Source: Candidatus Aenigmatarchaeota archaeon (lineage in GTDB: Archaea > Aenigmatarchaeota > Aenigmatarchaeia > QMZP01 > QMZT01). Taken from it: a DNA stretch of 64,000 nucleotides. Location of the stretch: the NCBI GenBank assembly GCA_041489155.1, contig JBGPQP010000006.1, forward strand, positions 1,338-65,337, given 5' to 3'. A program made the position numbers and the translations under genes. This document shows, one piece after another, positions 1-64,000 of the stretch; the stretch's first letter is position 1; the number at the start of each line of letters is the position of its first letter. The notes beneath the pieces were generated by a model, which did not search any database, was not told where the DNA came from, and worked only from the letters and a program-made list of their open reading frames with translations.

Positions 1-104
1 TCCTTCTGGCCGACTATAAGTTTGGATATCTCCTTCCTTATCTGATCGAGCCTTTCTCTGTGCTCATCTATAGTTCTCTCCTCTATCCCCTCAACCTCAG
101 CCAT
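1..104 (-). CDS. First 34 codons of a gene running off the left edge; MoxR-like AAA+ ATPase suspected
   Basis: ATG (rc) at 104-102, frame open to position 1. Reads MAEVEGIEERTIDEHRERLDQIRKEISKLIVGQKE; the I.K.IVGQ.E segment typically precedes the P-loop of MoxR ATPases. Too short to be sure. Confidence 0.3.
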   Translation of the reverse strand, partial: MAEVEGIEERTIDEHRERLDQIRKEISKLIVGQK

Positions 105-220
105 GATAAAATATTGTCGCAGCCAATATAAATTTTGAACGCGTGCATCAAGCCATGCTTAAGCTGCGTTTTCTTATTTAATTGTTTATCAACAATTATT
201 AGTTATAGAGGGTACGCTCT

Positions 221-3200
221 ATGAAGGGTAATGCGGGTTTATACGTAGCCGTGGTAATATTGGTCGCTTTAGCCCTTCTTATTTTGCGGCCCATCAGCCA
301 GATAACCGGCTTCTTCATAGCTACGACCAGCGGCACCACCAGCCTCGGTACATGGGACATCACAGACCCTCTTGCGGGAGCGTATTACGTTTACGCAGAC
401 GGCAGCCAGTTGGGAAGCGGGCCGGGAGCGACGACTCTCGCCGTCTTCTATGCCAACTATAGCAACATCACGACAGGAGAAGCGATCAACGGGTCGAACA
501 TCGAATGCAACATAACCTTCAACCTTTCAGGCAGCTGGACCTCGCCTGCGCGGATGTGGTTCAACGCCTCAGCTAAGCTTTACACTTACAACAGGACCTT
601 CGCTTCGAGGAGCAATTACTACTGGAACACCACGTGCTACGGCTCTGCGCAGGGTTATGACAACCTGAATGTCATCAACAACATAACCGTCACCAACACA
701 CCTGCAGGCATATATGTCCCTCTGCCTTCAACCAACTGCACTGAAGATGAAATCTGCAGATACAACTTCAGCCAGAGGTGCTATGACATAGACGACATCG
801 ATGAAAACAACCTGACATACGGCTACATAGCAGGCACTGAATTCGCCGGTTTCAGCATAAATACGATCAGCGGCAACGTGACCATCAACATAACGACGGA
901 TGCCGGCTGCGGCAGCTTCAAGGTTGCGCTCACGGTTCAGGATCCTATAGCCGAGGGCGGTAACGCCAACAAAAGCTTCGTGGTCAACGCCGTAAACGAC
1001 AGGCCGATCATGGGCAGCGTGCCCAACGCTTCGTACCAGAACGCCACGCTCACGTACGACATTAACGCGACCGACGAGGAAACACCTGGCAATCTTACTT
1101 TCAACTTCACCGTCCTATCCTGTTACCGGCCTTTCAACAACCAGCACTGGAGCGCTGGGAACTGTTCGGACATAATTATCATAAATCAGACGACAGGCAT
1201 AGTCAGCAGGGGCAGCGTCTTCCAGAATCACGAGGTGGGGAATTACACCGTTAATTTCACGGCCACCGACGCCGGAGACAACCTTACCGGAACTAACATC
1301 CCACCCTACAGCTTCCTTGCCAACCAGACTGACTCAAGAACGGTTAATCTCACGATAATCGACATAAACGACCGGCCTCTCATAAGCACTGTTCCTAATC
1401 AGTTATGGACGCAGAACCAGAGCGTTTCACTGGTCATATATGCAAGCGACATCGACAACGGCACGCTTGTGTTCAGCGCTGCCACGCTGTACAGAAACCT
1501 CTCTGCCTATTTTAACACCAGCCTTTTCCCCATATCGCTTAACGAGACTATTTACCTGGACAACGGGACCAGCCTCGGGAACGCGACCATGAATTTCACA
1601 CCCGTACTGAACGGCCAAGTCGGCAATTACACGGTCAACATTTCCGTCTACGACGGCAGGGCGAACGGGACGTATTCGTTGCTCGTTAATTTCACGGTAA
1701 CGAACATAAACGACCCGCCTAACATAAGCTTCAGCTGCGGTAATTATGCGGTAGAGGGCCTTGAATACGCGTGCAGCATAGGCCAGAACACGACCGACCC
1801 CGACAACTTCCCGTCCTATGTCCCATATACGGACAGCGTAAACTCCACGCTGGCTTACAGCCTCAACTTCACCTACTGCAACAAGACCTTCAACGCCAGC
1901 GACACCAACTGCTCGCTTTTCGCCATAAATTCCACCACCGGCCTGATAAATTACACCGGACCGCTCAGGAGCGATTCAGGCAACTACACCCTTAACATAT
2001 CCGTGACTGACGGCGGAGGCCTGACGACATCCATGCTTTTCAACCTTACCTTAGTCCCTGACTACATGCCCAACATAACTACCGGCGTTTCCAGCCAGAT
2101 AACGACGCAGGGCCAGGCGTTCCTACTGGAGATAAATGCCACAGACCTGGACAACGCAACAGACACGCTGACCTTCAGGACGCAGACTTACTACACCAAC
2201 GGCACGCTTATCAGCCCGACCAAATTTAACATCACCACTAACCTCACTTCGTGGCCGCCTGGACCTGCGACAGGAGTTATGAACTACACGAACGTAAGCA
2301 ACTCCATGGTCGGCAACTACACCACCCGCGTTATCGTTAACGACACGTGGGGCAGGGAAGATTACGTTACCTTCAACCTGAGCGTTTACAATGTTAACGA
2401 CCCGCCGGTTTTGAATTTCTCATGCCTCAACTACACATACGAAGCCACGTATTATGCAGCCAGCCGCTATGAATGCTACGCAGGGCAAAACACGAGCGAC
2501 CCGGACCAGCAAACGCCTTATGGAGATAACCTGACGTACAGCATGACCTTCATCACCGGCCCGCAGCTTTTCTCCATAAACTCTACGATCGGCATCATAA
2601 ATTTCAGCGCCGCGAACGATTCGTGGGCCAACAATACGCTGAACTTTACGTACGTTGTGAACATAACCGTAAACGATTCAGGCGGGCTCACGAACTCGCA
2701 GACACTGAACATAACCGTTTTCGCGGTCAACGACCCGCCTGTCATGAACATGAGCAACACCAGCATAACCGCAAATTCGACGTTTTTCGAAAACCTGAGC
2801 GCTGGCATCACCGACGAGGAGAACAACGCTCCTTTCATTTTCAACGTGACCTTTGTGAACTGCTCGAAGACTAACACGAGCGATACGAACTGCTCGCTTT
2901 TCACAATAAACCAGACGACAGGCGTCATAAGCTTCTACGCCCTTGAAAAAGACATGGGCAATTACACCCTGAACGTGACCGCAAGGGACAGCGGCAACAC
3001 GACGCAGCCGTACAACGCAACTGGCTCCAGACTTGTCACTTTCAGACTCCTGCCGCTGAATCACGCACCCGTTGCTGACATAATGCTTCTTTTCGACCAG
3101 AACTGGAATTGGATACCAAGCTCGATCTTCAGCGAAAACCAGACTGTTATTTTTTCGTTTGACGCATCAGATGCTGACAGCGACACGCTTTATTGCACGT

Positions 3201-4453
3201 GGTTCAGGAACACAACTCAGATAGGCAGCGTCAGCGGCTGCCAGGATGACAGCACATGGTATTACACACCTATCTTCAATGAATCCGGATCGTGGACCAT
3301 AAGGCTCGAGGTTTCTGACTCGTATGCCACCTCTTACGACGAGATGACCGTAACCATACTCAACACCAACAGGCCGCCCGAGCAGATATACCCGATACAG
3401 AACCAGACATGGAACATGAACACGGTCGACAGAAACATAATCCTTTCCTACAACTTCCGCGACCTGGATAATGAAAACAGCGTTACTAACGACGACAACA
3501 ACCTGACGATAAATTACATCGGGTCGCAGCATGTTACAGTTCTTATAGACAACCAGGTGCCTCCTGTGACGATATCGTCTTCTGTCTGGACAGGGAAAGC
3601 CATCGTTACTCTAACGCCGCAGAGTGACTGGTACGGCATCGACACCATAGTCTTCAACGTAAGTGATTCCCAGTATGCCGTGAGCAGCAACAACATAACG
3701 CTCAACGTCAGCTACACGGAAACCCAGACGCAGACGATCGTCCAGCAGACCGGCGGAGGTGGTGGAGGTGGCGGTGCGATGGGAACGAAAATCGCCTCTC
3801 TTACGATTACCGTTTCCCCGATGAAGAGGGTAACCTCGTATAACGCGACGCTTGCAAACGTGACTTTCAGGAACTCGGGCGAAGTCCCGCTTAATGGCAT
3901 TTATCTTGAAGCGTATGTGAAGGAAAGCGACGAGATTTCAGCCAGCCTTGACAGAAGCTACATAAGCCAGCTTGGTCTGGAGAACAGCGTCAATGCCACG
4001 CTCAAACTGACCACATACGAGCTGAAGAAGGACGAATACGAAATAAAGCTTACGGGCCGCGTGACCGATCCGAAATTCAACCAGTCGAGCACAATATACA
4101 TAAGGCCCGTCTTCAACGAGACGAAACTCGAGGAGAGGATACAGCTTGCCAGAGACCTCTTCGAGGACAATCCCGAATGCCTCGACCTCATGGAGCTGAT
4201 ACTGCAGGCAGAGAAGGAGCTCGGCAAGGCCAACCTCGAGACGGCGAAGGACCTGACGGAGACTGCGCTTGAAAACTGTCGAGACATAATAAAATACGCC
4301 AACACGACTGCAAGGAAGGTCACGCCGGAAGGCGAGAAATTGCCGCTGAACGAAATACTGATAGTTATGCTTACGATCTCACTTTTCACTATACTTGCTT
4401 ATCTCTGGCTCGAGAGGAGAGCCGAGACTAATAAGGGCAAGGCGAAAGCATGA
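221..4453 (+). CDS. Giant secreted, C-terminally membrane-anchored surface protein with about 7 cadherin-like repeats and extreme N-glycosylation sequon density
   Basis: 1410-aa ORF with ATG at 221. N-terminal hydrophobic segment. Recurring domain-boundary motifs VNDRP, INDRP, INDPP, VNDPP (x2), LNHAP and TNRPP resemble cadherin DxNDxP linkers. A Gly8 linker is followed by a beta-rich segment, a helical segment and a C-terminal TM (ILIVMLTISLFTILAYLWL) with a basic tail. NxS/T occurs roughly every 10 residues. Confidence 0.85.
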   Translation: MKGNAGLYVAVVILVALALLILRPISQITGFFIATTSGTTSLGTWDITDPLAGAYYVYADGSQLGSGPGATTLAVFYANYSNITTGEAINGSNIECNITFNLSGSWTSPARMWFNASAKLYTYNRTFASRSNYYWNTTCYGSAQGYDNLNVINNITVTNTPAGIYVPLPSTNCTEDEICRYNFSQRCYDIDDIDENNLTYGYIAGTEFAGFSINTISGNVTINITTDAGCGSFKVALTVQDPIAEGGNANKSFVVNAVNDRPIMGSVPNASYQNATLTYDINATDEETPGNLTFNFTVLSCYRPFNNQHWSAGNCSDIIIINQTTGIVSRGSVFQNHEVGNYTVNFTATDAGDNLTGTNIPPYSFLANQTDSRTVNLTIIDINDRPLISTVPNQLWTQNQSVSLVIYASDIDNGTLVFSAATLYRNLSAYFNTSLFPISLNETIYLDNGTSLGNATMNFTPVLNGQVGNYTVNISVYDGRANGTYSLLVNFTVTNINDPPNISFSCGNYAVEGLEYACSIGQNTTDPDNFPSYVPYTDSVNSTLAYSLNFTYCNKTFNASDTNCSLFAINSTTGLINYTGPLRSDSGNYTLNISVTDGGGLTTSMLFNLTLVPDYMPNITTGVSSQITTQGQAFLLEINATDLDNATDTLTFRTQTYYTNGTLISPTKFNITTNLTSWPPGPATGVMNYTNVSNSMVGNYTTRVIVNDTWGREDYVTFNLSVYNVNDPPVLNFSCLNYTYEATYYAASRYECYAGQNTSDPDQQTPYGDNLTYSMTFITGPQLFSINSTIGIINFSAANDSWANNTLNFTYVVNITVNDSGGLTNSQTLNITVFAVNDPPVMNMSNTSITANSTFFENLSAGITDEENNAPFIFNVTFVNCSKTNTSDTNCSLFTINQTTGVISFYALEKDMGNYTLNVTARDSGNTTQPYNATGSRLVTFRLLPLNHAPVADIMLLFDQNWNWIPSSIFSENQTVIFSFDASDADSDTLYCTWFRNTTQIGSVSGCQDDSTWYYTPIFNESGSWTIRLEVSDSYATSYDEMTVTILNTNRPPEQIYPIQNQTWNMNTVDRNIILSYNFRDLDNENSVTNDDNNLTINYIGSQHVTVLIDNQVPPVTISSSVWTGKAIVTLTPQSDWYGIDTIVFNVSDSQYAVSSNNITLNVSYTETQTQTIVQQTGGGGGGGGAMGTKIASLTITVSPMKRVTSYNATLANVTFRNSGEVPLNGIYLEAYVKESDEISASLDRSYISQLGLENSVNATLKLTTYELKKDEYEIKLTGRVTDPKFNQSSTIYIRPVFNETKLEERIQLARDLFEDNPECLDLMELILQAEKELGKANLETAKDLTETALENCRDIIKYANTTARKVTPEGEKLPLNEILIVMLTISLFTILAYLWLERRAETNKGKAKA

Positions 4454-4602
4454 TAGGCGTATGTTCAGTGTGCAAGAAGGAGACCAGAGCGCCTCATGCG
4501 TGCCTTTCATGCGGAGCCACGCTCTGCGCTGAGCACTACGATTTCTCTTCCGGATTCTGCCCAAGCTGCAAAATCAGGCTCAGGAAAATTGAACGCGGGT
4601 AA
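4450..4602 (+). CDS. 50-aa zinc-finger protein (HIT-like / cross-brace Cys-His spacing)
   Basis: ATG 4450 overlaps the upstream stop (ATGA). Sequence MIGVCSVCKKETRAPHACLSCGATLCAEHYDFSSGFCPSCKIRLRKIERG has the spacing CxxC-x9-CxxC-x4-CxxH-x7-CxxC. Below the ORF-track size cutoff. Confidence 0.55.
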   Translation: MIGVCSVCKKETRAPHACLSCGATLCAEHYDFSSGFCPSCKIRLRKIERG

Positions 4603-4648
4603 CCGCTTGTCTCAAACTTAAAAATAACACCACTGAATATAATATCAC

Positions 4649-4796
4649 GCTGGGATGGCGGAATGGTAACGCGCTAGCCTGGAATAAGCCTTTTGACCAA
4701 AAGGCTTAAGCGAAAACCAGCAGCTCACGCTTGCATTTGGTTTGCCAGACAGCTAGTCTCCTTACGGGGTCCTGGGTTCGAATCCCAGTCCCAGCG
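4649..4796 (+). tRNA. tRNA-Ser (GGA) with a 66-nt canonical 37/38 intron (4685-4750)
   Basis: Acceptor GCUGGGA/UCCCAGC, D arm with GG, anticodon stem CUAGC/GCUAG, loop CUGGAA|A, long variable arm CUCC-UUAC-GGGG, T arm CUGGG-UUCGAAU-CCCAG, discriminator G. The intron forms a strict BHB: CUGG:CCAG central helix, bulges AA|U and AC|A, distal helix AAGCC:GGUUU. No encoded CCA. Confidence 0.9.
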
Positions 4797-4830
4797 TTTC
4801 AAGACCAGAAGCATAAAATTACGGATAATT

Positions 4831-5520
4831 ATGAAAACAATTAACGCAGAAAAAATCCCGCTGCCAGAACCTTTCCATTCCCTGACAGGCGGCGTAGAGA
4901 GAGGAACGATTACGAATTTCTACGGCCCGCCGGGCGTGGGAAAAACGAATATCTGCATCCTCGCCGCACTGGAATGCATAAAGAAGGGCGGCAAGGTCAT
5001 TTACATCGACAGCGAGGGCGGGCTGTCGCCGGAACGCATAATGCAGATAAGCGGCGACCAGAGCGTCCTAGAGCGCATAATCCTGATCGAGCCCAAAACC
5101 TTTGAGGAGCAGGGCGTGGCTATAAAGAACCTGGAGGGCAGCGAGTTCGACATGCTGGTCCTCGACTCCGCCGTCGCTTTGTACAGGCTGAAATGCGCCG
5201 ATCCCGGCAGCGAGACGCTCGAGGCGAACAAGGATCTGTCCGTGCAGCTTTCCGTCCTCTCCAACATCGCCAGGAAAAGGAACATTCCCGTCATCATCAC
5301 AGCGCACGTCTTCAAGAACTGGGACACGGGCGAGAACCAGATGATAGGCGGCGACGCCATCAGATACTGGTCCAAATCAATCATCTTCGTCGAGCACACT
5401 GGCAGGATGAGCGAGCGCAAGGCAACAATCGTAAAACACCGCTCGATTCCGGAGGGCAAATTCGTTAAATTCGAGCTCGTTCAGAACGGCATACGCCCGT
5501 CGGGCTTCAGGATATTCTGA
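4831..5520 (+). CDS. radB: RadB (RadA/Rad51 paralog, single RecA-like domain)
   Basis: 229 aa from ATG 4831; the track start at 4693 is a TTG inside the tRNA. Walker A GPPGVGKT, Walker B MLVLDS, RadB-like size and tail. Confidence 0.85.
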   Translation: MKTINAEKIPLPEPFHSLTGGVERGTITNFYGPPGVGKTNICILAALECIKKGGKVIYIDSEGGLSPERIMQISGDQSVLERIILIEPKTFEEQGVAIKNLEGSEFDMLVLDSAVALYRLKCADPGSETLEANKDLSVQLSVLSNIARKRNIPVIITAHVFKNWDTGENQMIGGDAIRYWSKSIIFVEHTGRMSERKATIVKHRSIPEGKFVKFELVQNGIRPSGFRIF

Positions 5521-5586
5521 TTATAATGTAAAGAAAATAAACCACCGAAAAGTCGTTAATTTAAAGCTTGTTTTTAACACTAAAAC

Positions 5587-6375
5587 ATGAGCAAAGGCCT
5601 CATCACCGTAAGCACGGACTGGCACGTGATAAGGGAAGGCGACAGGGCCCAGAACTCCACGGACCCGAGGCTGCTGAGGGAGTATCTGAAATGGGGCTAT
5701 CTGGATACGGACAAGGTAATACTCGGGGGAGACATATTTGACCTTGGCAAATCCACCATTGATAAAATAATGTACGGTGACGGCGCATATGTCGATCTGA
5801 TAAAACTTATTCAAAACTATATGAAATACAAAAAGCTGGAATACATCGCCGGCAACCATGACTGGGAAATGACCAAAGAATGGAAACTGAATGACAGGTT
5901 GTATATCCCTGAACAGAAGGTTATGGTGATGCACGGCCATCAGCTTGATGCCAACCCGGGCTTTTCAGGCAAATGCATAGAAAGGACTCTGCTTAAAGTT
6001 CTGGCCTTTCTGGAAAGAACTGTGTGGGAAGACATAGACCAGATTCCTTCTTTCATGGAGAAAAATTTTCACATCGACGCCGAGAGCAGGGAGAAATTTT
6101 TCACCAACTGTCAAAACTACATGAACGCAAGAGGCAGAACAATTCCGAGAAAGAAACATCCGGTCGATACCCTTTTCGTGGGACACATACACGGAAACCC
6201 TGAAACAAGGGCTCTGGAAGATGGCAGAAAAATAGTCAATTGTGGCTGCAACGTCAAAGTTTGCCTGACCAACAAGAAACCTGAAGATGAGCCTGGCAGT
6301 TACAGGTCCGATTATGTGGTACTTGACACCAGAACAGGAGAAATAACCGCGAAGGACATGAGGGACGGTTTTTAA
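5587..6375 (+). CDS. Calcineurin-like metallophosphoesterase
   Basis: Motifs GGDIFDLG, GNHD, HGH and GHIH in canonical order. Confidence 0.75.
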   Translation: MSKGLITVSTDWHVIREGDRAQNSTDPRLLREYLKWGYLDTDKVILGGDIFDLGKSTIDKIMYGDGAYVDLIKLIQNYMKYKKLEYIAGNHDWEMTKEWKLNDRLYIPEQKVMVMHGHQLDANPGFSGKCIERTLLKVLAFLERTVWEDIDQIPSFMEKNFHIDAESREKFFTNCQNYMNARGRTIPRKKHPVDTLFVGHIHGNPETRALEDGRKIVNCGCNVKVCLTNKKPEDEPGSYRSDYVVLDTRTGEITAKDMRDGF

Positions 6376-8526
6376 TTATTTTTCCTTAATGTGGGAAGGT
6401 TTCGATGCCGCCTGCTGAGCCTTTTCTTTTCCCGCTGGGGCTTTCTCTTCCTTTGTCGCAGCTGTCTTTGCACCTTCTTTTGTCGCGTCACCCTTCCTGT
6501 TCACGAAGCCGCATTTGACGCAGAGCTTCCATGGACGGCGCTTGAACTGCTTCACCTGGATGATGTTGAGGCCGCAAGTGGGGCATTTCTCGTCCGTCGC
6601 GGATACGTAGCCTTTCTGCGGCAGCGGGAAGCTCTGCCTGCACTTCGGGTAATTGGAGCAGCCGACGAAATGCTTCTTGGTAATGTGCGAGCGGATTATG
6701 CGCAGCTCGCCCTTGCATGCGGGGCATACGCCGACAAAATGAGCCATCTCCTGGAATTCCTTCACGCCTTCCTTGAGTTCGGAGCCTATGTGCATCTCGT
6801 GCTCCTTGAACTTCTGGAGCGTTTTCTCCAGCTCTTTCCTCGCGTTCCCGACGATTTCATCCCTCTTCCTTTTACCCTCCTGGATGAGCTCGATCTCATG
6901 GTCAAAAGTCTTGGTCAGCTCTTCGGAGATTATCTCAGGGCAGTGCTTCTCGAGCGCTTCGATTACCGCAGAGCCAAGCGCAGTCACCCTTATCGACTTG
7001 TCCTTTATGTATTCCCTGTCGTAAAGCGTCTGGAGTATTTGCGCGCGCGTCGCTTTCGTGCCCAGGTTCTTGTCCTCCATGGTCTTGAGGATCGAGGCCT
7101 GAGAGTAGCGGTCGGGCGGCGTTGTCTCCTTCTCGTTGAGCTTTACATCAGGCTTGTCGACGTTCTGGCCTTGCGTCATCTCGGGCAGAAGCTGCTCCTT
7201 GAACTTCGCGTACCTGCCGTAGAATTCCATCCACTCGGGTTTTATGGTTGTTGCGCCGAAGGCCTTGAATTTCTCGCCATTGACGTCTATCGCCACGGTC
7301 ACCCTTTCGCGTAGCGCGGGATCGGCGAACGTCGAGAGGAATCTCCTGACTATGATGTCGTAGATGTTCTGCTGGTACTTGCCGAGCTTCGCAGGCTTAA
7401 GGCCGGTCGGGAAAACGCTTGGGTGGGCAGGGTCGTCCTTGTCTCCCTCGATCGGGATGAACTTGCCCTTCTTGATCAGCCTGCCGCAGAGCGCGGCGTA
7501 TTCGCCCTGCTCCGCCAGCTTTTCAATTATTGCCCTGAGGCCCAGCTTCTGGGGCAGCTTCTGGCTAGACGTCCTCGGATAGGAAATAAGCGCATGCTCG
7601 TAGAGATTCTGGGCTATGTCCAGCGTCATCTTCGGGGAATAGCCGAAGTTGTTGAACGCCTCGCGCTGCAGCGTGGTGAGGTCGAAAGGCGTCGGCGGGA
7701 GCTGCTTTACAATCTTCTTTTCGATCTCGTGAACGGCTGCTTTCTTGCCGGTGCATCTCTTTAGGATGGTCTCGGCCTGCCCCTTTTCCCAGAATTTATC
7801 GGCTTCATGGAGCGCGGTTATCTTCTTGCCGTTCACCAGGCCATGGAGCTCGAGCGTCCAGAACAGCTCTGGCACGAATCTCTCGATTTCCCGTTCGCGA
7901 TCCTCCAGGATCTTCAGCGTCGGGCCCTGAACTCTTCCGATGGACAATGTCCAGTAGCCATTCGCCTTTTCCAGCGCCAGCGTAAGGGCGCGGGAAAGGT
8001 TGATGCCCCACAGGAAATCAAGCATGTGCCTTGTCAGGCCTGCCTCTATCTGGGGGAAATCGAGATGAGGCGTTGCGTTGGCATAAGATTCAAGTATGTC
8101 CTTGTCCGTAAGCGTGGAGAATTTCATGCGCCTGCCGTCTTTCGCGTTGCATATGAAGCGAATGATGTTGTAGGCGATGGTCGAGCCTTCGATGTCGTAG
8201 TCGCATGCAGAAACGAAATCAGTCGCGCCCTTCGCGAGTTTGGCTATGTTCGCGTAGTATTTCTGGGCCCATAAATTGTCCTTGTCGTCGAATGTCGGCC
8301 GCCATTCGACGTCGAAGACGGGATACGTCCATTTCGCCTTCTTTCCTTTCTCGTCCAGAACGAAAAGATGTCCGACAGCAGGGACGACAACTATGTCCTT
8401 GCCGCCATGCCTCAGCCTGAAGTATATCACGCTCTTGCCACTCTTTTCTACCTTGCCTTCGGCAAGCGCGTAAGCAATTCTTTCCGCTGCGCTGGGCTTT
8501 TCCGCTATGACGAGCGTATAGGACAT
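6376..8526 (-). CDS. topA: Type IA DNA topoisomerase with C-terminal zinc ribbons and a Lys-rich tail
   Basis: N-terminal TOPRIM (LVIAEKPS...DYDIEGS), central topo IA core, and CPACKG...CSNYPKC...CPTCG...CVKCG zinc ribbons. Confidence 0.9.
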   Translation of the reverse strand: MSYTLVIAEKPSAAERIAYALAEGKVEKSGKSVIYFRLRHGGKDIVVVPAVGHLFVLDEKGKKAKWTYPVFDVEWRPTFDDKDNLWAQKYYANIAKLAKGATDFVSACDYDIEGSTIAYNIIRFICNAKDGRRMKFSTLTDKDILESYANATPHLDFPQIEAGLTRHMLDFLWGINLSRALTLALEKANGYWTLSIGRVQGPTLKILEDREREIERFVPELFWTLELHGLVNGKKITALHEADKFWEKGQAETILKRCTGKKAAVHEIEKKIVKQLPPTPFDLTTLQREAFNNFGYSPKMTLDIAQNLYEHALISYPRTSSQKLPQKLGLRAIIEKLAEQGEYAALCGRLIKKGKFIPIEGDKDDPAHPSVFPTGLKPAKLGKYQQNIYDIIVRRFLSTFADPALRERVTVAIDVNGEKFKAFGATTIKPEWMEFYGRYAKFKEQLLPEMTQGQNVDKPDVKLNEKETTPPDRYSQASILKTMEDKNLGTKATRAQILQTLYDREYIKDKSIRVTALGSAVIEALEKHCPEIISEELTKTFDHEIELIQEGKRKRDEIVGNARKELEKTLQKFKEHEMHIGSELKEGVKEFQEMAHFVGVCPACKGELRIIRSHITKKHFVGCSNYPKCRQSFPLPQKGYVSATDEKCPTCGLNIIQVKQFKRRPWKLCVKCGFVNRKGDATKEGAKTAATKEEKAPAGKEKAQQAASKPSHIKEK

Positions 8527-8596
8527 AATACTATTAAAACCAGCTCATGTTTAAAAGTTTTCGCTGCTTTTTCACTGCTCAGGGCCTAAAATCACG

Positions 8597-8851
8597 TTAA
8601 ATCTTGAAGACAAGGTCCCCTTCTCTTACCCTGTCGTTCACCTTCATGCCGACCGCTTCGCCCTTCTTGGCCTCACTCACGTTCTTGTGCTCGACCTGCA
8701 TCGACTCTATCCTCTGCTGCACGTTCGTCGACGTCCCTTCGATCGAGATCTCGTCGCCGACCTTTATGGTGTGCTCGACGTCAATGACGGCGACGCCTAT
8801 CTTCGTGAAGTAATGCCTTACCTTGCCTACGAGCTTCTTTTCCCCTTCCAT
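8597..8851 (-). CDS. Small stand-alone beta-barrel protein resembling EF-Tu domain 2
   Basis: 84 aa. GKVRHYFTKIGVAVIDVEH.IKVGDEI.I.G......I.SMQ.......A..G..VG..V.....GD.V pattern, typical of translation-factor domain II. Confidence 0.6.
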   Translation of the reverse strand: MEGEKKLVGKVRHYFTKIGVAVIDVEHTIKVGDEISIEGTSTNVQQRIESMQVEHKNVSEAKKGEAVGMKVNDRVREGDLVFKI

Positions 8852-8890
8852 GCTTTATTCCTTGGAAAAGGGGCTTAAAAATAAATATGA

Positions 8891-9049
8891 TGCGGGAGCA
8901 GGGATTCGAACCCTGGAACACATGCCTCGCGCTTCGCTAAGCGAATGCTTCGCAAAGGCGCCCTAAGTGAGCAGGTCTTGAGCATCGACATCATCTTGAA
9001 TCAGAGTTCAAGACCATTCTACCGCCTTTGACCACTTGGCTACCCCCGC
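8891..9049 (-). tRNA. Class II tRNA, probably tRNA-Leu (CAA), 159 nt with two insertions (about 8983-9017 in the anticodon arm, about 8922-8962 in the variable arm)
   Basis: Acceptor GCGGGGG/CUCCCGC, discriminator A, Leu-type D arm GCC-AAGUGGUCAAA-GGC, intact T arm CAGGG-UUCGAAU-CCCUG, loop CUCAAGA followed by CCUGC, variable arm U-CAC-UUAG...GUG-UUC. Exact splice sites were not resolved; no strict BHB was found by hand. Confidence 0.6.
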
Positions 9050-9075
9050 ATTATAGAAATTGCAGAAACAGCTTA

Positions 9076-9600
9076 TTAACCTATCGCCCTCAGCTGCGCC
9101 CTGAGCTTCTCCAGCTGGCCGTACACGTTTTTCATGTGGTCCTCGACCTCGCCCCTTTCTTCCGGTTCGAGGTCCTCTTCCTCGTAATCCTCCGGCCTTT
9201 CCATTGCCTGGGGCTTCATGAAGAACGCATCGAGGTTCGATGTTAGCTCGTTGAGTTCGTCGAGGGTTTTTTGCGCGATTTCTATGCCATTTGCCACTTC
9301 CCTCTGCATGTCCCTCAGAACGTCAAGCGCATCCCTGAGGTTGAGGATGTAAGAGCGCAGATCGCGTATATTTTTAACGATGGCCCTGTACTTGTCGACT
9401 TTTATGAAAAGCGGCGGAGATTGCGTCGAAGGCGTTGGTCTTGGCGCGGGCGCTCTGGGAGCAGGAGCCCTCTTTATCTCTGGCAGTTGTACAGAGGGAG
9501 AGTAGTTTTCCTCTGCCGGTTGCTGTTCAGAATCAGCTTCTTTCTCTTCCTCTGGCTGCAGCTCCTTTATCTCCTTTGCCTTGCTTTTAAAGAGCTTCAT
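9076..9600 (-). CDS. Hypothetical protein: acidic/Pro-rich disordered N-half plus coiled-coil C-half
   Basis: Start moved to ATG 9600 (MKLFKSKAK); the track ORF ran into the tRNA-Gly gene. PAPRAPAPRP linker, then heptad-like LFIKVDKYRAIVKNIRDLRSYILNLRDALDVL... Confidence 0.6.
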   Translation of the reverse strand: MKLFKSKAKEIKELQPEEEKEADSEQQPAEENYSPSVQLPEIKRAPAPRAPAPRPTPSTQSPPLFIKVDKYRAIVKNIRDLRSYILNLRDALDVLRDMQREVANGIEIAQKTLDELNELTSNLDAFFMKPQAMERPEDYEEEDLEPEERGEVEDHMKNVYGQLEKLRAQLRAIG

Positions 9601-9653
9601 AGTAATTATTTCCCGCGCGTCAATAAATATATTAATTTCGCCACTGTTCCGCA

Positions 9654-9793
9654 TGCGTCGGCCGGGAGCTTCAGACGGAAACAGACGAAGTCTGCTTCAT
9701 GCGCCTTTTGAACCCGGGCTACAGGCTTGGCAAGCCTGTGTCCTATTGCCCATTCGCTCTCGCGAAGCGAGCACCAGGCTAGACTACCGACGC
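9654..9793 (-). tRNA. tRNA-Gly (GCC) with two non-canonical introns: D-loop (9746-9773, 28 nt) and T-loop 59/60 (9668-9706, 39 nt)
   Basis: Acceptor GCGUCGG/CCGACGC, D stem GUCU/GGAC, anticodon arm CAGGC-UUGCCAA-GCCUG, T stem CCGGG/CCCGG. Removing both insertions gives a 73-nt cloverleaf with T-loop UUCAAAU. Both insertions can be drawn with BHB motifs. Confidence 0.85.
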
Positions 9794-9877
9794 ACAATTT
9801 CGATGGACGACCTGAAATATAGAGTCAAATCGTCAATCGCTGTTTGGTAATAATTTTTGCTTTGCTGGATTTAAAGC

Positions 9878-10174
9878 TTAGCCGAACAGGGCCCCGAAAC
9901 CTTCGGCAGCGGAGTCTTCCTGCTCCTTTATCTTCTTCAGCACCTCGTCCTTCTCATGGCCGGCGACTTCCTTCCCCTTGTCGCCGATAAGATGCTTCGC
10001 CTTCTCTATCGCCTCGTGGGAGCCGTCAATCTCAAGGTAATAGCCGTCCTTGTTGAAACCGAGCGCTCGGGCTTCCCTGAAATTTATCGTATGCCTCGAC
10101 ACAGTATCGTCTGCGTAAAGCAGGTTCTTGACTCCTGAATAATGCTCCATGGTTATGAAGAAAACCGTCTTCAT
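9878..10174 (-). CDS. 98-aa protein with a ribosomal-stalk-like C-terminal tail (..EQEDSAAEGFGALFG)
   Basis: ATG 10174 preceded by GGAGGU at a 6-nt spacing; the longer track start is unsupported. The beta-rich N-domain is unlike aP1. The last 7 residues, GFGALFG, resemble the conserved aP1 tail GLGALFG. Confidence 0.7.
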   Translation of the reverse strand: MKTVFFITMEHYSGVKNLLYADDTVSRHTINFREARALGFNKDGYYLEIDGSHEAIEKAKHLIGDKGKEVAGHEKDEVLKKIKEQEDSAAEGFGALFG

Positions 10175-10261
10175 GCTCTTACCTCCTGAACATAACATTC
10201 GTTTTATTATCTGAAATATTTCGCGCAAGAATTAATATTTATTCCCTGCCGGTTTTTCAGG

Positions 10262-11731
10262 TTAATCCTGTCCCCCGTAATATTTCTGGCCCTGATAGCC
10301 TCCATAACCATAATCCTGGCCTGGCGAAGTTTTCGCTTTCTTGAAGGCGAAGATTATCAGGACCACGGCGACTATTATTATTACCGGTATTGCCACCAGC
10401 ATCCAGTTGAATCCCGCCGGTTCAGAAGGTTCAGGTTCGTTATTGCCGTTGCCATTGCCGTCTCCGCCGTTATTCACCTTAAGGTCGTCGAGCGTCTCGA
10501 TAAACTTCTCCGCTTCAAGGATGTCTTCCCCGTATGAGGTCTGGTTGTATTTTTGCTCATAGGCGTTTTTCTCTTCTGTTATTTTGTCCTTGAGGCTCGG
10601 GTTAGAGCTCGCGGCGTCTTCAGCGTACCTGACCGCGTCCGTGAGCAGCTCGCCTATCGAAAGGTAGGCGGTCGCAATCTTTTCGTTGTTGTTATTCATC
10701 ACTTTGAACTCAAGCCTGTAGAGCTTCTCGCTGCCAGGCGTGACGCTGAACACCGCGGTTACTTCGTCTCCCTTCTCCACCATAAAGGTCTTTTTCTTCG
10801 GGTCTATGGTAAGCTCCTTGTCTGAGCTGGCTTCTACGGTGAAGTTTTGTGTAGCCTCCTGGTTGGAAACCACCACCCTGAACAAGACCTCATTCGGAGT
10901 CTTCAGGTTTATGTTCTGCGGTATGACGCGAGCGTCAAAGCCAAGCCTTTCCGTGTCGCTGACCCTTACTATGACGTCCTGCTGCTTCTTGCAGGCCTTC
11001 ATGTCGCAGCCGTCGACCTGCGCCATTATAGTCATGGTGTAGTTGCCCTCGCTGTCAGGCGCCTTTATCTTGAAGGCCTTGCTGATCATCGGCTTCGAGG
11101 ACGATGTCGTCACGACCGGCGTTCCGAAATCGTTCTGTAGATTAGTCGCTATAGACAGCCTTATCCTTATGTTCGCATAGGAGGTTATGTAAAGGGTCTT
11201 CGAGAGAAGCTCGCCTCTCTTCGCGATAATCGGGTCTTCTGTGAAGCTCAGGTCGATGATATCGGCGTTTTCGCTGAGCAGCTTGCACACATCGGACCTG
11301 TTGCTCAACTCGAGTCCTGTGTCAACATCGTCGTAATTCGAGACGCATATGCCGCCGGAAATAGAATTGGAAACGCCAAGTTCAAGGGAGGAAAGGCGGA
11401 TGTTGTAGAAGGAGAAGTCGCCCTCCTTCTTTTCTGAATAATAGAAGCACACGGGGTTCTTGTTCATCATGCCCGGACTCAAAATCACCTTGTTGTACGT
11501 CGTCTCCGCCCAAGGGCTTGCATCCTTGCTGACCTCGATTATAGTCTCAGTCTCGCTGTCAATGCTGCTCATGCCGAGGTCCTGCGGCAGGCTGACATAA
11601 ACGCACTTGTAGCCTGTTCCCGGCTGCACTGAGAAAATCGTACCGGTGTCAAGTGCCTGCACAGATGAAACAAAAATAAATACAGAAAACACGAGCAGCA
11701 TCCCAAGGGCCAAGGACAAAGACGGTTTCAT
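10262..11731 (-). CDS. Secreted surface protein with a C-terminal TM anchor
   Basis: Signal peptide (..VSSVQA|LD), beta-sandwich-like region, helical segment, GDGNGNGNNEPEPSEPAGF linker, TM WMLVAIPVIIIVAVVLIIFAF, Gly/Tyr-rich cytoplasmic tail. Confidence 0.75.
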   Translation of the reverse strand: MKPSLSLALGMLLVFSVFIFVSSVQALDTGTIFSVQPGTGYKCVYVSLPQDLGMSSIDSETETIIEVSKDASPWAETTYNKVILSPGMMNKNPVCFYYSEKKEGDFSFYNIRLSSLELGVSNSISGGICVSNYDDVDTGLELSNRSDVCKLLSENADIIDLSFTEDPIIAKRGELLSKTLYITSYANIRIRLSIATNLQNDFGTPVVTTSSSKPMISKAFKIKAPDSEGNYTMTIMAQVDGCDMKACKKQQDVIVRVSDTERLGFDARVIPQNINLKTPNEVLFRVVVSNQEATQNFTVEASSDKELTIDPKKKTFMVEKGDEVTAVFSVTPGSEKLYRLEFKVMNNNNEKIATAYLSIGELLTDAVRYAEDAASSNPSLKDKITEEKNAYEQKYNQTSYGEDILEAEKFIETLDDLKVNNGGDGNGNGNNEPEPSEPAGFNWMLVAIPVIIIVAVVLIIFAFKKAKTSPGQDYGYGGYQGQKYYGGQD

Positions 11732-11783
11732 ATAATTTAATTTGTCTTCTGTGTAATATATATTCTCTGGAAAAGCCGGAACT

Positions 11784-12590
11784 CTATTTCTTGCTTTTGC
11801 TTCCCTTCATTTTCCAGAAGGCCAGCAGGCCAGCGATTACGATGACCGCAGCAAGGAAAACGATGATTAATAAATTATTATCCAAAATGCTCGTTGGGCT
11901 GCCGCCTGCCATCTCACCGGTCACCGTTATTTCTTTTTGGATAGTTTTTTCAGCGAAACCTTCTTTTGAAAGAACCACTCTAATGTTCATGATGTCAGGG
12001 TCAGCCTTGAAACTTGCCAGGCCTGTTGTGAAGTAAAGGTCTTTGAAAGTATCATCGTAGACAAGATAGCCTTTTATTTCCGAGTTTTGAGGGCATTCTA
12101 CCTTCACGTAGACAGTTTCTCCTGCATCAAAAACGAGGCCCACATCATCACATGCTGTGTCGTAGCAAATAACCGCTTCGCAATCGCTGAAGCTGTCTAA
12201 TGCCCCTGCGACATAGAACGTCGTCGTTTTTTCACCTATAACATTGTCTGATTCGTAAATTCTGACAGAATGTACGTATGTCCCTGATTTTGAATACTCA
12301 CTAACATCAAAACTTAAGTCGGAAATCATGGTATTGTTGTTAGGTTCAATAACGAATGTCTCATAAAGCGGCATTGGCTCTATTCCCGGGTAAATCAGAT
12401 ATTGTTCAACGGTTATGTTCACCTGTGTGCTTTCATTATTTACTAACACGGTTCCCAAATCTACGGAATCTCCCGAATAAAAGGTCTCGCCATTTACATC
12501 TTGGAAGTTTACGATTTCCAGAGAATAGGCTGATGAGGTTAAAAGGATAAATATCATCATTGAGAACAGCATAAAGTCTTTAAATGACAT
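11784..12590 (-). CDS. Secreted protein with a C-terminal TM anchor
   Basis: Signal peptide MSFKDFMLFSMMIFILLTSSAYS|LE. C-terminal TM LLIIVFLAAVIVIAGLLAF followed by KMKGSKSKK. Confidence 0.7.
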   Translation of the reverse strand: MSFKDFMLFSMMIFILLTSSAYSLEIVNFQDVNGETFYSGDSVDLGTVLVNNESTQVNITVEQYLIYPGIEPMPLYETFVIEPNNNTMISDLSFDVSEYSKSGTYVHSVRIYESDNVIGEKTTTFYVAGALDSFSDCEAVICYDTACDDVGLVFDAGETVYVKVECPQNSEIKGYLVYDDTFKDLYFTTGLASFKADPDIMNIRVVLSKEGFAEKTIQKEITVTGEMAGGSPTSILDNNLLIIVFLAAVIVIAGLLAFWKMKGSKSKK

Positions 12591-12605
12591 TTATTCACCT
12601 CTGCT

Positions 12606-15600
12606 TTATTTACATATACATCCGGTTCTATGAGTCATATCGTAAGGGTCTTTCGGAATGCATTCCTTTTCCGGTGGTATTGGCTTTCTGCAATCTTTGC
12701 AGTAACACTGGCCACCAGATATTCCCGTTACTACATTCTTGTAACTGCCATCTCTTTGTTCGCAAGAATCTCCAAGCTTTTTCTTTTCGCCATAAGGTCC
12801 TTGGCAATCGATCAGTGAACATTTTTCAGTAATAGGGTCTTCTTGATAGCCATATACACACATGCATCTACAATCATTGCCGTAATTTTGCCAAATCGGG
12901 CAGCAATCTTTTTCGCAATTTTTTTGTGAATTGCATGTGAATGTTGATGTTGGCTTACATGGCTGATTTACCTGTTTGTCGCTGTTCTTTCCAACTCCAC
13001 ATCTGTTATCAGTTACCGCCGGGATTGTTGGTTGTTGTTGTGTCGGTTGTGTTGGCTTTGGTTTTGTAATGTCTTCAGTGACGCAACACTTTCCTTTAAT
13101 GCGATCATTACAGCATTTTTCAACTTCTTCGTTTGTAGTCTTTAAGTTGCAATCAGAACAATATTTAGCTGACGTAGCTGTGCATCCTTCAGCTATTTCT
13201 TCTACGAATGTGCATTTTTTTGTCTTCCTTTCACAGTTTGTTTTGCCTTGCGAATCTGCATAGCAGTAATAATCGCCCTTTATCTTTTTCTCGCTGTAGG
13301 TAAGGTCGACTTTCTGCGGCAGGGCGAGCTGTATGGTCGGGTCGCCAAGCAGCATGTAGTTCGGCTTGTAGCCTTTTTCGGCAAATCTTGATTTTATCAC
13401 GTTGCTGTTAATCGATGAAATAAGGGCATTGCCGAGGTCATATCCTAGGCCATCGGCTTTGCTTCCCAGTATGCGCGAGCTTATCTCTGGCCCCGCATGG
13501 CTGTAACGAGTGGGACTGACTGCCCCATAAAAGGCTAGCACGCCATGTCTTATGAAGTCTGTTCCCAAGAGATTGTTGTTTGTTGATGAATAATAATCAA
13601 GGCTTGAACATGTAGCTGCGACTACGACCGATGAGTTGAACTCCTGCTCGAGCGGGGTTTCTATTTTGGCTGCTGACCAGCTGTTGGCATTGCCGTCATC
13701 ATCGTATATTATGATATCCTGCTCTGTCAGGACATTTTTGTCGGCATAGCTAAGAATGTCATAATAAGATTTGAGCGGGCTGCAGGCAGGCGACTGCAAA
13801 GATGAATAAAGTTTATCATCAAAGAAGCATTTGACATCGTATAAATTGTGATTGTTGCTATCCTTCAAAGCAATTAATTTTTTGGCAAACTCATCAACGT
13901 AGCCTTGGTAGTCAACAAAGTTGGCAGCCAGCATACCGATGTTTTTATATTCGCTGGTTTGGCCTGCTTCTGATACATAAGAAAAACCATTTCTGGAAAA
14001 AGTTATAACCCTGCTCACATACACCGATGTGTCTGTAACCGTTGTGCCGAATATTCTGCCAACGGCTTTGCCTTTCGAATATTCTATGTCAAGCGGCTCC
14101 CTTATCTCCAAAATCTTTCCCTTTTCGCTGCCTTCGTATTCTTTGCAGTCTTTGTATTTGCTGAAGGGGATCGCTCTCGGCGAGGCAAGCACAGTGAGGT
14201 ACATGTTTTGGTTACTTGACATGTCCACTTGTTTTTTCATGTCCTTCTTAACGCTTTCTGAAGCACTTAGTATAGAGTCTTCGAATTTCTTCTTTTCAGG
14301 GCTCAGCTGTTCGTATTTGACGCATTTATCTTCCGCTTCTGTTTCGCTTGTCTTGACGCCTTTTTCAAGAGGCTCCACGTCAGTGAAAACTATCAACTCG
14401 TTTTTGATGCTGGCGAGAATGGGCGCAACAAGGGAGTCCTTGCAGTGGGATTTTGAAAGTTTGCCGAAATCGGTATAGTATTTGAAACTCTCGCAGCTGC
14501 TGTCCTCTATGTCCTTCGGGTTCACCAGAATGGCTTTGTTTGGTTCCATTACTCTCGTGTAATATTGCTGCAATTCCGATAAGGTAAGATTCATGGAGCA
14601 CTTGTCGTACTGGACGTTTCCTATGCAGTAAACGTGGAAGCCTTCGTTTGGCTCCGAGCCTCCTTTTTGGAAGCCTCCCAACTTATTTACTGCATCTCTG
14701 TATTCTTTGACTTCAGCGGCATCAAAAAAGAGCGGGGAATTGATGGATGACGCGAAAAGGCTTGATATGAGGCCGGTTTTATAGTCCTTTTCTGAAAAAA
14801 CAATTCTTTCTATATTGTTGTTATAATAATAGTCTGCCTGCATCTCGCCAAAATTAAACCTATTTTCGGCAGTATCACTGTTATCATTTTTCATTGAAAG
14901 TAGCATTAGAGATGTATTATACCCGTATTTTTCAAGCGCAGATAGTAATTTTTGCGAAACAGGGCCGTTATGATATATGGCAACAGATCTATGTCCATAT
15001 TGTCTCAGAAAAATGGGAATCTGTTCAAAATCGATTTGCTCGCCTTCCCTGTGATATATGATGGTTGGACCGTAAAGTATATGTTTTTTCATCTCTTTCA
15101 TCCACGCGTCTGATGGCGGCTGTAATTTTGTTTCAAGGGCTTTGGGCACATAATGCCGTGTCGTAATCGGAATGATTTTAAGGACATCCATCCAGTTGGT
15201 ATCGTCTATTAAATTGACCCAGCCATCGTCTGCAATGTCCATGCCTCCGGTTTCCTCTGTTTCAGTGCCCGTAGAACATGAATTTCCATGCTCACTTATC
15301 AGTTTTTTTATGCCATCTGACAATTTTGTGAGTATGTTGATAATATCCTGAGGCGAAGGCTCGCTGTTTATTTCGATTGGCTTTATTTCGTTCTCAAGGA
15401 AACTGATGAAAGGGCCGCACGATGACACGTGGAAATAGCCAAAGCGCATCTTGCCGCCTACCTTCGCGTAGTAGACCAAGACATTATAGGCAGCGTTTCC
15501 GCTTGTTCTCATGCCGAGCGTCGCATAGGACTTGTTGCCCGTAGTTTCAAAGGAAGCATCATCAGCCTGAGGCGTGTCGATTATCAATCTTATCAAAACA

Positions 15601-15788
15601 CTGTTGTTCTGCTCGAGGCCTGTGATTATGCTATTTGCCTGGTCCCTGTATGAACCAAGCATGCCGAGGTTATCCGTTATCTTATCTTCGCTCTGCGCCG
15701 CAACAAGAAACGGCGCGATGAGAAGCAAGATGAGCAGCGGTGTTGTGATCAAAAACAAGGCGCGGATAGCTTTTGATTTCATATTCAT
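12606..15788 (-). CDS. 1060-aa secreted protein: possible C25 (gingipain)-like domain plus a Cys-rich C-terminal module
   Basis: Sec signal (..PFLVAA|QSE). VVVAATCSSLDY and NYMLLGDPTIQLALP resemble the C25 catalytic-Cys strand and C-terminal motif, but the expected GH is GN (DDDGNANSW). The last ~230 aa carry dozens of Cys in EGF-like spacing, interrupted by a PTQPTQQQPT linker. Confidence 0.7.
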   Translation of the reverse strand: MNMKSKAIRALFLITTPLLILLLIAPFLVAAQSEDKITDNLGMLGSYRDQANSIITGLEQNNSVLIRLIIDTPQADDASFETTGNKSYATLGMRTSGNAAYNVLVYYAKVGGKMRFGYFHVSSCGPFISFLENEIKPIEINSEPSPQDIINILTKLSDGIKKLISEHGNSCSTGTETEETGGMDIADDGWVNLIDDTNWMDVLKIIPITTRHYVPKALETKLQPPSDAWMKEMKKHILYGPTIIYHREGEQIDFEQIPIFLRQYGHRSVAIYHNGPVSQKLLSALEKYGYNTSLMLLSMKNDNSDTAENRFNFGEMQADYYYNNNIERIVFSEKDYKTGLISSLFASSINSPLFFDAAEVKEYRDAVNKLGGFQKGGSEPNEGFHVYCIGNVQYDKCSMNLTLSELQQYYTRVMEPNKAILVNPKDIEDSSCESFKYYTDFGKLSKSHCKDSLVAPILASIKNELIVFTDVEPLEKGVKTSETEAEDKCVKYEQLSPEKKKFEDSILSASESVKKDMKKQVDMSSNQNMYLTVLASPRAIPFSKYKDCKEYEGSEKGKILEIREPLDIEYSKGKAVGRIFGTTVTDTSVYVSRVITFSRNGFSYVSEAGQTSEYKNIGMLAANFVDYQGYVDEFAKKLIALKDSNNHNLYDVKCFFDDKLYSSLQSPACSPLKSYYDILSYADKNVLTEQDIIIYDDDGNANSWSAAKIETPLEQEFNSSVVVAATCSSLDYYSSTNNNLLGTDFIRHGVLAFYGAVSPTRYSHAGPEISSRILGSKADGLGYDLGNALISSINSNVIKSRFAEKGYKPNYMLLGDPTIQLALPQKVDLTYSEKKIKGDYYCYADSQGKTNCERKTKKCTFVEEIAEGCTATSAKYCSDCNLKTTNEEVEKCCNDRIKGKCCVTEDITKPKPTQPTQQQPTIPAVTDNRCGVGKNSDKQVNQPCKPTSTFTCNSQKNCEKDCCPIWQNYGNDCRCMCVYGYQEDPITEKCSLIDCQGPYGEKKKLGDSCEQRDGSYKNVVTGISGGQCYCKDCRKPIPPEKECIPKDPYDMTHRTGCICK

Positions 15789-15828
15789 ATTTATTCATAT
15801 TTAGACACATATTATTAAATAATTATTT

Positions 15829-17646
15829 ATGAAGGCGATGAAGGCGCAGGTAGAATTCATAGTCATCTTCGCCCTGATAGCCGTCGCAGCCGTGGTGATT
15901 CTGGTTTCTTCGAGGCTATTCGTCATCGGCGACACGAATCCAGCGATAACCGGAACCGAGCAGGAGAAAAAGTTAGTGAGCGATTCCATCCTTAACGCGA
16001 TAAGAAACGCGGCTAAAGACGAACTGAAAGAGATATACCAAACCGGCGCCTCCGAGGCAGCAACTAGGAAAATCAAGTACAGCATGAAAGACATCGGCGT
16101 ATGGCAGGACTGCGATCTTACGCAGACGCCGAACGTCGAACGGCTACTCCGGAACAAAATAGAAGAAAGTTTAACGACGATATTCAAGCCTGAGATGGAG
16201 TTTTTCGGCAAGAAAGTTTACTTCGATGTCAGGAACATAGACGTCATTGTAAAGCTGCAGGACGGCGGCGTAAATATAGACGTGAACATGCCGACCGTTG
16301 TCGAGAATTCGAGCATAGCGCAGCCTTATAGCATAGTCGTTCCCTCGAAGCTGAAGAAGATACTTGAGACCAGCAAGGAGATAACCGACAGGAACAACGC
16401 ATCGAGCTTCTTCGAAGTGGCGACTATCAATTCAATTCTGCATTCGAACCCCGAAATCGTGGACGAGTGGCTGCCGACCATCGATTTGAAGACCGGCTGC
16501 TGGAACGCGCTTTTCAAAACCGAGCAGGAAGCAGCCAATACACTGGAGACCTTTGCCAAATACACCGCAAGCCACACGGTATACAACAGGCAGGTTATGG
16601 AAATACCGGACAATCCCTTTTACGTCTTCGGGGTTTCCGATTCTGACATTAACGTATCATTCATATACCCGGATGAATGGGACATGACAAGCAACATCGA
16701 AATCACGCCCAATCCTCTTGTTTTCTATCCGAAACCCATTCTCTCTTTTTCATCGGTGTGCATTGAAACGACCGACGTCCGCTATTCGATGAGATATCCT
16801 GTGATCGTCTCAATAAAGGACGATGCGATGGGAGAGCTGTTCAATTTTGTACTCATGGTGAACATAGATGATAACCAGCCGGGCTGCGGTTTTGTCAAAG
16901 GGACTAAAGCGCCTTATTATGAAAAATGCTTTTTGGAAAGCGGTTGCCCGGTCACCATAAATGTAAAGGATGCGAACGGCCTTCCGCTTCCGAATGCGCT
17001 GGTTACATTTGGCGAATGCTCGCTGGGATGGACCGACTATGCTGGCGCCCTTAGCTCGCTGGCTCCATGTATGATAGGCGAGCTTGCTGCGCACAAGGAA
17101 GGCTACAAAGAATACAGGAAACTGATGAAGGCATCTGACCTGCGCGATTATGCGATAGCGATGGAGGCAGAAGGCAAGGAGATGACAGTCCACTTTTACG
17201 GCGTCCCGCTCAAGTCAGGGGAATACATGGGCGGCGGCAGATACGTTGACTATGCTGTTTCCGGTCAGGGAAGGGAGATGAAGCTTTTCGATGAGGAGTA
17301 TTTTGTCCTCGTGTACATGAAGCCCAGGGAAGGCGAAAACGTGATGCTTTACAACCTTGACGCCAGCGGTTTCACGTCGGCGTCAAAGGCGATGATAAAT
17401 AGCGGTTCGTACGACATGTTCGGCGCCGTGGTGAACAACATGACAGGCGATACAGTCGGCTACATAGAATCAGCCTACCTTTCCAGCGGCAATGAAAACG
17501 AGCTTTATGTCTATCTGCCTCTTGTGGAAAACCTCCATGAGGCGCTACAGCCGAGCGAAATATACAAAATGAAAGCTGCGTTTGGCGAATGCAATCTAAA
17601 CGTCGTGAGCGCCAGCCAGCAGAACGTGAGCGTGCCATGTGGTTGA
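15829..17646 (+). CDS. Large extracellular protein with a type IV pilin-like (class III) signal peptide candidate
   Basis: N-terminus MKAMKA|QVEFIVIFALIAVAAVVILV: basic, then A|Q, then E at +3, then a hydrophobic helix. Internal CarboxypepD_reg-like stretch VTINVKDANGLPLPNALVTFG. Confidence 0.7.
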   Translation: MKAMKAQVEFIVIFALIAVAAVVILVSSRLFVIGDTNPAITGTEQEKKLVSDSILNAIRNAAKDELKEIYQTGASEAATRKIKYSMKDIGVWQDCDLTQTPNVERLLRNKIEESLTTIFKPEMEFFGKKVYFDVRNIDVIVKLQDGGVNIDVNMPTVVENSSIAQPYSIVVPSKLKKILETSKEITDRNNASSFFEVATINSILHSNPEIVDEWLPTIDLKTGCWNALFKTEQEAANTLETFAKYTASHTVYNRQVMEIPDNPFYVFGVSDSDINVSFIYPDEWDMTSNIEITPNPLVFYPKPILSFSSVCIETTDVRYSMRYPVIVSIKDDAMGELFNFVLMVNIDDNQPGCGFVKGTKAPYYEKCFLESGCPVTINVKDANGLPLPNALVTFGECSLGWTDYAGALSSLAPCMIGELAAHKEGYKEYRKLMKASDLRDYAIAMEAEGKEMTVHFYGVPLKSGEYMGGGRYVDYAVSGQGREMKLFDEEYFVLVYMKPREGENVMLYNLDASGFTSASKAMINSGSYDMFGAVVNNMTGDTVGYIESAYLSSGNENELYVYLPLVENLHEALQPSEIYKMKAAFGECNLNVVSASQQNVSVPCG

Positions 17647-17647
17647 G

Positions 17648-19012
17648 ATGAAAGAGAGATACGTAATCTTGATAGCAGCGGTGATTTTTTCAGCCATGCT
17701 AAGCACTGGCGCTTTTGCAGAAGAGTTCAAGGTACTAGAAGTCTCGAAAAACGATGTTTATTGCCAGCTGCTGAATTACGACCTCGAATGCCAGCTGCTT
17801 GATAACCAGATTTCAGTGGTCATAAGAAGCGACGCAAAAGACATGGACGCAGATTTGCAGCTCAGTTGCGGCAGCAAACAGATTAAAGCATACGCCGGCA
17901 GGTGCAACCACACAGGCAATGTTTACAAGTGCTATTTCAGTCTCGAGCCTCTGATCGACCTCGACAAGGCGTCTGCGCTCGAATGCTCGATGAACTTCTA
18001 TTTTTACAAGAAGCTTTCAAACGAGTCTATAGGCAGCGACAAGTACGAAGGGAAGTTCGTGATAACGCCGCTTTCCGAGACCTCGCTGCTCAGCCTCTCC
18101 AAGCAGAAAACCAAGCTGCGCAATGATTTCATCGCCGTCAAGAGCTTTGACATGGAAGCGATCTACAACTCGGGCATCTGCTCCTATCTGGGAACAGGCA
18201 TATTTTTCAGTCGGATTGGAGACTACGAAAACGCCTTCAAAACCCTAGGCGGCTTCGTCGCATCAGCGCAGACAACTTCAGCAAGGTCTGTAAACCTCCT
18301 GAGCAATTCGAGCGTGCTAGCGTCCGTTTATGCTGAAAACGGCGACTTCTTGTTTGAGATGCTGCTGGAAAACTTCCTGCTCCATGGCCTGCACACGGGC
18401 AGCTTCATAAGCGATATTCTCTACCATCTTGAGGAAGGCTACATAACAGGCAGCGTGTTCGAAAACATGCAGAGCGATGTCGACGCAAGCTGCATGAAAA
18501 TACAGAACAACTTCGACCAACTGCTTAACCCGAACTTCCTTGTGATGCAAAAGATGAAACTGCTCGACTGCCTGGAGAAAAGGGATTTCAAGAACTGCTG
18601 GAAGAAGCTTGCTGAGATGGAGAATTATGTGAACCCGGGCAACTCGCCCCAGAGGGCGGAACTCAGGTTTTACGTCGGCAACAGGCTGATGAGGGACAAT
18701 TCTAATTTGTGCAACGGCAGCACTATAAGCATTGCCTACAGCGAGCTCGAACGGTATGGCGTCGATAAGATAACTGTGAAGGGCGATGGCAGGTACAAGC
18801 CATGCGACAACACGATAAACCTCGACTTCACCATGAAAGACGAATACACCGTCAGCGAATTCCTCTGTGAAGAAGGGAATGAGCCGGCTGATGGCAAAAG
18901 GTATGCGATAGAGATCGACCCGGGTGCAGCGGGGAGCAAGATAGCCTACAACGTTAACTATTACGCCGACCCTGAGAACTGCAGGGTGCAGCAGGAAATA
19001 ATTCCCGTTTGA
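17648..19012 (+). CDS. Secreted hypothetical protein
   Basis: ATG 17648, one nt after the upstream stop; the track start 17639 is GTG. Signal peptide MKERYVILIAAVIFSAMLSTGAFA|EE. Cys-containing. Confidence 0.65.
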   Translation: MKERYVILIAAVIFSAMLSTGAFAEEFKVLEVSKNDVYCQLLNYDLECQLLDNQISVVIRSDAKDMDADLQLSCGSKQIKAYAGRCNHTGNVYKCYFSLEPLIDLDKASALECSMNFYFYKKLSNESIGSDKYEGKFVITPLSETSLLSLSKQKTKLRNDFIAVKSFDMEAIYNSGICSYLGTGIFFSRIGDYENAFKTLGGFVASAQTTSARSVNLLSNSSVLASVYAENGDFLFEMLLENFLLHGLHTGSFISDILYHLEEGYITGSVFENMQSDVDASCMKIQNNFDQLLNPNFLVMQKMKLLDCLEKRDFKNCWKKLAEMENYVNPGNSPQRAELRFYVGNRLMRDNSNLCNGSTISIAYSELERYGVDKITVKGDGRYKPCDNTINLDFTMKDEYTVSEFLCEEGNEPADGKRYAIEIDPGAAGSKIAYNVNYYADPENCRVQQEIIPV

Positions 19013-19073
19013 AATGCAAAAATGAGTTCTTAGCAAAACCAAAGCTTATAAATTTTATTTATAAATTGAAATA

Positions 19074-19409
19074 ATGCCTGAAACTCTTGAGGGGTTCGTT
19101 TCTCCGAGAAGGATGCCGGCTTATGAAAAGAAAATCGCTGAAATAAGCAAGAACGACATCCGCGTCCGCCTGCTGGGAACGGTGATAGACAGCAGGGAGA
19201 ACATAGTCGTGATCGACGACGGCACGGGCAAGATAAACGTGGCATTCGCCGATCCTGTCGAAGTGAAAGCGAACAAGCTGATAAGGGTCATCGGCAGGGT
19301 AATGCCCAGCGAGGACGGCTTCGAGATCGAGGGCGAAATCCTTCAGGACATGAGCGGCATCGACGTCGCTCTCTACAGGAAAACCGTGGACCTGGAGAGA
19401 GGCGGCTGA
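19074..19409 (+). CDS. OB-fold nucleic-acid-binding protein (small RPA-like)
   Basis: 111 aa. The pattern VRLLGTVID....IVVIDDGTG.I.V.F.......N.LIRVIGRV is typical of tRNA_anti/RPA OB folds. Lies directly upstream of PCNA. Confidence 0.6.
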   Translation: MPETLEGFVSPRRMPAYEKKIAEISKNDIRVRLLGTVIDSRENIVVIDDGTGKINVAFADPVEVKANKLIRVIGRVMPSEDGFEIEGEILQDMSGIDVALYRKTVDLERGG

Positions 19410-19443
19410 TAGTTAGCAGGAGTTAAGGTCGGAGGTGTTTGAG

Positions 19444-20196
19444 ATGTTCAAGATAACGTTGTCGAATGCGGATTTGCTGAAGAATTCGATACCCATAATA
19501 GCGGAGATAATAGACGAAGGGGTTTTCAAGGTTGACGCCAAGGGGATGTCACTGGTGTCGCCTGACAGGAGCATGATAGCGATGGTAGACTTCCATCTGT
19601 TCTCAACCGCCTTCGAAGACTTCAAGGTCACGGGCGAGAACCTGCTTGGCCTGAACCTGGCGAACCTTGTGGCGGTCGTGAAGAGGGTAAAAACAGGGGA
19701 CAAGGTCGTCCTTACGAAGGAAGACGCCTCCAACACCCTGCAGGTGATGATTAAGGGCGCGGGTGGTACTAGGAAATTCGAAATCCCGCTGCTCAACATC
19801 ACGAGCGAGAAGCCGCCGCTGGACCAGCTGAAGTTCACGGGCAAGATCGAGGTCGATTCCGGCATACTTGAAGAGGGCATAACGGACGCCGATATCGTGG
19901 ACGATTCCGTCGTCTTTGAGACTGACCACCACTGCTTCAAGATATGGGCGAAGGGCGACATAAACTCGTCTGAGTTCGAGATAAAGAAGGGCGAAACGGG
20001 CCTTGATAAAATCGAGGTCACAGAGCCTATACGTGCGAGATACCCGCTCGAATACCTGAAGAAAATGATAAAGGCAGCGAAGTTCTCCGACAAGGTGATG
20101 GTGGAATTCGCAAACGACTACCCGCTCAAGATGGTCTTCAGGGACATAGACAAAATCCACCTCTCATTCGTGCTGGCGCCCAGGGTGGAAGAATAA
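19444..20196 (+). CDS. pcn: DNA polymerase sliding clamp (PCNA)
   Basis: ATG 19444 with GGAGGUG 6-7 nt upstream; the track start 19435 is GTG. MFKITLSNADLLKNSIPIIAEIIDEG.F.V...G and a length of 250 aa fit PCNA. Confidence 0.9.
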   Translation: MFKITLSNADLLKNSIPIIAEIIDEGVFKVDAKGMSLVSPDRSMIAMVDFHLFSTAFEDFKVTGENLLGLNLANLVAVVKRVKTGDKVVLTKEDASNTLQVMIKGAGGTRKFEIPLLNITSEKPPLDQLKFTGKIEVDSGILEEGITDADIVDDSVVFETDHHCFKIWAKGDINSSEFEIKKGETGLDKIEVTEPIRARYPLEYLKKMIKAAKFSDKVMVEFANDYPLKMVFRDIDKIHLSFVLAPRVEE

Positions 20197-20226
20197 GCCT
20201 CGCCTGTTTTTTGCCGGCCGGGGATT

Positions 20227-20403
20227 TTATGACAGCACGAAGGCTATGAACATCATGCCGATGCCCACGATGGCGAGAATTATCCCTGACCAGAGGCCTA
20301 TCGCGCTGGCGAAGAACGTGATGGCCACATAGGCGCCCAATATGAAAAATATGAAACCGATTATCGCGGTCGCCCAGAGAGGCATCAGACCCTTCTTTTT
20401 CAT
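20227..20403 (-). CDS. 58-aa two-TM membrane peptide
   Basis: MKKKGLMPLWATAIIGFIFFILGAYVAITFFASAIGLWSGIILAIVGIGMMFIAFVLS. Below the ORF-track cutoff. Supported only by an ATG and hydrophobic periodicity. Confidence 0.45.
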   Translation of the reverse strand: MKKKGLMPLWATAIIGFIFFILGAYVAITFFASAIGLWSGIILAIVGIGMMFIAFVLS

Positions 20404-20455
20404 ATTTAACCTATGTCGGGGAAACTAATAAAAATACCAAATCCATCTCTTCTTC

Positions 20456-20953
20456 ATGGACTTTTCCCGTATTCTGAAGACAGGCGCGGTTTCTGGCGCC
20501 ATATACGGCGTTTTGCAGGGCATAGTTTCAGTCCTGTCTTACGTGTTTTACAGGCAGGATATAATAGACCTGATACGCGCTTCCATCCCGTCCGGCGTCG
20601 ATATTCCCATGACCATGGACCAGCTCGCCGACATAGGCATGATTACAGCGATACCGGGATCGATAATCGGCGGCATAATAGCAGGCATAATCGTGGCCTT
20701 CATATTCTCGCTCATGCACGAAGACTTGTGGGGCAAGAACGATAAAATAAAAGGCGTCTTCCTTTGCGTCCTCCTAACCATAGCCATACTGCTGGGCGAG
20801 GCGCTCTACCCCAACGGCATCGTTGCAGGTCTTTTCATGGTGCAGACGCGCTTCCTCATGCTTACCCCGCTTAGCGTAGCCTTTTTCATATTTAGCGGCT
20901 ACTTGACAGGCATGTTTTACGAGAGGTTTGGAGGGGGTAAGAGGAAAAAATGA
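20456..20953 (+). CDS. Integral membrane protein (about 4 TM), unknown function
   Basis: 165 aa, four hydrophobic segments. The stop overlaps the next gene start. Confidence 0.65.
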   Translation: MDFSRILKTGAVSGAIYGVLQGIVSVLSYVFYRQDIIDLIRASIPSGVDIPMTMDQLADIGMITAIPGSIIGGIIAGIIVAFIFSLMHEDLWGKNDKIKGVFLCVLLTIAILLGEALYPNGIVAGLFMVQTRFLMLTPLSVAFFIFSGYLTGMFYERFGGGKRKK

Positions 20954-21447
20954 ACGATTTCATAAATATGCTAAAGGACAGGAGAAGCGTAAGGGCATAT
21001 GCCAGCAAGCCGATAGACAAAACCGTTCTCCAGGAACTAGTCGACTGTGCTAGACTCGCGCCGACGGCGAGGAACATACAGCCGTGGAAGTTCATCATTG
21101 TCACCGACAGGGCAAATCTTTCCGAGATTTCCAGGATAGTCGAGTACGGGCATTTCATAAAGGACGCTGCCGCCTGCATCGTCGTATGCGGCGAGAAGGA
21201 AGCGAACCGCCATGTCGAGGACTGCTGCATCGCAGCGGAGAACATAATGCTTTCTGCCAAGTCGCTCGGGATAGGGTCATGCTACGTCGCTGCCCTGGAG
21301 AAAAACATGAAAGATGCAAGGAAGCTGCTGAAACTCCCTGAAAAATACCAGATAGTCTGTTTCATCTCACTGGGCTATATTACGACCAACCCCCAAACGC
21401 CGAAGAAGAAGCATATAAAAGACGTCATCCACTGGGAGAAGTTCTAG
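20950..21447 (+). CDS. Nitroreductase-family flavoprotein
   Basis: RRSVRAY, LAPTARNIQPWKFIIV and SCYV motifs; 165 aa. Confidence 0.8.
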   Translation: MNDFINMLKDRRSVRAYASKPIDKTVLQELVDCARLAPTARNIQPWKFIIVTDRANLSEISRIVEYGHFIKDAAACIVVCGEKEANRHVEDCCIAAENIMLSAKSLGIGSCYVAALEKNMKDARKLLKLPEKYQIVCFISLGYITTNPQTPKKKHIKDVIHWEKF

Positions 21448-21503
21448 ACAGCGAGCGGCTAGACTATGCTTTTAAAAACAGGTGACATCATACATTATAG
21501 CAC

Positions 21504-21599
21504 AGCGGGGTGGAGCAGCCTGGAGTGCTCGCTGGGCCCATAACCCAGAGGTCGATGGTTCAAAACCTTAATGAAAAGGTGAAAATCCATCCCCCGCTA
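21504..21599 (+). tRNA. Initiator tRNA-Met (CAU) with a 21-nt T-loop (59/60) intron at 21565-21585
   Basis: A1:U72, anticodon stem CUGGG/CCCAG (three G:C), loop CCCAUAA (C33). T stem GAUGG/CCAUC. The insertion forms a strict BHB: UUCA:UGAA, bulges AA|A and AA|U, distal helix CCUU:AAGG. The spliced T-loop is UUCAAAU. Confidence 0.9.
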
Positions 21600-21601
21600 T
21601 T

Positions 21602-21943
21602 ATGAAGGTTGCCTTGCTTCTTCTTTTGATTACGGCATCGCTTATTATTTCTGGCTGCGTGCAGCAGCAGGGCACCGGGCAGACGGCGAGCGCTGAAGAA
21701 CAGGCAAAGCAGAAATGCATCGAAACATGCATGATGATAAGCTGGGATCTGACAAACAGAAGCCCGTGCCTGTCTGACAACAATACTGCATGGAACATAA
21801 GCGACTGGGTCTGCGATGTTGCCCATTCGCCGAGGCAGCCTGTCGATAATCTGCCTGAAAACCAGTGCGCTGCCTTCAGGGAAGGCAAGGCCCGCCATTT
21901 CGTTGAAGTGGGCCCGGACTGCAAGCTCATAAGGGCAGTCTGA
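21602..21943 (+). CDS. Small Cys-rich lipoprotein-like secreted protein
   Basis: MKVALLLLLITASLIISG|C lipobox-like signal; 113 aa with 8 Cys. The ATG lies 2 nt after the tRNA discriminator base. Confidence 0.7.
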   Translation: MKVALLLLLITASLIISGCVQQQGTGQTASAEEQAKQKCIETCMMISWDLTNRSPCLSDNNTAWNISDWVCDVAHSPRQPVDNLPENQCAAFREGKARHFVEVGPDCKLIRAV

Positions 21944-21945
21944 CC

Positions 21946-22968
21946 CTAAAACCTGCCGGCGTATTCTGTTGCGAGCTGGAAATAGAGTTTGGCAGTGTTC
22001 TTCGCCTCTTCTTTTTCGAAGTCTAGCATTTGCGGGTCGTTCAGCCTGAAACCCATGACTTTGCCGCGGACATACGCCCTGTAACATTTGTAGAAATCGA
22101 GCAACCTAAGGATTTCCTCGTCGCTGCTTTTCTGGATGTATTTTTTCACGAAGAAATCGGAAAGGAATGTCTTGCGCTGGAAGTCGAGATCCATCGAGAG
22201 GAAGGCGATATCGCTCGTGACATCGGAGCATGCGAAGCGCTCGTTGAACTCGATGGCGTCGAAAATGTAAACCTTGTCATCCACGATGAAGATGTTGCCC
22301 GAGTGCAGGTCGCCGTGGCACCACTTTACTCGTCCTTCCATCAGGCGCTTGTCGAAGAGGCTCCTGTTCTTCTCCATGAAAGCCTTCACCTTCGCTTTTA
22401 ACGCGTCGTATCTTTTCTGATCTATAGTTCTCCCGATGAAGTTCTCGGTCTGCCTGAAGTTCTCGTTCCAGTTGAATTTCACCGTGTCGAGCGAGCCGAC
22501 AGAACCCGGGAGGCGGTATGTCTCGGTCTTTGCATAGAACTTCAGCATCATGTCGGCGATCCTGTTCATGACGTCGGTCTTGATCTCGTTTTTCGCGAGC
22601 AGCGTGCTCATGAGCTTTTCCTGGGGCAGCTCTCTCATCTTGATGGCGTATTCTATGGTCTTTCCCTTGCCTCCTATCTTTATTCTTTCATCGTTCTCAT
22701 TCTTGTTCAAAGGGATGACGCCCAGGTAAATCTCGGGCGAAAACTTGCGATTTATTTCGAGTTCCCGGTTGCACAGCCTCTTGCGCTTTTCGAGCGTCGT
22801 GAAATCGAGGAAGCCGAAGTCAACTGGCTTCTTTATCTTGTAGGCGAATCTGCCCGTCAGGAAAATCCATGAAATGTGCGTCTGTAGCATCCGGATGTCA
22901 TCGACTTTCTCGTCGTACGTTTTCGGGTCCTGCATGGCTTCCAGAAGCTCGTTTACCTGCTCGGGCAT
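21946..22968 (-). CDS. Aminoglycoside-phosphotransferase/choline-kinase-fold kinase
   Basis: Start moved to ATG 22968 (MPEQVNELL). Catalytic loop HGDLHSGNIF followed by IFDAIEF (DxD-type metal site). Confidence 0.75.
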   Translation of the reverse strand: MPEQVNELLEAMQDPKTYDEKVDDIRMLQTHISWIFLTGRFAYKIKKPVDFGFLDFTTLEKRKRLCNRELEINRKFSPEIYLGVIPLNKNENDERIKIGGKGKTIEYAIKMRELPQEKLMSTLLAKNEIKTDVMNRIADMMLKFYAKTETYRLPGSVGSLDTVKFNWNENFRQTENFIGRTIDQKRYDALKAKVKAFMEKNRSLFDKRLMEGRVKWCHGDLHSGNIFIVDDKVYIFDAIEFNERFACSDVTSDIAFLSMDLDFQRKTFLSDFFVKKYIQKSSDEEILRLLDFYKCYRAYVRGKVMGFRLNDPQMLDFEKEEAKNTAKLYFQLATEYAGRF

Positions 22969-23028
22969 ACTATTAACTTTTATATTAGCAATATAAAATG
23001 AGAAATTGACGTGACATAAGGTGATGTT

Positions 23029-24279
23029 ATGAGCAAGGTAAAGGACGCGAGCCTGGCGGAGGACGGGAAGATGAAAATCACATGGGCCGAAGACCACATG
23101 CCGGTTCTGATGAGCATAAAGAAGAGATTCGAGAAGGAAAAGCCGCTGAAAGGCCTGGCAATAGCGTGCTGCCTTCATGTTACCAAGGAAACCGCTGTCT
23201 TGGCAAAGACGCTGAAAGCAGGGGGAGCGAATGTCTTCCTTTGCGGCTCCAATCCGCTGAGCACGCAGGACGACGTCGCTGCAGCTCTCGCAAGCGACGA
23301 TATAAACGTGTTCGCGTGGAGAGGTGTTAACAACGAGGAATATTACTGGTGCATTGACCAGGTGCTTGATGCCAAGCCAAACATCACGATGGACGACGGC
23401 GGAGATCTTGTAACTAGAATACTCTCGAAAAGAACCGATCTAATTCAGAACATTATTGCCGGCACCGAGGAAACGACAACAGGCGTGGTAAGATTTCGCG
23501 CTATGGAGAAGGATGGCGTTTTGAAATACCCCATAATCGCTGTCAACGACGCATACACCAAGCACCTGTTTGACAACCGCTACGGCACAGGTCAGTCAAC
23601 CATCGACGGCATCATGCGCGCGACATCCGTCCTTATTTCCGGCAAGAGCTTCGTAGTCTCAGGCTACGGATGGTGCGCGAGAGGGATAGCGATGCGCGCG
23701 AAGGGTATGGGAGCGAACGTGATAGTCACAGAAGTCGACCCGCTAAAAGCGTTAGAAGCTGTGATGGACGGCTTCTGCGTCATGACGCTTGCCGAAGCTT
23801 CGCCAGTCGGGGACATATTCGTCACGGCAACGGGCTGCAAGAACGTCGTCAGGAAGGAGCACATAGAAAGGATGAAAACAGGCGCGATCCTTGCGAACTC
23901 AGGGCATTTCGACGCCGAGATAAACAAGAAGGATCTCGATGCACTCACAAAATCCAAGAAGACGATAAGACCGAATGTCGAGGAGCATATGCTTAGGAAC
24001 GGCAGGAAAATCTATCTCCTTGCCGAGGGCAGGCTCGTCAACCTCGCCGCAGCGGAGGGGCATCCGAGCGAAGTCATGGACATGAGCTTCGCCAACCAGG
24101 CGCTTTCGGCTGAGTACATAGTTAAGAGCAAAGGCAGACTGCAATCAAAGGTATACAAGGTTCCCGACGATATTGACAAAGACGTTGCAAAGCTCAAACT
24201 GGCCTCAATGGACATAAAAATCGACGCGCTCACCAAGGAGCAGATAGATTACCTTTCCGGCTGGAAAGAAGGCACATAA
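23029..24279 (+). CDS. ahcY: S-adenosyl-L-homocysteine hydrolase
   Basis: 416 aa. [14 protein letters not shown]-binding GYGWCARG, and archaeal-type length. Confidence 0.92.
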
Positions 24280-24290
24280 TAAATATCAAA

Positions 24291-24995
24291 TTACCAGATG
24301 CCCGAGTAGAGTTCTATAAGCTTTCTTGTATCTTGTTCGTTGTTTGGTGATTCCGCCTCAAGTCTCTCTTTTACAAGGCCAAAAAGCCAAGCTGTATAAT
24401 CTGCTGCTGCCTTGAGCCACTTCGGGCTTTTGAGCGTGATTTCCATGGCTTTTTGTGGATCTCCCAAGCCCACTGTTCTGAGCAACTGGGCTTGCATTTC
24501 AGCTATTTTTTCATGGAGTGTTTTTTCATCATAGGCTGTCAACGCTTTCAAATTCAAGATGCCTGAGGCCCTAAGCTCACCTTGATCAAGTTTTAAAGAA
24601 AGCAGCTCTCCGAAATTATCCAAGGCTGCAAAATCTTTATCTCCCTTAATCCCAACAATCTCTCTGGCATCCTCAAGGTCTAAAATGCATCTTGATGCGT
24701 AGTCGAGGCCAGAAATGTGGTTTTTGCTGGCAGCGGCGTAAAGTGATCTTACGCCATCAGGCGTTCTGCCGCAAATCTTGAGATTGGCAAAGGCTTTACC
24801 GTAATCGACAGGCAGCTTAAAATGCACAAAACCGTCAAGATGCACCAATGGTTCAACTCTCATGTCCAGTTTTTCTATTAGGCCTTGCTCTCCCTGCAGA
24901 AGAGACTTTGCCGTTTCTCCTCCTACGGCTGTCCTGAACATCTTAAACAGATTATATTTTTGTGCAAAGGAATATTCTTGAGCATTTGAATTCAT
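24291..24995 (-). CDS. Hypothetical soluble protein (234 aa)
   Basis: ATG start and no recognised motifs. By eye more AT-rich than its neighbours. Last gene of the Get3 cassette. Confidence 0.55.
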   Translation of the reverse strand: MNSNAQEYSFAQKYNLFKMFRTAVGGETAKSLLQGEQGLIEKLDMRVEPLVHLDGFVHFKLPVDYGKAFANLKICGRTPDGVRSLYAAASKNHISGLDYASRCILDLEDAREIVGIKGDKDFAALDNFGELLSLKLDQGELRASGILNLKALTAYDEKTLHEKIAEMQAQLLRTVGLGDPQKAMEITLKSPKWLKAAADYTAWLFGLVKERLEAESPNNEQDTRKLIELYSGIW

Positions 24996-25033
24996 GACTA
25001 CCTATAAATAGTAAAAATTATGTATTTAAAAAG

Positions 25034-25981
25034 CTATTTAACGTACAGTTCTTTCGCAACCTTTCCCAGCATATCCAGTCCTTTCACCTCGTTCTTGTAA
25101 AGCTGGACCTGCAGGACTTCAGGGCCCTTGAACTTCGAGCGTATCTCCTTGAGCCTCTCCTGCTGCATCTTGCGCCTTTCCGTGCAAAAGGAGCATTTTA
25201 TGTTCTCAGGTATGAGCTGGTTGACCACGACCTTGCTCACTGGAATGCCGTACTCGCCCAGTATCTTCACGGAGCGCTCTGATTCGCTTATGCTCATGGT
25301 TTCAGGAATAAGCACCAGGTTGAAATGGGTTTTCTTCTTGTTCGAGAGCATTTTCCTCGCTTCGGAAATCCTTTTTTTTATCAGTTCAAGCTCCTCGGTG
25401 CCGAGCTTGGTGCCGCCTTCTTCGCTTTCGCCGAAAGGCATCACTTTCTTGAACATGTTTATCAGGCCTGCTATTTTCAGGCGTATGCTTATCATCTTGC
25501 CGACCCATGAGTCAAGGACATCGGGTAGGGAAAGGAATCTCAGCGTGTGGCCGAAGGGAGCGGTGTCGAATATGATGATGTCGTAATCCTTAGACTGCAT
25601 GTAAAGCAGGAACTTGTCAAACGCTGCAAGCTCGTCTATGCCAGGCACGGTGCCTGCGAAGTCGAAGACGTCTTCAAGGCCAAGGCCCTTGAGGAATCCG
25701 ACCTTCCCTATCTTGGGGGCCAGCTTTTCCTTGTATTCGGCCATGGACTTCTTCGGGTCGATTTCAACGCCATAAAGGTTATCGGCTATTTGCATCATCT
25801 CGCCGCTTATTTTCTTTTCGAACGAGTCTGCTAGTGAATGGGCAGGGTCTGTTGAAATTATCAAAGTCTTTTTGCCTTGTCTGGCGAAATACAGCGCTGT
25901 CGCTGCCGCCATGCTCGTCTTGCCTACGCCGCCCTTGCCCGCGAAAAGGTAGAATTGCGTTTCCTTCTTCCCCAAGACCAT
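25034..25981 (-). CDS. ArsA/Get3-family ATPase (single-domain, with CxxC)
   Basis: Start moved to ATG 25981 (MVLGKKETQFYLFAGKGGVGKTS). Deviant Walker A, DTAPFGHTLRFL switch region, and KCSFC near the C-terminus as in Get3-type proteins. Confidence 0.85.
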   Translation of the reverse strand: MVLGKKETQFYLFAGKGGVGKTSMAAATALYFARQGKKTLIISTDPAHSLADSFEKKISGEMMQIADNLYGVEIDPKKSMAEYKEKLAPKIGKVGFLKGLGLEDVFDFAGTVPGIDELAAFDKFLLYMQSKDYDIIIFDTAPFGHTLRFLSLPDVLDSWVGKMISIRLKIAGLINMFKKVMPFGESEEGGTKLGTEELELIKKRISEARKMLSNKKKTHFNLVLIPETMSISESERSVKILGEYGIPVSKVVVNQLIPENIKCSFCTERRKMQQERLKEIRSKFKGPEVLQVQLYKNEVKGLDMLGKVAKELYVK

Positions 25982-25992
25982 AATTCCGACAC

Positions 25993-26250
25993 CTACATGT
26001 TGAAAATGAAAATCCAGCTTACCAGCCAGACCAGAATGTAAAGCAGACCGCCGTTTGACATCCACCACTTTATGCCTTTCTTCTTAAGCACTAACTCAGT
26101 AAAATAACCGACTGCAAAAAGTATGATCAGCATCGCGCCGATAGAATAAAGCTTGCTGGTGGCGGCAAGCACCTGTGAAACGTAGCCTGCGGCTATGCCG
26201 GCTATGGTGTGTATTCCTAGAGAAATTCTTGTCTCCTTAAGTTCGTTCAT
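25993..26250 (-). CDS. 85-aa three-TM membrane protein, 11 nt upstream of Get3
   Basis: Three hydrophobic helices; KKKGIKWW loop between TM2 and TM3. Confidence 0.6.
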   Translation of the reverse strand: MNELKETRISLGIHTIAGIAAGYVSQVLAATSKLYSIGAMLIILFAVGYFTELVLKKKGIKWWMSNGGLLYILVWLVSWIFIFNM

Positions 26251-26282
26251 CTTATATTTTTTGTTCCCCGGGGTTTAAATGT

Positions 26283-27086
26283 TTAAAAGAGTGGTAAAAA
26301 TCTTTGCCTGTTTCTACCAGTATCACTCATGCTCCATCTCAAATCTCTCGTGATATAATCTTCATTGTGCCTGGGTATCTCTTCTTCAGGGACATGGAGC
26401 AGGCGTGCCGTAACCCTGTTCGCAGCATATCTCTTTATCATTCTTACGCGATCAGGGATTCTGCCCACATCTATTTCATCTCCTGCAGGATTATCAATTA
26501 AATGAATCATCAGTTTTCTTAACTTGGCATAAAGTTCTTCTGTATTCACGTTCCATCTGAGCTTGTCTGGATGAAACTTTTGGAAGTGCGGAGGTAGTCT
26601 GAAGCCTATGTCCATAACCTGCATCCTCTGGTCACCTCTCTTTCTGTAGATTTCTGCTTGTTCTTCCCTGCACGGATCACAGCAAAACAAGCTCAAAAGA
26701 GGATATGTCTGATTTATCCATTCCGGGCCTCCGCTTCTTATTTTTTCATCAAAATTATGTTCAACTCCGTAAGGCAAAACCCATGCAGTTGCCTCGTCTC
26801 TGCAAGTGTTATCTCTGCCCTCACATTTTACATGTACACCCAATTTTCTTCCCAAAGAAACGGCAATCGCTTGCGTATTTGCCAAATCCGTGCTCTCTAT
26901 TACAATAGGCGCTGTTTTTTCAGGATTAGACAAATATCCATCAACATATGAGAAGCCTTTAAACCCCTCCAGTAAAGGCATTTGCGCCAAAGAGTGCAGT
27001 CTTGAACTCGGCAAATACCTGCCTTCACTATCCTTCGCATAAGCACCGAAATTTATCAAAACTATGGTCCTTGGATCGAATGTCAT
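26283..27086 (-). CDS. Hypothetical protein (267 aa) with Cys clusters
   Basis: ATG start. CEGRDNTC and FCCDPC clusters; no family recognised. AT-rich by eye. Confidence 0.55.
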   Translation of the reverse strand: MTFDPRTIVLINFGAYAKDSEGRYLPSSRLHSLAQMPLLEGFKGFSYVDGYLSNPEKTAPIVIESTDLANTQAIAVSLGRKLGVHVKCEGRDNTCRDEATAWVLPYGVEHNFDEKIRSGGPEWINQTYPLLSLFCCDPCREEQAEIYRKRGDQRMQVMDIGFRLPPHFQKFHPDKLRWNVNTEELYAKLRKLMIHLIDNPAGDEIDVGRIPDRVRMIKRYAANRVTARLLHVPEEEIPRHNEDYITRDLRWSMSDTGRNRQRFLPLF

Positions 27087-27149
27087 GCTTAAACCTTCAT
27101 TGGAGTATTTAAATACTTTTTACCCTTAAAAAGTAGTGATTCGCTGGCG

Positions 27150-27248
27150 TTACTTTTTCCTGTGCCGCATCTTCTTGCGTCTCTTCTTCAGCTTGTGCTT
27201 CTTGATTTTCTTCCTTTTTCTTTTCCTGCCACACGGAATACAAATCAC
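27150..27248 (-). CDS. rpl41e: Ribosomal protein eL41-like micro-ORF (32 aa)
   Basis: Reads (V/M)ICIPCGRKRKRKKIKKHKLKKRRKKMRHRKK*. The C-terminal LKKRRKKMRHRKK matches the eL41 core LKRKRRKMRQRSK at 8 of 13 positions, the rest K/R swaps. GTG start embedded in AGGUGA, so the start is uncertain. Not in the ORF track. Confidence 0.5.
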   Translation of the reverse strand: MICIPCGRKRKRKKIKKHKLKKRRKKMRHRKK

Positions 27249-27288
27249 CTTTAATTATTATTTGGCATGTCCTACTAATATTTTTGAA

Positions 27289-27452
27289 AGCCCCGGGCGA
27301 GGATTGAACTCGCGACCTTTCGCTTTTTGTCGGCAGAATATTCGTTTTCTGCCTAAGCTCTTTCCTAAAGAGCTTATACCAAGCGAACGCTCTGTAGGGA
27401 TTGAAGCAGGTTTCACCTGCTTCGCTCGAAATTACCACTGAGCTACCGAGGC
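27289..27452 (-). tRNA. tRNA-Thr (GGU) with two insertions: D-region (about 27393-27432, 40 nt) and canonical 37/38 (27325-27376, 52 nt)
   Basis: Acceptor GCCUCGG/CCGGGGC (one G.U), D stem GCUC/GAGC, anticodon arm UUCGC-UUGGUA|..|A-GCGAA, variable AGGUC, T arm GCGAG-UUCAAUC-CUCGC, discriminator U. The spliced length is 72 nt. The D-region boundary is ambiguous because GAGCG is duplicated. Confidence 0.8.
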
Positions 27453-27494
27453 GGATAATATACAATAAATTATCTTCTTTTTATTTATGAAAGC

Positions 27495-28283
27495 TTAAAA
27501 CAGGAAAACCCTTTCCGTCTTTATCTTGTCTCCGGCTTGTTTTCCAAGTGCTATTATAGAGCCGCCTTTGTCGAATATCCCAACTGTTCCATCGGTGTCT
27601 GTTTTCTCTCTCCTGAAAATGAAATCCGGAAAAACAGGGCTGCCGTTCCTTATTTTTACAATCGCTTCATCGTTCACGATAACTTTTTTGAGGCCAACCC
27701 TTTCGAGGATCTCTTCAAGCGGCACGACGTCTTTTTCGCTGAGCTTTGAAAGAGTAACGGCTTCATCAATAACGAAGGGCCCAATTTTGGTCCTGCGAAG
27801 CTCTGTCATGTGGGCGCCGCAGCCAAGTGCCTGGCCGATGTCATGGACCAGCTTGCGGATGTACGTGCCCGCCTCGCAGCTCACAGAGAAAGCGACTTCC
27901 CTTCTCTGCATTCTAAGTATTCTAAGCCAGTTGACTCTCCGCTTTCTCTCGACCCTCGCGACTCGTGATTTTACAGGAGGCTTCTGGATGATTTCGCCGG
28001 TGAATTTCTTGAAGGCGTTTTCAACCGCTTCGCGTTCGGCATCTGCATGTATAAGCATCATGCCTTCGTATTCCTTGTCCATACCCATGAGGACAGGCAT
28101 CGCCTTCCTCGCTTCTTCCAGGGCGATGAGCATGAGGCCTGTGACGTTGGGGTCGAGCGTTCCCGCATGGCCGCCGCGCTCTGCGCCTAGGATTTTGCAT
28201 GTTTTCTCCACGACGTCGAAACTCGTCATCCCGCTGGGCTTGTCGACAAGAACGACGCCTTTACATAGAGTTGGATTTTTCAT
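27495..28283 (-). CDS. truB: tRNA pseudouridine synthase, TruB/Cbf5 family, with a PUA domain
   Basis: VLVDKPSGMTSFDVV and the catalytic GHAGTLDPNVTG; C-terminal PUA-like segment. Short for a Cbf5. Confidence 0.88.
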   Translation of the reverse strand: MKNPTLCKGVVLVDKPSGMTSFDVVEKTCKILGAERGGHAGTLDPNVTGLMLIALEEARKAMPVLMGMDKEYEGMMLIHADAEREAVENAFKKFTGEIIQKPPVKSRVARVERKRRVNWLRILRMQRREVAFSVSCEAGTYIRKLVHDIGQALGCGAHMTELRRTKIGPFVIDEAVTLSKLSEKDVVPLEEILERVGLKKVIVNDEAIVKIRNGSPVFPDFIFRREKTDTDGTVGIFDKGGSIIALGKQAGDKIKTERVFLF

Positions 28284-28921
28284 GCAGCATCAATTAGTTT
28301 TATAATTTCAGATACATCGTCGATGACGCGTATAAGATTGAAATCGATTTTGTTCATGTAATTATTTTTCAGGGCACTGGCCTTCAGCCAGCTGAAAAGA
28401 CCTTTCCAGTAGTTTTTACCGACGCATATGAGCGGGATTCTGTCTACAATGTCGTTCTGCATCAGCATCGCATTCTCCAGCAATTCGTTGAGCGTCCCGA
28501 AGCCGCCGGGATAATAAACGATTGCCTCTGTCTTTATCAGCATTATGAACCTGCGCACGAAAAAGAAATGGAAATGCAGCGTGTCGGTGTACAGCTTGTC
28601 TATGATTTTTTCGTTTTCAAGCAGCTCGGACTTGCAGCCTATTGATCTAGTTTTGGCTTCCATCGCTCCAAGATTGGCGGCGTGCATTATGCCGGGCCCT
28701 CCGCCGGTCATTATGGCGTATTTTTTCCTGCCCAGCTCAAAGGCGAGCTTTTTCGCGTGCTCGTAGTATTTGTTGCCGGGCCTGATCCTGGCAGAACCCT
28801 GGAACACGACGATCCTGGAATTTATCTTTTTTAACAGATCCAGGCCGGCCTTTATCTCGCTGCCTGCCTTTCCGGCCGTCCAGTCGTCGTGGTAAAGCCT
28901 GTTCTTGTGGAATCTGACCAT
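28280..28921 (-). CDS. LOG-family (TIGR00730) nucleotide phosphoribohydrolase-like protein
   Basis: Start moved to ATG 28921 (MVRFHKN). Motifs GGGPGIMHAAN and PGGFGTLNELLE. Confidence 0.8.
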   Translation of the reverse strand: MVRFHKNRLYHDDWTAGKAGSEIKAGLDLLKKINSRIVVFQGSARIRPGNKYYEHAKKLAFELGRKKYAIMTGGGPGIMHAANLGAMEAKTRSIGCKSELLENEKIIDKLYTDTLHFHFFFVRRFIMLIKTEAIVYYPGGFGTLNELLENAMLMQNDIVDRIPLICVGKNYWKGLFSWLKASALKNNYMNKIDFNLIRVIDDVSEIIKLIDAA

Positions 28922-28955
28922 AATAATAATTGTGATTATTTTAAAAAGAAAAAAT

Positions 28956-29783
28956 TTATACGGCTTCCTCTTTTTTCTTGTTTTCCTTCGCCTCAGCCTT
29001 CTCTTTTCTGGCCGCTTTTTTCTTTTCCTTCTTCGGCTCCGCTGCCTTTTCGGCCGGCTTTGCCTCTTCTTCCTCTGGCGTCTCTGCCTTCTCCGGCCTT
29101 CCTGCATGGAATTCCGGGGACTTCAGAACCTTTATCTTCGCGATTTCCGAGAACCTGACAGGATAAATCTTGCTGCCGGATTTCTTTATCATCATCTGCA
29201 ATTCGGTCGTGAGGATTTTCCTGACGATCTCGCCCATGTCGTTCTTTTTCGCAAAGTCGTTGAAGAAACCGGAAACCATGTGCCTCATCTTTGTCTCGAC
29301 GGTCGCGACGGGCTTGCCGTTGAGTATGGTCCAGGGCTTTATCCTGAGGACCCAGCCGTCCTTGGTGGCGACATCGACGACGCTTTCGACCTTCTGGTTC
29401 CTCTTCCTGACCATCCTCATCAGATGGTCCCTCGTGCAGTCCAGACCGTTGAAGGCCGTAAGGCACGTCTTGCCCTCGATTTGGGTTATCTTTACGCTCA
29501 GCTTCATGTAGTATTTGTTGTTATCCCCTGTTATGTCCGGCACGCCGACTTCCATGTTCCTGCCGATAAGCGATTTGGGATCAGTCGCCGGCGTCTGGCC
29601 TAGGACCTTCGCGCCGAATTCCCTAGGAGCCAAGATATTGAACCAGTCCTTGCCTTTCCATTTTTTGACCAGTATTTTCTCTTCTACCTGGTCCGGCATG
29701 GCTTCCTTCTCCAGCTTCGCCTCTTTCTTCTTCTCTTCTGGCTGCTGCTCTTCTTTCAGCCTCGGTTTGTTCTTCATGCCCAT
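28956..29783 (-). CDS. rps3ae: Ribosomal protein eS1 (S3Ae) with K/E-rich N- and C-terminal extensions
   Basis: Core VKKWKGKDWFNILAPREF...; an alternative start is ATG 29699 (MPDQVEEK). Overlaps the 3' end of the RecJ-like gene in another frame. Confidence 0.85.
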   Translation of the reverse strand: MGMKNKPRLKEEQQPEEKKKEAKLEKEAMPDQVEEKILVKKWKGKDWFNILAPREFGAKVLGQTPATDPKSLIGRNMEVGVPDITGDNNKYYMKLSVKITQIEGKTCLTAFNGLDCTRDHLMRMVRKRNQKVESVVDVATKDGWVLRIKPWTILNGKPVATVETKMRHMVSGFFNDFAKKNDMGEIVRKILTTELQMMIKKSGSKIYPVRFSEIAKIKVLKSPEFHAGRPEKAETPEEEEAKPAEKAAEPKKEKKKAARKEKAEAKENKKKEEAV

Positions 29784-31191
29784 GTTTTACACCAACAATA
29801 TTTGTAAGTATTAGTTCAGTCATATTTATAAATTCCTCCTGCCTTTCTTTCGGTATCACGCCCGCCGCCGCTCCGACGTGGCCGCCTCCGTCGCCGCCCA
29901 GTTTTGTGGAAACCTCGCTCATTATCTCGTTGAGTTTAATGCCGTTAACCAAAAGCGAGTCGCTTGCCCTTGCCGATATCTTTATGCCGTCTTCAGCGTC
30001 GACTATGCCGAAAAGCGGTTTCTCGGGAAAAATGCCGGAATGGTTGATGACCGAGATTACGTTGGAAATTATGTGCTCCGATATGTTCGAATCGGCGAGG
30101 ACATAGATGCCGTTCATGACCCTGACCAGGTCGGCGTTTTTGGTGTTCGAGTTTACCCAGCTGACGCCCCTTCCTATCTCTCTCCTGTAGTCATCGAAGG
30201 TCGCTCTCGCCTTTTCATACGCTTTTTTGACGTTGAAGCAGAGAGCAATGCCGAGATTCGCACGGCCCATCTTGCCGCAGGCATTCAGCAGCGTGGCAAA
30301 TTCATTCGCGTCGCGGAATTCGCCTTCGTTCGCCGGCAGCTCGTAAATGTCGCCGAAAATGAAATCCGGATTCTCGTGGTTCGCCATTATCCTTTCCTTG
30401 ATTATCCCGTCAGCAAGGCTTCTCTGCTCCTCGGGCGTGAGGTCAGCTATGGTGCGCCATTCTTCGCCTTTCTTGGCAGGTATGCCTAGGTCATGCAAAA
30501 ACTGGAGGCTCGCCGACTCAGAATTGGTTATGCCGGGGATGAAGGGGTCGATTGAATAGGCCAGAGCTTTGTGGAGAGGACGAGTGTATCTGCCCCAGAG
30601 ATGCAGGCCCTTCGAAACCTTTATCATGCCGTGCGTTTCTGCGTCCTTTAGTATCTCCCTGTTCATGCCGCTCAGGCCCCAGTCCCTGCCTATCGCGTCT
30701 ATCTGCGAGTCGCCTATCGCCCCTATCACGGCTATATGCGCGAGGTCTGAATTTTTGGTATCAAGGGTTTTTGAAAATATATACGTCACGCCCGAGCCCG
30801 AGATGGCGTCTTCCATGCCTTTTTCGGTCGGATTTATGTGTACGATGTTCTCGCTCGCATCGCCGCCGACCTGATGGTGGTCGCATATTATCACGCGCGA
30901 GGCATGGAGGTGTTTTTTGATGAGCTCGATCTGGCCCGAGCCCATGTCAAGGAAAATGACAAGCTTCCGCTTTTCGCCAGCGACGCTCTCGAGGATTTTA
31001 TTGCTCAACTGTTTTACAATGGAGAGGTGGAAATCCTTGCCGAGCCTTTCCAGCGTCCTAGCCATTATAGCGGCGGAGGTTATACCATCGGCGTCGTAAT
31101 GCGAAAAAACGCGGATCTGGTCTCTTGTATCAAGCAGCCATTCCTTCCCCCGTTCCGCCTGTCTTGTCATACGATCGAATCTTTCCTGCAT
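29623..31191 (-). CDS. DHH/DHHA1 phosphoesterase, RecJ-like (archaeal GAN/Cdc45-RecJ family)
   Basis: DHH motifs: SHYDADGITS, IFLDMGSG, ICDHHQ, GGGHVGAAAG. The last ~55 aa are low-complexity and overlap rps3ae. Confidence 0.8.
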   Translation of the reverse strand: MQERFDRMTRQAERGKEWLLDTRDQIRVFSHYDADGITSAAIMARTLERLGKDFHLSIVKQLSNKILESVAGEKRKLVIFLDMGSGQIELIKKHLHASRVIICDHHQVGGDASENIVHINPTEKGMEDAISGSGVTYIFSKTLDTKNSDLAHIAVIGAIGDSQIDAIGRDWGLSGMNREILKDAETHGMIKVSKGLHLWGRYTRPLHKALAYSIDPFIPGITNSESASLQFLHDLGIPAKKGEEWRTIADLTPEEQRSLADGIIKERIMANHENPDFIFGDIYELPANEGEFRDANEFATLLNACGKMGRANLGIALCFNVKKAYEKARATFDDYRREIGRGVSWVNSNTKNADLVRVMNGIYVLADSNISEHIISNVISVINHSGIFPEKPLFGIVDAEDGIKISARASDSLLVNGIKLNEIMSEVSTKLGGDGGGHVGAAAGVIPKERQEEFINMTELILTNIVGVKHGHEEQTEAERRAAARREEERGEAGEGSHAGPGRRENTGQKMERQGLVQYLGS

Positions 31192-31311
31192 GCTGACCAG
31201 TTTTATAATAAAGTTACCAGTTATTTATTGTTGGCGGTTGCCATAAGCAAACCAAGTCCATGAAAAATTGACTATTCAATTATTTAAAGTAACAATTAGA
31301 ACTAATTTTCA

Positions 31312-33405
31312 ATGACCTCTATGACCCACAAAACTCTCATAACAGCGGCCCTGATATACGCGAACGGTCCGGTCCATGTAGGACATCTGGTGGAATACAT
31401 TCAGACTGACATATACACCCGCTTCCTTAAGCAGAGGGGCTTTGACGCAATATACTGCTGCGCGGACGACACGCACGGCACTCCCATCGAAGTCTCAGCG
31501 CTTAGGGCAGGTCTCGCTCCAGAGGAATTCATAAAGACATGGTTCGAAGAGCACAAGAAAGACTTCGCCGACTTCCACATCCATTTCGACAGCTATTATA
31601 CCACGCATTCGGATGAGAACAGGAATTTCACAAACCTCATATTCAAGAACCTCAAGGAAAACGGCCACATCTACAAAAAAAACGTGAAACAGCTTTACTG
31701 CGAAAAATGCAAGCGCTTCCTTCCGGACAGATTCGTGAAAGGCGCCTGTCCCAAATGTGGCGCAGAGGACCAGTACGGCGACGTGTGTGAAGCGTGCGGC
31801 TCGACTTACAAACCAAGCGATCTGAAACATCCTTGCTGCAGCATCTGCAGGAACCCGCCAGTGTTCAAGGATTCCGACCATTACTTCTTCAGGCTCAGCG
31901 CCTTTTCAGACCGCTTACGCGAATGGCTGAAAACGAACGAGAACCTGCAGAGCGACATAAAGAACTACGTGCTTTCATGGATCGACAAGGGCCTCGAGGA
32001 CTGGTGCATTTCGAGGGACGCTCCTTACTTCGGCTTCAAGATCCCCGGCGAGAAGGACAAGTATTTCTACGTCTGGCTTGACGCGCCGATAGGCTACATC
32101 GCCTCGACGGAGAATTACTGCCAGCACCGCGGCTGCTCTGCGACGGGGGATTACTGGAAATCCAAGCATTCGACCATCGTACATTTCATCGGCAAGGACA
32201 TCGCCTACTTCCATCTCATTTTCTGGCCTGCTGTCCTCATGGGCTCGGGCTTCAAGACGCCGGACAACGTCGTGGTCCACGGCTTCCTGACCGTGAACGG
32301 GGAGAAAATGTCCAAGTCGAGAGGCACGTTCATCACGGCGAGGGAATTCGTGCAGGCAGCAAATCCCGAATTCCTGCGCTATCATTACGCTTCCAATCTT
32401 ACGCACACGACCAGCGACATAGACCTGAACTTCGACGACTTCAGGAGCAGGATAAACAACGAGCTGATAGGCAACATAGCGAACTTCTGTTATCGCACGC
32501 TGAGCTTCATCTCGAAGAATGCTGAAGGCAAAATAGGCAAGATCGGCAAGAAGAACAGGGACCACATGGTGCTCGAAAGGGTCAATGATCTGCTGCATGC
32601 CGCGGAAAAAAATTACCAAGAAATCGCCCTCAGGGAAGTGGTCAAAAACGCTGTTGAGATAAGCAACATGGGCAACCGCTATTTCCAGGAGAACGAGCCG
32701 TGGAAGCTCACCAAGAAAGAGGACCAGGAGCGTCTGGAAGAGGTGCTCGCGGTTTCGGCAAACATCGTGAAGAAGCTCGCCATCGTGCTTCATCCGATAC
32801 TGCCGCAGTTTTCAGAGAAGCTCGCGCACCAGCTGAACATCAAAAGCCTTGAATGGAAGGACACGCACGCGTATCTTGAGGACCATAAGATGGGAAAGCC
32901 GGAGATAATCTTCAGGAGAATCGAGCGCATAGAGTTCTCCGACCCGTTCTCAGCGCTCGACCTGCGGGTCGCGAAGGTCGAGAACGTCGAAGACGTCCCC
33001 GATTCCGACAAGCTTTACGTCGTGCACCTCGACCTCGGCGCGGAAAAGCGGAAGATAGTCGCCGGCCTCAAGGACATCTATTCGAAGAAGGATCTGAAGG
33101 GCAAACACATCGTCGTCATATGCAATCTCAAGAAGGCGAAGCTCCGAGGCATCGAGTCGGAGGGCATGCTGCTCGCCGCTGATGACGGCAAGAAAATCGG
33201 CCTTTTGCTTTCGAAGGACAAGCCTGGCGCGAGCGTCATAATCGAAGGCGTTGAAAAAAGGCCGGCGAAGGAGCTCGATATGAAAGAGTTCGCGAAGCTC
33301 AGCCTGAAGAGCAAAGGTGGCAAAGCGTATTACAAGGACAAAGCGCTGAAAACAGTAGCTGGAGAAATAGCAGTGGATAGAGGTATAGAAGGCGCCGTCA
33401 AGTAA
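31312..33405 (+). CDS. metG: Methionyl-tRNA synthetase with a C-terminal Trbp111/EMAP-like tRNA-binding domain
   Basis: HVGH (HIGH), KMSKS, four-Cys knuckle CEKC...CPKC...CEAC...CSIC, and a C-terminal OB domain LRVAKVENVE... Confidence 0.92.
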   Translation: MTSMTHKTLITAALIYANGPVHVGHLVEYIQTDIYTRFLKQRGFDAIYCCADDTHGTPIEVSALRAGLAPEEFIKTWFEEHKKDFADFHIHFDSYYTTHSDENRNFTNLIFKNLKENGHIYKKNVKQLYCEKCKRFLPDRFVKGACPKCGAEDQYGDVCEACGSTYKPSDLKHPCCSICRNPPVFKDSDHYFFRLSAFSDRLREWLKTNENLQSDIKNYVLSWIDKGLEDWCISRDAPYFGFKIPGEKDKYFYVWLDAPIGYIASTENYCQHRGCSATGDYWKSKHSTIVHFIGKDIAYFHLIFWPAVLMGSGFKTPDNVVVHGFLTVNGEKMSKSRGTFITAREFVQAANPEFLRYHYASNLTHTTSDIDLNFDDFRSRINNELIGNIANFCYRTLSFISKNAEGKIGKIGKKNRDHMVLERVNDLLHAAEKNYQEIALREVVKNAVEISNMGNRYFQENEPWKLTKKEDQERLEEVLAVSANIVKKLAIVLHPILPQFSEKLAHQLNIKSLEWKDTHAYLEDHKMGKPEIIFRRIERIEFSDPFSALDLRVAKVENVEDVPDSDKLYVVHLDLGAEKRKIVAGLKDIYSKKDLKGKHIVVICNLKKAKLRGIESEGMLLAADDGKKIGLLLSKDKPGASVIIEGVEKRPAKELDMKEFAKLSLKSKGGKAYYKDKALKTVAGEIAVDRGIEGAVK

Positions 33406-33457
33406 AAACGGCTTAAACTGTTTTTAATCCCGCAATCCGATTATTCAAGGTGATTTC

Positions 33458-34660
33458 ATGCTCATAGGCATCGTAGGGAAAACCAATACCGGAAAATCAA
33501 CATTCCTTAAGGCGCTGACGCTCGCGGACGTGGAAATCTCGAACCGCGTTTTCACGACGATTGATCCGAATCACGCGGTCGGCTATGTCAAGGCGAAATG
33601 CCCTGCTGTGAAGGTCGGAACGCCGTGCAAGCCGAACGTCGGCTACTGCAAACACGGGATAAGATTCATCCCTGTCGAACTTCTCGACGTCGCCGGCCTA
33701 GTGCCGGGGGCGCATATGGGAAAAGGCCTCGGTCTCAAATTCCTGGATGATCTGCGGCAGGCCGATGCTTTCATTCATGTCATCGATGTGTCGGGCTCGA
33801 CGAACGAGAACGGCGAACCGGTCGCTTCCGGCAGCTACGACCCAGCCAGAGACGTGCGCTTTTTGGAAGAGGAAATAGGCTACTGGTTCTTCGGCATGAT
33901 GAAGAAGAACTGGGCCAAGTTCTCGAAGGAAGTCGAGATGAACAAGAAAAACATCACCGAATCTCTTGTCCAGCAGTTTTCCGGCCTCAAGGTAACCGAA
34001 GACCAGATAAAGAAGGTGCTGGAAAAAATAGACCTTCACGGAATGTCGCCGATGAAATGGAGCGACAACGAACTCTGTCGCTTCGCCTTCGAGCTGCGCA
34101 AGCTTTCGAAGCGTATGATAATCGCGGCGAATAAAATCGACGTGCCCGGCGCGGAGAAAAATGTCGAGCGGCTGAGAGAAGAATTCCCCAATTACACGAT
34201 TATCCCATGCTCCGCAGAGAGCGAGCTCGCACTGAAGGAAGCTGAGAAGCACGGCCTCATAAAATACATTCCAGGCAGCGACACATTTGAAGTCGACGAA
34301 CCGGAAAAACTCAGCGAAAAGCAGAAGCACGCGCTCGAATTCATAAGGAAAAACGTCCTCGAAAAATACGGCTCTACCGGCGCGCAGGAATGCCTGGACA
34401 AGGTCATATTCAGTGTGATGGATTACATCGTGGCTTATCCGGTCGCCAACCTGAGCAGAATGACGGACAAAAAAGGCAACGTCCTGCCTGATGCGCTGCT
34501 CGTGCCAAAGGGAACGAAGCTGAAGGAATTCGCAGCGAAAGTCCACACAGAAATGGCGGACAAGTTCATCGGCGGCATCGACTTCGAGACGAAGCGTAAG
34601 CTGGGAGCGGAACACGAGGTCAGGGACGGCGACGTGATAGAGATTCTGTTCGGCAAATAA
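33458..34660 (+). CDS. Obg/YchF-like P-loop GTPase with a C-terminal TGS domain
   Basis: G1 GKTNTGKST, G3 DVAGL, NKID (G4), C-terminal TGS-like ...VRDGDVIEILF. Confidence 0.8.
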   Translation: MLIGIVGKTNTGKSTFLKALTLADVEISNRVFTTIDPNHAVGYVKAKCPAVKVGTPCKPNVGYCKHGIRFIPVELLDVAGLVPGAHMGKGLGLKFLDDLRQADAFIHVIDVSGSTNENGEPVASGSYDPARDVRFLEEEIGYWFFGMMKKNWAKFSKEVEMNKKNITESLVQQFSGLKVTEDQIKKVLEKIDLHGMSPMKWSDNELCRFAFELRKLSKRMIIAANKIDVPGAEKNVERLREEFPNYTIIPCSAESELALKEAEKHGLIKYIPGSDTFEVDEPEKLSEKQKHALEFIRKNVLEKYGSTGAQECLDKVIFSVMDYIVAYPVANLSRMTDKKGNVLPDALLVPKGTKLKEFAAKVHTEMADKFIGGIDFETKRKLGAEHEVRDGDVIEILFGK

Positions 34661-34667
34661 TTAAAAA

Positions 34668-35957
34668 TTATTTGTACTCCTTCCCCGCCGAAGAATAATG
34701 CACGTCTATCTGGTATTCGCTCTTTGCCTTGTATGTGTCGCCTACTATAATTTCCGTCTTGACCTCATATCTGTCGGATTCCTCTTCTTTTGTTTCCTCG
34801 ACCTGCGGCGCCTTGAATTCGAAGATCGTCTGCTCCTCGTATTTGAATGCAGTCTGCTTGTTGGTGGAGGTGCGGAACCTCCATATCAGTTTGCCATCGG
34901 TATCGATGCAATATAGATGGCAATCATATGACGGTACATAGATTCGACCTTTTTCAATAACGGTTTCGCCATAGATATGACCGTAGGTTTTGAACCGCCA
35001 TATCTCCTTTCCTGTCATGCAATCAAGGCAATAGACGTTGTTGTCCGCGGAGCCGAATATCACATGACCATTTAGAACAACGGGTTTTGCCCCTCCGGAA
35101 CGGTAGCTAGTCCTGAATTTCCAGAGCAATTCCGATTTGGTCAAGTCAACTGCGTAAAAATTCTCGTCATCCGATAAAAAGTAGATGATGCCTTCATGCA
35201 CCAGAGGGACAACATCGACATAGCTGCCCGTCCTGAATCGCCAAACCTCCTTCCCGTCCGAGAGCCTGACGCCGTAAACGTTGAAATCATCGGAACCGAA
35301 ATACACAACCCCTTCATGAACGCAGAACCTGTTCTGATTGAAGATGTTACCTCCCGTCTTGAATCTCCATATCTCCTTTCCATATTTGCTCAGGTAGTAA
35401 AGATTGCCGTCGGACGAACTTATGATTATGTTGCCTTCATGTTCGGTCGGGCATGACCACGACCAGCCGCCTGTCCTAAAAGCCCAAATCATCTTGCCTG
35501 TTTTGCGATTGATGGAATAGACAAAAAAATCATCTGATGAAAATATCGCCATTTCGCCAAGGATGAGCACGGACGAGCCGTCTATTTTTCCTCCTGTCCT
35601 GAAACGCCACACCTCTTCTCCGGTATTCTCATCTAATGCATACATGTTATGGTCGTAACAGCCGAGGTAGATTATGCCGTCTTTTATGACTGGCCATGCA
35701 TCGCTGAATATGCCACCTCCCTTGAATTTCCAAACGAGTCTTCCGCTCGCCTTTTCAAGCTTGTATAGGTAGCCGTCGAGAGCGGCTATGTATAAATGCG
35801 GCCCTTTTATGACAGGTGACGAATTTATGCTGCCTCCGCCCTCTTGCAGGTGCCACGTAAAATAAGCGACCTTGCTGCTTTTTCTGGCGAAGTCGCCGAG
35901 ATCGAAACCGGCGTCGTTATCAAGTGTTGCCATGAAGATGTCGTTTCGTGAAACCAT
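34668..35957 (-). CDS. PQQ-like beta-propeller repeat protein (no signal peptide)
   Basis: About 8 repeats of G(K/E)E(I/V)WRF(K/R)TGG...; acidic C-terminal tail. Paralog of 60200-61471. Confidence 0.8.
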   Translation of the reverse strand: MVSRNDIFMATLDNDAGFDLGDFARKSSKVAYFTWHLQEGGGSINSSPVIKGPHLYIAALDGYLYKLEKASGRLVWKFKGGGIFSDAWPVIKDGIIYLGCYDHNMYALDENTGEEVWRFRTGGKIDGSSVLILGEMAIFSSDDFFVYSINRKTGKMIWAFRTGGWSWSCPTEHEGNIIISSSDGNLYYLSKYGKEIWRFKTGGNIFNQNRFCVHEGVVYFGSDDFNVYGVRLSDGKEVWRFRTGSYVDVVPLVHEGIIYFLSDDENFYAVDLTKSELLWKFRTSYRSGGAKPVVLNGHVIFGSADNNVYCLDCMTGKEIWRFKTYGHIYGETVIEKGRIYVPSYDCHLYCIDTDGKLIWRFRTSTNKQTAFKYEEQTIFEFKAPQVEETKEEESDRYEVKTEIIVGDTYKAKSEYQIDVHYSSAGKEYK

Positions 35958-36007
35958 AACAAAAATTTTCGTTCAAAGGTTTAAAAATCACGAATGAAAT
36001 TTTATTC

Positions 36008-36745
36008 ATGCTTTCGCTTGTCGGTATTGGCCTGTGGGACGAGAAGGACATTCTGGTCAGCGGCATCGAGGCATGCAAGCTTGCTGACAGGGTTTACTGC
36101 GAGCTTTACACAGCTGCTTGGGGAGGCAACCTGAAAAAACTCGGGAAAATAATAGGAAAGGAGATCGAAGTTCTCAAGAGGGAAGACCTCGAGGAGAACT
36201 CGGACAGGCTGATCGAGGAAGCGAAAAGGCAGGATATCGTCATCCTGGTTCCCGGCGACCCGCTGACAGCGACCACGCACATCCACCTTGTGATGGAGTG
36301 CAAGAAAAGGTGCATAGACTTCAAAATCATACACTCGTCGTCCATATACACCGCTGTCGCCAAGACCGGCCTGCAGCTCTACAAGTTCGGCCGCACGACG
36401 ACCATCCCTGCAGCCAGCGGCAAATACGCAGCGACGTCGTTTTTTGACGCGATTGCTGAAAACGCGAAAGCAGGCCTGCATACTCTGGTGCTGTTAGACC
36501 GTGACATGGGCACCAGGCAGGGGCTGAAAATTCTGAAAGACGTCGAACGCAAAAAGAGGAAGAAAATACTGAAATATGCGGTCCTATGCTCAAAGATCGG
36601 ATCAAAGGCTGAAAAAATAGTTTACGGCAAGGTCAGCGACCTGCTGGAAACCGACCTCCCCCCGCCCGCTGTCATAATAATACCCGGCAGGCTGCATTTC
36701 GTAGAGAAGGAATTTCTGGAAACCCTGGACTCATGCAGGCGTTAG
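36008..36745 (+). CDS. dph5: Diphthine synthase
   Basis: MLSLVGIGLWDEKDI..., VILVPGDPLTATTH, tetrapyrrole-methylase fold, 245 aa. Confidence 0.9.
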   Translation: MLSLVGIGLWDEKDILVSGIEACKLADRVYCELYTAAWGGNLKKLGKIIGKEIEVLKREDLEENSDRLIEEAKRQDIVILVPGDPLTATTHIHLVMECKKRCIDFKIIHSSSIYTAVAKTGLQLYKFGRTTTIPAASGKYAATSFFDAIAENAKAGLHTLVLLDRDMGTRQGLKILKDVERKKRKKILKYAVLCSKIGSKAEKIVYGKVSDLLETDLPPPAVIIIPGRLHFVEKEFLETLDSCRR

Positions 36746-36771
36746 CTGCCGTAAAACGGAAAAGCTGCGCC

Positions 36772-36999
36772 TCAACTGACTTCCCTGTACAGGCCGATGT
36801 CCACCACGAAGATGATTATGCCAACTACCACCAGGGTCGCGATGAAGAGCACTATGGTTATGAGTGGGTGGAGATTGAAGAATGAATAGACCACCAGGTA
36901 TACGAGCAGCAGAATGGCAACGATGCAGAGTATTGTGATCAGCAACTTCAGCTTTCTGCTGAACTCCTTCACATGGACTTCGTCGGGCTTGAACGCCAT
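36772..36999 (-). CDS. 75-aa two-TM membrane protein
   Basis: ATG 36999 and two long hydrophobic helices. The upstream leader region carries the repeated hairpins. Confidence 0.55.
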   Translation of the reverse strand: MAFKPDEVHVKEFSRKLKLLITILCIVAILLLVYLVVYSFFNLHPLITIVLFIATLVVVGIIIFVVDIGLYREVS

Positions 37000-37019
37000 A
37001 TATATCGCTTTTTTCTGCT

Positions 37020-37042
37020 TAGGCTCTTTCCTAAAGAGCTTA
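37020..37042. repeat. Palindromic hairpin element, copy B (taggctcttt-cct-aaagagctta)
   Basis: 10-bp arms with one mismatch. Together with its flanks (37011-37060) it is near-identical to the anticodon-arm/intron junction of tRNA-Thr (27325-27385). Confidence 0.8.
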
Positions 37043-37084
37043 TTGGAAGCAAATGCAGCGGAGCGGAGTGAAGCTCCTTTCTGA

Positions 37085-37111
37085 TTAAGCTCTTTCCTGA
37101 AAAGAGCTTAA
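37085..37111. repeat. Palindromic hairpin element, copy C (ttaagctcttt-cctga-aaagagcttaa)
   Basis: 11-bp perfect arms, the same arm sequence as copy B and as the tRNA-Thr intron hairpin (27354-27376). Confidence 0.8.
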
Positions 37112-37185
37112 GCTTATTATATATTTAAATTAGTTTAACATAAATAATTGTCATCTCAACGTATGTCAAACTATATAAATTAGAA

Positions 37186-38010
37186 ATGTCAAAGAGGCTG
37201 TATATGCATTCGCTACCTGTATTTGATCTGGAGGGGAATGAAAAGGAGAAGATTACGTTACCCGCCAGTTTCTCGGAAAGGGTCAGGCAGGACATAATAC
37301 AGAAGGCGGTTGTCGCCGAGCAGAGCAAGCTCAGGCAGCCTTACGGAACAGACCCGCTTGCGGGCCACAGGACTTCCGCCCATTACTGGGGCCTGAGAGG
37401 CGCAAGGGATTCGCAAATGAACAGGGAAATGGCGAGGATGAAGAGGATCCACAATCAAGGCAACCTGAACATGACTGCGAGGTTCAACCCGCGAACCGTG
37501 AAAGGGCGAAGGACGCATCCGCCGAAGGTCGAAAAGATATGGGCGCTCAAAATCAACAAGAAAGAACACATCAAGGCGCTTAAAGCCGCGCTGGCCGCGA
37601 CGCTTGCAAAAGATCTTGTTGTAAAAAGGGGCCATTATATTGACGATGTGAAGCATGTCCCTCTCGTTCTCGAGGATGATTTCCAGAAGATAAGCAGGAC
37701 TTCTGAAGCGATAAAGATTCTCGAGAAGTTTGGCTTCGCGAAGGAAATCGAGAGATGCAAGGAGAAGAAGGTCCGCGCGGGCAGGGGCAAGATGAGGGGA
37801 AGGAGATACAAAACGAAGAAAGGGCCCATTGTTGTGATAGCGAAGGATGAGGGCATACGCAAGGCCATAGAGAACCTGCTGGGTTTTGATGTTTATCTCG
37901 CAAAAGAACTCAATGTCAGTTCGCTGGCGCCGGGCACGCAGCCGGGAAGGCTGGCGATATTCACCAAGTCAGCGATAAAGGAGCTGGGTTTCGATGGAAA
38001 AGCAAAGTAA
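37186..38010 (+). CDS. rpl4: Ribosomal protein uL4
   Basis: 274 aa, typical archaeal L4 sequence. First gene of the cluster; no uL3 upstream. Confidence 0.9.
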   Translation: MSKRLYMHSLPVFDLEGNEKEKITLPASFSERVRQDIIQKAVVAEQSKLRQPYGTDPLAGHRTSAHYWGLRGARDSQMNREMARMKRIHNQGNLNMTARFNPRTVKGRRTHPPKVEKIWALKINKKEHIKALKAALAATLAKDLVVKRGHYIDDVKHVPLVLEDDFQKISRTSEAIKILEKFGFAKEIERCKEKKVRAGRGKMRGRRYKTKKGPIVVIAKDEGIRKAIENLLGFDVYLAKELNVSSLAPGTQPGRLAIFTKSAIKELGFDGKAK

Positions 38011-38326
38011 GGGTAACGCTGTTAAAGCTGCTCCGGCAGCGAAGGAAGCGAAAGCCAGGGAGGAGAAGAGCGCCTGGGACGTCCTCGTTTACCCGCACCT
38101 TACCGAAAAGTCGATGAACATGGTCGAGCTGGAAAACAAGCTCGTTTTCATAGTCAGAAAGAAGGCGAACAAAGGGGAGATCAAAGAAGCGATTGAAAAG
38201 GAATTTGAAGTGAAGGTCGAATGGGTAAAGACGGAGATAACGACCCGCGGCCAGAAAAAGGCGTATGTGAAGATAAGCCCGGAGTTCTCGGCGGCGGACA
38301 TCGCCTCGAAACTCGGGATGATATAA
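37994..38326 (+). CDS. rpl23: Ribosomal protein uL23 with a K/A-rich N-terminal extension
   Basis: WDVLVYPHLTEKSMNMVE.ENKLVFIV...A.K.EIK.AIEKEFEVKV..V.T. Confidence 0.9.
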   Translation: MEKQSKGNAVKAAPAAKEAKAREEKSAWDVLVYPHLTEKSMNMVELENKLVFIVRKKANKGEIKEAIEKEFEVKVEWVKTEITTRGQKKAYVKISPEFSAADIASKLGMI

Positions 38327-38347
38327 AACTGATATCATGGTGATGCG

Positions 38348-39019
38348 ATGGGAAAAAGGATAAGGGCGCAAAGGGTCGGGAAGGGAAGCAATGCTTACCG
38401 CGTCCCGCCAAGAGGAAGGATGCTTTTTGTCACTTACAAGAACGTCGATGGCGACGTGGTTGACATAGTAGACGACCCGGGGAGGAATGCGCCGCTTGCC
38501 AAGGTGAAATACTCGGACGGAACGATAAGCTATCTTATAGCTCCGAACGGAGTAAAGGTCGGGGACAAGAGCGATTTTGTCGTACCCCTTTCGAACATCC
38601 CGGTCGGCGCCGAGATTTTCGGCATAGAGATTTACCCCCATTCCGGCCCCAAGATGTGCAACACTCCTGGTTCTTTCGCAATCCTTGTTTCAAAAACAAA
38701 GGACAACTGCGTCGTCCAGCTCCCTTCGAAAAAAACGAAGGAGGTCAACCAGCAGTGCAGGGCAAGCCTCGGCAGGCCGGCTGGCGATGGTCTCAGGGAA
38801 AAACCGTGGATGAAGGCAGGCAAGAGATTTTACGCCATGCGCAGGAGAGGCAAGATATACCCGAGAACCTCCGGCGTGGCGATGAACGCGGTCTGCCACC
38901 CGTTCGGCGGCCCGACAAAGCCCGGCACGCCCAAGACCGTGAGCAGGCATGCACCGCCTGGCGCGAAGGTAGGCGCATGGGGTGCCAGAAGAACCGGCAG
39001 GAGGAGAGGCAAGACATAA
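38348..39019 (+). CDS. rpl2: Ribosomal protein uL2
   Basis: MGKRIRAQRVGKGS..., ...GVAMNAVCHPFGG. Confidence 0.92.
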   Translation: MGKRIRAQRVGKGSNAYRVPPRGRMLFVTYKNVDGDVVDIVDDPGRNAPLAKVKYSDGTISYLIAPNGVKVGDKSDFVVPLSNIPVGAEIFGIEIYPHSGPKMCNTPGSFAILVSKTKDNCVVQLPSKKTKEVNQQCRASLGRPAGDGLREKPWMKAGKRFYAMRRRGKIYPRTSGVAMNAVCHPFGGPTKPGTPKTVSRHAPPGAKVGAWGARRTGRRRGKT

Positions 39020-39049
39020 AAATAGGGGAAACAAGCTAATGGTGATTAA

Positions 39050-39430
39050 ATGGCGAAGTTCGAGTTCCGCGGGAAAAGCATCGAGGAAATAAAGGCCATG
39101 AACCTAGAGGAATTCAGCCTTATGATTCCCTCGCGTCAGAGGAGAAGCCTTAAGCGCGGCCTCCCGGAAAAGCAGAAGAAGCTGCTGGAGAAGATAAGGA
39201 AGAACCCGAAGAAATACCACCGCACGCACTCGAGGGAGATGGTCATACTGCCCGAGATGGTTGGCGTCAAAATAGGCGTTTACAACGGTAAGGAATACCT
39301 GGCGCTTGAAATCAAGCCGGAGATGCTCGGCCACAGGCTCGGCGAATTCGTGCTCACCAGGAAGAATGTGAAACATTCCGCCCCTGGTTTCGGCGCAACC
39401 AGATCTTCGAAGTTCGTGCCATTGAAGTGA
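39050..39430 (+). CDS. rps19: Ribosomal protein uS19
   Basis: RRSLKRG...[21 protein letters not shown]...GHRLGEF..TR. Confidence 0.92.
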
Positions 39431-39819
39431 TGTCTATGCCCAAATACGCCCTTAACCTTGACCAGAAAAAATCTGCAAAAGCATATGGCAGGTCTCTTAA
39501 CATATCCACCAAGAGCTCTGTCCTTATGTGCAGGAAGGTTTCAGGCATGAACGTGCAGAAAGCGAAGCAGCTGCTCGAAGGCATGACCGAGGGCAAGAGG
39601 GACGTAGACGGCAAGTATTATTCCAACGTTTCGAGTGAGATGCTGAGGCTGCTGAAAGCCGCGGAAGCCAACGCCGAGTTCAAGGGCCTCGACACCAGCA
39701 GGCTCGTTGTTTTCGCCTCGGCCCACAAAGGCTTCACGTTTTTCCGGCCGAGGAGAACCAAGCTGAAGAGGACGCAGAGGAAAATCACGAACCTGCAGAT
39801 AGTGCTGCAGCAGAAATGA
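39430..39819 (+). CDS. rpl22: Ribosomal protein uL22
   Basis: ATG 39430 overlaps the rps19 stop; the track start is GTG 39427. A.AYGRSLNISTK.S..... pattern. Confidence 0.88.
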   Translation: MSMPKYALNLDQKKSAKAYGRSLNISTKSSVLMCRKVSGMNVQKAKQLLEGMTEGKRDVDGKYYSNVSSEMLRLLKAAEANAEFKGLDTSRLVVFASAHKGFTFFRPRRTKLKRTQRKITNLQIVLQQK

Positions 39820-39832
39820 TGCGGAGGAAATT

Positions 39833-40489
39833 ATGTTGCTCAAAAAATTCTTCGTTGACTATTCCGTAAGGAAGATGAAGATAGAGGACTTCGTAAAGAA
39901 GTACTTCCCTGACGAGAGCTATTCCAGGGTCGACCTGGAAAGGACGCCGCTTGGCGTCAAGGTCGTGATATACACGGACAAACCAGGGAGAATAATCGGA
40001 GCGGGCGGGAGAAAGATAAACGAGATGACCGACAGGCTGAAGATGGAATTCAAGCTTGAGAACCCGCAGGTCGACGTGAAGTCGATAGACCATCCGGACC
40101 TAGACCCCAAGATAATGGCCAAGAGGATAAAGGCCGCACTGGAGAAGGGCTACAATTACAAGAAGATAGGCAACATCATGATGAAGAGGATCATGGACGC
40201 AGGAGCGGTCGGAGTCGAAATCGTTATAGCCGGCAAGCTCGGCGGCTCAAAGGGGAGGACGGGCAAGTTCATACAAGGTTACATGAAGCACTGCGGGCAG
40301 CCCGCGAAGGAGCTCGTTGACTACGGCTTCGAGGAGGCCGAAACAAAGCCTGGCAAGATAGGCATAAAGGTGAAGATAATGAAGTCCGTCCCGGTAATAG
40401 CGTACGACAAGCCGGTGGTTGAAGCGGCTGAAACCAAGGAAAAGGGGGAAAAGGTTAAAAGCAGGGAAACCAAGAATAAAGAGGAATAG
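39833..40489 (+). CDS. rps3: Ribosomal protein uS3
   Basis: KH domain IGAGGRKINEMT; 218 aa. Confidence 0.92.
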   Translation: MLLKKFFVDYSVRKMKIEDFVKKYFPDESYSRVDLERTPLGVKVVIYTDKPGRIIGAGGRKINEMTDRLKMEFKLENPQVDVKSIDHPDLDPKIMAKRIKAALEKGYNYKKIGNIMMKRIMDAGAVGVEIVIAGKLGGSKGRTGKFIQGYMKHCGQPAKELVDYGFEEAETKPGKIGIKVKIMKSVPVIAYDKPVVEAAETKEKGEKVKSRETKNKEE

Positions 40490-40498
40490 GTTCTGATT

Positions 40499-40702
40499 AT
40501 GGCGATTCTCAGGTCAAAAGACATAAGGAAAATGGACGACAAGGAGCTCGAAAAGCAGATAAGAGACCTGAATCTTGAGCTTGCCAAGGAAAGGGCGAAC
40601 ATACACATCGGGGCTTCTGTGACTTCTCCTGGCAGAATCAAAGAGGTCAGAAGGACCATAGCCAGGATAAAGACCATTAAAAACGAGAAAAGGAAAAAAT
40701 GA
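40499..40702 (+). CDS. rpl29: Ribosomal protein uL29
   Basis: 67 aa. LR....EL..QI.DLN.EL pattern. Confidence 0.88.
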   Translation: MAILRSKDIRKMDDKELEKQIRDLNLELAKERANIHIGASVTSPGRIKEVRRTIARIKTIKNEKRKK

Positions 40703-40790
40703 AAGCGGATACGCAATATTCGCAAGGGTCTGGAAATGCTGTTTTTTCACGAGGCATAGTGTTTCAAATAGAGGAGGTTGGAATCAGGGG

Positions 40791-41096
40791 ATGACTGAAA
40801 TCTGCCCTAACTGCGGCCTTCCGAATGACATCTGCGCCTGCGAAACCATCGCCAAAGAGGAGCAGAAGGTGCGGGTGAGTTCGATAAAGAAGAGGTTCGG
40901 CAAGACCGTGACGCTGATAGAAGGCATAAGCAACGACGTTGACATAAAAAACGTTGTGAAAGAGCTCAAGACGAAGCTTGCCTGCGGCGGCACCATGAAG
41001 GACGGCATAATCGAACTGCAGGGAGACCACAGGAAGAAGATAAGGGACATTCTTGTGAAAATAGGCTTCCCGGGCGAGAAAATCGAGGTTTCCTAA
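40791..41096 (+). CDS. Translation initiation factor aIF1 (SUI1)
   Basis: N-terminal zinc knuckle CPNCG...CAC; TLIEGI...LK.LKTKLACGGT. Confidence 0.88.
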   Translation: MTEICPNCGLPNDICACETIAKEEQKVRVSSIKKRFGKTVTLIEGISNDVDIKNVVKELKTKLACGGTMKDGIIELQGDHRKKIRDILVKIGFPGEKIEVS

Positions 41097-41156
41097 ATCC
41101 GGAAACCGCATCCGGGGATAGCGAGATTTTTACAATCTTGAGTTTCCATATTCTTT

Positions 41157-41435
41157 ATGAGAACCCCAGAAAACCTCGTCAGGCACGAACTGATCGGCCT
41201 GAAAGCGAAGGTCGTGGAGAGCTCCAACCCGAAAAACATCGGCGTCGCGGGCAGGGTCGTTGACGAGACCAGGAACATGCTAATCATAGAAAAAGCGGAT
41301 GGCAAAGAGGCAAGGCTCGTCAAGGAGCAGAACGTTTTTTCTTTCGAACTGGGCCAGACGAGGGTCAGGGTGGACGGGAAAATCCTCGTGGCAAGGCCCG
41401 AGGACAGGATAAAGAAGAAGTTCAAGAGATGGTAA
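41157..41435 (+). CDS. rnp1: RNase P protein component 1 (Rpp29/Pop4)
   Basis: LIGLKAKVVESSNP..IG..G.VVDETRNML.I; 92 aa; usual position between L29/SUI1 and S17. Confidence 0.85.
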   Translation: MRTPENLVRHELIGLKAKVVESSNPKNIGVAGRVVDETRNMLIIEKADGKEARLVKEQNVFSFELGQTRVRVDGKILVARPEDRIKKKFKRW

Positions 41436-41544
41436 TAGCGAAATTACACTTTTATAAATATTGTTATTAGTATTATCTCCATACTACCTCTCCATATATA
41501 TTTAAATAATAGATTCATCAATTATTGGATTACAGGCGAAGATT

Positions 41545-41895
41545 ATGAAAGCTGCAAAAGCGAAGGCGAAGGACATTGGCCTGGGTTTGCCCGAGCCGAA
41601 GGAAGCCTGCTCTGACCATAAGTGCGCGTGGCACGGCAAGCTGCCGGTGCGCGGCAGGGTCTTCAGAGGCACGGTGAAATCGGCGAAGTCGAAAAATACC
41701 GTAATTGTCGAATGGGGCTATCACAGGTTCATAAACAAGTACGAAAGGTTCGAGAGGCGCAAGTCCCGCATCGTGGCGCACAATCCTCCCTGCATGAAGG
41801 CGAAGGAAGGCGACAAGGTTACCATCGCCGAAACCAGACCGCTTTCAAAGACGAAGCATTTTGTCGTGGTTAATGTTGAGAGGGGAATGAAATGA
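41545..41895 (+). CDS. rps17: Ribosomal protein uS17
   Basis: G.V.S.K..NT..V.....H....Y.R.E.R.S...AHNP.C...K.GD.V.I.E.RPLSKTK. Confidence 0.9.
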   Translation: MKAAKAKAKDIGLGLPEPKEACSDHKCAWHGKLPVRGRVFRGTVKSAKSKNTVIVEWGYHRFINKYERFERRKSRIVAHNPPCMKAKEGDKVTIAETRPLSKTKHFVVVNVERGMK

Positions 41896-42290
41896 GAGGC
41901 TTATCCTCAAAGATCACGTATGGCTTGATGACCAAGTCCCAGCTCAGGTGCGCAGACAACAGCGGGGCAAAGATACTCGAGATAATAGCGGTCATGGGCG
42001 CAAAAGGAAGGAAAAGGATGCTCCCGAAAGCGGGAGTGGGAAGCCTTGTCTCCTGCCGCGTGTACAGCGGCGAGGAGAAGGTAAGGCACCAAGTCTTCCG
42101 CGCTGTCATAATAAGGCAGAAAAGGGAGTTTCGAAGGGTCGACGGCATCAGAATCCAGTTCGAAGACAACGCAGCCGTCATAGTCGACGAGAAAGGCGAC
42201 CCCAAGGGGACGCAGATAAAAGGGCCTGTCGCGAAGGAGGCAGTCGAGAGGTTCCCGACTGTCGGCAAAATCGCAACGATAGTGGTATGA
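41892..42290 (+). CDS. rpl14: Ribosomal protein uL14
   Basis: L.CADNSGAK.LEII...G; 132 aa. Confidence 0.92.
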   Translation: MRGLSSKITYGLMTKSQLRCADNSGAKILEIIAVMGAKGRKRMLPKAGVGSLVSCRVYSGEEKVRHQVFRAVIIRQKREFRRVDGIRIQFEDNAAVIVDEKGDPKGTQIKGPVAKEAVERFPTVGKIATIVV

Positions 42291-42291
42291 T

Positions 42292-42735
42292 ATGAAAACA
42301 TGGTCAAAAAAATGGGTTTCAAGCTCGCAACCCCGCAAGCAGAGGAAATACAGGTACAATGCTCCAATGCATGTGAGGCAGAAATTCGTTTCAGCCCACC
42401 TTGCCGAAGCCCTGAGGAACAGATTCGGCAAACGCTCGCTTTCTTTGAGAAAGGGCGATGAGGTCAAGGTAATGCGCGGCCACAAAAGGGGCTACAGGGG
42501 AAAGATTGACCACGTTGACCTTAAAAAAAGCAAAGTATACATAGAAGGTTATAATTTCAAAAAGGTCGACGGCTCTGAAATCATGAAATCTATCCATCCG
42601 TCTAACCTTATCATTATCGAGCCCAAGATGGACGACAAGAGAAGGCAGATGATTATAGAAAGGTCGAGGGGCTCGAGAAAGAGCGAAAAGGCAGAGAAAA
42701 CGCAGGCAGAAACCAAGGAGAAGAAAGGTGAATGA
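42292..42735 (+). CDS. rpl24: Ribosomal protein uL24 with a basic/acidic C-terminal extension
   Basis: KOW motif LRKGDEVKVMRGHKRG..GKI. Confidence 0.9.
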   Translation: MKTWSKKWVSSSQPRKQRKYRYNAPMHVRQKFVSAHLAEALRNRFGKRSLSLRKGDEVKVMRGHKRGYRGKIDHVDLKKSKVYIEGYNFKKVDGSEIMKSIHPSNLIIIEPKMDDKRRQMIIERSRGSRKSEKAEKTQAETKEKKGE

Positions 42736-43415
42736 TCATGCACGTAAAGCGTTACACGATACCCAAATACTGGAAGGTGAAGAAGAAGGCAAACAAATTC
42801 GTGGTGGCTCCGAGACCAGGACCTCACAAAAAATACGAGTCCATCCCTCTTCTCGTCGTTCTCAGGGACGTTTTGAAGGTATGCGCCGATGCAGGCGAAG
42901 CGAGAAGCGTAATCAAGAAAGGCGAAATTCTTGTTGATAAAAGGGCAAGGAAGGACACGAACTATCCCGTCGGCTTCATGGACGTCATCGAGATACAGAA
43001 GATGCACAAGTTCTACAGGGTCATTGTAGACAAGCACGGCCTTGCGCTTCATGAGATAAAAAACGAAGAAGCAGGCAAGAAGCTGTGCAGGATACAGCAA
43101 AAAAGAAAGGTGAAGGGAGGCATGATACAGCTCAACCTTCATGACGGCAGGAACGTTCTGACGGACAAGAATGATTACAGGCCGAATGACTCGGTGCTCA
43201 TCGAGCTTCCGGACCAGAAAATACTGCAGCACTTCAGTTTCGACAAGGATGTACCTGCAATCATAATCGCAGGCAAAAACATCGGGGTACACGGCAAGGT
43301 GAAGGAAATATTCCAGAGGAAGACCATGCTTGAAAGCAGCAGGGTCATTCTGCAGACCAAGGACGGAGACATAGAAACCGTAAAGGAATACGTGCTGGTC
43401 GGTGAAATCAAATGA
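42732..43415 (+). CDS. rps4e: Ribosomal protein eS4
   Basis: HVKRYTIPKYWKV...KFVV.PRPGPH; 227 aa. Confidence 0.9.
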   Translation: MIMHVKRYTIPKYWKVKKKANKFVVAPRPGPHKKYESIPLLVVLRDVLKVCADAGEARSVIKKGEILVDKRARKDTNYPVGFMDVIEIQKMHKFYRVIVDKHGLALHEIKNEEAGKKLCRIQQKRKVKGGMIQLNLHDGRNVLTDKNDYRPNDSVLIELPDQKILQHFSFDKDVPAIIIAGKNIGVHGKVKEIFQRKTMLESSRVILQTKDGDIETVKEYVLVGEIK

Positions 43416-43921
43416 ATCCCATGAGAGAGATACGCCTTGAGAAGGTTACCATCAACATAGGTGCAGGAGAAGCAGGGCCCAAACTCGAAATGGCCAAGAA
43501 GCTGCTTGAAAAACTGAGCGGCACGAAGGTCGTTGTTACTTCGACCCGCAAGCGCTCGACCTTCGGCGTCGCCAAGAACAGGCCGATCGGCGTGAAGGTA
43601 ACGCTGCGCGGCGAGAAGGCGAAGACGTTTCTCGCCAGCGCGCTGAAAGCGAACGAGAACAGGCTGAAGCCGAACCAGTTCGACAGCAGCGGCAATTTCT
43701 CGCTGGGCATAAGGGAATACATAGACCTGCCCGGGATTAAATACGACCCGGAGATAGGGATAATGGGCATGGATGTCTGCGTAACGCTCATAAGGCCGGG
43801 CTACAGCATAAGCCGGAAGAAAATAAGGCCGAAAAGCATAGGCAAGGCCCACAGGATAACGGCGGAGGAAGCGAAAGAGTGGGTGCAGAAGGAATTCAGC
43901 GTAAGGATTGCTGAAGAATGA
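43412..43921 (+). CDS. rpl5: Ribosomal protein uL5
   Basis: [16 protein letters not shown]...; 169 aa. Confidence 0.92.
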
Positions 43922-43937
43922 GCGAAAGGTGTTGAAC

Positions 43938-44159
43938 ATGAGTTTCGAAAATGCCAAAAAGCAGATTGAAGGCAAACCGATAAAATTAGCAAGATTCATG
44001 AAGTTCAACAAAGCGAAGGGCAGAAAATTCGGGCGGGGAGCGAAGCCATGCAGGAGATGCGGCAAAACCGAGGGAGTGATACACAAATACGGCCTCTGCT
44101 ACTGCAGGCAGTGCTTCAGGGAAGTGGCGAGGGAACTGGGCTTTGAAAAATATGAATGA
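43938..44159 (+). CDS. rps14: Ribosomal protein uS14 (zinc type)
   Basis: ATG 43938 with AAAGGUG 6 nt upstream; the track start is TTG 43908. CRRCG...CRQCFRE. Confidence 0.85.
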
Positions 44160-44557
44160 GGTTTATGTTTATGAAACACGACAATCTATCCGACATGTTC
44201 ACGGTAATAAAAAACTCCGAGCAGAACGGCGGTAAGGAATGCGTGGTTCCTAGCTCGAGCATAATAAAGGAAGTGCTCAAAATCATGCAGAAGAACAAAT
44301 ACATAGGCTCGTTCGAGTTCATAGACGACGGCAGGAGCGGGAAGTTCAAGGTGGAACTGCTCGGCAGGATAAACAACTGCGGGCCGATAAGGCCGAGGAC
44401 GTACATCACAAAAGACGAATTCATCAGGTGGGAGAAAAGATTCCTGCCTTCTGTTAACGTGGGAATCCTGTTCATAACGACGCCGAAAGGCATAACCGAC
44501 CACAGAAACGCCAAGAAAGAGAAGACCGGGGGCGCTTTGCTCGGCTACATATATTAG
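44156..44557 (+). CDS. rps8: Ribosomal protein uS8
   Basis: [13 protein letters not shown]...; C-terminal GG.LLGYIY. Confidence 0.9.
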
Positions 44558-44565
44558 GTGGAAAC

Positions 44566-44829
44566 ATGACGCTGGAAAATGAAATCAAAGACGCCATGAA
44601 GGATAAGAAACTGGTGATGGGCAGCAACAGGATTTTCGGCGGCATCAAGCAGGAAGCAATAAAATACGTCATATGCTCAAGCAACTGCAGGGAGGATGCG
44701 CTTAACGACCTTAACTATTACAGCAGGAACTTCGGCATCGAGATAAAGAAGTTCGCTGGCAACTCGAGGCAGCTCGGAGAAATATGCGGAAAACCTTTCA
44801 ACATCATGCTGCTGGGCGTAAAGAAATAA
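44566..44829 (+). CDS. rpl30e: Ribosomal protein eL30
   Basis: 87 aa, L7Ae/L30e fold pattern (K.KKLVMGSN......K....KYVI.SSNC....). Followed by NusA-S12-S7-EF2, as in the archaeal str-like operon. Confidence 0.8.
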   Translation: MTLENEIKDAMKDKKLVMGSNRIFGGIKQEAIKYVICSSNCREDALNDLNYYSRNFGIEIKKFAGNSRQLGEICGKPFNIMLLGVKK

Positions 44830-44839
44830 GCTGGTATGG

Positions 44840-45244
44840 ATGACCATAAAGCTGACGACCGAACATGTGCGCCTCGTCGGGACGTTCGAAAGAATCGCCG
44901 GCGTCCACGTGAAGGACTGCGTTATGGACGAGGACACGGTTTACTTCCTGATCGAACCCGGGAGGATGGGCAGGGCGATAGGAAGGGACGGCAGCAACAT
45001 CCGCAGCGTCTCGAATGCGCTCGGCAAGAAGGTAAAGGTATTCGAATACGCGGACACGCCTGAAAAACTTGTCCGCAACATAGTACCGACCATAAACTCG
45101 TTCGAGATGAGCAACGAGGCCATAACGATCTCGGTGCCTGTGTCCGACAGGTCGATTGTCATAGGCAAGAACGGCAAGAACATAAAAATGATGAGGCAGT
45201 TCCTCGACAGGCACTTCAATATCAAGAATTTAAGGCTGAAATAG
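44840..45244 (+). CDS. nusA: Archaeal NusA-like protein (two KH domains)
   Basis: GRAIGRDGSNIRSV and IVIGKNGKNIKMM GxxG KH motifs; 134 aa. Confidence 0.88.
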   Translation: MTIKLTTEHVRLVGTFERIAGVHVKDCVMDEDTVYFLIEPGRMGRAIGRDGSNIRSVSNALGKKVKVFEYADTPEKLVRNIVPTINSFEMSNEAITISVPVSDRSIVIGKNGKNIKMMRQFLDRHFNIKNLRLK

Positions 45245-45312
45245 TATAAAATGATAATCCGGCAGCCTATGTCATTAATAGGCTGTCTTGCGAAATAAGG
45301 ACTGTGTTGACC

Positions 45313-45741
45313 ATGGGCGGAGCATTCTCTGCAAGGAACCTGAAGAAGAAAAGGAGAAAGTTCAGGTGGAGCTCCGACAAGAAGAAAAGGAAGCTCATGA
45401 AGCTCTGGAAAAAGAGCCCGCTGAAGGGCGCTCCCATGGGAAGGGCGCTGGTGCTCAAGAAAAAGGGCATCGAGCAAAAGCAGCCCCACTCAGGCATAAT
45501 CAAGGCCGTCAGATGCCAGCTCATAAAGAACGGCATCCAGATTACTGCCTTCGTTCCGAAGACCGGCGCCATAAAGCATATAGACGAGCACGATGAGGTC
45601 CTTGTCGAGGGCCTCGGCGCTTCCCAAGGAGGAGCGGTAGGCTCGATGCACGGCGTGCAGTACAGGGTCGTTTCTGTAAACGGCGTCCCCTTGTCCGAGA
45701 TACTCAAAGGCAAGAAAGAGAAAGGCAAAGGAAGCGGATAA
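45313..45741 (+). CDS. rps12: Ribosomal protein uS12
   Basis: ATG 45313; the track start is GTG 45304. KQPHSGIIKAVRCQLIKNG.Q.TAF.P..GA...IDEHDEVL.EG. Confidence 0.92.
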   Translation: MGGAFSARNLKKKRRKFRWSSDKKKRKLMKLWKKSPLKGAPMGRALVLKKKGIEQKQPHSGIIKAVRCQLIKNGIQITAFVPKTGAIKHIDEHDEVLVEGLGASQGGAVGSMHGVQYRVVSVNGVPLSEILKGKKEKGKGSG

Positions 45742-45743
45742 GC

Positions 45744-46340
45744 ATGGCTATTCTTCTTTTCAACAGGTGGGACTTCGCAGGCGTTGAGGTAAGAGACGCC
45801 GGTCTCAAGAAGTACATGACTCTCAGACCTGTGGTTGTGCCGAAAACCTGCGGCAGATACGGAAGCGTTTCGATTCACAAAATAAAGATGAACATAGTCG
45901 AGAGGTTCATCACCAAGCTTTTCGTGCCCGGCCACAGGGGCAAGAAGCACAAGCTGACGTCCGGCCAGGTTGTCGGCGGTTACCAGAGGATTTTCAACGC
46001 CATGAACGACGCGTTTGACATAATAGAGAAGAGGACCAATAAAAATCCCATCCAGATACTTGTGACCGCGATAGAGAACGGCGCGCTTTACGAAGAGGTA
46101 ATGGGCTACAGGCTCGGAGGCGTGATCGCGAGGAAGGCGGTCGTCGTCGCTCCGCAGCGAAGGCTTGACGTGTCGCTGAGGCTTATAGCGCAGGACATAT
46201 TTTCAAGATCATTCCACAGCAAGAAAACGTTCCCGGAAACAATCGCCGATGAACTCATTGAACTTGCAAGCAACGACCAGAGGAACAACGTAATCCGCGA
46301 GAGGCAAAGGATAGAAAAGGAAGCGGAAAGCGCGAGGTAA
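45744..46340 (+). CDS. rps7: Ribosomal protein uS7
   Basis: 198 aa, typical archaeal S7 (..VERFITKLF..G...GKK.....). Confidence 0.9.
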   Translation: MAILLFNRWDFAGVEVRDAGLKKYMTLRPVVVPKTCGRYGSVSIHKIKMNIVERFITKLFVPGHRGKKHKLTSGQVVGGYQRIFNAMNDAFDIIEKRTNKNPIQILVTAIENGALYEEVMGYRLGGVIARKAVVVAPQRRLDVSLRLIAQDIFSRSFHSKKTFPETIADELIELASNDQRNNVIRERQRIEKEAESAR

Positions 46341-46358
46341 GCCTGATTCTGGCAAATC

Positions 46359-48560
46359 ATGCTTAAAAGTGATGTTTGTATGATAACCAAGGATTTGACA
46401 TTAGTCATAAAGGACCTTATGCTCAAGCCGGAGAAGATCCGCAACATCGGCATAGTCGCCCACATAGACCACGGCAAGACGACGTTCAGCGACAATCTCC
46501 TTGCAGGGGCGGGCATGATATCACAGGAACTCGCGGGCAAACAGCTGGCGATGGACTTCGACAAGCAGGAGCAGGAAAGGGGCATAACGATATTCGCCGC
46601 AAATGCCAGCATGGTGCACGAATACCACAACGAAAGCTATCTCATCAACCTTATAGACACTCCCGGGCACGTGGACTTCGGAGGCGACGTCACGCGGGCG
46701 ATGAGGGCCGTGGACGGCGTCATCGTGCTGATAGACGCGGTGGAGATGGTGATGCCGCAGACCGAGACCGTCATCCGCCAGGCGCTTAGGGAACGCGTCA
46801 AACCAATTCTTTTCATCAACAAGGTCGACAGGCTTATCAAGGAGCTCAAACTCACGCCGGAGCAGATGCAGGAAAGGCTGAAGAGGATAATCACGGACGT
46901 CAACGCCCTTACACAGAAATACGCAGAGAAGGAATTCGCGGAGAGGTGCGTTACAAATGTCGCCGACGGCAGCGTTGCCTTCGGCTCGGCAGTGAAGAAC
47001 TGGGCAATTTCGATTCCCTACATGCAGAAGACAGGCATAACCTTCAAGGACGTCATTGACCTGACCAACAAGGGCCCTGAAGGCGAGAAGGAGCTTGCGA
47101 AGCGAGCGCCTCTTCACACCATCGTTCTCGACATGATAATCAAACACCTGCCCAACCCGCTTGTTGCGCAGAAATACCGCATACCAAAGATATGGCCCGG
47201 AGAGGCCGACTCGGAAGTAGGGAAGGACATGGCCTCGTGCAACCCGAACGGCAAGCTGGCGGCAGTCGTGACAAAGCTTTACCCTGACCCTCACGCAGGA
47301 TATGTCGCTACGGTGCGCATATTCTCCGGCAAGATAAGGACAGGACAGGAAGTCTATCTAGTTGGCATGGCAAAGCCGCAGAAGGTGCAGCAGGTTTCTG
47401 TTTACAAGGGAGCGCAAAGGATAACGATGGACGAAGTCGATGCCGGCAACATCGTGGGCGTCGTCGGGCTGAAGGAATCTTATTCAGGCGAGACGCTTTG
47501 CGATCCGGAAAACATAATCCCGAGTTTCGAGCTGATAACCCACATCTTTGAGCCTGTTGTGGTGAAGGCGATAGAACCGAAGAAGCCACAGCAGCTTGCG
47601 AAGCTCATCGACTTCCTCAGGAAGGTCGCCAAGGAAGACCCGACGCTGAGGGTAAAAATCAACGAGGAGACCGGAGAATATCTTGTTTCCGGCCTCGGCG
47701 AACTGCATATAGATGCCAAGATAGAGCGCCCGCTAAAGGACGCGGAAATAGAAGTCGACGTTTCTCCGCCCATCGTAATTTACAGGGAATCCGTGCGCGG
47801 CCCGACGCCGCAGGCGATAGAAGGCAAATCTCCCAACAAGCACAACAGGTTCTACATAATCACCGAACCCCTTAACGAAAAGATACACCAGGCCATGGTG
47901 AGGGGCGACATACCGTCGAGCTCCGAGCTGAAGAAGAAGGATCTCGAGCTGCAGGACAAGCTGATAAACCTTGGCCTCGACAAGGAAGAGGCGAAGAAGG
48001 TCAGGTTAGTACACAACCGCAACATCTTCCTTGACATGACGAGGGGCGTGCACGCGATACTGGAAGTCATGGAGATGCTGAAGGAATCGTTCACGGAGGC
48101 GATGGACGAAGGCCCTCTTGCGAGGGAGCCGTGCGACGCGATAAAGGTGAAGCTCGTTGACGCGAAGCTGCACGAGGACGCGATACACAGGGGCCCTGCG
48201 CAGGTTATACCGGCTGTCCGTTCAGCAATACGTGACGCGATGGTCTCGAGCAGGGCCTTCATCCTAGAGCCGAAACAGATAATCAGGATAGACGTCCCGA
48301 GCGAGCAGATGAGCGGCGCCATGAAGGAAGTGCAGAACAGGAGAGGCCAGATAATTGAAATGGGAGAGGAAAGAGGCACTTCGACCATCACGGCCAAGCT
48401 GCCTGTCGCAGAGATGTTCGGCTTCAACTCCGCACTTAAATCATCGACTGGCGGCAAGGGCTTTTACTGGCTAATAGACGTAGTTTACGAGCCGCTGCCC
48501 AGGGACCTTGAGCCGAGGATTTTGAGCCAGATAAAGCAGAGGAAGGGGATAACCGAATAG
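46359..48560 (+). CDS. fusA: Translation elongation factor aEF-2
   Basis: IRNIGIVAHIDHGKTT, DTPGHVDF, NKVDR; diphthamide-loop region HEDAIHRG. The start could instead be ATG 46380. Confidence 0.93.
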   Translation: MLKSDVCMITKDLTLVIKDLMLKPEKIRNIGIVAHIDHGKTTFSDNLLAGAGMISQELAGKQLAMDFDKQEQERGITIFAANASMVHEYHNESYLINLIDTPGHVDFGGDVTRAMRAVDGVIVLIDAVEMVMPQTETVIRQALRERVKPILFINKVDRLIKELKLTPEQMQERLKRIITDVNALTQKYAEKEFAERCVTNVADGSVAFGSAVKNWAISIPYMQKTGITFKDVIDLTNKGPEGEKELAKRAPLHTIVLDMIIKHLPNPLVAQKYRIPKIWPGEADSEVGKDMASCNPNGKLAAVVTKLYPDPHAGYVATVRIFSGKIRTGQEVYLVGMAKPQKVQQVSVYKGAQRITMDEVDAGNIVGVVGLKESYSGETLCDPENIIPSFELITHIFEPVVVKAIEPKKPQQLAKLIDFLRKVAKEDPTLRVKINEETGEYLVSGLGELHIDAKIERPLKDAEIEVDVSPPIVIYRESVRGPTPQAIEGKSPNKHNRFYIITEPLNEKIHQAMVRGDIPSSSELKKKDLELQDKLINLGLDKEEAKKVRLVHNRNIFLDMTRGVHAILEVMEMLKESFTEAMDEGPLAREPCDAIKVKLVDAKLHEDAIHRGPAQVIPAVRSAIRDAMVSSRAFILEPKQIIRIDVPSEQMSGAMKEVQNRRGQIIEMGEERGTSTITAKLPVAEMFGFNSALKSSTGGKGFYWLIDVVYEPLPRDLEPRILSQIKQRKGITE

Positions 48561-48632
48561 GCTCCTTCCATTTAACTCTTTTTGGTTTTTGCTAAACTTT
48601 TAATATATTCACGATAATTATTCTTACCTATA

Positions 48633-48772
48633 GGGGCCGTGGTGTAGCTAAGCCCTTTCACGGCAGCTTTCGCTTGCACGAAAGCGCTTGCGGAAAACGT
48701 GAATGGCTCTGCAATGGTCTAGCATTCAAGCTTCGGGAGCTTGCGACCTGAGTTCGAATCTCAGCGGCCCCA
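48633..48772 (+). tRNA. tRNA-Pro (CGG) with a 65-nt D-loop intron (48650-48714)
   Basis: Acceptor GGGGCCG/CGGCCCC, D stem GUGU/GCAU, anticodon arm CAAGC-UUCGGGA-GCUUG, T arm CUGAG-UUCGAAU-CUCAG, discriminator A. BHB-like fold: GUAG:CUGC central helix, bulges CU|A and AA|U, distal helix AGCC:GGCU. The spliced D-loop is AGCUUGGUCUA. Confidence 0.85.
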
Positions 48773-48816
48773 TCGGATATTCAATAATTTATATTTTGAG
48801 GACGACAATAGTTATT

Positions 48817-49650
48817 ATGCTCGGTTTCGTGTTTCTTGCGATAGGCATAGTCGGTTTTGGCCTTGCCGCGTACTGGGACCTTCGCTATACCGAGTTCCCT
48901 GACTGGCTTCCTTATTCGATAATCATTCTGACCATCGCGGCGAAGGCTGTGTTTTCATATGCCGCGGATAACTGGCTGATACTAGGCACATCGGTGTTTT
49001 ACGGATGCGTGTTCCTTGGCCTAGGTCTGCTTCTCTATTTCGCGAAACAGTGGGGCGACGGCGACGCGTGGCTGCTTGGAGCGCTGGGATTCGTGCTGCC
49101 CGACCAGCTCGAATTCGGCGTTTCGACGAATCTCCCGTTCCCAATGACCCTGCTTTTCAATTTCCTTCTGGTCTCACTAGTATACCTAATCGCCTATTCG
49201 CTGGTGCTCGGACTAAGAAACAGAACTGTCAACAAGAGATACGCAGAACATCTCTACAAAGAAAGATACAAGCTGATGGGCATGACTGCGTTTTTCTTTG
49301 CCTTTTGCTGGGGCTTCGCGTTTTTCATGCATTACATGGGCTTTAACGCTATGAATGTTATGCAAATGGCCATGCTCCCCTTCCTTCTTACGTTCATCCT
49401 CCTGTTCTCATACTATGCAAAAATAGTCGAAAAAAACCTGTTCAAGAGAAAAGTAAAGACATCTGAACTGAGAGAGGGTGACGTCATCCTGGATGGAAGA
49501 TGGAGGGGCCTGACCAAGAAGGAAATAGCTGAAATCAGGAGAAAAGGCAAATACGCCTGGATAAAGGAGGGGGTGAGATTCGCGCCTGTTTTCATAATAA
49601 CCATGCTGATAAGCATTTTTTACGGGGATTTAATATTAATATTGGTTTAA
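48817..49650 (+). CDS. A24-family prepilin/preflagellin peptidase (PibD/FlaK/EppA-like) with a C-terminal soluble extension
   Basis: Start moved to ATG 48817; the track ORF begins inside the tRNA. Polytopic, with the first catalytic Asp in AAYWDLRYTEFPD and the second in the GDGDAWLLGALG (GxGD) motif. Confidence 0.8.
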   Translation: MLGFVFLAIGIVGFGLAAYWDLRYTEFPDWLPYSIIILTIAAKAVFSYAADNWLILGTSVFYGCVFLGLGLLLYFAKQWGDGDAWLLGALGFVLPDQLEFGVSTNLPFPMTLLFNFLLVSLVYLIAYSLVLGLRNRTVNKRYAEHLYKERYKLMGMTAFFFAFCWGFAFFMHYMGFNAMNVMQMAMLPFLLTFILLFSYYAKIVEKNLFKRKVKTSELREGDVILDGRWRGLTKKEIAEIRRKGKYAWIKEGVRFAPVFIITMLISIFYGDLILILV

Positions 49651-49780
49651 AATGCTTATTTTTTAATTTAAACGGTTTAAAATTGTTTTGGAACAATTAA
49701 AATCGATTTTTAGTGTTAATGGAACGATAAAAAGCACTAAAACCACATGTTTCAGTGTTCACGCGACTGTTTCACACAAC

Positions 49781-49789
49781 TTATATATA
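49781..49789 (+). promoter_or_regulatory. Candidate TATA box of the S-layer gene promoter
   Basis: ttatatata about 97 nt upstream of the ATG, implying a ~70-nt leader. The leader holds a hairpin (UACCGC..GCGGUA, 49827-49849) and a strong SD GGAGGU (49874-49879). Confidence 0.4.
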
Positions 49790-49885
49790 CCTCATCCGAA
49801 CAACTATTGAATAAGCATCAAACTCTTACCGCTGGGCATACTGGCGGTAAAAAGGTTTGGGATGTTCAAAATAGGAGGTTAAAAT

Positions 49886-52273
49886 ATGAAAATAAAGAGA
49901 CTTATTGCAGGAGGTTTAGCAGCAGCAGCAATAGGAGCTACATTAATAGCAGGAGGTTTAGCAGCGACTACATTTGACAAGGGCATGGGAGAATTCGTAA
50001 CTATTTCCAGCGGAGCACTTAGCTCTCCGGTAATAGTTGTCGGAGCAGGCGTGGACACGACAGACGTCCTTGGAGCAACTGACATTGCCGCAAGCTTGGT
50101 CTCGAACTATGCCGTAGTGGCAAAGACCATTCCATCAGCAGCGGCGACAACTGGCGTGACCGACGGTATTCTTATAAAGAGTGAAAAGGATTACCCATGG
50201 CTCAACACATCAGCAACCTTTAGCAACATAAAAGCGACAATAACAGAGTCTGATCTCGGCACTTTGCTAGCAAAGGGAAGCGTAGACACAACGAGCGGAA
50301 CCCCGGTGAAATACGAGCAGCTTATCAACCTAGGCGGCCACTACGTTGAGTACAACGAAGACCCCGAGGACGTGGATGAGCCCGTGCTTAACGTAGAGTT
50401 CGGCACAGGAACGACATACGACCTTAAAGTGATCTTCCTAGGAGGGCTGGACACCGCATACGTTGACACGACAACCGAAATAAAGCTCTTCGGCAAGAAC
50501 TACAAATTCGGTCCGAACCCGACCAACGCGAGCCTTGTGCTGTACTCGCAAACAGGCTCACAAACAATAACAATAGGCAACGCTGCAGGTGTTTCAGATT
50601 CAGCAACCGTAAGGGTAGAGGGAGTTGACTACGTGATAAAGTTCCTTGGCTGGGACCCGGCGAACACGAACATTGCCACCGTCAGCATAGAACATGGCGG
50701 CAACAGCGTAACAAAATCCTGGACGGAAAGCAACACCTACACGCTGCCCGGCTCGACGACACAAGTATTCGTAAACAGGGTTGATGTCGTTGCTTTGGGA
50801 GCTGATGCGCAAGCGGCTTCGGTCGAACTTTTCGTGGGAACCGACAAGCTAGAACTTGATGACGGAGACACCGTAGTGAAGAACGACGAGACTATGGACT
50901 ACACGACAGTCGCCTTCGATGCAAGCGGAACCAAGATAAACATACTGACGTTCACCGTCGCGCCGGATGACGATGCATACATGGTCGATGGCGGAACGTT
51001 CACGGACCCGATGTTCGGAAGCTTTAAGTTCGCCTTGGGCGGCATGACGCCAGGTGTGACGGACACTTCCAGAGACACAGTAAAGATAGCAAAGAGCGGG
51101 ACAGAGAAGGTGAAACTAACCTACACCAACGATGACGGAACCAAATACACCATGGATGTTATGTATTACAACAGCGGATGGCAACTCGGAGATGGAACAA
51201 GGGCTCTTCACGTACTTGAACCAAACACGACTGTCCCGTCAGACACCGATTGGATAGCAAAGAACGAGTACTTCGTCCTGGCAAGCGGTGAAAAGTCATA
51301 CATAGTGAAGTACACGGGCTACGACGACGACGACGATATCCTGTCATTCCAGGATGCCGGAAGCTTGACCGAGTACGATGCATCATACAGCGGGAGCGGT
51401 CTCAGAGATGCGAATTTGATAATAGGGGCAGCCCAGTTTAGCATCAAGTACAACGTGACATCGCACGAGATTGCAGTTGACCTTGACGACAGCAACTCCA
51501 TAGTCAGTAACGAGGTAGGATACCTGAGGACAAAGGGCGACGGTCAGATAGATCTTTCAGCAGGAGGTTCAGGAACAGAAATAGGCAACATAACCTTCAC
51601 AGAAAATGCGCTCTACACGATAGGTGACTATGAACCGAATGTAGCGTCGCTGAAGTTTGTGGTAACATACGACGCGAGCGCAGGTGAGGTGAGCACGATA
51701 TCAGTTCCGAGCAGCCTTCTTGGAGGCCAGGTTGGCTCTGAAAAGCTGTACCACTACCTTAGCTACTACGGAACATACGTTGTCCACGACTCAGACGCAG
51801 ATTCGGTAACACTCTACTACCCGGGCAACAGACCAGCATATGCAAACGTGGCCATCGGAATCGACCCCAAGTTCACAACGACGAGCGGAACCGGAGGCGG
51901 AACATACAACGAGGCGGTTCCAGTAACGAACCCGATAGCCAAGTTCCCAAGCGAGGTAGCGCAAACCGCTTCGCTCGACAAGGACCTAATATTAGTTGGT
52001 GGTCCATGCGCGAACGGACTTGTGAAGACTTTGCTTAACGAGGCTTGGAACTCAACGGACTCTTGCGCTGCCTGGCTGGCAGATGCGACCCTGAAAGACA
52101 ACGGAAAAGGTCTCATCCAGGTAGTCGAAAACATTTTCGGCTCAGGCAAGAAGGCGTTGATCGTTGCGGGTACGAGCGCTCAGGACACCAGAAACTTGAT
52201 AGCCAACAAGGTTATCAAGCCAACGGAGTTCAAGGCACTTGGAGCAGTCGCACAGTACAAGGGTGCTGCGTAA
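49886..52273 (+). CDS. S-layer protein (Methanococcales-type S_layer_N / S_layer_C ends)
   Basis: Signal peptide. N-terminal ..SPVIVVGAGVDTTDVLGATDIAASL and C-terminal DLILVGGPCANGLV recall the conserved ends of methanococcal S-layer proteins. Strong SD and terminator; Thr/Gly/Asp-rich, with no C-terminal TM. Confidence 0.8.
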   Translation: MKIKRLIAGGLAAAAIGATLIAGGLAATTFDKGMGEFVTISSGALSSPVIVVGAGVDTTDVLGATDIAASLVSNYAVVAKTIPSAAATTGVTDGILIKSEKDYPWLNTSATFSNIKATITESDLGTLLAKGSVDTTSGTPVKYEQLINLGGHYVEYNEDPEDVDEPVLNVEFGTGTTYDLKVIFLGGLDTAYVDTTTEIKLFGKNYKFGPNPTNASLVLYSQTGSQTITIGNAAGVSDSATVRVEGVDYVIKFLGWDPANTNIATVSIEHGGNSVTKSWTESNTYTLPGSTTQVFVNRVDVVALGADAQAASVELFVGTDKLELDDGDTVVKNDETMDYTTVAFDASGTKINILTFTVAPDDDAYMVDGGTFTDPMFGSFKFALGGMTPGVTDTSRDTVKIAKSGTEKVKLTYTNDDGTKYTMDVMYYNSGWQLGDGTRALHVLEPNTTVPSDTDWIAKNEYFVLASGEKSYIVKYTGYDDDDDILSFQDAGSLTEYDASYSGSGLRDANLIIGAAQFSIKYNVTSHEIAVDLDDSNSIVSNEVGYLRTKGDGQIDLSAGGSGTEIGNITFTENALYTIGDYEPNVASLKFVVTYDASAGEVSTISVPSSLLGGQVGSEKLYHYLSYYGTYVVHDSDADSVTLYYPGNRPAYANVAIGIDPKFTTTSGTGGGTYNEAVPVTNPIAKFPSEVAQTASLDKDLILVGGPCANGLVKTLLNEAWNSTDSCAAWLADATLKDNGKGLIQVVENIFGSGKKALIVAGTSAQDTRNLIANKVIKPTEFKALGAVAQYKGAA

Positions 52274-52287
52274 GATCGATAGCTATT

Positions 52288-52326
52288 GGGGTTAAAACAA
52301 TAACCCCCTCTTTTTCTTTTTTATTT
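52288..52326 (+). terminator. Hairpin plus T-tract terminator after the S-layer gene
   Basis: GGGGUUA-AAACAA-UAACCCC, followed by ctctttttcttttttatttt. Confidence 0.55.
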
Positions 52327-52327
52327 T

Positions 52328-52350
52328 AAACCTTTTTCAGAAAAAGGTTT
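52328..52350. terminator. Second perfect hairpin between convergent genes
   Basis: AAACCUUUUU-CAG-AAAAAGGUUU (10-bp arms) flanked by A/T runs on both strands. Confidence 0.4.
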
Positions 52351-52400
52351 ATCAAAAAATGAATTTATGTCACAAAGGCTTCAGCGAAACATGTATTTAT

Positions 52401-53789
52401 CTATATTTTGACTCTGTATATCACGGCCGCGTTCTCGTCGCCCCACTGCTCGAATTTCTTTACAGGCAGGAATCCGCTTTTTTCATCGAAATAATAATCT
52501 ACGTAATCTGGATTTCCCGGCTCGAATTTGTAGACGAGGATGAATTTAATGCCATTCTCTCCGATGACGCTGCCCATGCCCTCATATTTATCGGGAAATC
52601 TTATTGTCTTCCTTTCAGAGAAATAGTATACGTAGGGGTATGATTCCGTCATCACCGCGTCCCTCTCGCCGGTGATGTTCTTGAGGTAAACGGACGCCTC
52701 GACAAGACTCTTACCTGAAAAGCGATCGTTCCAGGCAAACGCCAGTCCTGTTAGCAAGCTTGCGACGCATATAAGAACGGCGATTAAAGGCAGATATTTC
52801 GCAAACGCGGGCTTTTTGTTTTCTAACCTTAGCACCAGCCCGGCGAATATCGCGTATATTGGCATGTAGGAAAGCAGGTACCGAGGTTCGCGGTGGAAAG
52901 CAAAGGAAAAGAACGCCAGCGGCAGCAGGAAAAACGCAAAAAGCAAAAAATTGTGACCGGACTTATCCTGCCTGGCCAGGACGTAAAGGCCAATAGCCAC
53001 GAATATTATTTGCATGCCGAAGATGCCGAATATGTCTGCGAAGTAAGAAGAAAAACCGGATGGCAGCGACTCCGAATAAACGGCCAAATTCGTCAAATAC
53101 GCACCGAAAATGCTGCCGTAATAAGCGTAGCTCAGCAGCAACCACGGCGAGAGCACGGCAAGAAAGCCGAGCAGCAAAAATGCGGCTTCGCTGAAGACGC
53201 GCTTGGTCTTTTTCCTGTAAAAAATGTATATGAAGTAAAGCGCGTAGGAAAGGATGATTATTGTGCCGAGATATCTGGTTATTAACGCGAGACCTGTAAA
53301 AACGCCTGATGCAAGCGCATTGGCCGGTTTTTTCCTCCTAAGGAAAAACAGCAATGACAATGAGAGGAAAGACATGAACAAAGGTTCTGACAGGATTTTT
53401 GTGCTGAAGAAAACGAAGAGCTGGTTGGTCGAAAGAAAAAGAGAGGAGAGAAGGGCGATGTCCTTGCCGAAAAGCTCCTTTGACAGATAGTATGTCGTCA
53501 CAACCGAAATCGCAGAAATAAGCACTACAACTATTCTGGCCCAAAGTATGTTGTCTGATACCGGGGAAATGAACAGAGGGAAAACAGGGGGCCTGAAGGT
53601 TTCCAGCGCTGTTCCGCTTTCAAGAGAATACAAGCCTTTCTGGACGTTTCTTCCGAGGCCGAGATAGACCGCTTCATCCCACCACATGCCTTCATTGCAG
53701 AAAAGCAAGGCGAATTTTGCCAGAATCGAGAATATTATCAAAGAAATCAGGACGTGTTTAAGGCGCTTTTCCATATTATTAGATTGCAT
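52401..53789 (-). CDS. GT-C fold glycosyltransferase (ArnT / PMT_2-like)
   Basis: 462 aa, about 11 TM. The N-terminal loop WWDEAVYLGLGRN resembles the DE/DxD loop of GT39/GT83 enzymes. Confidence 0.7.
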   Translation of the reverse strand: MQSNNMEKRLKHVLISLIIFSILAKFALLFCNEGMWWDEAVYLGLGRNVQKGLYSLESGTALETFRPPVFPLFISPVSDNILWARIVVVLISAISVVTTYYLSKELFGKDIALLSSLFLSTNQLFVFFSTKILSEPLFMSFLSLSLLFFLRRKKPANALASGVFTGLALITRYLGTIIILSYALYFIYIFYRKKTKRVFSEAAFLLLGFLAVLSPWLLLSYAYYGSIFGAYLTNLAVYSESLPSGFSSYFADIFGIFGMQIIFVAIGLYVLARQDKSGHNFLLFAFFLLPLAFFSFAFHREPRYLLSYMPIYAIFAGLVLRLENKKPAFAKYLPLIAVLICVASLLTGLAFAWNDRFSGKSLVEASVYLKNITGERDAVMTESYPYVYYFSERKTIRFPDKYEGMGSVIGENGIKFILVYKFEPGNPDYVDYYFDEKSGFLPVKKFEQWGDENAAVIYRVKI

Positions 53790-53795
53790 CCGGTA

Positions 53796-55169
53796 TTAAT
53801 TACTGAAAGGCTCTGTAATTTTCGCGGGCAGGATCGAAGGTGGAAGGCTGTAAATTTTGTTCCCGTTCTTCTGTATCATATACCAGTCCATGGGCCTCTT
53901 CAGGACTGATTTGAATATGGCCAAGGAAACCGAAAAGGAAACCAGGACTCCTACGGTAAATGAGGATACGAACAGCTTTGGGAACATGAGCAGGCGTCTG
54001 TTTTTCTTGAGGGCGACGAGGCTGGCCGCTATGAAGCCTGACGTGAGAATGACGTTTCTGCCGACTGACCTCGTGAATTCGAGGAGATTGACTGGACCGG
54101 GGACATTGGTTATGAAAGACATGGTTCCCGAAACCAGAAGCAATGTCAGTATCGGGGCAGTAAGGTAGCCTAACAGAACGAAAGCAAGCATGAGCTTCTG
54201 TTTGATGTTAAAATTTCTGTTGAAAAGTATCTGTTTCTTGTGGTCCATGAACGCGCGTATCGTGCCGTAAGCCCAGCGCATCTGCTGGCGCTTGAAGCCC
54301 TTGAACGTGAACGGGCTCTCTCCGGGCGTGACAAGGTCTGGAAGATAAACGTTCTTGTATCCCATCTCCATTATCCTTATCGAAAACTCCGTGTCTTCGG
54401 TCAAGCTCCCGTTCTGCCAGCCTCCGAGCTTTATCAGCACGTCCTTCCTCACTGCCTCGGCAGAGCCGCATATGAACGAAACGCCGAACCTGTTTATCAG
54501 GGGAAGCGTGAGATGGTGGTAGACTATAAGTATCGAGGAAGACAGGCGAGACACAAGATTCTGGTCGGCGTTGATGAACTCCCATCGCGCCTGCACGCCT
54601 GCGACTTTTTTGTCTTCGATAAAAGGTCTGACTATCCTGCTCAGGAAATCTTTAGATGGGATGAAATCCGAGTCGAATATCGCTATTATCTCTCCTTTCG
54701 AGTGATGTAGCATGTTGTTGAGGTTGCCTGCCTTGAAGCCTGTGTTGGTCGGTCTTCTTATGATTTTAATTCTGTCCTTATGCTTCTCTGCGAACTCGTC
54801 TATCGTCCTGGCTACGCTTTCTTCATTGCTGTCGTCGCCGATTATTATCTCATACTTGTTTTTCGGGTAATCGAACTCCAGGCATTTTTCAGCGCAGCGG
54901 ATGGCAACAGGTTCGTTGTAGGTTGGGATCTGGATCGTGACAAAAGGCAGTTTCTCTGGCGGGGTTTTGACTGTCTCTTTGTAGCTTCTCGGCTTTGAAA
55001 ACATGCCATTGATCGCAAGTATGTAAAAGAGCACCGAAAACATCGTCGCCACTATCAGGATGTTGTTGAATACCAGGTCGCTTGCCTGATATAGCGGCGG
55101 CTTTATGAAGGTATCCAATATTCTCGCTGCTTCAACGTATATCTGGTAAAAAAATCCCAAGTCAAGCAT
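53796..55169 (-). CDS. Processive family-2 glycosyltransferase, cellulose-synthase-like
   Basis: ATG 55169; the track start is GTG 55175. Motifs TYNEP, DDS, KAGNLN, DSD, TED and QQMRW, flanked by TM helices. Confidence 0.8.
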   Translation of the reverse strand: MLDLGFFYQIYVEAARILDTFIKPPLYQASDLVFNNILIVATMFSVLFYILAINGMFSKPRSYKETVKTPPEKLPFVTIQIPTYNEPVAIRCAEKCLEFDYPKNKYEIIIGDDSNEESVARTIDEFAEKHKDRIKIIRRPTNTGFKAGNLNNMLHHSKGEIIAIFDSDFIPSKDFLSRIVRPFIEDKKVAGVQARWEFINADQNLVSRLSSSILIVYHHLTLPLINRFGVSFICGSAEAVRKDVLIKLGGWQNGSLTEDTEFSIRIMEMGYKNVYLPDLVTPGESPFTFKGFKRQQMRWAYGTIRAFMDHKKQILFNRNFNIKQKLMLAFVLLGYLTAPILTLLLVSGTMSFITNVPGPVNLLEFTRSVGRNVILTSGFIAASLVALKKNRRLLMFPKLFVSSFTVGVLVSFSVSLAIFKSVLKRPMDWYMIQKNGNKIYSLPPSILPAKITEPFSN

Positions 55170-55177
55170 TAACACAC

Positions 55178-56431
55178 CTATTTAATAAAAGTTCCCTTCC
55201 CTCTTTTAAAAGCATAGGCCACTGCGCCAGATATTATCATGAGGTTCATCAGCAGCGTGTATGGGAAAAAGAAGAACACGCCTATGGACTTCCTGATGTC
55301 TATCTTCTCCCTGAACGTCCTGAATGACAGCAGTATCATAAAAAGCGTTATGAAGCCGGACATGATGCCGAAAATCGAGACTATCGATATGCCCCATTGC
55401 GGAAGCATGTAGATTGCGTAAAACGGCCCTATGAGGTTGAACCACCTGAAAAGGTAGAAGAACAGGTCAAAAAGCGTGGAGGAGTTGTAGGGTATCCAGT
55501 AGAATATCTGGTAAGTTATTATCGGGATCGCGATGAAAGAGTAAACCAGCCAGAAAAGCTGGATGAAGAATATCATCATTATCACTATGCCGTATTTCGG
55601 CCTCATCATGTCAGAGTTTTTCCTCAGGCTCTGCAGAATCCCGTTCCACCATCTCGCTCTCTGCCTGAAGAGCGGGACTATCTCGTGCGGCACGATGGTC
55701 CTGCCCACTGCGCTCTTCATGCTCAAGGTTTTGTAGCCCGCCCGTTTGACCTGCAGTATTATGTCGAAATCCTCGGCCTCTGTCCTTTTGTTGAAGCCGC
55801 CTATGGCAGCAAGAACCTCCTTCCTGAAGGCCGCGAAGGCGCCGCAGAAGAGGAACGAAGTCCCGAAAACCGTTGAGAAGCTGTCCATGATGAGCGAAAG
55901 GTAAGCGTATTCTATCGCCTGGAAGGCTGAAAGCATGTTGCGATTGCCGTTTTTAACATTTGCAACCCCGCTTACCGCCCCTATTTTGGGGTCGCTGAAC
56001 GGTGAAACCATGTTCTTAAGCGCGTTGCCGTCTATAAGGACATCCGAGTCCAGGGTAACTACTATTTCGCCTATCGCCTTCGAAGCGCCGAAATTAAGGG
56101 CTTCAACCTTGCCTTTGTGCTTTTGTTCGATTACCCTTACGCCGCCGAAACCTTTGGCGATTGCAACGCTCCTGTCTGAGGAGCCGTCGTCGACCACTAT
56201 GACTTCCAATTTTTCTTTGGGGTAATCCGCATTATTCACTGCTTCGAGGCAGGCGCCTATGTTTTTTTCCTCGTTATAACACGGAATTACTATGCTCACC
56301 TTTGGTTCATTTCCCATCGTCCATGTACGTTTTTTAAAAAATGCCGCAAGCGTTACCAGGAAGATGAAAGTCAGCACTGCAAAAAGGACCATGAATACAA
56401 GACCTGAAAAAAGCATTATTGGGTCTTCCAT
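55178..56431 (-). CDS. Processive family-2 glycosyltransferase, PgaC/NodC/chitin-synthase-like
   Basis: CYNEEKNI, DDGSSD, DSD, EAEDFD, RQRARW; N- and C-terminal TM bundles. Confidence 0.8.
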   Translation of the reverse strand: MEDPIMLFSGLVFMVLFAVLTFIFLVTLAAFFKKRTWTMGNEPKVSIVIPCYNEEKNIGACLEAVNNADYPKEKLEVIVVDDGSSDRSVAIAKGFGGVRVIEQKHKGKVEALNFGASKAIGEIVVTLDSDVLIDGNALKNMVSPFSDPKIGAVSGVANVKNGNRNMLSAFQAIEYAYLSLIMDSFSTVFGTSFLFCGAFAAFRKEVLAAIGGFNKRTEAEDFDIILQVKRAGYKTLSMKSAVGRTIVPHEIVPLFRQRARWWNGILQSLRKNSDMMRPKYGIVIMMIFFIQLFWLVYSFIAIPIITYQIFYWIPYNSSTLFDLFFYLFRWFNLIGPFYAIYMLPQWGISIVSIFGIMSGFITLFMILLSFRTFREKIDIRKSIGVFFFFPYTLLMNLMIISGAVAYAFKRGKGTFIK

Positions 56432-56513
56432 ATTAATATTTGGAAATTACGGCATTTAAACCATAAAAATGAATGAAGTCGGTCTTTGTCTGGTTGCATG
56501 ATGACATGTAAAA

Positions 56514-57974
56514 TTAAATCTCATAGATTGACCATGCAGAATTCGTATATATCAAACTGAGATCACTTTTCTCATTGGTTATTACGTATTTTAATCCCGC
56601 CTGCTCCGCAAGGTCTCTTATGCTTTCCCCTGCTTTGAGCCCTTCCTTTATTTTTTGGTTGGTCTCGCGTTGCTTCATGTAAGCATCAGAAAACTTTTCC
56701 AGATATGAAATCTCGGGTTCCAGCGGTATTTTGCCTGACAAAACCCCGAACCATGCCGGAGCCCGGTCGACATAGACTTTTACATTATTCTTGTCATGTT
56801 CTCCGAGCCAAAGCGCTGCCTCTTGCAAAGAAGGCTCTGCCGAAATCTCCGGGTCAAACCAGACGTTTTTCGCATAGCTGAAATGGTACAGCTGGAAAGC
56901 TAACAGCATGGCTACGAAAAATATTATTACAAGCGGACCGCGATTCCTGAAATATTTTGAAACCTCAATCACGCCGAACGACGCCAGGAGAGCGGCAGGT
57001 ATGGTAAGCACGTCGAAAATCTTTAGCTGGGTATAGGGGACGTGGAAAACCGAGAAGGCAAAGCATGCTATGAAGAAAATTTTAATGAACCTGTCCTTTG
57101 TAACGGACAGGCCGATGAATGACAGCACAAGAATGAGAGGGGTGAAATAGTCCAAGCCGAAAAGGTATTTAGAGAGTGTTTCTGCAGGCCAGAACCAGAA
57201 AACAGGCTGGTATGCGTTGTAAACGACGTTCTGCCAGTCTCCCGAAAACATGTTCATCGCTATCATCACGTATTTGGGAAGCCACGCTGCCGAGATCGCG
57301 AATGGCAGTAGCAACAGCAAAGGGTAAAGCGGTTTCTTTTCGCTGAAAAGAGGCGGCAGAACGAAATAAAGATAAACGAGGAAGGAAACTATCGGCATAA
57401 AGGGGTGCGAAAGGAAAACGAGGCCCGTCATTATCCCGGCCATGAGGTATCTGCCTTTTTTCAGATAATAAAGTTCCAGCATCAGCAGTTCCATCGCCAG
57501 CAGCTGCGGGAACTCGCCGAAAATGAAGACATTCGAGAGGAACGGCAGCAGCACAAATACCGCTGCCGAAAGCAGTGCCACTTTCCTGTCATAAAGTGAG
57601 CCGAGCAGGTACGCGCATAAGGGTATCATGGCCCATAAAATTATCCCCACCATTATCACTGCATCAGCCAGCGGAAAGCCAACAAGGCTGAACAAAAGGA
57701 CAATGTAGTGGAAAAGCGGCGGGTAGGTGAAGTCGTTGGAGGCATAGGGCTCCCATGAATTCGGATAACCCTGCTGGCGCAGGATATTGACAATCTCGCT
57801 GTGTATCGCGGGGTCATGCGTTATCGAAACGGGGTAATGCGCATAAACGCCCATGATTATTGACAATGCAACGAGGGATGCGAGTAAAATCCTTTCCTTG
57901 TCTTTTAGCAGCCCGAAAATTTTAACTTTATTTCTGGTTTCCACTTTCCTGATTTTTTTACTGGCCTTTTTCAT
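56514..57974 (-). CDS. Polytopic membrane protein, GT-C-like / polymerase-like
   Basis: 486 aa, 12 or more TM segments plus a C-terminal soluble domain. No diagnostic motif recognised. Confidence 0.6.
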   Translation of the reverse strand: MKKASKKIRKVETRNKVKIFGLLKDKERILLASLVALSIIMGVYAHYPVSITHDPAIHSEIVNILRQQGYPNSWEPYASNDFTYPPLFHYIVLLFSLVGFPLADAVIMVGIILWAMIPLCAYLLGSLYDRKVALLSAAVFVLLPFLSNVFIFGEFPQLLAMELLMLELYYLKKGRYLMAGIMTGLVFLSHPFMPIVSFLVYLYFVLPPLFSEKKPLYPLLLLLPFAISAAWLPKYVMIAMNMFSGDWQNVVYNAYQPVFWFWPAETLSKYLFGLDYFTPLILVLSFIGLSVTKDRFIKIFFIACFAFSVFHVPYTQLKIFDVLTIPAALLASFGVIEVSKYFRNRGPLVIIFFVAMLLAFQLYHFSYAKNVWFDPEISAEPSLQEAALWLGEHDKNNVKVYVDRAPAWFGVLSGKIPLEPEISYLEKFSDAYMKQRETNQKIKEGLKAGESIRDLAEQAGLKYVITNEKSDLSLIYTNSAWSIYEI

Positions 57975-57975
57975 A

Positions 57976-59073
57976 TTATCTGTTTATTTTATACCAATAT
58001 AATCTGAACAGATGTTTTAGGTAACGAATCTCTTCGGCCAGGCCCAGCTTGCTCTTGCCGTGTTTTCTGTCGACGAAGGTGTAAGGTACTTCAGTGACCT
58101 TCGCCTCGCTCTTTACGAAAATCTCAAGCCCTATCTTGTAGCCTGTGGGGTTCAGCTTCCTGCCTTCTATCGCTTCTTTCTTGAAGAAAAAGAAACCTGA
58201 CATGGGGTCCTTGACTTTTGTCAGCGGCCTTGCCAGCAAGCCTGCTCCCCTAGAAATTATTTTCCTTCTGGCAGGCCAGCCGCTTATTTTTCCGCCACGG
58301 ACATATCTGCTGCCCACGCTTATGTCCGCTTCATCCGCAATCAAAGGTCTGAGCACATCCGGGATGATTGCCGGCGGATGCGACATATCGGCGTCCATCA
58401 CCCCGATTATCTCCCCTTCCGCGCTCCTGATGCCGTCAAGCACCGCCGTCGAAAGGCCCATCTTGCCTGGCCTGCGGATCACTTTAATGCGATAATCTTT
58501 CTTCAGTTTTTCCGCGATTTCCCCGGTTCCATCCGGCGAATTGTCGTCGACTATTACGACTTCTCCTCTCACCCCGCTCTTTTCCAGCGCCTGGAAAATC
58601 CCGGGCACAAGCATTCCTATGTTCTCCTTTTCGTTGTAAGTCGGTATGATTATGGAAACCAGCGGGTTCATGCCCACGCGGAAGGTTTTGGCTGGTTCTT
58701 CGTAAACCCACGTAAATTTCAGGTTAATGAAATAGTTCCAGTAGAAAACAATGCCTATTGCGAGCAGATTGGACATGAGATAATACAGGCCAAAAAGGAC
58801 CGTGAAGGCATAGAGCAGCACAACATTCAGCAGCATGCCTCCGACGCAGATAACGTTGTATTTGCCGAGCCTTTTCCATACGCTTTCCCTTTTCTCCCGG
58901 TCGCGGAAGGTCCATTTCTCGTTTATGGCGAAATTGGTTAACAATGCTATTTCGACGGCGATAACGCTTGAGATCAAAAAATATATTCCAAACACGTCAG
59001 TGAAAACGAAAAGCAGCACTTCGTTTATCAGAAGACCATTGAGCCCGACCAGCATGAATTTGCCAATTCTCAT
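57976..59073 (-). CDS. GtrA-like domain fused to a polyprenyl-phosphate glycosyltransferase (Dpm1-like GT2)
   Basis: Start moved to ATG 59073 (ATGA overlap with the truD stop). GtrA-type 4-TM N-domain (FMLVGLNGLLINEVLLF...NEKWTFRD), then IPTYNEKENI, VDDNSPDGT and MDADMSHPP. Confidence 0.8.
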   Translation of the reverse strand: MRIGKFMLVGLNGLLINEVLLFVFTDVFGIYFLISSVIAVEIALLTNFAINEKWTFRDREKRESVWKRLGKYNVICVGGMLLNVVLLYAFTVLFGLYYLMSNLLAIGIVFYWNYFINLKFTWVYEEPAKTFRVGMNPLVSIIIPTYNEKENIGMLVPGIFQALEKSGVRGEVVIVDDNSPDGTGEIAEKLKKDYRIKVIRRPGKMGLSTAVLDGIRSAEGEIIGVMDADMSHPPAIIPDVLRPLIADEADISVGSRYVRGGKISGWPARRKIISRGAGLLARPLTKVKDPMSGFFFFKKEAIEGRKLNPTGYKIGLEIFVKSEAKVTEVPYTFVDRKHGKSKLGLAEEIRYLKHLFRLYWYKINR

Positions 59074-60164
59074 TCTCCCGCCTTCAGAACTTCGCTCAAA
59101 ACGACAGTCGCATAAGAACCTTTCGGAATCTCGAAATACAGAAGGCATTTGATTTTGCCTTCGTTTAGCTCGTCCTTCTCGAATTCCCACCTCAGCTTGT
59201 CCGCCCTGGCAAGCCTTTCGCGCTCGCTGCCCTCGCATGAGAGCTCGGGCATTGATTTAATGCTAAAATCTTCGGCAGCGATGCCTTCCATTTCAAGGAT
59301 TTTTTCCATTGCCTTACTTGTTTTGTATTCTGATAAATCTGTATTGAAGCCTGTGAGAGGCAACTTTTCCTCGTCGCATGCCTTTGCCATCTCGTTCCAT
59401 AGATACGACTGATATGCGTGAACCAGCATCATGCGAAACTTCTTCGGCAGCCTGCGCAGAGCGCCTGCATAATCGGTCGGCTTTTGCACCAGATGGTTCA
59501 TCAGGATTATTTCGTTCCTCAGCATCCTCGGGCATTCTCTCAGGCCTTGTCTGACATCGCCGCTTTCCCTCAGGCGCTTCCTGAACTCGGTTATTGCGTC
59601 GCTCCCGCTGCCTTCATGCGCTAGGTAAAGCCAGACAGCTTCCTTCAGGTTGTTCTTCAGGACTGCCTTGCCGACCAGATGCGTGTCGCCGCGCATGCCG
59701 AATCTCTGCTCGCCGAAATAGTTGACGAAGCCGTTTTTCTTTATCCTCTCCAGGTTTTTCTCGATTTTTTGTCTTTCTTTCGGGTCAACATCCCTTACCG
59801 TTATCTCGAACTCATTCGCCTTAAGGTCGCCGAGGTTTATTCTCTCGCGCTTCTCCTCGAAATTCGAAAGCTCGATGTCTTTGAGCCTTATCTCCCTGAG
59901 CTTTTCAACAGGCACGTTCCACACGGAAATCTTCTGCGTCGTAATCGCCCGCTTGTCCTTCGTGCCGGCGTAGCCGAAGCGCTTAGGTGAAACGCCGAGC
60001 CTTGATGCAAGAATCTTGATGCAGCGGAAAAGGTCGTAATTGCATTTAGTCAGGTCACACCAGACATACGCTCCGTCTTCGCTTTTCCATCCATCCTTCT
60101 GCGGCTGCTTCTCGAATATTTCGCGTACGACGAAGTCCTCCGGAAACTGCTTTATTCTCGGCAT
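59070..60164 (-). CDS. truD: tRNA pseudouridine synthase D (TruD/Pus7 family)
   Basis: MPRIKQFPEDFVVREI and the catalytic GYAGTKDKRAITTQ. Confidence 0.88.
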   Translation of the reverse strand: MPRIKQFPEDFVVREIFEKQPQKDGWKSEDGAYVWCDLTKCNYDLFRCIKILASRLGVSPKRFGYAGTKDKRAITTQKISVWNVPVEKLREIRLKDIELSNFEEKRERINLGDLKANEFEITVRDVDPKERQKIEKNLERIKKNGFVNYFGEQRFGMRGDTHLVGKAVLKNNLKEAVWLYLAHEGSGSDAITEFRKRLRESGDVRQGLRECPRMLRNEIILMNHLVQKPTDYAGALRRLPKKFRMMLVHAYQSYLWNEMAKACDEEKLPLTGFNTDLSEYKTSKAMEKILEMEGIAAEDFSIKSMPELSCEGSERERLARADKLRWEFEKDELNEGKIKCLLYFEIPKGSYATVVLSEVLKAGE

Positions 60165-60199
60165 AAAGTGTTTTTATTTCAGGTATTTTTAATACACAT

Positions 60200-61471
60200 A
60201 TGGAGTTCGAGAGGGATTTTGACATCGAGATGGCCGATTTCGGTGTCCAGAAAATGTATTCGCTCACGTGGGACCATGGCTATGGTGGAACGGTGGCCTG
60301 CCTGCCGGCAATAGATGAAGGCATCGTTTACTTCGGCTGCGATAATTATTTCCTTTACGCCCTTGATGTCGAAACCGGAAAAGAGATATGGAAGTTCAGG
60401 GCCGGCGACTGCGCCGGCAATTATCCTCCTGTTGTCGCTGGCGAGTTTGTTTTTTTCGGTTCCTATGATGGATACCTTTACATGCTGAAAAAGAAGAGCG
60501 GGGAGCTTGTCTGGAGGTTCAAGACTGGTGGCAAGGTCGTTTCGGGCGTGACCTGTTCTGAAGGGAGAGTAGTCTTTGGCTCAAGGGATTGTTATGTTTA
60601 TTGCTTGGACATTAACGGGAACGAGATGTGGAGATTCAGGACAGGTAATCAGATATTATCCACGCCCGCCATAATCGGCGGGAAGGTTTACATCGGCAGT
60701 TATGATGGCTGTATGTATTGTCTGGACTTTGAAACCGGAAAGGAAATCTGGAGGTTCAGGACAGGAGGTGCAGTCGGCAGCTTGGCTCCTATGAACATAA
60801 AAGATGATAAGATATTTTTCGGCTCATGGGACTTCAACATGTATTGCCTGAACAGGCATACAGGAAAGGAAATCTGGAGGTTCCGAGCTGGAAGGGGGAC
60901 TATGAACTGCGGAGAGGTGCATGACGGCGTGTTGTATTTCGGCGCCAAGGACGGATTCCATGCAATCGATGTCTCTGACGGAAAGGAATTGTGGATGATT
61001 AAGCTCGGCTATCTTCCACACTCTTCACACGTCTGTGTTTATGAGGACAGGATATATTTCGGCGGGGGTGAAGACAGCTACGAAAGAGGCGTTTTAATGT
61101 GCGTCAATAAGCAGGGGAAAATTTTATGGGAATTCGTTACGAATGGCCCCTGCTGGCTGGGACCTCAAATCAAAGACGACAAGCTGGTCACAGGCTCCTG
61201 GAATTGTTATTTCTACAGACTTGACCCTAAAACAGGAAAAGTGATCTGGCAATTCAAAACGGGAGGAACACCGTCGAAAGAAAAAGTCATCGACTTCAGC
61301 GAGGTCGCGCTGGTGACAATCATAACGGGGAAGGGCGTGTTCAAGGAGGAAGTGAAAGAGGAAAAATACGAAACCGTTCCGGAAATAGAAATGCATGACA
61401 ACGTTTACGTCACAAAGAGCGAATATTCGATCGGCTCGAAAATTTATAAATCCGAAACAGGTTATAGATAA
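60200..61471 (+). CDS. PQQ-like beta-propeller repeat protein (paralog of 34668-35957)
   Basis: Repeats GKEIW(K/R)FR(A/T)G.; no signal peptide; acidic C-terminal tail similar to that of its paralog. Confidence 0.8.
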   Translation: MEFERDFDIEMADFGVQKMYSLTWDHGYGGTVACLPAIDEGIVYFGCDNYFLYALDVETGKEIWKFRAGDCAGNYPPVVAGEFVFFGSYDGYLYMLKKKSGELVWRFKTGGKVVSGVTCSEGRVVFGSRDCYVYCLDINGNEMWRFRTGNQILSTPAIIGGKVYIGSYDGCMYCLDFETGKEIWRFRTGGAVGSLAPMNIKDDKIFFGSWDFNMYCLNRHTGKEIWRFRAGRGTMNCGEVHDGVLYFGAKDGFHAIDVSDGKELWMIKLGYLPHSSHVCVYEDRIYFGGGEDSYERGVLMCVNKQGKILWEFVTNGPCWLGPQIKDDKLVTGSWNCYFYRLDPKTGKVIWQFKTGGTPSKEKVIDFSEVALVTIITGKGVFKEEVKEEKYETVPEIEMHDNVYVTKSEYSIGSKIYKSETGYR

Positions 61472-61512
61472 ACTCATAAACGCTGTTCGAGAACATAGCC
61501 AGGAGTGTTTTT

Positions 61513-63159
61513 ATGGACCTTGAGAAAGAGCTTAGTTCACTGCTGAGAAAGCACGGCGACGTGCGTAGGAACCATGCAATAGAGAAGGTGGTCCAGGACG
61601 TTGTCAGGCGGAAAGAAGCGGTGGTCTCGGCGAATGGCGCGCTGGCCAAATGGACGCCGCCCGAATCGACGGGTCGGAGCCCGAAGGACACGTACATAGT
61701 CAGGAACGAGGAAACCCTTGAAACCGTGGACTGGGACTCGCCGAACAGCAACGCGATGGAGCCGAAGACTTTTGAAATGCTTCTCGAGGATGCGCTGAAT
61801 ACGCTCGCCGGCAAGAAAACGCTTTACGTCACTCACAGAGTCCTGGGAGCGGATGTTTCGTATGCGCTGCCGGCGACCATCGTCACTGACAGCGCGCTGA
61901 CGACGCTTTTCGTCTACCACATGTTCAGGCCGATACACGAGGACATGCACAAAAGCGTCTTCCACGGCAAAGACTTCATTCTGCTTGCACTGCCGTACGA
62001 CAAGCTCGACCCGAAGAGATACGAGGGCCGCCTGCGAATCGTGCCGGAAAAGAAGCAGACTTCTGACATGGCAATCGCTATCGACTTCGTCAACAGGATC
62101 GGCGTTGTTTTCGGCTCATCATACTGCGGCAGCGTGAAGAAGCTCATGTTCACAGTCATGAATTACATGCTACCTGCGAAAGGCGTCCTCCCTTTGCACT
62201 GCTCGGCGAACGAGGGGAAGAAGGGCGACATGGCGCTGTTCCTTGGCCTTTCAGGGACAGGGAAGACGACGCTTTCCGCTGATCCTGACCGGGCGCTGCT
62301 CGGAGACGATGAGCACGGATGGGACGAAAGGGGTATAGCGAACTTCGAGAACGGTTGCTACGCGAAGCTTATCAATCTTAACCCTGCGAAGGAGCCTGAA
62401 ATTTACAATGCGATAATGCACAAGGACAAATACACGAAGCACGGCGCAATCGTCGAGAACGCGATGATTTATCCGGACGGGAGGTTCGACTTCAGCGACA
62501 ACCGCTTCACGGAAAATTCGAGGGGTTCGTACCCGCTGCGCTACCTGAAGAACACGAAGAAATCCTCGACCAGCGGCCATCCGAAGACCATCGTATTCCT
62601 TACCGCCGATGCGAACGGCGTCCTGCCGCCTATTTCTAAACTCAACGAACGGCAGGCGATGCTCTGGTTTCTGATGGGCTACACGAGCAAGCTCGCAGGG
62701 ACGGAGACAGGCATCATCGAGCCGAAGACTACGTTCTCGCGCTTCTTCGGAGAACCGTTCATGCCGAGGAATCCGGATATCTATGCAAAGATGCTCGGGC
62801 AGAAGATGATGAAGCACAAGGCCAACGTTTACCTGATAAACACAGGCTGGAGCGGAGGGCCTTACGGAGTGGGCAAGAGGATAGATATAATCATGACGAG
62901 GAAGATGGTCACCGCAGCGCTCAATGGCAACCTTGAAGAAACCGAATATCAGGAAAACGAAACCTTCCATCTCTCCGTCCCGAAGAGCTGCCAAGGCGTC
63001 CCGAGCGAGATGCTCGACCCGAGAAACACGTGGCAGGATAAAGCCGCTTACGACGAACGCGCGAGAAAGCTCGCAAAAGAGTTCGCGGACAAGTTCGACC
63101 AGACATACGGCAAAAAAGACATGGATAAGACGATAGAGGCTCAGTGCCCTGGAAAATAA
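61513..63159 (+). CDS. pckA: Phosphoenolpyruvate carboxykinase (ATP)
   Basis: AGGAGUG SD. GLSGTGKTTLS kinase-1a, GDDEHGW and NTGWSGG motifs; 548 aa. Confidence 0.9.
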   Translation: MDLEKELSSLLRKHGDVRRNHAIEKVVQDVVRRKEAVVSANGALAKWTPPESTGRSPKDTYIVRNEETLETVDWDSPNSNAMEPKTFEMLLEDALNTLAGKKTLYVTHRVLGADVSYALPATIVTDSALTTLFVYHMFRPIHEDMHKSVFHGKDFILLALPYDKLDPKRYEGRLRIVPEKKQTSDMAIAIDFVNRIGVVFGSSYCGSVKKLMFTVMNYMLPAKGVLPLHCSANEGKKGDMALFLGLSGTGKTTLSADPDRALLGDDEHGWDERGIANFENGCYAKLINLNPAKEPEIYNAIMHKDKYTKHGAIVENAMIYPDGRFDFSDNRFTENSRGSYPLRYLKNTKKSSTSGHPKTIVFLTADANGVLPPISKLNERQAMLWFLMGYTSKLAGTETGIIEPKTTFSRFFGEPFMPRNPDIYAKMLGQKMMKHKANVYLINTGWSGGPYGVGKRIDIIMTRKMVTAALNGNLEETEYQENETFHLSVPKSCQGVPSEMLDPRNTWQDKAAYDERARKLAKEFADKFDQTYGKKDMDKTIEAQCPGK

Positions 63160-63170
63160 TTTTGAAAAAC

Positions 63171-64000
63171 TTAGGAAGGCCCAAGCTTTGGCCACATTGG
63201 TTTTTTTGTTCCTAAAGCAATTCCGGCAGCAACAACAACTATCACAACAGCCGCTATCAGCCACGCATAAGGATTGGCAGCAGAGAATTCTGCGGCTTCC
63301 TCTTTGCATTTCCCGTCTCCGCAGCCGTGCTCGCAGCTCTCCTTCGTCGTCCAGCTCTTACCGTCAGCAGCGCATTCCTGCAATTCATTTCCTTCGCATC
63401 TTTTCTCCATCGGAGCGCAAGCCGTGGCCTCTTGCACCTCGCCGGTAATCGAGAATATCGAGAAGCCGGGGGTTTCGACCTGATATTCGAAATAGTTGGA
63501 TTCCTCATTTTTTAGTTCCGTATTTAATTTCTGCCAGTTGTCGTTGTAATATCTATTTAGAACAACAGTAGCTTTGTTTATCGAATTATCATTCAGCCAA
63601 AATTTATCCACCTTGAATCTTATTTTGCCGGATTCGATATTCGAATCGTTGAGATTGTAATAAGTTATGTTCAGGTACTGGTAAACACTTCCTTCCGGTT
63701 CTTTTAGAATAAATGACGGCCTGTTTGCCAGTTTCTTTATGTCTATTGCCACATTCTCAATTTCGTTCTTTACTTTTACCCATACCTGATGTACGGGCAA
63801 ACCAGTATCGTTAATGATGAATCCTGTATCCACTCCTGCGTCTATTTTCTCGAAATACCACGTCACATTCTCGAAAACTCTGCTCTTGTTCTGGACAGTA
63901 ATACTTGGCGGCAGAGAAGAGCCTGATGGGCTCCCGCCGGAGGGCGCCGACGAGCAGGTCTGGACGACTGCGCTCCTGTTAACAGTCGTCCTGCAACCGT
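63171..64000 (-). CDS. PGF-pre-PGF-domain surface protein, 5'-truncated by the window edge, with a Cys-rich stalk and C-terminal TM
   Basis: The frame stays open upstream of the GTG at 63866 to position 64000. The ..VYQYLNITYYNL....I..GKIRFKVDKFWL......VVLNRYY.NWQKL.T........YFEYQVETPGFSIFSITG pattern matches PGF-pre-PGF. C-terminal NPYAWLIAAVVIVVVAAGIALGTKK anchor. Confidence 0.75.
   Translation of the reverse strand, partial: GCRTTVNRSAVVQTCSSAPSGGSPSGSSLPPSITVQNKSRVFENVTWYFEKIDAGVDTGFIINDTGLPVHQVWVKVKNEIENVAIDIKKLANRPSFILKEPEGSVYQYLNITYYNLNDSNIESGKIRFKVDKFWLNDNSINKATVVLNRYYNDNWQKLNTELKNEESNYFEYQVETPGFSIFSITGEVQEATACAPMEKRCEGNELQECAADGKSWTTKESCEHGCGDGKCKEEAAEFSAANPYAWLIAAVVIVVVAAGIALGTKKPMWPKLGPS

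Follow-up and report, generated by a model that had tools for sequence, protein, structure and literature searches.

The 64,000-nt window analysed here, from Candidatus Aenigmatarchaeota (DPANN), contains six tRNA genes which, judged from the sequence, are very probably functional and whose precursors carry one or two protein-spliced archaeal introns. These genes, for Ser-GGA, Leu-CAA, Gly-GCC, initiator Met, Thr-GGU and Pro-CGG, harbour nine inserts that account for 386 of their 847 nt, and positions 4649 and 48772 are the outermost ends of the first and last of them. A preliminary description, based on hand-folding, had claimed that all of the tRNA genes are interrupted, with at least nine insertions, several at non-canonical positions; a recount returns the same six genes, with nine inserts at the places that were named. 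They lie at 37/38 in Ser, at 30/31 (anticodon stem) and in the variable-arm loop in Leu, at D-loop 19/20 and T-loop 59/60 in Gly, at T-loop 59/60 in initiator Met, at D-loop 20/21 and 37/38 in Thr and at D-loop 17/17a in Pro, and all but the two 37/38 sites (7/9) are non-canonical. On average about 15% of archaeal tRNA genes have introns (PMC11408192), a rate at which the chance of finding six out of six interrupted is about 1e-5.

Default ARAGORN finds zero tRNAs in the unspliced window, and the Rfam tRNA model gives only three over-long matches (4649-4796+, 21504-21599+ and 8891-9049-) and a sub-threshold partial match (48709-48764+). A custom scan, which looks for an acceptor stem plus a T-arm and was run on the window and the remainder of the single 84.9-kb contig that the survey covers, recovers these four loci together with Gly (9654-9793, -) and Thr (27289-27452, -), and no further credible tRNA genes. 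The absence of any uninterrupted tRNA gene from the window, which had also been asserted, holds for ARAGORN, the Rfam covariance model and the scan alike. Once the inserts are removed in silico, ARAGORN calls all six genes, as Ser(gga), Leu(caa), Gly(gcc), Met(cat), Thr(ggt) and Pro(cgg).

In the proposed pathway each exon-intron junction pair of a precursor would fold as a bulge-helix-bulge (BHB) motif, strict or relaxed, in which a 4-bp helix stands between two 3-nt bulges on opposite strands. EndA, the tRNA-splicing endonuclease, would cleave within both bulges, after which the exons would be joined by an RtcB-type ligase and the intron probably circularised, yielding normal tRNAs of 72-84 nt. 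The enzymes, the cleavage chemistry and splicing itself we infer from established archaeal tRNA-splicing biochemistry. A BHB or relaxed BHB motif flanks all nine inserts; six of the junction pairs have a fully paired central 4-bp helix (H), and in the other three it is 3/4 paired. When the flanking helices (h and h') are included, H>=3 with h+h'>=4 is found at eight of the nine junction pairs compared to 1.1% of shuffled genes, in which the junctions were fixed at the same positions as the real ones. A contiguous inner helix is absent in the 37/38 introns of Ser and Thr, and the flanking helices are weak in the Gly D-loop intron; with one mismatch in three central helices, and missing or weak helices in three introns, a strict-specificity endonuclease is unlikely to cut all nine. 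By sequence the inserts are archaeal BHB-type introns; Rfam detects no group I or II introns in the window.

The class II tRNA-Ser(GGA) gene (4649..4796, +; Rfam tRNA 49.7 bits) is called by the intron mode of ARAGORN with a 66-nt intron, which occupies the canonical 37/38 site (4685..4750, +). The intron starts with the hairpin UAAGCCUUUU-GACC-AAAAGGCUUA, followed by AGCGAAAAC, and its BHB reads gcuagc-CUGG-[AA^U] ... CCAG-[AC^A]-gcuagu (H 4/4, h=6). All orthologs in L055-L076 have a 37/38 intron that differs in length and sequence. The tRNA-Leu(CAA) gene (8891..9049, -), also of class II, gives an Rfam match of 35.9 bits, in which a block of 102 nt is left unaligned, and has two introns, the adopted junctions of which agree with the orthologs. 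Leu intron 1 (8984..9018, -; 35 nt), AAUGGUCUUGAACUCUGAUUCAAGAUGAUGUCGAU, interrupts the anticodon stem on its 5' strand at 30/31 with the BHB gg-CGGU-[AG^A]-au ... au-GUCG-[AU^G]-cu (H 4/4); L059, L060, L061, L063 and L073 carry it with 97-100% identity, and it is missing from L058 and L062, where the sequence is AUAGGCUCAAGACCUAU. Leu intron 2 (8923..8962, -; 40 nt) interrupts the long variable arm within its loop, and its junction is fixed by the uninterrupted arm, UCACUUAGUGUGUUC, of L073, L058 and L061. Its BHB is c-ACUU-[AG^G]-gcgc ... gcgc-GAGG-[CA^U]-g (H 3/4, h'=4), and in L063, read by eye, both strands of the central helix are changed (UCUC/GAGA), giving 4/4.

The tRNA-Gly(GCC) gene (9654..9793, -) also has two introns. 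The junction of the first (9746..9773, -; 28 nt), between G19 and U20 in the D-loop, is fixed by the intact D-loop AGYCUGGUA of the L060, L062 and L073 genes; its central helix is fully paired (GCCU/GGGC), and at the same site L058 has a homologous intron and L063 one of 16 nt. The second (9668..9706, -; 39 nt), at T-loop 59/60, has the strict hBHBh' motif ccggg-UUCA-[AA^A]-ggcg ... cguc-UGAA-[GC^U]-cccgg and belongs to a family of 59/60 introns that relatives carry in their Gly, Ser, Pro and Leu genes and whose mean column identity is 80%. The initiator tRNA-Met(CAU) gene (21504..21599, +; Rfam 44.2 bits), with A1:U72 and with GGG/CCC in the anticodon stem, has a 21-nt intron at T-loop 59/60 (21565..21585, +), again with a strict hBHBh' motif, gaugg-UUCA-[AA^A]-ccuu ... 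aagg-UGAA-[AA^U]-ccauc. The junctions of initiator Met and Thr were placed by BHB geometry and cloverleaf rules, the ortholog comparison covering Ser, Leu, Gly and Pro.

In the tRNA-Thr(GGU) gene (27289..27452, -) intron 1 (27394..27433, -; 40 nt) lies between U20 and A21 of the D-loop, with the BHB gcuc-AGUG-[GU^A]-auu ... aau-CCCU-[AC^A]-gagc (H 3/4, h=4 from the D-stem, h'=3), and the predicted mature D-loop is AGUGGUA. Intron 2 (27325..27376, -; 52 nt), at the canonical 37/38 site, starts with the hairpin UAAGCUCUUU-AGGA-AAGAGCUUA and then GGCAGAAAAC, and its BHB is uucgc-UUGG-[UA^U] ... ACAA-[AA^A]-gcgaa (H 3/4, h=5). The hairpin element is common to this intron, the Ser intron and other sites: two copies of the module, the hairpin UAAGCYYUUU..AAARRGCUUA plus AGCRGAAA, are seen at 37011-37130(-) of the window, and it lies immediately 3' of the Pro gene in L003 and L013. 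The tRNA-Pro(CGG) gene (48633..48772, +), to which the partial Rfam match (28.9 bits) belongs, adjoins EF-2 directly on its downstream side. Its 65-nt intron (48650..48714, +) separates U17 from U17a in the D-loop, with the BHB u-GUAG-[CU^A]-agcc ... ggcu-CUGC-[AA^U]-g (H 4/4, h'=4); the junction is fixed by the intact D-loop AGYUUGGUYUA in L006, L007 and L012, and at the same site L004, L005 and L013 have introns of 65, 37 and 85 nt.

The EF-2 neighbourhood matches Candidatus Aenigmatarchaeota MAGs and the same genes are present on GCA_041478965.1, in keeping with the earlier impression of a DPANN-like genome. In syntenic loci of relatives each of the 29 Ser, Leu, Gly and Pro orthologs has between one and four introns, and all 29 give the same tRNA once spliced, with an exon identity of 0.80-1.00. 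The exons are conserved, with compensatory changes (sequences read by eye) in the acceptor stem (GGGGCCG/CGGCCCC to GGGGUCG/CGACCCC), anticodon stem (CAAGC/GCUUG to CAGGC/GCCUG) and variable arm (CAC/GUG to CUC/GAG), whereas the number, position and sequence of the introns vary even among near-identical strains. For instance, L055 has a topoisomerase 96% identical to that of the window and 100% identical Ser exons, and yet its Ser gene has an additional T-loop intron and a diverged 37/38 intron. Four introns per gene are reached in the Leu genes of L060 and L062, and in 247 kb from close relatives the Rfam model detects not one uninterrupted tRNA. The intron load of the clade is very high and rapidly changing. 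Related intron sequences are common to different tRNA genes, which suggests that introns have been gained repeatedly as copies from one tRNA gene to another, a process already proposed in the Thermoproteales. Exact junctions follow from orthologs in which the intron is missing: L073 for Leu 2, L058 for Leu 1, L060 and L073 for Gly 1, and L006 and L007 for Pro.

The loci could instead be tRNA pseudogenes, inactivated by small dispersed repeats (MITE-like hairpin elements), with working copies elsewhere in the genome. Consistent with this, the hairpin module also occurs outside tRNA genes, and most of the genes are missed or mis-called by standard tRNA finders. However, the exons are intact and form perfect cloverleaves, they are kept across many independent assemblies as the inserts vary, every insert has its BHB-type motif, the initiator tRNA is among the six, and neither the contig nor the 247 kb of relatives holds an intact tRNA gene of any type, all of which makes inactivation highly improbable. 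That the inserts reflect assembly or binning artefacts, chimeric joins within tRNA genes, is hardly conceivable: such genes are repeated and conserved, making mis-joins possible, and the L003 Pro gene does contain an N-filled gap with duplicated flanks, but the proteins around Ser, Leu, Gly, initiator Met and Pro are identical on independent contigs (NCBI MAG, JGI metagenome and Logan), orthologs from unrelated samples have introns at the same sites, and the inserts are short with precise BHB motifs at their flanks.

It is also very unlikely that the genes are functional and spliced but with some junctions differing from those adopted, or with some inserts removed by a non-EndA route. In Pro an alternative perfect BHB, the strict hBHBh' gggcc-GUGG-[UG^U]-agcua ... 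uggcu-CUGC-[AA^U]-ggucu with the same 3' site, would excise gene positions 13-82, the Gly D-loop allows several near-equivalent registers, and geometry and cloverleaf rules are the sole guide in initiator Met and Thr. The Pro alternative, though, loses A14 and leaves a D-loop of only 6 nt, the intron-free D-loops of the Pro and Gly orthologs agree with the adopted junctions, and the inserts are far below the size of self-splicing introns, of which Rfam sees none of group I or II. With BHB-type splicing by EndA as the preferred reading, translation would depend heavily on tRNA splicing, as was predicted, because the initiator and five elongator tRNAs on the contig all require it. The gene structure is real and of an already known kind; here it occurs in a little-studied lineage with very fast intron turnover.

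Overall, the introns resemble those of the Thermoproteales and ARMAN, and the trend reported for DPANN. Multiple-intron tRNA genes and intron transposition are described in the Thermoproteales (Sugahara 2008; Fujishima 2010; reviewed in PMC4033280), where, as here, several BHB or relaxed-BHB introns per gene occupy D-arm, anticodon-stem, variable-region, T-loop and 37/38 sites, similar introns occur in different tRNA species and intron number shifts rapidly between relatives. Those hosts are hyperthermophilic crenarchaea, whereas the host here belongs to DPANN, comes from sediments and metagenomes, has a GC content of about 50% and lacks GC-rich stems; relatives here reach four introns per gene against a maximum of three in the 2014 review (PMC4033280), and one intron module also lies outside tRNA genes. 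No EndA gene is found in the window or readable parts of the contig, and no RtcB gene of this genome was seen either. The Aenigmatarchaeota EndAs retrieved, from lineages other than this clade, are all single-unit proteins of 175-250 aa with two ordinary Pfam domains, rather than (alpha-beta)2 with the crenarchaeal loop, and include L093 and L101, where 7/7 and 3/4 neighbouring tRNA genes are interrupted.

Broad-specificity EndAs accompany disrupted tRNA genes in DPANN, as the epsilon2 enzyme of ARMAN-2 (PMC3239211, PMC3488258) or as single-unit, alpha4-type enzymes with an extra loop, L3 (PMC5829648). The likeness here extends to a DPANN host, non-canonical and multiple introns, under-calling by standard tRNA finders and single-unit EndA genes in the phylum. 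The latter lend no support to the unusual EndA architecture that the preliminary description predicted; they fit the alpha4-type pattern (PMC5829648) and do not fit an epsilon2-like novelty, the three-unit type not being seen among the Aenigmatarchaeota EndAs retrieved. Aenigmatarchaeota were absent from the genomes analysed in that study (PMC5829648), and the literature searched contains no description of their tRNA introns.

Another parallel concerns the tRNA-Trp intron of Euryarchaeota, a box C/D guide for methylation of C34 (Clouet d'Orval 2001; Singh 2004; summarised in PMC11408192). The conserved Leu intron 1 looks like a putative minimal box C'/D' guide for Cm34: a stretch antisense to its own anticodon region is followed by CUGA, 4 nt and AGAUGA, and the fifth nucleotide upstream of CUGA pairs with C34. 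The antisense layout and the site, C34, are those of the Trp guide, and Trp introns of other Aenigmatarchaeota (L085, L093 and L101) have the same layout as Leu intron 1. Unlike the Trp guide, the host tRNA is Leu-CAA, the intron is just 35 nt and at 30/31, and it has a single D'/C'-like pair without terminal C and D boxes; its guide-like nucleotides are also the inner helix of the BHB fold. Finally, the split, tri-split and permuted tRNA genes of Nanoarchaeum equitans, Caldivirga and Thermofilum (PMC3218864) share the endonuclease, the BHB motifs and the abundance of disrupted genes, whereas the six genes described here are colinear and contiguous, their two halves following each other in order on the same strand within 96-164 nt.

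The six tRNA genes of the window (Ser-GGA, Leu-CAA, Gly-GCC, initiator Met, Thr-GGU and Pro-CGG) are all interrupted, and between them they carry nine introns that account for 386 of the 847 nt of gene sequence. The Ser gene has a 66-nt intron at site 37/38 (4685-4750), the initiator Met gene has a 21-nt intron in the T-loop at 59/60 (21565-21585) and the Pro gene has a 65-nt intron in the D-loop at 17/17a (48650-48714). The Leu, Gly and Thr genes, all on the minus strand, have two introns apiece. These are found in Leu at 30/31 in the anticodon stem (35 nt, 8984-9018) and in the loop of the long variable arm (40 nt, 8923-8962), in Gly in the D-loop at 19/20 (28 nt, 9746-9773) and the T-loop at 59/60 (39 nt, 9668-9706), and in Thr in the D-loop at 20/21 (40 nt, 27394-27433) and at 37/38 (52 nt, 27325-27376). 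The genes thus resemble those of the Thermoproteales in having more than one intron per gene and intron sites outside 37/38, the latter holding for seven of the nine sites here. The preliminary description had already spoken of at least nine insertions, several of them at non-canonical positions.

Genes of this kind largely escape standard detection. ARAGORN with default settings called no tRNA in the unspliced 64-kb window, and with its canonical-intron option it detected the Ser intron and mis-called the two-intron Leu gene as Asp. The Rfam tRNA model gave three over-long matches (148 nt at 4649-4796+, 96 nt at 21504-21599+ and 159 nt at 8891-9049-), with an extra partial match at 48709-48764+ under a permissive threshold. 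A scan of our own, in which a candidate had to have an acceptor stem of 7 bp, U8, and a T-stem of 5 bp with TTC after it, recovered the same four loci together with the Gly gene at 9654-9793(-) and the Thr gene at 27289-27452(-); its other returns in the window were evident noise, with no seventh tRNA gene among them, and the other 20 kb of the same contig held no additional tRNA genes. The Rfam model and our scan therefore uphold the earlier view that every tRNA gene in the window is interrupted and none is intact. The span of 4649-48772 given for them matches exactly the ends of the genes found, and an intact tRNA gene in the window, which would have weakened that view, was looked for without success.

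The splice sites were placed by a bulge-helix-bulge (BHB) search over all junction pairs, in which a 4-bp central helix (H) lies between two 3-nt bulges and the cut falls after the second bulge nucleotide, a cleavage register that we take to be the one used by the endonuclease. H is fully paired at six of the nine junction pairs and has a single mismatch at the other three. The initiator Met and Gly T-loop introns are textbook motifs of the strict hBHBh' form, where h and h' are the outer (exon-side) and inner (intron-side) flanking helices, and the first Thr intron has this form save for one mismatch in H. The remaining six introns have relaxed forms (HBh', hBH) with three or four of the four H pairs. 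With junctions held fixed, at least three H pairs plus at least four flanking pairs are found at eight of nine introns, against 1.1% of shuffled genes. After splicing in silico, ARAGORN reads the genes as Ser(gga), Leu(caa), Gly(gcc), Met(cat), Thr(ggt) and Pro(cgg), such that the inserts have both the BHB geometry and the restored cloverleaf of archaeal tRNA introns spliced by endonuclease. The predicted mature tRNAs of the Gly-GCC (9654-9793) and Pro-CGG (48633-48772) genes have variable loops of 4 nt (UAGC and CGAC, respectively), where the usual loop is one nucleotide longer.

Synteny is conserved around these genes, with Pro-CGG following EF-2 and the Ser, Leu and Gly genes flanking the topoisomerase I gene, and this allowed 29 orthologous Ser, Leu, Gly and Pro genes to be located in genomes and metagenomes; the initiator Met and Thr genes are without orthologs in this set. 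Each of the 29 is interrupted, the number of introns ranging from one to four, and alignment-guided splicing yields the same tRNA from every one of them, with exon identities of 0.80-1.00 and stems that vary by compensatory pairs when read by eye from the sequences. Orthologs that lack an intron fix junctions of the window's introns, five by count, those named being the two in Leu, the D-loop intron of Gly and the intron of Pro. For instance, among the contigs of related genomes and metagenomes (designated by L numbers), L073 and L058 fix the junctions of both Leu introns, L060 and L073 that of the Gly D-loop intron, and L006 and L007 that of the Pro intron; the second Leu intron is set at gene positions 88-127 by L073, L058 and L061. 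The central helices also co-vary, with CGGU/GUCG of the first Leu intron replaced by CGAU/GUCG in L073 and ACUU/GAGG of the second by UCUC/GAGA in L063. An alternative Pro junction (gene positions 13-82) that forms a perfect hBHBh' was rejected, for it removes A14 and the intron-free orthologous D-loops read AGYUUGGUYUA, as were registers of the Gly D-loop intron that leave D-loops of 7, 11 or 13 nt, given AGYCUGGUA in intron-free orthologs.

The introns themselves vary freely among orthologs in number, site, length and sequence. The topoisomerase of L055 is 96% identical to that of the window and the exons of its Ser gene (2938-3120) are 100% identical to those at 4649-4796, but the introns of this gene differ: that at 37/38 has diverged, and a further one, of 44 nt, lies in the T-loop. 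The comparison implies that introns were gained or lost very recently. Two forms of the tRNA-Leu(CAA) gene have four introns, one in L060 (4390-4623, 235 nt) with introns in the D-loop, at 30/31, in the variable arm and in the T-loop, and the other in L062/L064 (4024-4332, 310 nt) with a pair in the D-loop and single introns in the variable arm and the T-loop; both give a valid Leu(caa) when spliced in silico. Across 247 kb of close relatives Rfam finds no uninterrupted tRNA, and at gathering score it detects only the least interrupted genes. Elsewhere among the Aenigmatarchaeota, lineages diverge strongly in intron load: interrupted genes are few in the intron-poor lineages L083 (0/5), L089 (0/2), L091 (0/2) and L085 (1/4), and frequent in the intron-rich, low-GC hot-spring lineages L093 (7/7) and L101 (3/4), the last two counts being judged from gene length and visible inserts only. 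The Pro-CGG ortholog of L018 (7206-7308) apparently contains two short introns, of about 15 and 14 nt, that flank the anticodon within its loop. In L003, the closest relative in the genome collection, the Pro gene is broken by a stretch of N whose flanks are duplicated (12149-12248), probably an assembly problem caused by repeated intron modules.

Where do such introns come from? The T-loop introns at 59/60 of the Gly, Ser, Pro and Leu genes constitute one family, with a mean column identity of 80% and compensatory changes within an inner hairpin. In the window, both introns at 37/38 (Ser and Thr) open with a module made up of the hairpin UAAGCYYUUU-loop-AAARRGCUUA and a trailing AGCRGAAA. The same module opens introns of the Pro, Leu and Gly genes of relatives, in the D-loop and the T-loop. 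Over a 23-nt block, the Ser intron matches T-loop introns of Gly and Pro genes in relatives at 96% identity. Related introns thus reside in different tRNA species, which is the pattern of Thermoproteales-type intron transposition; the movement of introns from one tRNA gene to another has been put forward for that order (PMC4033280).

The module is also found outside introns. It lies 1-2 nt past the Pro discriminator base, in the 3' trailer, in L003 (12410-12435) and L013 (12441-12475), and two tandem copies (UAAGCUCUUU..AAAGAGCUUA plus AKCAGAAA) occur at 37011-37130(-), outside any tRNA gene, between a TATA-like box, which they follow immediately, and a downstream ORF of 75 codons (36772-36999, minus strand). 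This position is kept in relatives (L003 about 480-502, L005 about 670-693 and L013 about 709-732), and one of the copies at 37011-37130(-) has behind it a further module that is near-identical to a portion of the L013 Pro intron. The two copies in the window pair with each other when folded (z = -2.9), with no evident BHB in the fold, and they could represent a small RNA gene, a 5' leader or a palindromic operator. The hairpin with AGCGAAAAC was considered as a CRISPR repeat and rejected, because the "spacer" that trails it is conserved too, as a comparison of the intergenic copy with the L013 Pro intron shows, and an IS200/IS605-type palindromic element is not supported, the copies having no common 5' target sequence.

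The first Leu intron behaves differently from its neighbour: it is 97-100% identical in five relatives (L059, L060, L061, L063 and L073), and the variable-arm introns of those same genes have no detectable similarity. Its layout is antisense(GGUCUUGA)-ACU-CUGA-UUCA-AGAUGA, where GGUCUUGA is complementary to U33-C40 and C34 faces the fifth nucleotide upstream of CUGA. The intron therefore carries an antisense element aimed at a plausible 2'-O-methylation site, and in P. furiosus the C34 of this tRNA, Leu-CAA, is among the predicted targets of C/D guides (PMC7668247). It has a single D'/C'-like pair, CUGA-UUCA-AGAUGA, without a terminal C/D pair, and its putative guide nucleotides double as the inner BHB helix. 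A loose box D'/C' motif is found once in the window against 1.26 expected, which is chance level, and that one occurrence lies within the 35 nt of this intron. In the distant L093 (about 17130-17170) a 37/38 Leu-CAA intron has the same core with the antisense in another register, again directed at C34, and the splicing motif search gave no clean BHB for that gene; the antisense-CUGA-N4-AGAUGA layout recurs in Trp introns of L085, L093 and L101. The window's ribosomal-protein cluster also includes an L7Ae-family gene (PF01248). It is possible, on complementarity and conservation, that the first Leu intron is a minimal guide with one K-loop, of the box C'/D' kind, for Cm34 at the wobble position of its own tRNA. 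The more inclusive reading, in which an ongoing burst of intron gain and loss via small modular elements is combined with a Leu-CAA intron kept as a minimal C34 guide, is put forward as a speculation that we consider rather improbable as a whole. The module of such a burst may be the hairpin with its GAAAA-type tail, opening introns at many tRNA positions and present also at non-tRNA sites.

The host of these genes is an archaeon with an archaeal ribosomal-protein cluster, EF-2, PCNA, Cbf5/TruB, MetRS and S-layer genes in the window. In a species-level genome collection, the nearest EF-2 genes (80-90% identity) come without exception from Candidatus Aenigmatarchaeota MAGs, which bears out the preliminary impression of a DPANN-like genome. 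The EF-2 matches in L026 (479-3397), L028 (1-2899) and L037 (1102-3930) extend over about 2.9 kb rather than 2.2 kb, which points to an inserted sequence within the gene, such as an intein.

What, then, are the inserts, and how might they be removed? Ordinary archaeal tRNA splicing, taken to an extreme degree, offers the best explanation. In the folded precursor every junction pair would take the shape of a BHB or relaxed BHB, EndA would cleave both bulges and RtcB would ligate the exons, a sequence of events inferred from established biochemistry. The BHB of the first Leu intron occupies nucleotides 23-28 and so excludes the D-stem, such that this precursor must refold; refolding is known for tRNA precursors with multiple introns. 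The view that the loci are tRNA pseudogenes is contradicted by the six valid tRNAs that the spliced exons give, and by the 29 of 29 orthologs that do the same with compensatory changes in their stems. That the inserts are assembly artefacts is likewise contradicted, since identical proteins are encoded on independent contigs (JBGOXE010000006.1 of GCA_041478965.1, and JGI and Logan contigs) and all of the orthologs are interrupted. Self-splicing group I or group II introns require a ribozyme core of hundreds of nucleotides, whereas the inserts are 21-66 nt long, and Rfam gives no intron family match in the window even at E<=10, which contradicts this explanation too. Split or permuted tRNA genes were discarded, as all six genes are contiguous and colinear.

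Genes for EndA and an RtcB-type ligase are present neither in the window nor in the parts of the contig that were read. With a query that we take to be the M. jannaschii EndA, tblastn gave matches in distant relatives only (L039, L040, L041 and L048). All EndA database matches come from Aenigmatarchaeota or DPANN lineages other than the window's clade, and among the matches listed none is from the 1.1-Mb contig of L004, the closest large assembly. The Aenigmatarchaeota EndAs reached in these other lineages are all single-unit proteins of 175-250 aa (PF02778 plus PF01974), including those that neighbour the tRNA genes of the intron-rich L093 and L101, and similar single-unit genes occur in L093, L101, L083, L089, L091 and L085. 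Relative to the presumed M. jannaschii sequence they have a Lys-rich insert of 6-7 aa between the catalytic Tyr and His, which is found in intron-rich and intron-poor lineages alike. Broad specificity is associated with three EndA types: (alpha-beta)2 with the crenarchaeal loop, epsilon2, and alpha4 with the L3 loop. These observations agree with Kaneta et al. 2018 (PMC5829648), in which single-unit (alpha4-type) DPANN enzymes bearing an extra loop accompany disrupted tRNA genes. Judged from these EndAs of other Aenigmatarchaeota, the unusual EndA architecture that the preliminary description predicted is not favoured for the window's genome.

The practical consequences concern annotation, for most such genes are missed or mis-called by ARAGORN and the Rfam tRNA model, so that the tRNA counts of this lineage, and the MAG quality grades that rest on them, will be wrong; its annotation requires tools that cope with non-canonical introns. 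In this clade, strains with 96% identity in the neighbouring protein also differ in which introns they have, and these differences, together with the related introns in different tRNAs and the module copies outside tRNA genes, provide material from which single gain events could be reconstructed.

BHB introns that occur several to a gene or at non-canonical sites are well documented for Thermoproteales, Korarchaeum, Nanoarchaeum and ARMAN. As such introns are already known, and intron transposition already proposed, in other archaea, the window's tRNA introns are real and striking in degree and involve no new mechanism; in the literature searched, no description of tRNA introns in Aenigmatarchaeota was found. 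Approximately 15% of archaeal tRNA genes have introns, three quarters of them at 37/38 (2024 review, PMC11408192), and the known maximum is three introns per gene (2014 review, PMC4033280), whereas the Leu genes of L060 and L062 have four. The established tRNA intron guides are of the tRNA-Trp type, in which the host is Trp, while the candidate here lies in Leu-CAA, in a 35-nt intron at a non-canonical site, and would, if true, extend the Trp paradigm to a second tRNA and to so short a non-canonical intron. Finally, since every tRNA found on the contig, the initiator included, would need the splicing endonuclease and the ligase, both enzymes would be as central to translation as in the Thermoproteales, here in a small-genome DPANN organism.

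Follow-up and report, generated by a model that had tools for sequence, protein, structure and literature searches.

Introduction

In Thermoproteales and DPANN archaea up to three introns per gene have been described for tRNA genes, introns are gained and lost rapidly, and such genes are missed by standard finders (PMC4033280, PMC5829648, PMC4090602). The tRNA-Leu(CAA) gene treated here resembles the multi-intron genes of Thermoproteales, ARMAN and other DPANN archaea, with their motifs of the HBh' or hBH type, in having introns outside position 37/38 and relaxed bulge-helix-bulge (BHB) motifs. It differs from them in that it comes from Aenigmarchaeota, that the variable-arm loop of this class II tRNA holds one intron, a site for which no description was found in the literature, published position tables aside, and that its orthologues use seven different intron sites in varying combinations.

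A further system for comparison is the intron of pre-tRNA-Trp in Euryarchaeota, which guides formation of Cm34 and Um39 (PMC4090602, PMC7994747) and has been termed a unique example in a review (PMC4090602). This intron of about 65-105 nt lies at 37/38 and contains four boxes (C, D', C', D) and two guides. The first intron of our gene has similar C/D-type boxes and antisense complementarity to its own tRNA, and would share with the Trp intron the selection of C34 by the fifth-nucleotide rule and a switch between guide and BHB folds (PMC4090602, PMC7994747). In contrast to the Trp intron it measures 29-40 nt in the different relatives (71 in L025), is located at 30/31, has only a K-loop of the D'/C' type and one guide, and interrupts tRNA-Leu(CAA). 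[quoted passage not shown] In yeast and human tRNA-Leu(CAA) the same C34 is modified by Trm4, and the intron is required for this modification (PMC4090602). Trm4 works as a protein-only enzyme, the chemical modification is another one, the intron is canonical and guide RNA is not involved; the resemblance is one of function and not of homology.

We conclude, with a probability of about 0.85, that the tRNA-Leu(CAA) gene at this locus, from an archaeon of the Aenigmarchaeota (DPANN), is intact and split by two introns of the protein-spliced BHB type. The stretch of 64,000 nucleotides that was analysed as a whole is called the window below. Its host is a tiny archaeon from sediment.

The tRNA-Leu(CAA) Gene and Its Exons

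The gene runs on the minus strand from 9049 to 8891, exactly the limits given by an earlier sequence-only reading of the DNA, which had also recognised a class II tRNA-Leu(CAA) with insertions in the anticodon stem and the variable arm. Rfam and ARAGORN on the spliced form agree with this assignment. In the covariance-model search which that reading had recommended, the tRNA family (RF00005) reached 35.9 bits, above its gathering score of 29, and 102 nt separating D arm and T arm stayed outside the alignment. ARAGORN called the spliced 84-mer tRNA-Leu(CAA) with a full cloverleaf including a 3-bp variable stem and a 5-nt loop, and the minimum-energy fold calculated with RNAfold is a cloverleaf as well. 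A 7-bp acceptor stem, a 3-bp D stem of the Leu type with a long D loop, the T arm GGUUCGAAUCC and A73, all but the loop already listed in the sequence-only reading, occur together with a long variable arm and a Leu anticodon, as in class II tRNA-Leu. After splicing the anticodon stem reads GUAGG/CCUGC and the variable arm U-CAC-UUAGU-GUG-UUC.

9073..9079, minus strand: TTAATAA, likely archaeal TATA box, 24-30 nt upstream of the tRNA 5' end, recognised by eye
8891..9049, minus strand: tRNA-Leu(CAA) gene, 159 nt with two introns, 84 nt once spliced, CCA not encoded
9019..9049, minus strand: exon 1, t-index 1-31, acceptor 5' strand, D arm, G26 and nt 27-30 (GUAG)
8963..8983, minus strand: exon 2, t-index 67-87, G31, loop CUCAAGA, CCUGC and the 5' part of the variable arm, UCACUUAG
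8978-8980, minus strand: anticodon CAA, within the exon 2 loop CUCAAGA
8891..8922, minus strand: exon 3, t-index 128-159, variable-arm U-GUG-UUC, T arm, acceptor 3' strand and A73
8877..8885, minus strand: T-rich tract TTTATTTTT directly 3' of the gene, likely transcription stop, recognised by eye

A comparable A/T box is found at equal distance upstream of the orthologues L023, L026 and L027. Default ARAGORN called zero tRNAs in the whole window, and all four tRNA genes located there escape this program. When introns were allowed it proposed a tRNA-Asp(GUC) with a 70-nt intron, a forced model which is wrong. Rfam with permissive E-values on positions 8870-9070 returned the tRNA and two chance matches, and no box C/D family.

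Two Bulge-Helix-Bulge Introns

Junctions were placed by a simple rule, in which a 4-bp helix is followed on each strand by a bulge NN^N, the splice site (^) falling between its second and third nucleotides. For calibration we took the initiator tRNA of the same window (21504-21599), whose intron has the strict hBHBh' form, and the rule is obeyed by all four tRNA genes of the window. In a tabulation of introns of relatives, which takes in L025, L026, L027 and L030, a full 4/4 central helix was present in 25 of 33 introns, 3/4 in six and 2/4 in one, while 2.3% of random site pairs yield 4/4 as background. Bulge nucleotides are free to vary, as seen in the variants from run X4 with G, A or U as first nucleotide of intron 2 and A65U in intron 1.

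8984..9018, minus strand: intron 1, 35 nt, Sprinzl position 30/31 in the 5' strand of the anticodon stem, AAUGGUCUUGAACUCUGAUUCAAGAUGAUGUCGAU
9021..9024, minus strand: BHB-1 central helix, exon strand CGGU (nt 25-28), partner GUCG at 8986-8989
8986..8989, minus strand: BHB-1 central helix, intron strand GUCG, followed by bulge AU^G
8923..8962, minus strand: intron 2, 40 nt, in the variable-arm loop at UUAG^U, GGCGCCUUUGCGAAGCAUUCGCUUAGCGAAGCGCGAGGCA
8965..8968, minus strand: BHB-2 central helix, exon strand ACUU, followed by bulge AG^G, partner GAGG at 8925-8928
8925..8928, minus strand: BHB-2 central helix, intron strand GAGG, followed by bulge CA^U
8929..8961, minus strand: inner hairpin h' of intron 2, closed by GCGC:GCGC, with apical GCGAAGC repeats (RNAfold)

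The approximately 75 extra nucleotides which the sequence-only reading had counted are thus 35 + 40. That reading gave the correct length for intron 1, but placed it at 31/32 instead of 30/31, the site indicated by the BHB rule and by orthologues; the A31.C39 mismatch it described is an artefact of this junction and disappears in the 84-mer. Its 41 nt for intron 2 have to be replaced by 40, i.e. UUAG[40]UGUGUUC. It had found no BHB that would fit, but if both junctions are shifted by one nucleotide, the central helix is 4/4 paired for intron 1 (30/31) and 3/4 paired for intron 2 (UUAG^U).

The central helix of BHB-1, CGGU:GUCG with bulges AG^A and AU^G, is 4/4 paired in the window and 100% paired in 13 distinct sequences. 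One of its pairs occurs in four types (AU, GC, CG and GU), and the intron strand GUCG, GCCG, GCUG or GGUG follows the exon strand CGGU, CGAU or CGCC. In BHB-2 the central helix (A)CUU:GAG(G) is 3/4 paired with an A.G mismatch at the outer position; it is 4/4 in L012 (CCUU) and L008 (UCUU), and GAGG with NA^U is kept in all variable-loop introns found. The second closing pair of the intron 2 hairpin is C-G in the window gene and U-A in L024, L028 and L008, and its apical part, where GCGAAGC occurs twice as noted earlier from the sequence, shows indel differences in two variant contigs of run X4. Intron 2 was also considered as a second K-turn and rejected, with a single G.A mismatch only and tandem G.A pairs absent.

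Neither intron has the strict hBHBh' form: the inner helix h' is present in both, and the outer helix h measures 2 bp in intron 1 and 1 bp in intron 2. Because these outer helices are too short, both introns belong to the relaxed HBh' type, which needs an endonuclease of broad specificity (PMC5829648). Energetically, the BHB folds are 4-12 kcal/mol less favourable than the unconstrained minimum. The idea that a helix of intron 1 with the anticodon arm, described below, might supply the missing outer helix of BHB-1 was discarded by reasoning only; it would form a pseudoknot with the central helix and yield no BHB-like stacking.

From these motifs, cleavage and ligation at both introns can be predicted. 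The 4-bp helix of each intron would be formed by the final nucleotides of the preceding exon together with the intron's 3' end, with a 3-nt bulge on either side. The splicing endonuclease would cut both strands behind the second nucleotide of the bulge, and the exons would be joined to the 84-nt tRNA by a ligase. No EndA was found in 41 of the 56 candidate open reading frames of the window (40 by Pfam scan plus the topoisomerase gene), and the Pfam scan of those 40 likewise gave no RtcB, L7Ae, Nop5 or fibrillarin. Its matches were housekeeping genes only, including a Cbf5-like TruB-PUA protein. When spliced RNA was sought in RNA runs, only two metatranscriptome contigs (X25, X26) matched. They keep intron 1 and in addition a D-loop intron, and because intron 2 is already missing from the DNA of the relative they come from, they are not spliced products.

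Orthologues and Alternative Exon Structures

The gene keeps its syntenic place downstream of a 192-aa protein, the relatives' copy of which is 37-74% identical. The intron-1 site is filled in 14 relatives, and intron 1 has no counterpart in L028, L029 and L031. Intron 2 is absent from L026, L027, L023, L025, L029 and L030, in which the predicted spliced sequence is read exactly, and contigs of relatives in three public runs (X25, X26, X6) skip precisely 8923-8962 with no ambiguity. Both predicted junctions therefore coincide exactly with orthologues lacking the respective intron; the exon 1 junction, for instance, is set by the BHB rule together with the intron-1-free L028 and L029 (GGCG-AUAGG-CUCAAGA). 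Elsewhere the intron-2 site holds introns of 11, 27 and 31 nt (L012/L016, L008, L024, L028). The core of intron 1 is invariant across relatives with a neighbouring protein 45-74% identical, where intron 2 is variable or absent; in L030 and L027 it is 33/35 identical, with a neighbouring protein only 45-58% identical. A strict pattern with both insertions and GGTTCGAATCC gave zero matches in the genome collection, being too strict; a relaxed one found seven true relatives in metagenomes and two in genomes, and zero matches in viral contigs. Its other matches were chance matches inside bacterial genes and were discarded.

Two other views of the gene have to be weighed against these data. In the exon structure of the sequence-only reading (intron at 31/32, A31.C39, UUAG[41]GUG) the introns would be of a novel, non-BHB geometry and the mature RNA would read GGUAGACUCAAG. 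Its 83-nt spliced form is also called tRNA-Leu(CAA) by ARAGORN. Under the BHB rule, however, the strands of its central helices are unpaired (GGUA with UCGA, CUUA with AGGC), the intron-1-free orthologues carry G31 and not A31, and where intron 2 is missing the arm has 15 nt and not 14 (UCACUUAGUGUGUUC, as in L026 and L027), the DNA-level deletion in relatives being exactly 40 nt at an unambiguous position. This structure is exceedingly improbable, and the novel geometry is unsupported because the BHB rule holds and the junctions coincide with those of intron-free orthologues. The same reading had raised the possibility of a decaying gene, i.e. a non-functional one with insertions that can no longer be removed. 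Default tRNA finders which miss or mis-call the gene, relaxed BHB motifs, and sole matching RNA contigs (X25, X26, from a relative) that are unspliced would all fit decay. Against it speaks that a single syntenic tRNA-Leu(CAA) is conserved in a dozen relatives and that the window contains no other. Exons are either unchanged or altered by compensation, with anticodon stems GUAGG/CCUGC, AUAGG/CCUAU and CCAGA/UCUGG, the covariation of intron and exon strands preserves the BHB, all four tRNA genes of the window are interrupted likewise, and heavy disruption of tRNA genes is known in DPANN lineages (PMC5829648). We regard decay as very unlikely.

A Putative Guide in Intron 1

The intact, twice interrupted tRNA-Leu(CAA) gene has a further peculiarity in its first intron. 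The sequence-only reading had pointed to an 8-bp helix of GGUCUUGA (35-42) with UCAAGACC (69-76) that covers the anticodon loop. This helix is indeed conserved and beats 500 of 500 shuffles, and it lies directly upstream of conserved CUGA and AUGAUG boxes.

9005..9016, minus strand: antisense element UGGUCUUGAACU, 12 nt directly upstream of CUGA, 10/12 pairing with tRNA nt 30-40
9001..9004, minus strand: box D'-like CUGA
8993..9000, minus strand: intronic 'decoy' UUCAAGAU, strand opposite the antisense element in the hairpin of the intron itself (BHB-1 h')
8989..8994, minus strand: box C'-like AUGAUG, its first nucleotide shared with the BHB helix strand

The antisense duplex has -13.0 kcal/mol, a value reached by 0 of 500 shuffles, and position 5 of the element (G41) pairs with the wobble C34. 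This register is kept in all 15 loci parsed, representing 13 distinct sequences, and is identical in three diverged clades, with compensatory changes at position 2:nt 31 and position 10:nt 39. Between 7 and 10 of the 12 positions pair in register, 10 in the window. The duplex is significant in window-like sequences, L012, L013 and L025 (at most 1% of shuffles as good) and weak in L007, L008 and L022. CUGA or UUGA occurs in 13/13 distinct intron-1 sequences amid varying flanks, and RUGAU-N is kept in intron 1 of all relatives. The pair C'6:D'1 is CG in nine sequences, UA in two, UG in one and unpaired in one, L013 showing U.C. The spacing from D' to C' is 3-8 nt, K-loop-like, in 12 of 13 sequences and 25 nt in L025. 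The intron thus agrees with the pattern of an internal D'/C' K-loop, in which CUGA is followed after 3-9 nt by UGAUGA, and with that of an antisense stretch of about 10-12 nt adjoining box D or D' with the target opposite its fifth position. No second box pair for a terminal K-turn (box C RUGAUGA, box D CUGA) was found in intron 1 or the adjacent exons, and a regular-expression search of the window found no full box C/D sRNA. In L025 a K-turn stem GGUUUC/GAAACU could form right after CUGA; it is not part of the minimum-energy fold and was therefore not counted as support for a guide. Folded alone, intron 1 reaches -9.3 kcal/mol (z = -2.4, RNAfold), while the minimum-energy fold of the local 57-nt segment is the guide:target helix. 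The second copy of UCAAGA, correctly noted as duplicated (t-index 51-56 and 69-74), is the decoy.

By its sequence and by analogy to the tRNA-Trp intron, intron 1 has about an even chance of being a cis-acting half box C/D guide for Cm34, its K-loop being preceded by 11 nt of antisense sequence to the anticodon loop. The pre-tRNA would then alternate between two folds: a guide:target fold in which L7Ae, Nop5 and fibrillarin would make Cm34, and a splicing fold in which the decoy would hold the antisense element and the BHB would form. That the 29-40-nt intron at 30/31 is in this way a minimal single-K-loop cis guide, with Cm34 made before splicing and the decoy toggling the folds, we consider conceivable at slightly less than even odds. 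The suggestion of a regulated precursor in the sequence-only reading is in part compatible with these two proposed conformers.

The complementarity and the two boxes could as well be purely structural and shape or time splicing with no guided methylation, for which we see a smaller though substantial chance. L7Ae-assisted folding, an extended helix between anticodon arm and intron, and protection of the anticodon loop until splicing would be options here. In the inner helix of the BHB one strand is AUGAU, paired with the intron's 5' end, and this role alone could account for its conservation. The complementarity is weak in the three loci named above, and the minimum-energy fold of L025 uses the helix of antisense element and decoy instead of the K-turn stem. 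Moreover, the intron has one K-loop only, and box C/D complexes with one motif are active in vitro, yet not site-specific (PMC1635284). Further points against a guide are the lineages devoid of intron 1 (L028, L029, L031), the U.C of L013, and the negative results for box C/D proteins in the 40 scanned reading frames and for full box C/D sRNAs in the window. On the other hand, structure alone leaves unexplained why CUGA or UUGA, in the apical loop of the splicing fold, is invariant while its flanks vary. Three diverged clades share the spacing by which position 5 comes to face C34, the covariation of D'1:C'6 suits a K-loop, and the guide:target helix is no part of the BHB. Still another 8-bp match, of the D arm CAAAGGCG (20-27) with intron 2 CGCCUUUG (90-97), had been singled out in the sequence-only reading; it is present, but 25% of shuffles are as good, which is chance level. 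If functional, it might keep the precursor from folding or determine which splicing step comes first. A 7-8 nt complement of the D arm, CGCCUUU or UGCCUUU, is shared by the variable-loop introns in the window, both X4 variants, L024 and L028, in L028 at a different offset. It is missing, however, from those of L008 and L012, 6-37% of shuffled introns reach a duplex energy with exon 1 as good as that of intron 2, and the match, which would form at the expense of the BHB-2 inner helix and of helix 1, may be plain inheritance within a closely related sub-clade. A function is improbable.

Significance

A simple BHB rule combined with comparison of orthologues recovers tRNA genes which are missed by ARAGORN, and the incomplete tRNA sets of DPANN archaea (PMC5829648) can probably be completed in this way. 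The series of tRNA-Leu(CAA) genes in Aenigmarchaeota is a compact natural system for intron gain and loss. If intron 1 is indeed a guide, there would be a selective reason for one near-invariant intron among transient neighbours. The principle of an intron guiding modification of its own tRNA would then reach beyond tRNA-Trp to a second tRNA species, and DPANN archaea would have provided the first guide of half size as well as the first one located at a non-canonical intron site. It would also provide a natural minimal box C/D substrate, on which one could ask if a single K-turn motif suffices when guide and target are tethered.

Gene identity and splice sites

The element runs on the minus strand from 9049 to 8891 and reads GCGGGGGUAGCCAAGUGGUCAAAGGCGGUAG-(35 nt)-GCUCAAGACCUGCUCACUUAG-(40 nt)-UGUGUUCCAGGGUUCGAAUCCCUGCUCCCGCA, and all the features that the sequence-only reading had listed were located in it. 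It matched the Rfam tRNA model from end to end with 35.9 bits (gathering score 29), leaving 102 nt unaligned between the D arm and the T arm. Default ARAGORN reported no tRNA in the whole window. The spliced 84-mer is called tRNA-Leu(CAA) by ARAGORN and has the cloverleaf as its minimum-energy structure in RNAfold.

Splice sites were assigned by a bulge-helix-bulge (BHB) rule. It asks for two complementary helix strands of 4 nt, one where the 5' exon ends and the other where the intron ends, each continued by NN|N. The rule recovers the introns of the initiator tRNA and of tRNA-Ser(GGA). The features are as follows, with t-index for the position along the 159-nt element.

9018-8984, minus strand: intron 1 of tRNA-Leu(CAA), t-index 32-66, 35 nt, site 30/31, BHB rule
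8962-8923, minus strand: intron 2 of tRNA-Leu(CAA), t-index 88-127, variable arm, BHB rule
4649-4796, plus strand: tRNA-Ser(GGA) with a canonical 37/38 intron of 66 nt
21504-21599, plus strand: initiator tRNA-Met(CAU) with a 21-nt intron of the strict hBHBh' form at 59/60 in the T loop
48633-48772, plus strand: complete tRNA-Pro(CGG) with a 65-nt D-loop intron after U17 (48650-48714)

The two insertions had been read as fitting no BHB, but the rule gives a central helix paired 4/4 for intron 1 (CGGU:GUCG, bulges AG|A and AU|G) and 3/4 for intron 2, where (A)CUU:GAG(G) has an A.G at the outer position and the bulges are AG|G and CA|U. The inner helices are the intron 1 hairpin AUGGUCUUGAA/UUCAAGAUGAU for BHB-1 and GCGC:GCGC for BHB-2. 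By these tests both are BHB introns of the relaxed form; with outer helices of only 1-2 bp they fall short of strict hBHBh'. With intron 1 at 30/31 nucleotide 31 is G, so that the anticodon stem is perfect (GUAGG/CCUGC); the A31.C39 mismatch proposed before was an artefact of a junction placed one nucleotide too far 3'. Removal of intron 2 leaves the variable arm U-CAC-UUAGU-GUG-UUC. Archaeal tRNA genes with several introns are well known (PMC4033280, PMC4090602), and the locus is a further member of this kind.

Orthologous genes were sought in metagenomes and genomes with a pattern of D arm, gap and CUCAAGA, which yielded seven true relatives from metagenomes (contigs L006, L007, L008, L012, L013, L014, L016) and two from genomes (L017, a Candidatus Aenigmatarchaeota MAG, and L022). 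Directly upstream of the tRNA lies the gene of a 192-aa protein with homologues named Candidatus Aenigmarchaeota, and tRNA-Leu(CAA) follows this gene in L012, L013, L016 and L022. Nine more contigs retrieved via this protein (L023-L031) again had tRNA-Leu(CAA) after it. Across relatives the exons are invariant or changed in a compensatory manner, with anticodon stems GUAGG/CCUGC, AUAGG/CCUAU and CCAGA/UCUGG. The gene is therefore under selection, and not decaying as had been considered.

Among 33 family introns tabulated, those of L025, L026, L027 and L030 included, the central helix was paired 4/4 in 25, 3/4 in six and 2/4 in one, as compared to 2.3% of random site pairs with 4/4. When 13 distinct intron-1 cores were aligned without gaps over 46 columns, this helix was 100% paired, one pair occurring as AU, GC, CG and GU, which in related sequences represents few independent events. 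A shift of the partner columns by 1-3 positions lowered the pairing in these cores from 83% to 21-43%.

All four tRNA genes of the 64-kb window are interrupted and none was found by default ARAGORN. The initiator tRNA intron has the helix UUCA:UGAA, bulges AA|A and AA|U, an outer helix of 5 bp and an inner helix of 4 bp. The BHB of tRNA-Pro is likewise strict, with GUAG:CUGC as central helix, the bulges CU|A and AA|U, and AGCC.../...GGCU as inner helix; Rfam covered only model positions 10-63 of this gene with 28.9 bits, slightly below threshold, and its spliced 75-mer was accepted by ARAGORN. Two long plus-strand ORFs, 4693-5520 and 48703-49650, overlap tRNA-Ser and tRNA-Pro in the same orientation and are probably spurious calls caused by unrecognised intron-containing tRNAs.

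A putative methylation guide in intron 1

The 8-bp helix GGUCUUGA:UCAAGACC by which intron 1 covers the anticodon loop had been noticed from the sequence and is not due to chance. The duplex with the anticodon region has -13.0 kcal/mol, better than 500/500 shuffles, and when the surrounding 57 nt are folded by themselves it is the structure of minimum energy. The clades of L012, L013 and L025 show a duplex of similar significance, whereas it is weaker in L007, L008 and L022. In the window clade it spans nucleotides 30-40 and in the L012 clade nucleotides 31-38, with compensatory changes at position 2:nt 31 (CG/UA) and position 10:nt 39 (GC/AU), again few independent events. Directly 3' of the antisense stretch stands the conserved box CUGA (UUGA in L008, L022 and L026), followed 3-8 nt further by AUGAUG, or AUGAUA, AUGAUU or GUGAUG in some relatives, an arrangement which by its sequence is that of a putative box D'/C' K-loop. 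In such a loop a Watson-Crick pair is expected between position 1 of D' and position 6 of C'; nine sequences have CG here, two have UA and one has UG, and in one the pair is broken. In every sequence C34 pairs with the fifth nucleotide upstream of the CUGA/UUGA box. By the fifth-nucleotide rule, which is established for box C/D guides, this pairing marks C34, the wobble nucleotide, as the predicted site of 2'-O-methylation. The core of intron 1 equals the exons in conservation, 33/35 nucleotides being identical in L027 and L030, where the neighbouring protein has 58% and 45% identity, respectively. Intron 2 and the other introns are unlike this core in being gained and lost among relatives.

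The duplicated UCAAGA noticed earlier is real as well. Its intronic copy lies in the strand of the intron-1 hairpin to which this antisense element also pairs. According to the folding models this copy would be a decoy which forms the inner helix of BHB-1, and the guide:target fold and the BHB fold exclude each other (constrained folds -59.6 and -54.9 kcal/mol, respectively, unconstrained -62.6 kcal/mol).

In intron 2, the GCGAAGC repeats are the arms of its hairpin. An 8-bp match to the D arm (8953-8960 with 9023-9030), which had been thought to link the two, is at chance level in the window, since 25% of shuffled introns do equally well. Four versions of the variable-loop intron that have diverged from one another contain a D-arm complement of 7-8 nt (CGCCUUU(G) or UGCCUUU), with a 7-nt form in L024 and L028, in the latter at a different offset. 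As it is not significant against shuffled introns, it is probably due to chance or shared ancestry, an explanation which is incomplete.

Proposed processing

An A/T box located some 27 nt upstream would direct the start of transcription, and a T tract its end. Before splicing, L7Ae would bind the K-loop and Nop5-fibrillarin would methylate C34 on the guide:target helix, and subsequent refolding onto the decoy would expose BHB-1. We put the probability of this methylation and refolding at about 0.5. Since both motifs belong to the relaxed HBh' type, a splicing endonuclease of broad specificity would then cut after t-index 31, 66, 87 and 127; such enzymes and disrupted tRNA genes have been described for DPANN (PMC5829648). 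The exons would be joined by an RtcB-type ligase and CCA added post-transcriptionally.

Precedents for the guide exist in the tRNA-Trp intron, whose box C/D sRNA directs Cm34 and Um39 (PMC4090602, PMC7994747), and in Pyrococcus, with sRNAs predicted to target the same C34 of tRNA-Leu(CAA) (PMC7994747, PMC7668247). Intron 1 lacks the terminal C/D pair and the bipartite layout of canonical box C/D sRNAs and thus stands outside that family; with the D'/C' K-loop and the antisense rule in common, it may nevertheless work like one. The main objection is its single box pair, as complexes with a single motif were active but without site specificity in vitro (PMC1635284). One may speculate that tethering of guide and target in one molecule compensates for this. 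A Cbf5-like protein with TruB_N, TruB_C_2 and a weak PUA domain is encoded at 27495-28283 on the minus strand. H/ACA guide RNPs use L7Ae and have Cbf5 as their catalytic subunit, and the gene hints at K-turn-binding RNP machinery in the organism. No fibrillarin or Nop5 gene was found among the window ORFs examined (41/56).

Intron gain and loss among relatives

The neighbourhood at 6376-10228 (minus strand) is common to L023 and L026-L030, with the order 98/116-aa protein, 160-190-aa protein, tRNA-Leu(CAA), 84-aa protein and topoisomerase. The first two proteins have no Pfam domains, the 84-aa protein resembles EF-Tu domain 2, and the topoisomerase carries Toprim, Topoisom_bac and Zn ribbon domains. 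Members of the 192-aa protein family seem to be confined to Aenigmarchaeota and Micrarchaeota.

Intron 1 is absent from L028 and L029, whose sequence here is GGCG-AUAGG-CUCAAGA. In L026 and L027 it is the only intron, and in place of intron 2 these contigs carry UCACUUAGUGUGUUC, exactly the predicted spliced sequence. Contigs of three public sequencing runs lack exactly 8923-8962, at an unambiguous position; they keep intron 1 and diverge at 9034/9035, which is the 15/16 D-loop intron site of L023, L025, L028 and L029, and are therefore alleles of relatives and not spliced RNA. The variable-loop site also holds introns of 11, 27 and 31 nt in L012/L016, L008, L024 and L028, always with the 3' end GAGG-NA|U. 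Two variant contigs of run X4, rebuilt from listed differences, retain the BHB-proximal parts of intron 2, have indels in the apical hairpin and show G/A/U as third bulge nucleotide.

The 15/16 intron (64-93 nt), found in L023, L025, L028, L029 and the contigs of runs X5, X25 and X26 diverging at 9034/9035, has the central helix GCCA:UGGC/UGGU and an inner helix of 9-11 bp, AAGC(C)UUUU.../...AAAAGGCUU. The window's own gene is without it. Signs of local duplication, which may bear on intron origin, are seen in intron 1 of L013/L017, where the L013 copy ends in GCUCGGAGCUGAA, similar to the start of the next exon GCUCAAGA; in the 71-nt intron 1 of L025 with repeats of GGUUUGA/GGUUUCA and AUGUCGA; and in L006, where GCAGGGGGUAAUU immediately precedes the true tRNA 5' end GCAGGGGUAAC.

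Taken from L006, L007, L008, L012, L013, L016 and L022-L031, the orthologous genes have introns at seven sites, namely 8/9, 15/16, ~20b/21, 30/31, 37/38, the variable loop and 59/60. Their combinations vary among the Aenigmarchaeota relatives with at most three introns in one gene, and even close relatives differ in which of them are present. The orthologous tRNA-Leu(CAA) genes thus form a compact series for the study of intron gain and loss.

Follow-up and report, generated by a model that had tools for sequence, protein, structure and literature searches.

Multi-intron tRNAs with D-arm and T-loop introns have been described previously (PMC4090602, PMC3239211, PMC3728597). In the Thermoproteales, for example, the tRNA-Pro(UGG) of Pyrobaculum islandicum has introns at 25/26, 37/38 and 56/57 (Sugahara et al., 2007/2008, as cited in PMC4090602 and PMC4033280). 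In ARMAN-2, a DPANN archaeon, introns at site 59/60 are cleaved in vitro by the organism's own EndA, which is of the epsilon2 type (PMC3239211). In a eukaryote, the nuclear pre-tRNA-Ile(UAU) of Cyanidioschyzon merolae is interrupted three times, in the D-stem, at 37/38 and within the T-loop (Soma et al., 2013; PMC3728597). Finally, a natural population of Caldiarchaeum subterraneum is heterogeneous at its tRNA-Thr(GGU) locus (Sugahara et al., 2012; PMC3293823).

The gene studied here lies in a 64,000-nt stretch of DNA (the window) from a tiny uncultured Candidatus Aenigmatarchaeota (DPANN) archaeon, whose genome has a mesophile-like G+C content of 49%. The closest relatives of its topoisomerase IA are found in Candidatus Aenigmatarchaeota MAGs, which identifies the host as archaeal, and PCNA, aEF-2 and archaeal-type ribosomal proteins are encoded in the window (Pfam scan of ORFs). 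The 140-nt RNA from which the original prediction was made had been quoted accurately: it is the exact reverse complement of window positions 9654-9793 (minus strand). We consider it very probable, from the sequence comparisons described below, that this is a functional chromosomal intron-containing tRNA-Gly(GCC) gene, whose 140-nt transcript would contain two protein-spliced archaeal introns. Its parts are as follows (H denotes a central helix, and a slash within a bulge marks the predicted cut).

9774..9793, minus strand: exon 1 of tRNA-Gly(GCC), with the acceptor 5' strand, U8 and A9, the D-stem 5' strand GUCU and the D-loop from A14 to G19 (GCGUCGGUAGUCUAGCCUGG)
9776..9779, minus strand: 5' strand GCCU of the D-loop central helix H (G15, C16, C17, U17a), followed by the 5' bulge GG/U at 9775-9773
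9746..9773, minus strand: D-loop intron of 28 nt at site 19/20 (UGCUCGCUUCGCGAGAGCGAAUGGGCAA)
9748..9751, minus strand: 3' strand GGGC of the D-loop central helix H, intronic, followed by the 3' bulge AA/U at 9747-9745
9707..9745, minus strand: exon 2, with U20 and A21, the D-stem 3' strand GGAC, the anticodon arm, the variable loop UAGC, the T-stem 5' strand and the T-loop from U54 to A59
9731-9729, minus strand: anticodon GCC, in exon 2
9709..9712, minus strand: U54, U55, C56 and A57, forming the 5' strand of the central helix H in the T-loop; the bulge A58 A59/A comes next
9668..9706, minus strand: T-loop intron of 39 nt at site 59/60 (AGGCGCAUGAAGCAGACUUCGUCUGUUUCCGUCUGAAGC), a strict hBHBh' with a single possible cut
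9670..9673, minus strand: 3' strand UGAA of the T-loop central helix H, intronic, followed by the bulge GC/U60
9654..9667, minus strand: exon 3, with U60, the T-stem 3' strand CCCGG, the acceptor 3' strand CCGACGC and the discriminator A73
9814..9823, minus strand: A/T-rich box UCUAUAUUUC, at -30 to -21 relative to the tRNA 5' end

As read from exon 3, CCA is not encoded at the 3' end of the tRNA. The upstream box may be regarded as a candidate archaeal TATA box; it recurs with two substitutions in each of the orthologous loci L044 and L047, and in the other orthologues a run rich in A/T lies about as far from the gene.

This locus belongs to a kind that is already known from the multi-intron tRNAs of the Thermoproteales and the 59/60 introns of ARMAN-2. 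With at least two introns in one gene at non-canonical positions (19/20 and 59/60), it resembles the Thermoproteales type, with which it shares the occurrence of several BHB introns in a tRNA, the use of non-canonical sites (20/21 and 59/60 among them), a heavy intron load per gene and the failure of standard tRNA finders. Related introns also recur in different tRNAs and positions in a transposition-like manner, here among the other introns of the lineage, such as those at 37/38 of the serine and glycine tRNAs. However, the Thermoproteales are hyperthermophilic crenarchaea with an (alpha-beta)2 EndA that bears the crenarchaeal loop, whereas the present host has a mesophile-like DPANN genome with 49% G+C. 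ARMAN-2 resembles it in being a DPANN member that has 59/60 introns, motifs of the strict hBHBh' or the relaxed type and a tRNA with two introns, but is a micrarchaeote with its second intron in the T-loop, whereas we deal here with an aenigmatarchaeote in which the second intron is in the D-loop at 19/20. The C. merolae gene also combines D-arm and T-loop introns, each of BHB type, and both removals were demonstrated there by RT-PCR; since that system is eukaryotic, nuclear and served by a different enzyme, the likeness is one of design and not of descent.

Deletion of 28 nt (9773-9746) and 39 nt (9706-9668) leaves a 73-mer that ARAGORN calls as tRNA-Gly(gcc). ARAGORN makes no tRNA call when only one of the two segments is deleted, nor on the unspliced gene. 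Rfam likewise gives no tRNA match for the unspliced gene, even with the cutoff relaxed to E<=10 over 251 nt (9600-9850), where the sole match is a chance 13.3-bit hit to a CRISPR repeat (CRISPR-DR24). The minimum free energy (MFE) fold of the spliced 73-mer is the cloverleaf (-35.7 kcal/mol, z = -3.9), and none of 200 shuffled sequences equals it. Moreover, the predicted splice product is identical at 72 of 73 nt to the intronless orthologues L002/L003, exon 1 being identical to their 5' part (alignment A2), and the 39 nt of exon 2 are 100% identical to those of L001 and 97% identical to those of L002, L003 and L005. Because Rfam gave no tRNA match on the unspliced locus, the covariance test was made by proxy on L002/L003, which are 1 nt off the predicted product; they score 69.8 bits against the Rfam tRNA model (gathering score 29). 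The identity originally assigned, tRNA-Gly(GCC), is thus borne out by the ARAGORN call and the orthologue match, and the covariance-model check that had been proposed for it is favourable by proxy. Taken with the insertions being present or absent as exact blocks in close relatives, the orthologue match puts the reading as a two-intron tRNA-Gly gene far beyond chance. Two other explanations of the interrupted gene were discarded: a self-splicing group I or group II intron, in view of the size of the insertions (28 and 39 nt) and of the Rfam search at E<=10, which gave no catalytic-core match, and a split or permuted tRNA gene, as the three exons are collinear, on one strand and within 140 nt.

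The T-loop intron had been described as a textbook hBHBh', and indeed all of the listed elements lie in strict BHB register: H (UUCA:UGAA) is paired at 4/4 positions, h is the T stem (5/5), h' (GGCG:CGUC) is paired at 4/5, and the bulges are AA/A and GC/U. Despite this strict motif, the MFE fold contains h and h' of the T-loop motif and lacks its A/U-rich central helix. Homologues of the 59/60 intron occur in L009/L043 (38 nt) and in L047 (75 nt, with the same ends); the block is absent from L002/L003/L008, and elsewhere it is present with various sequences. The 3' strand of H is only ever UGAA, UGGA, UGGG or UGGC among the orthologues, so that pairing with UUCA is kept except in the two UGGC cases. 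A crude acceptor/T-arm seed scan also finds the gene again, with a 39-nt T-loop insertion.

The D-loop intron is less regular. The core of its motif is as originally predicted, with H (GCCU:GGGC) paired at 4/4, bulges GG/U and AA/U and a register that restores the D-loop; although the cut could be written as 20/21 by sequence alone, the BHB register fits 19/20 only. In this register, the first of five positions is unpaired in h and the second of five in h'. The outer helix opens with an A14xA21 mismatch ahead of the 4-bp D stem, which the original prediction had missed, and the GAAU that it had left unpaired can pair in strict register (GCUCG:CGAAU, 4/5 pairs with a CxA mismatch), the alternative leaving 4-7 bases unpaired. 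The energy model gives -57.0 kcal/mol for the earlier h' (GCUC..GAGC, GAAU unpaired) versus -49.9 kcal/mol for the strict-register h', and the latter is unchanged by a 1-nt insertion in L006; the two h' pairings cannot be distinguished. Since its flanks pair imperfectly and the energy model favours a different fold, we count this intron as a relaxed BHB, as had been proposed; its motif fits this category, which needs a broad-specificity EndA.

We may wonder at this stage whether the T-loop insertion alone is a standard EndA intron, with the one in the D-loop not being recognized as a BHB by itself. Its removal would then need prior T-loop splicing, recognition of the tRNA body or a chaperone, or would be inefficient or follow another route. 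The imperfection of both flanking helices speaks for this possibility, as does the preference of energy models for a rival hairpin (CCUG:UAGG with an extended intron helix) over the BHB, both in the full precursor and in the D arm folded alone. For the precursor as a whole, the MFE is -69.7 kcal/mol, in a fold where CCUG pairs with UAGG and the D stem is lost; folds compatible with the BHB reach only -50 to -62.6 kcal/mol. By energy evaluation, the D-loop central helix contributes about -6.4 kcal/mol (-57.3 with it and -50.9 without). When the complete precursor or its single arms were folded with nearest-neighbour energies, neither central helix was reproduced, and the D arm preferred a non-BHB fold; we left thermodynamics out as support and argue from the register/slide control and the comparative indels. 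Against a dependent or inefficient D-loop intron, the 3-4-3 core is precisely in register in three or four 19/20 introns whose sequences are unrelated or have diverged (28/29, 16 and 31 nt), and the exons are fully conserved in genes with a 19/20 intron. Furthermore, relaxed motifs at non-canonical sites are normal in archaea with a broad-specificity EndA (PMC3239211, PMC5829648), and the two motifs of this precursor are without overlap, so that no dependence is required. We hence regard this alternative as unlikely.

The 28-nt D-loop block is also an exact indel: it is present in the window and, in identical form, in L044, and is missing from L047 and L002 (alignment A2), with a 29-nt homologue in L006/L042. 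GGGC is found in three of the four sequence types of the 19/20 intron. An ending of the form GGGC NN/U is common to the 19/20 introns of L006 and L046 and to both D-loop introns (15/16 and 19/20) of L007, and the precise ending GGGCAA/U is shared by the 19/20 intron of the window and the 15/16 intron of L007. Common descent, and not selection acting independently, may explain why GGGC recurs in 19/20 introns.

The data show directly the sequence, the position of the junctions, the BHB register, the conservation of the exons and which orthologues have or lack each intron. With both insertions taken as EndA introns, it can be inferred from these how the precursor would be cut and ligated, by what type of enzyme and in what order. 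At 59/60, the T stem would serve as the outer helix, U54-A57 and the intronic UGAA would form a 4-bp central helix, and the bulges AA/A and GC/U would carry the cuts. At 19/20, the same 3-4-3 core would be built from the GCCU of the D-loop and the GGGC of the intron, with bulges GG/U and AA/U. The archaeal splicing endonuclease EndA would cut behind the second nucleotide of each bulge and an RtcB-type ligase would join the three exons, the excised introns being released, probably as circles. As long as either intron remains, the nucleotides of the D-loop/T-loop elbow (G18, G19 and U54-A58) would be sequestered or separated, so that the L-shape and the modifications depending on it would form only after splicing. 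Because the two motifs do not overlap, they could be processed independently. No EndA or RtcB gene was found by the Pfam scan among the ORFs of at least 110 aa in the 64-kb window.

We recovered 17 distinct variants of this tRNA-Gly(GCC) gene from 25 loci, with 0-4 introns per gene. Six of the 22 metagenome matches were excluded from the variant set: in L034, L036 and L041 the matched 19-mer is flanked by neither a tRNA acceptor nor a T arm, and L048-L050 are a different, intronless tRNA-Gly. The 29 introns of the 17 variants occupy only five sites (15/16, 19/20, 29/30, 37/38 and 59/60). Their central helices are paired at 110 of 116 positions in the splice register, 23 of the 29 introns being paired at 4/4; as a control, sliding the 3' partner by 1-4 nt lowered the pairing to 28-60 of 116, with no 4/4 case. 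Where only one cut is possible, pairing is 4/4 in six of eight introns and 3/4 in the other two. All seven distinct mature sequences have 100% cloverleaf pairing, including a compensatory change from U4-A69 to C4-G69. In Aenigmatarchaeota MAGs, the intronless orthologues are found at this syntenic position too, upstream of the gene for topoisomerase IA. The original prediction held the combination of D-loop and T-loop introns in one tRNA to be rare; it is uncommon across archaea, but seven of the 17 variants here have both.

L044 and L047 each show about 64-65 mismatches to the window over approximately 1.4 kb aligned (about 95% identity), and relatives at this distance carry different introns. 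Differences in intron number among such close genomes indicate recent gain or loss, much as in Caldiarchaeum, where near relatives also differ in the intron number of one orthologous tRNA gene; there, two or three variants are known and a transposable element is implicated, compared with the larger series described here. The richest genes, those of L007/L032, have four introns (15/16, 19/20, 37/38 and 59/60), whereas the published maximum is three per gene (Thermoproteales). The D-loop of L007 was parsed by comparison with L004 and L046, each of which carries one D-loop intron alone, and on this parse the 19/20 motif of L007/L032 can only form once the 15/16 intron has been removed. The range of 0-4 introns at fixed sites, differing at about 95% identity, offers a comparative handle on the gain, loss and exchange of BHB introns and on their rates.

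A decaying pseudogene would look in part like this locus, with two inactivating insertions that are never removed and a functional copy elsewhere: the unspliced gene is recognized by neither ARAGORN nor Rfam, and our view of the genome is 64 kb. Yet the exons match those of L047 exactly while the flanks diverge by about 5%, the cloverleaf is perfect in all 17 variants, with the one compensatory change, and in the loci of the relatives the only tRNA-Gly(GCC) seen lies at this same syntenic position. The two introns that the original prediction had placed in the D-loop and at 59/60 each have a BHB whose register gives back the exact tRNA. In addition, all six tRNA genes of the window are similarly interrupted, and they cannot all be pseudogenes. 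We judge a pseudogene very improbable. That the insertions are assembly or chimera artefacts is hardly credible, even though the window comes from a metagenome-type assembly, since a separate JGI assembly contains the identical 140-nt precursor in a contig that is 99.97% identical over 11.5 kb (three mismatches in 11,543 nt), and other samples, MAGs as well as metagenomes, contain the D-loop intron (L044, and the homologue in L006/L042) and homologues of the T-loop intron (L009/L043 and L047). The comparison with an independent assembly, named with the original prediction as a possible refutation, is directly in its favour.

By itself, the functional two-intron tRNA-Gly(GCC) gene that we favour would be one more multi-intron archaeal tRNA, and its practical weight lies in annotation. 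The six intron-bearing tRNA genes of the window have about nine introns in total; ARAGORN detects none of the six, and Rfam detects three, plus a partial fourth slightly under threshold, the tRNA-Gly and the tRNA-Thr being missed by both. It follows that tRNA complements, and statements on completeness or 'missing tRNAs', are wrong for Aenigmatarchaeota MAGs, and probably for other DPANN genomes, unless BHB-aware tools tuned to the clade are used. Hidden disrupted tRNAs in DPANN had already been suspected by Kaneta et al. (2018; PMC5829648).

Some introns of the lineage have relatives in a different tRNA species. Over 52 nt, the 37/38 intron of the window tRNA-Ser shares 92% identity with the tRNA-Gly 37/38 intron of L045, and over 35 nt it shares 94% with that of L007/L032. 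For the two introns of the window tRNA-Gly itself, the likeness seen is confined to the GGGCAA/U ending in common with the 15/16 intron of L007. An intron load at least equal to that of the Thermoproteales, the turnover at about 95% identity, this shared intron family and the four-intron gene together raise the question of whether the lineage is an undescribed hot spot of tRNA-intron mobility, for which we see the chances as evenly balanced. If the hot spot is real and unreported, it would provide a natural series of presence/absence alleles for studying the mechanism of BHB-intron insertion. No mobile element was seen adjoining the tRNA-Gly gene. Against viral contigs, exon 2 gave no match and the tRNA 3' end gave one, to a provirus-like contig with an integrase beside the 3' part of a tRNA-Gly(UCC); a role of the introns in protecting tRNA genes against integration is suggested by this single match, and it is suggestive only.

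Finally, some of the neighbouring genes had to be parsed by hand. For the adjacent tRNA, brute-force single deletions followed by ARAGORN gave ambiguous isotypes, and it was parsed as Leu(CAA) by means of a compensatory change between the window and L003. In the tRNA-Pro gene, cuts between 10/11 and 12/13 give no BHB in register; on a by-eye check, an intron at 15/16 (GUGU AG/C ... CUGC AA/U) fits better. An initiator-like tRNA-Met(CAU) of the window has a 21-nt intron at 59/60 of the same design as that of the tRNA-Gly (UUCA AA/A ... UGAA AA/U).

The 140-nt RNA of the original prediction matches the reverse complement of window positions 9654–9793 at every nucleotide. Excising in silico the 28-nt D-loop segment (window 9773–9746) and the 39-nt T-loop segment (window 9706–9668) leaves 73 nt, which ARAGORN calls as tRNA-Gly(GCC), the identity that had been proposed. 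With just one segment excised ARAGORN makes no call, and it does not detect the unspliced gene, which also matches none of the Rfam families at the gathering score or at E ≤ 1 over the window, and no tRNA family at E ≤ 10 on a 251-nt stretch. The minimum free-energy (MFE) structure of the spliced 73-mer is a cloverleaf (−35.7 kcal/mol, z = −3.9; 0/200 shuffles equally stable). The predicted splice product equals the intronless orthologues L002 and L003 at 72/73 nt, the sole difference being an A for a G in the variable loop; these orthologues score 69.8 bits on the Rfam tRNA model (gathering score 29) and serve as a proxy for the covariance-model check that had been suggested. An absence of the insertions from independent assemblies is not borne out, since a JGI contig (3300052989, Ga0534152_0001017; 11.5 kb, 99.97% identical to window 6249–17791) holds the same 140-nt precursor.

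Eight related genomes (L002–L009) have the tRNA-Gly gene at the same place, upstream of topoisomerase, and scanning metagenome contigs for the first 19 nt of exon 2 yielded 16 further loci, which gives, with the window, 25 loci and 17 distinct variants. Five of the loci, representing two variants, have no intron. In each of the seven distinct mature sequences 100% of the cloverleaf positions are paired, and there is one compensatory change (U4–A69 to C4–G69). Introns occupy five sites only (15/16, 19/20, 29/30, 37/38 and 59/60, named by the tRNA positions flanking the cut). The 19/20 site alone holds four sequence types (28, 29 and 16 nt, plus an unrelated 31 nt in locus L039), all with the 3-4-3 core in register. 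Two loci, L047 and L044, each show about 64–65 mismatches to the window per ~1.4 kb aligned (roughly 95% identity). L047 (434–582), whose mature tRNA-Gly is identical to that of the window, has no D-loop intron, and its 75-nt T-loop intron shares both ends with the 39-nt intron of the window and has ~36 additional nt in the apical loop. L044 (542–709) has a D-loop intron identical to that of the window and an unrelated 66-nt intron at 59/60. The D-loop segment is an exact 28-nt block in the alignment, present with the same sequence in the window and L044 and missing from L047 and L002; a 38-nt homologue of the T-loop intron is found in L009/L043. Because L047 and L044, at ~95% identity, differ from the window in intron content, intron turnover at this locus takes place at roughly species level.

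The canonical archaeal bulge–helix–bulge (BHB) motif is well established (Marck and Grosjean 2003; reviewed in PMC4090602). It has a 4-bp central helix (H) and, 3' to each strand of H, a 3-nt bulge with the cut site behind the second nucleotide. This fixed register was tried on all sequence-equivalent cuts of each intron. The T-loop intron of the window has one possible cut only and forms the strict hBHBh' that had been described: H (4/4) is formed by U54–A57 and UGAA, with A58 A59↓A and G C↓U60 (arrow, cut) as bulges; the outer helix h is the T stem (5/5) and the inner helix h' is GGCG:CGUC (4/5). For the D-loop intron the cut after G19 alone fits, the sequence-equivalent 20/21 cut leaving H at 1/4. 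Here, H (4/4) is formed by G15 C16 C17 U17a and GGGC, with G18 G19↓U and A A↓U20 as bulges, and h is the 4-bp D stem, with an A14×A21 mismatch ahead of it. The GAAU first read as unpaired can pair, since in the strict register h' is GCUCG:CGAAU with 4/5 pairs; the h' originally drawn is, however, favoured by the energy model (−57.0 versus −49.9 kcal/mol for the strict register), in which a CUCGC:GCGAG hairpin reaches −57.3 kcal/mol. Taken together, the 29 introns found in the 17 variants form 110/116 possible H pairs in the true register, and 23 of them have the full 4/4; sliding the 3' partner by 1–4 nt lowers the count to 28–60/116 and leaves 0 of 29 introns at 4/4. The first three h' pairs form in 63/87 cases in register versus 28–37/87 when slid, and among the eight introns with no choice of cut H is 4/4 in six and 3/4 in two.

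Both central helices are missing from the MFE structure of the full precursor (−69.7 kcal/mol), where CCUG of the D region pairs with UAGG and the pairing runs on into the intron, abolishing the D stem; structures with the cloverleaf stems and both BHB cores lie at −50 to −62.6 kcal/mol. Isolated arms fold like the full precursor. For the T-loop intron h and h' are predicted and the A/U-rich H falls within a symmetric internal loop, as is usual for BHB motifs. The D-loop intron has a genuinely competing non-BHB fold; on account of this rival fold in the energy model its motif would be ‘relaxed’, the grade originally assigned and one with which its imperfect flanks agree. Whether it is recognized probably hinges on the enzyme and the remainder of the tRNA.

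We consider it very likely that the window gene is a functional two-intron tRNA-Gly(GCC) processed via the archaeal EndA/RtcB pathway. The junctions, motif register, exon conservation and presence/absence series among orthologues are direct observations; from the known pathway we infer that EndA would cut both bulges of each motif, that RtcB would join the exons and that the introns would be released, probably as circles. As no CCA is encoded, it would be added after splicing. Since the two motifs share no nucleotides and are compatible with each other, splicing in this gene need follow no fixed order. With the introns present, U54–A57 and G15–U17a would be held in H helices and G19 would lie apart from U20, and the D-loop/T-loop elbow would be unable to form until splicing. 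The ORFs of at least 110 aa in the 64-kb window, scanned with Pfam, include no match to the EndA or RtcB families.

An orthologous tRNA-Gly(GCC) with four introns and a 267-nt precursor is found at L007 (4459–4725) and L032 (647–914), with identical gene sequence in a GTDB MAG and a JGI metagenome contig. Its introns at 15/16, 19/20, 37/38 and 59/60 measure 56, 16, 56 and 66 nt, respectively, and each is attested singly in other genomes. The archaeal maximum is three introns per tRNA according to reviews and the tRNAscan-SE 2.0 paper, which the four predicted here exceed. H of the 19/20 motif is 3/4 before removal of the 15/16 intron and GUCU:GGGC after it; since this H and the outer helix are complete only after that removal, the model predicts an imposed order, 15/16 before 19/20, of a kind already described for crenarchaeal genes (PMC8450103).

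Protein-coding features near the tRNA-Gly gene are as follows.

6376–8526, minus strand: topoisomerase IA gene, 1.1 kb downstream of tRNA-Gly
9076–9654, minus strand: mechanical ORF of 192 aa, no Pfam match; its start ATG overlaps the tRNA-Gly discriminator base

The closest relatives of the topoisomerase (75–86% amino-acid identity) are in MAGs labelled Candidatus Aenigmatarchaeota or ‘uncultured archaeon’, and the next tier (44–49%) in Nanoarchaeia, Woesearchaeota and similar DPANN bins. The window (49% G+C) also codes for PCNA, aEF-2, MetRS, a TruB/Cbf5-like pseudouridine synthase, ribosomal proteins L4, S19, L22, S3, S17 and S8, an S-layer-like protein and glycosyltransferases, and is an ordinary segment of an archaeal chromosome. 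An A/T-rich box, UCUAUAUUUC, at −30 to −21 from the tRNA-Gly 5' end, the expected place of an archaeal TATA box, recurs with two substitutions apiece in L044 and L047 and is suggestive of such a box. The JGI annotation has the long form of the ORF, the true start of which is more likely the ATG at 9599; the A/T-rich box preceding this ATG (AAAUUAAUAUAUUUAUU, about 9637–9621) may double as the terminator region of tRNA-Gly. On the opposite strand of the T-loop intron (window 9668–9691, plus strand), an Rfam CRISPR-DR24 match (13.3 bits, E = 5.9) was judged to be due to chance, with one copy and no repeat array.

All six tRNA genes identified in the window are interrupted, the other five being as follows.

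4649–4796, plus strand: tRNA-Ser(GGA), one 66-nt intron at 37/38
8891–9049, minus strand: tRNA-Leu(CAA), introns of 35 nt at 30/31 (H 4/4) and 40 nt in the variable-arm loop (H 3/4)
21504–21599, plus strand: initiator-like tRNA-Met(CAU), 21-nt strict hBHBh' intron at 59/60
27289–27452, minus strand: tRNA-Thr(GGU), D-loop insertion of ~38–40 nt (relaxed motif, cut approximate) and a 37/38 intron
48633–48771, plus strand: tRNA-Pro(CGG), 67-nt insertion in the D arm

The anticodon stem of tRNA-Leu is confirmed by compensatory changes relative to L003 (G27–C43/U28·G42 versus A27–U43/U28–A42); its orthologues in L003, L038 and L010 have no variable-arm intron, and those in L008 and L009 have an additional D-loop-region insertion. 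In its 30/31 intron, CUGA precedes GAUGAUG, an arrangement reminiscent of D-box and C-box motifs with their order reversed. The tRNA-Met, with A1:U72 and three G–C pairs at the base of the anticodon stem as initiator-like traits, scores 44.2 bits in Rfam with a 22-nt insertion and is not called by ARAGORN; its intron (UUCA AA↓A CCUU...AAGG UGAA AA↓U) has the design of the Gly T-loop intron. Neither ARAGORN nor Rfam finds tRNA-Thr, directly upstream of the TruB/Cbf5-like gene (27495–28283), which was detected by a crude acceptor-stem/T-arm seed scan; its 37/38 intron is about 52 nt (UAAGCUCUUUAGGAAAGAGCUUAGGCAGAA...). Rfam matches positions 10–63 only of tRNA-Pro (28.9 bits, just below threshold), the acceptor 5' strand GGGGCCG lying 70 nt upstream of the D-arm match. 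A first parse of its intron was dropped, having no BHB in register; the cut is most likely 15/16 (GUGU AG↓C UAAGCCC ... CUGC AA↓U; H 3/4 by eye).

Over 52 nt, the tRNA-Ser intron shares 92% identity with the intron at 37/38 of the L045 tRNA-Gly gene (1803–1854), and over 35 nt it shares 94% with those of L007 (4568–4602) and L032 (757–791). A two-hairpin module, AAGCCUUUU...AAAAGGCUU then AAGCGAAAA...CGCUU, is shared by Gly introns of the 15/16 and 37/38 sites, including the 15/16 introns of L004 and L007 (second hairpin AAGCG...CGCUU), and in diverged form in the Thr and Pro introns of the window. With one intron family across different tRNAs and positions, the spread among tRNAs looks like transposition, resembling the ‘transposition’ pattern reported for Thermoproteales (PMC4090602).

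The two-intron tRNA-Gly gene belongs to a known kind, as published cases from archaea and from Cyanidioschyzon merolae show. ARMAN-2, also of the DPANN, has a tRNA-Cys with a 59/60 intron and a tRNA-Pro with 53/54 and 59/60 introns, and in vitro cleavage of a 59/60 substrate has been shown for its epsilon2 EndA (PMC3239211). In C. merolae, removal of D-stem, 37/38 and T-loop introns from one tRNA was shown experimentally (PMC3728597), and in a natural population of Caldiarchaeum intron number varies at one tRNA locus (PMC3293823). Kaneta et al. (2018) associated the ‘L3’ insert of DPANN alpha4-type EndAs with more tRNA disruption and suspected that DPANN genomes hold disrupted tRNAs yet to be identified (PMC5829648). 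Reviews list non-canonical sites including 20/21 and 59/60, and the label 19/20 is absent from the site list in the review excerpts (PMC4090602); as 19/20 is equivalent by sequence to 20/21, we claim no new intron site. We found no paper on tRNA introns in Aenigmarchaeota in the part of the open-access literature searched. The analysis confirms the original observation and supports its interpretation, refining the D-loop motif on two points and correcting the claim of rarity; what makes this DPANN lineage of value is mainly its polymorphic intron content, the allele with four introns and the blind spot in annotation, rather than the gene itself.

Finally, the IMG/VR viral contig L051 carries a 3' partial tRNA-Gly(UCC) of ~48 nt (3784–3832, minus strand), from anticodon stem to discriminator, directly upstream of a tyrosine integrase gene (2477–3646, minus strand; Pfam Phage_integrase, 7.7e-16). 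No matching 5' acceptor strand lies within 600 nt, and the final 23 nt are identical to the T arm plus acceptor strand in L009/L043, a variant of the tRNA-Gly family. The partial tRNA looks like an att site, which points to tRNA-Gly ends of this type as integration targets and is compatible with, without proving, the long-standing idea that att sites are disrupted by introns.
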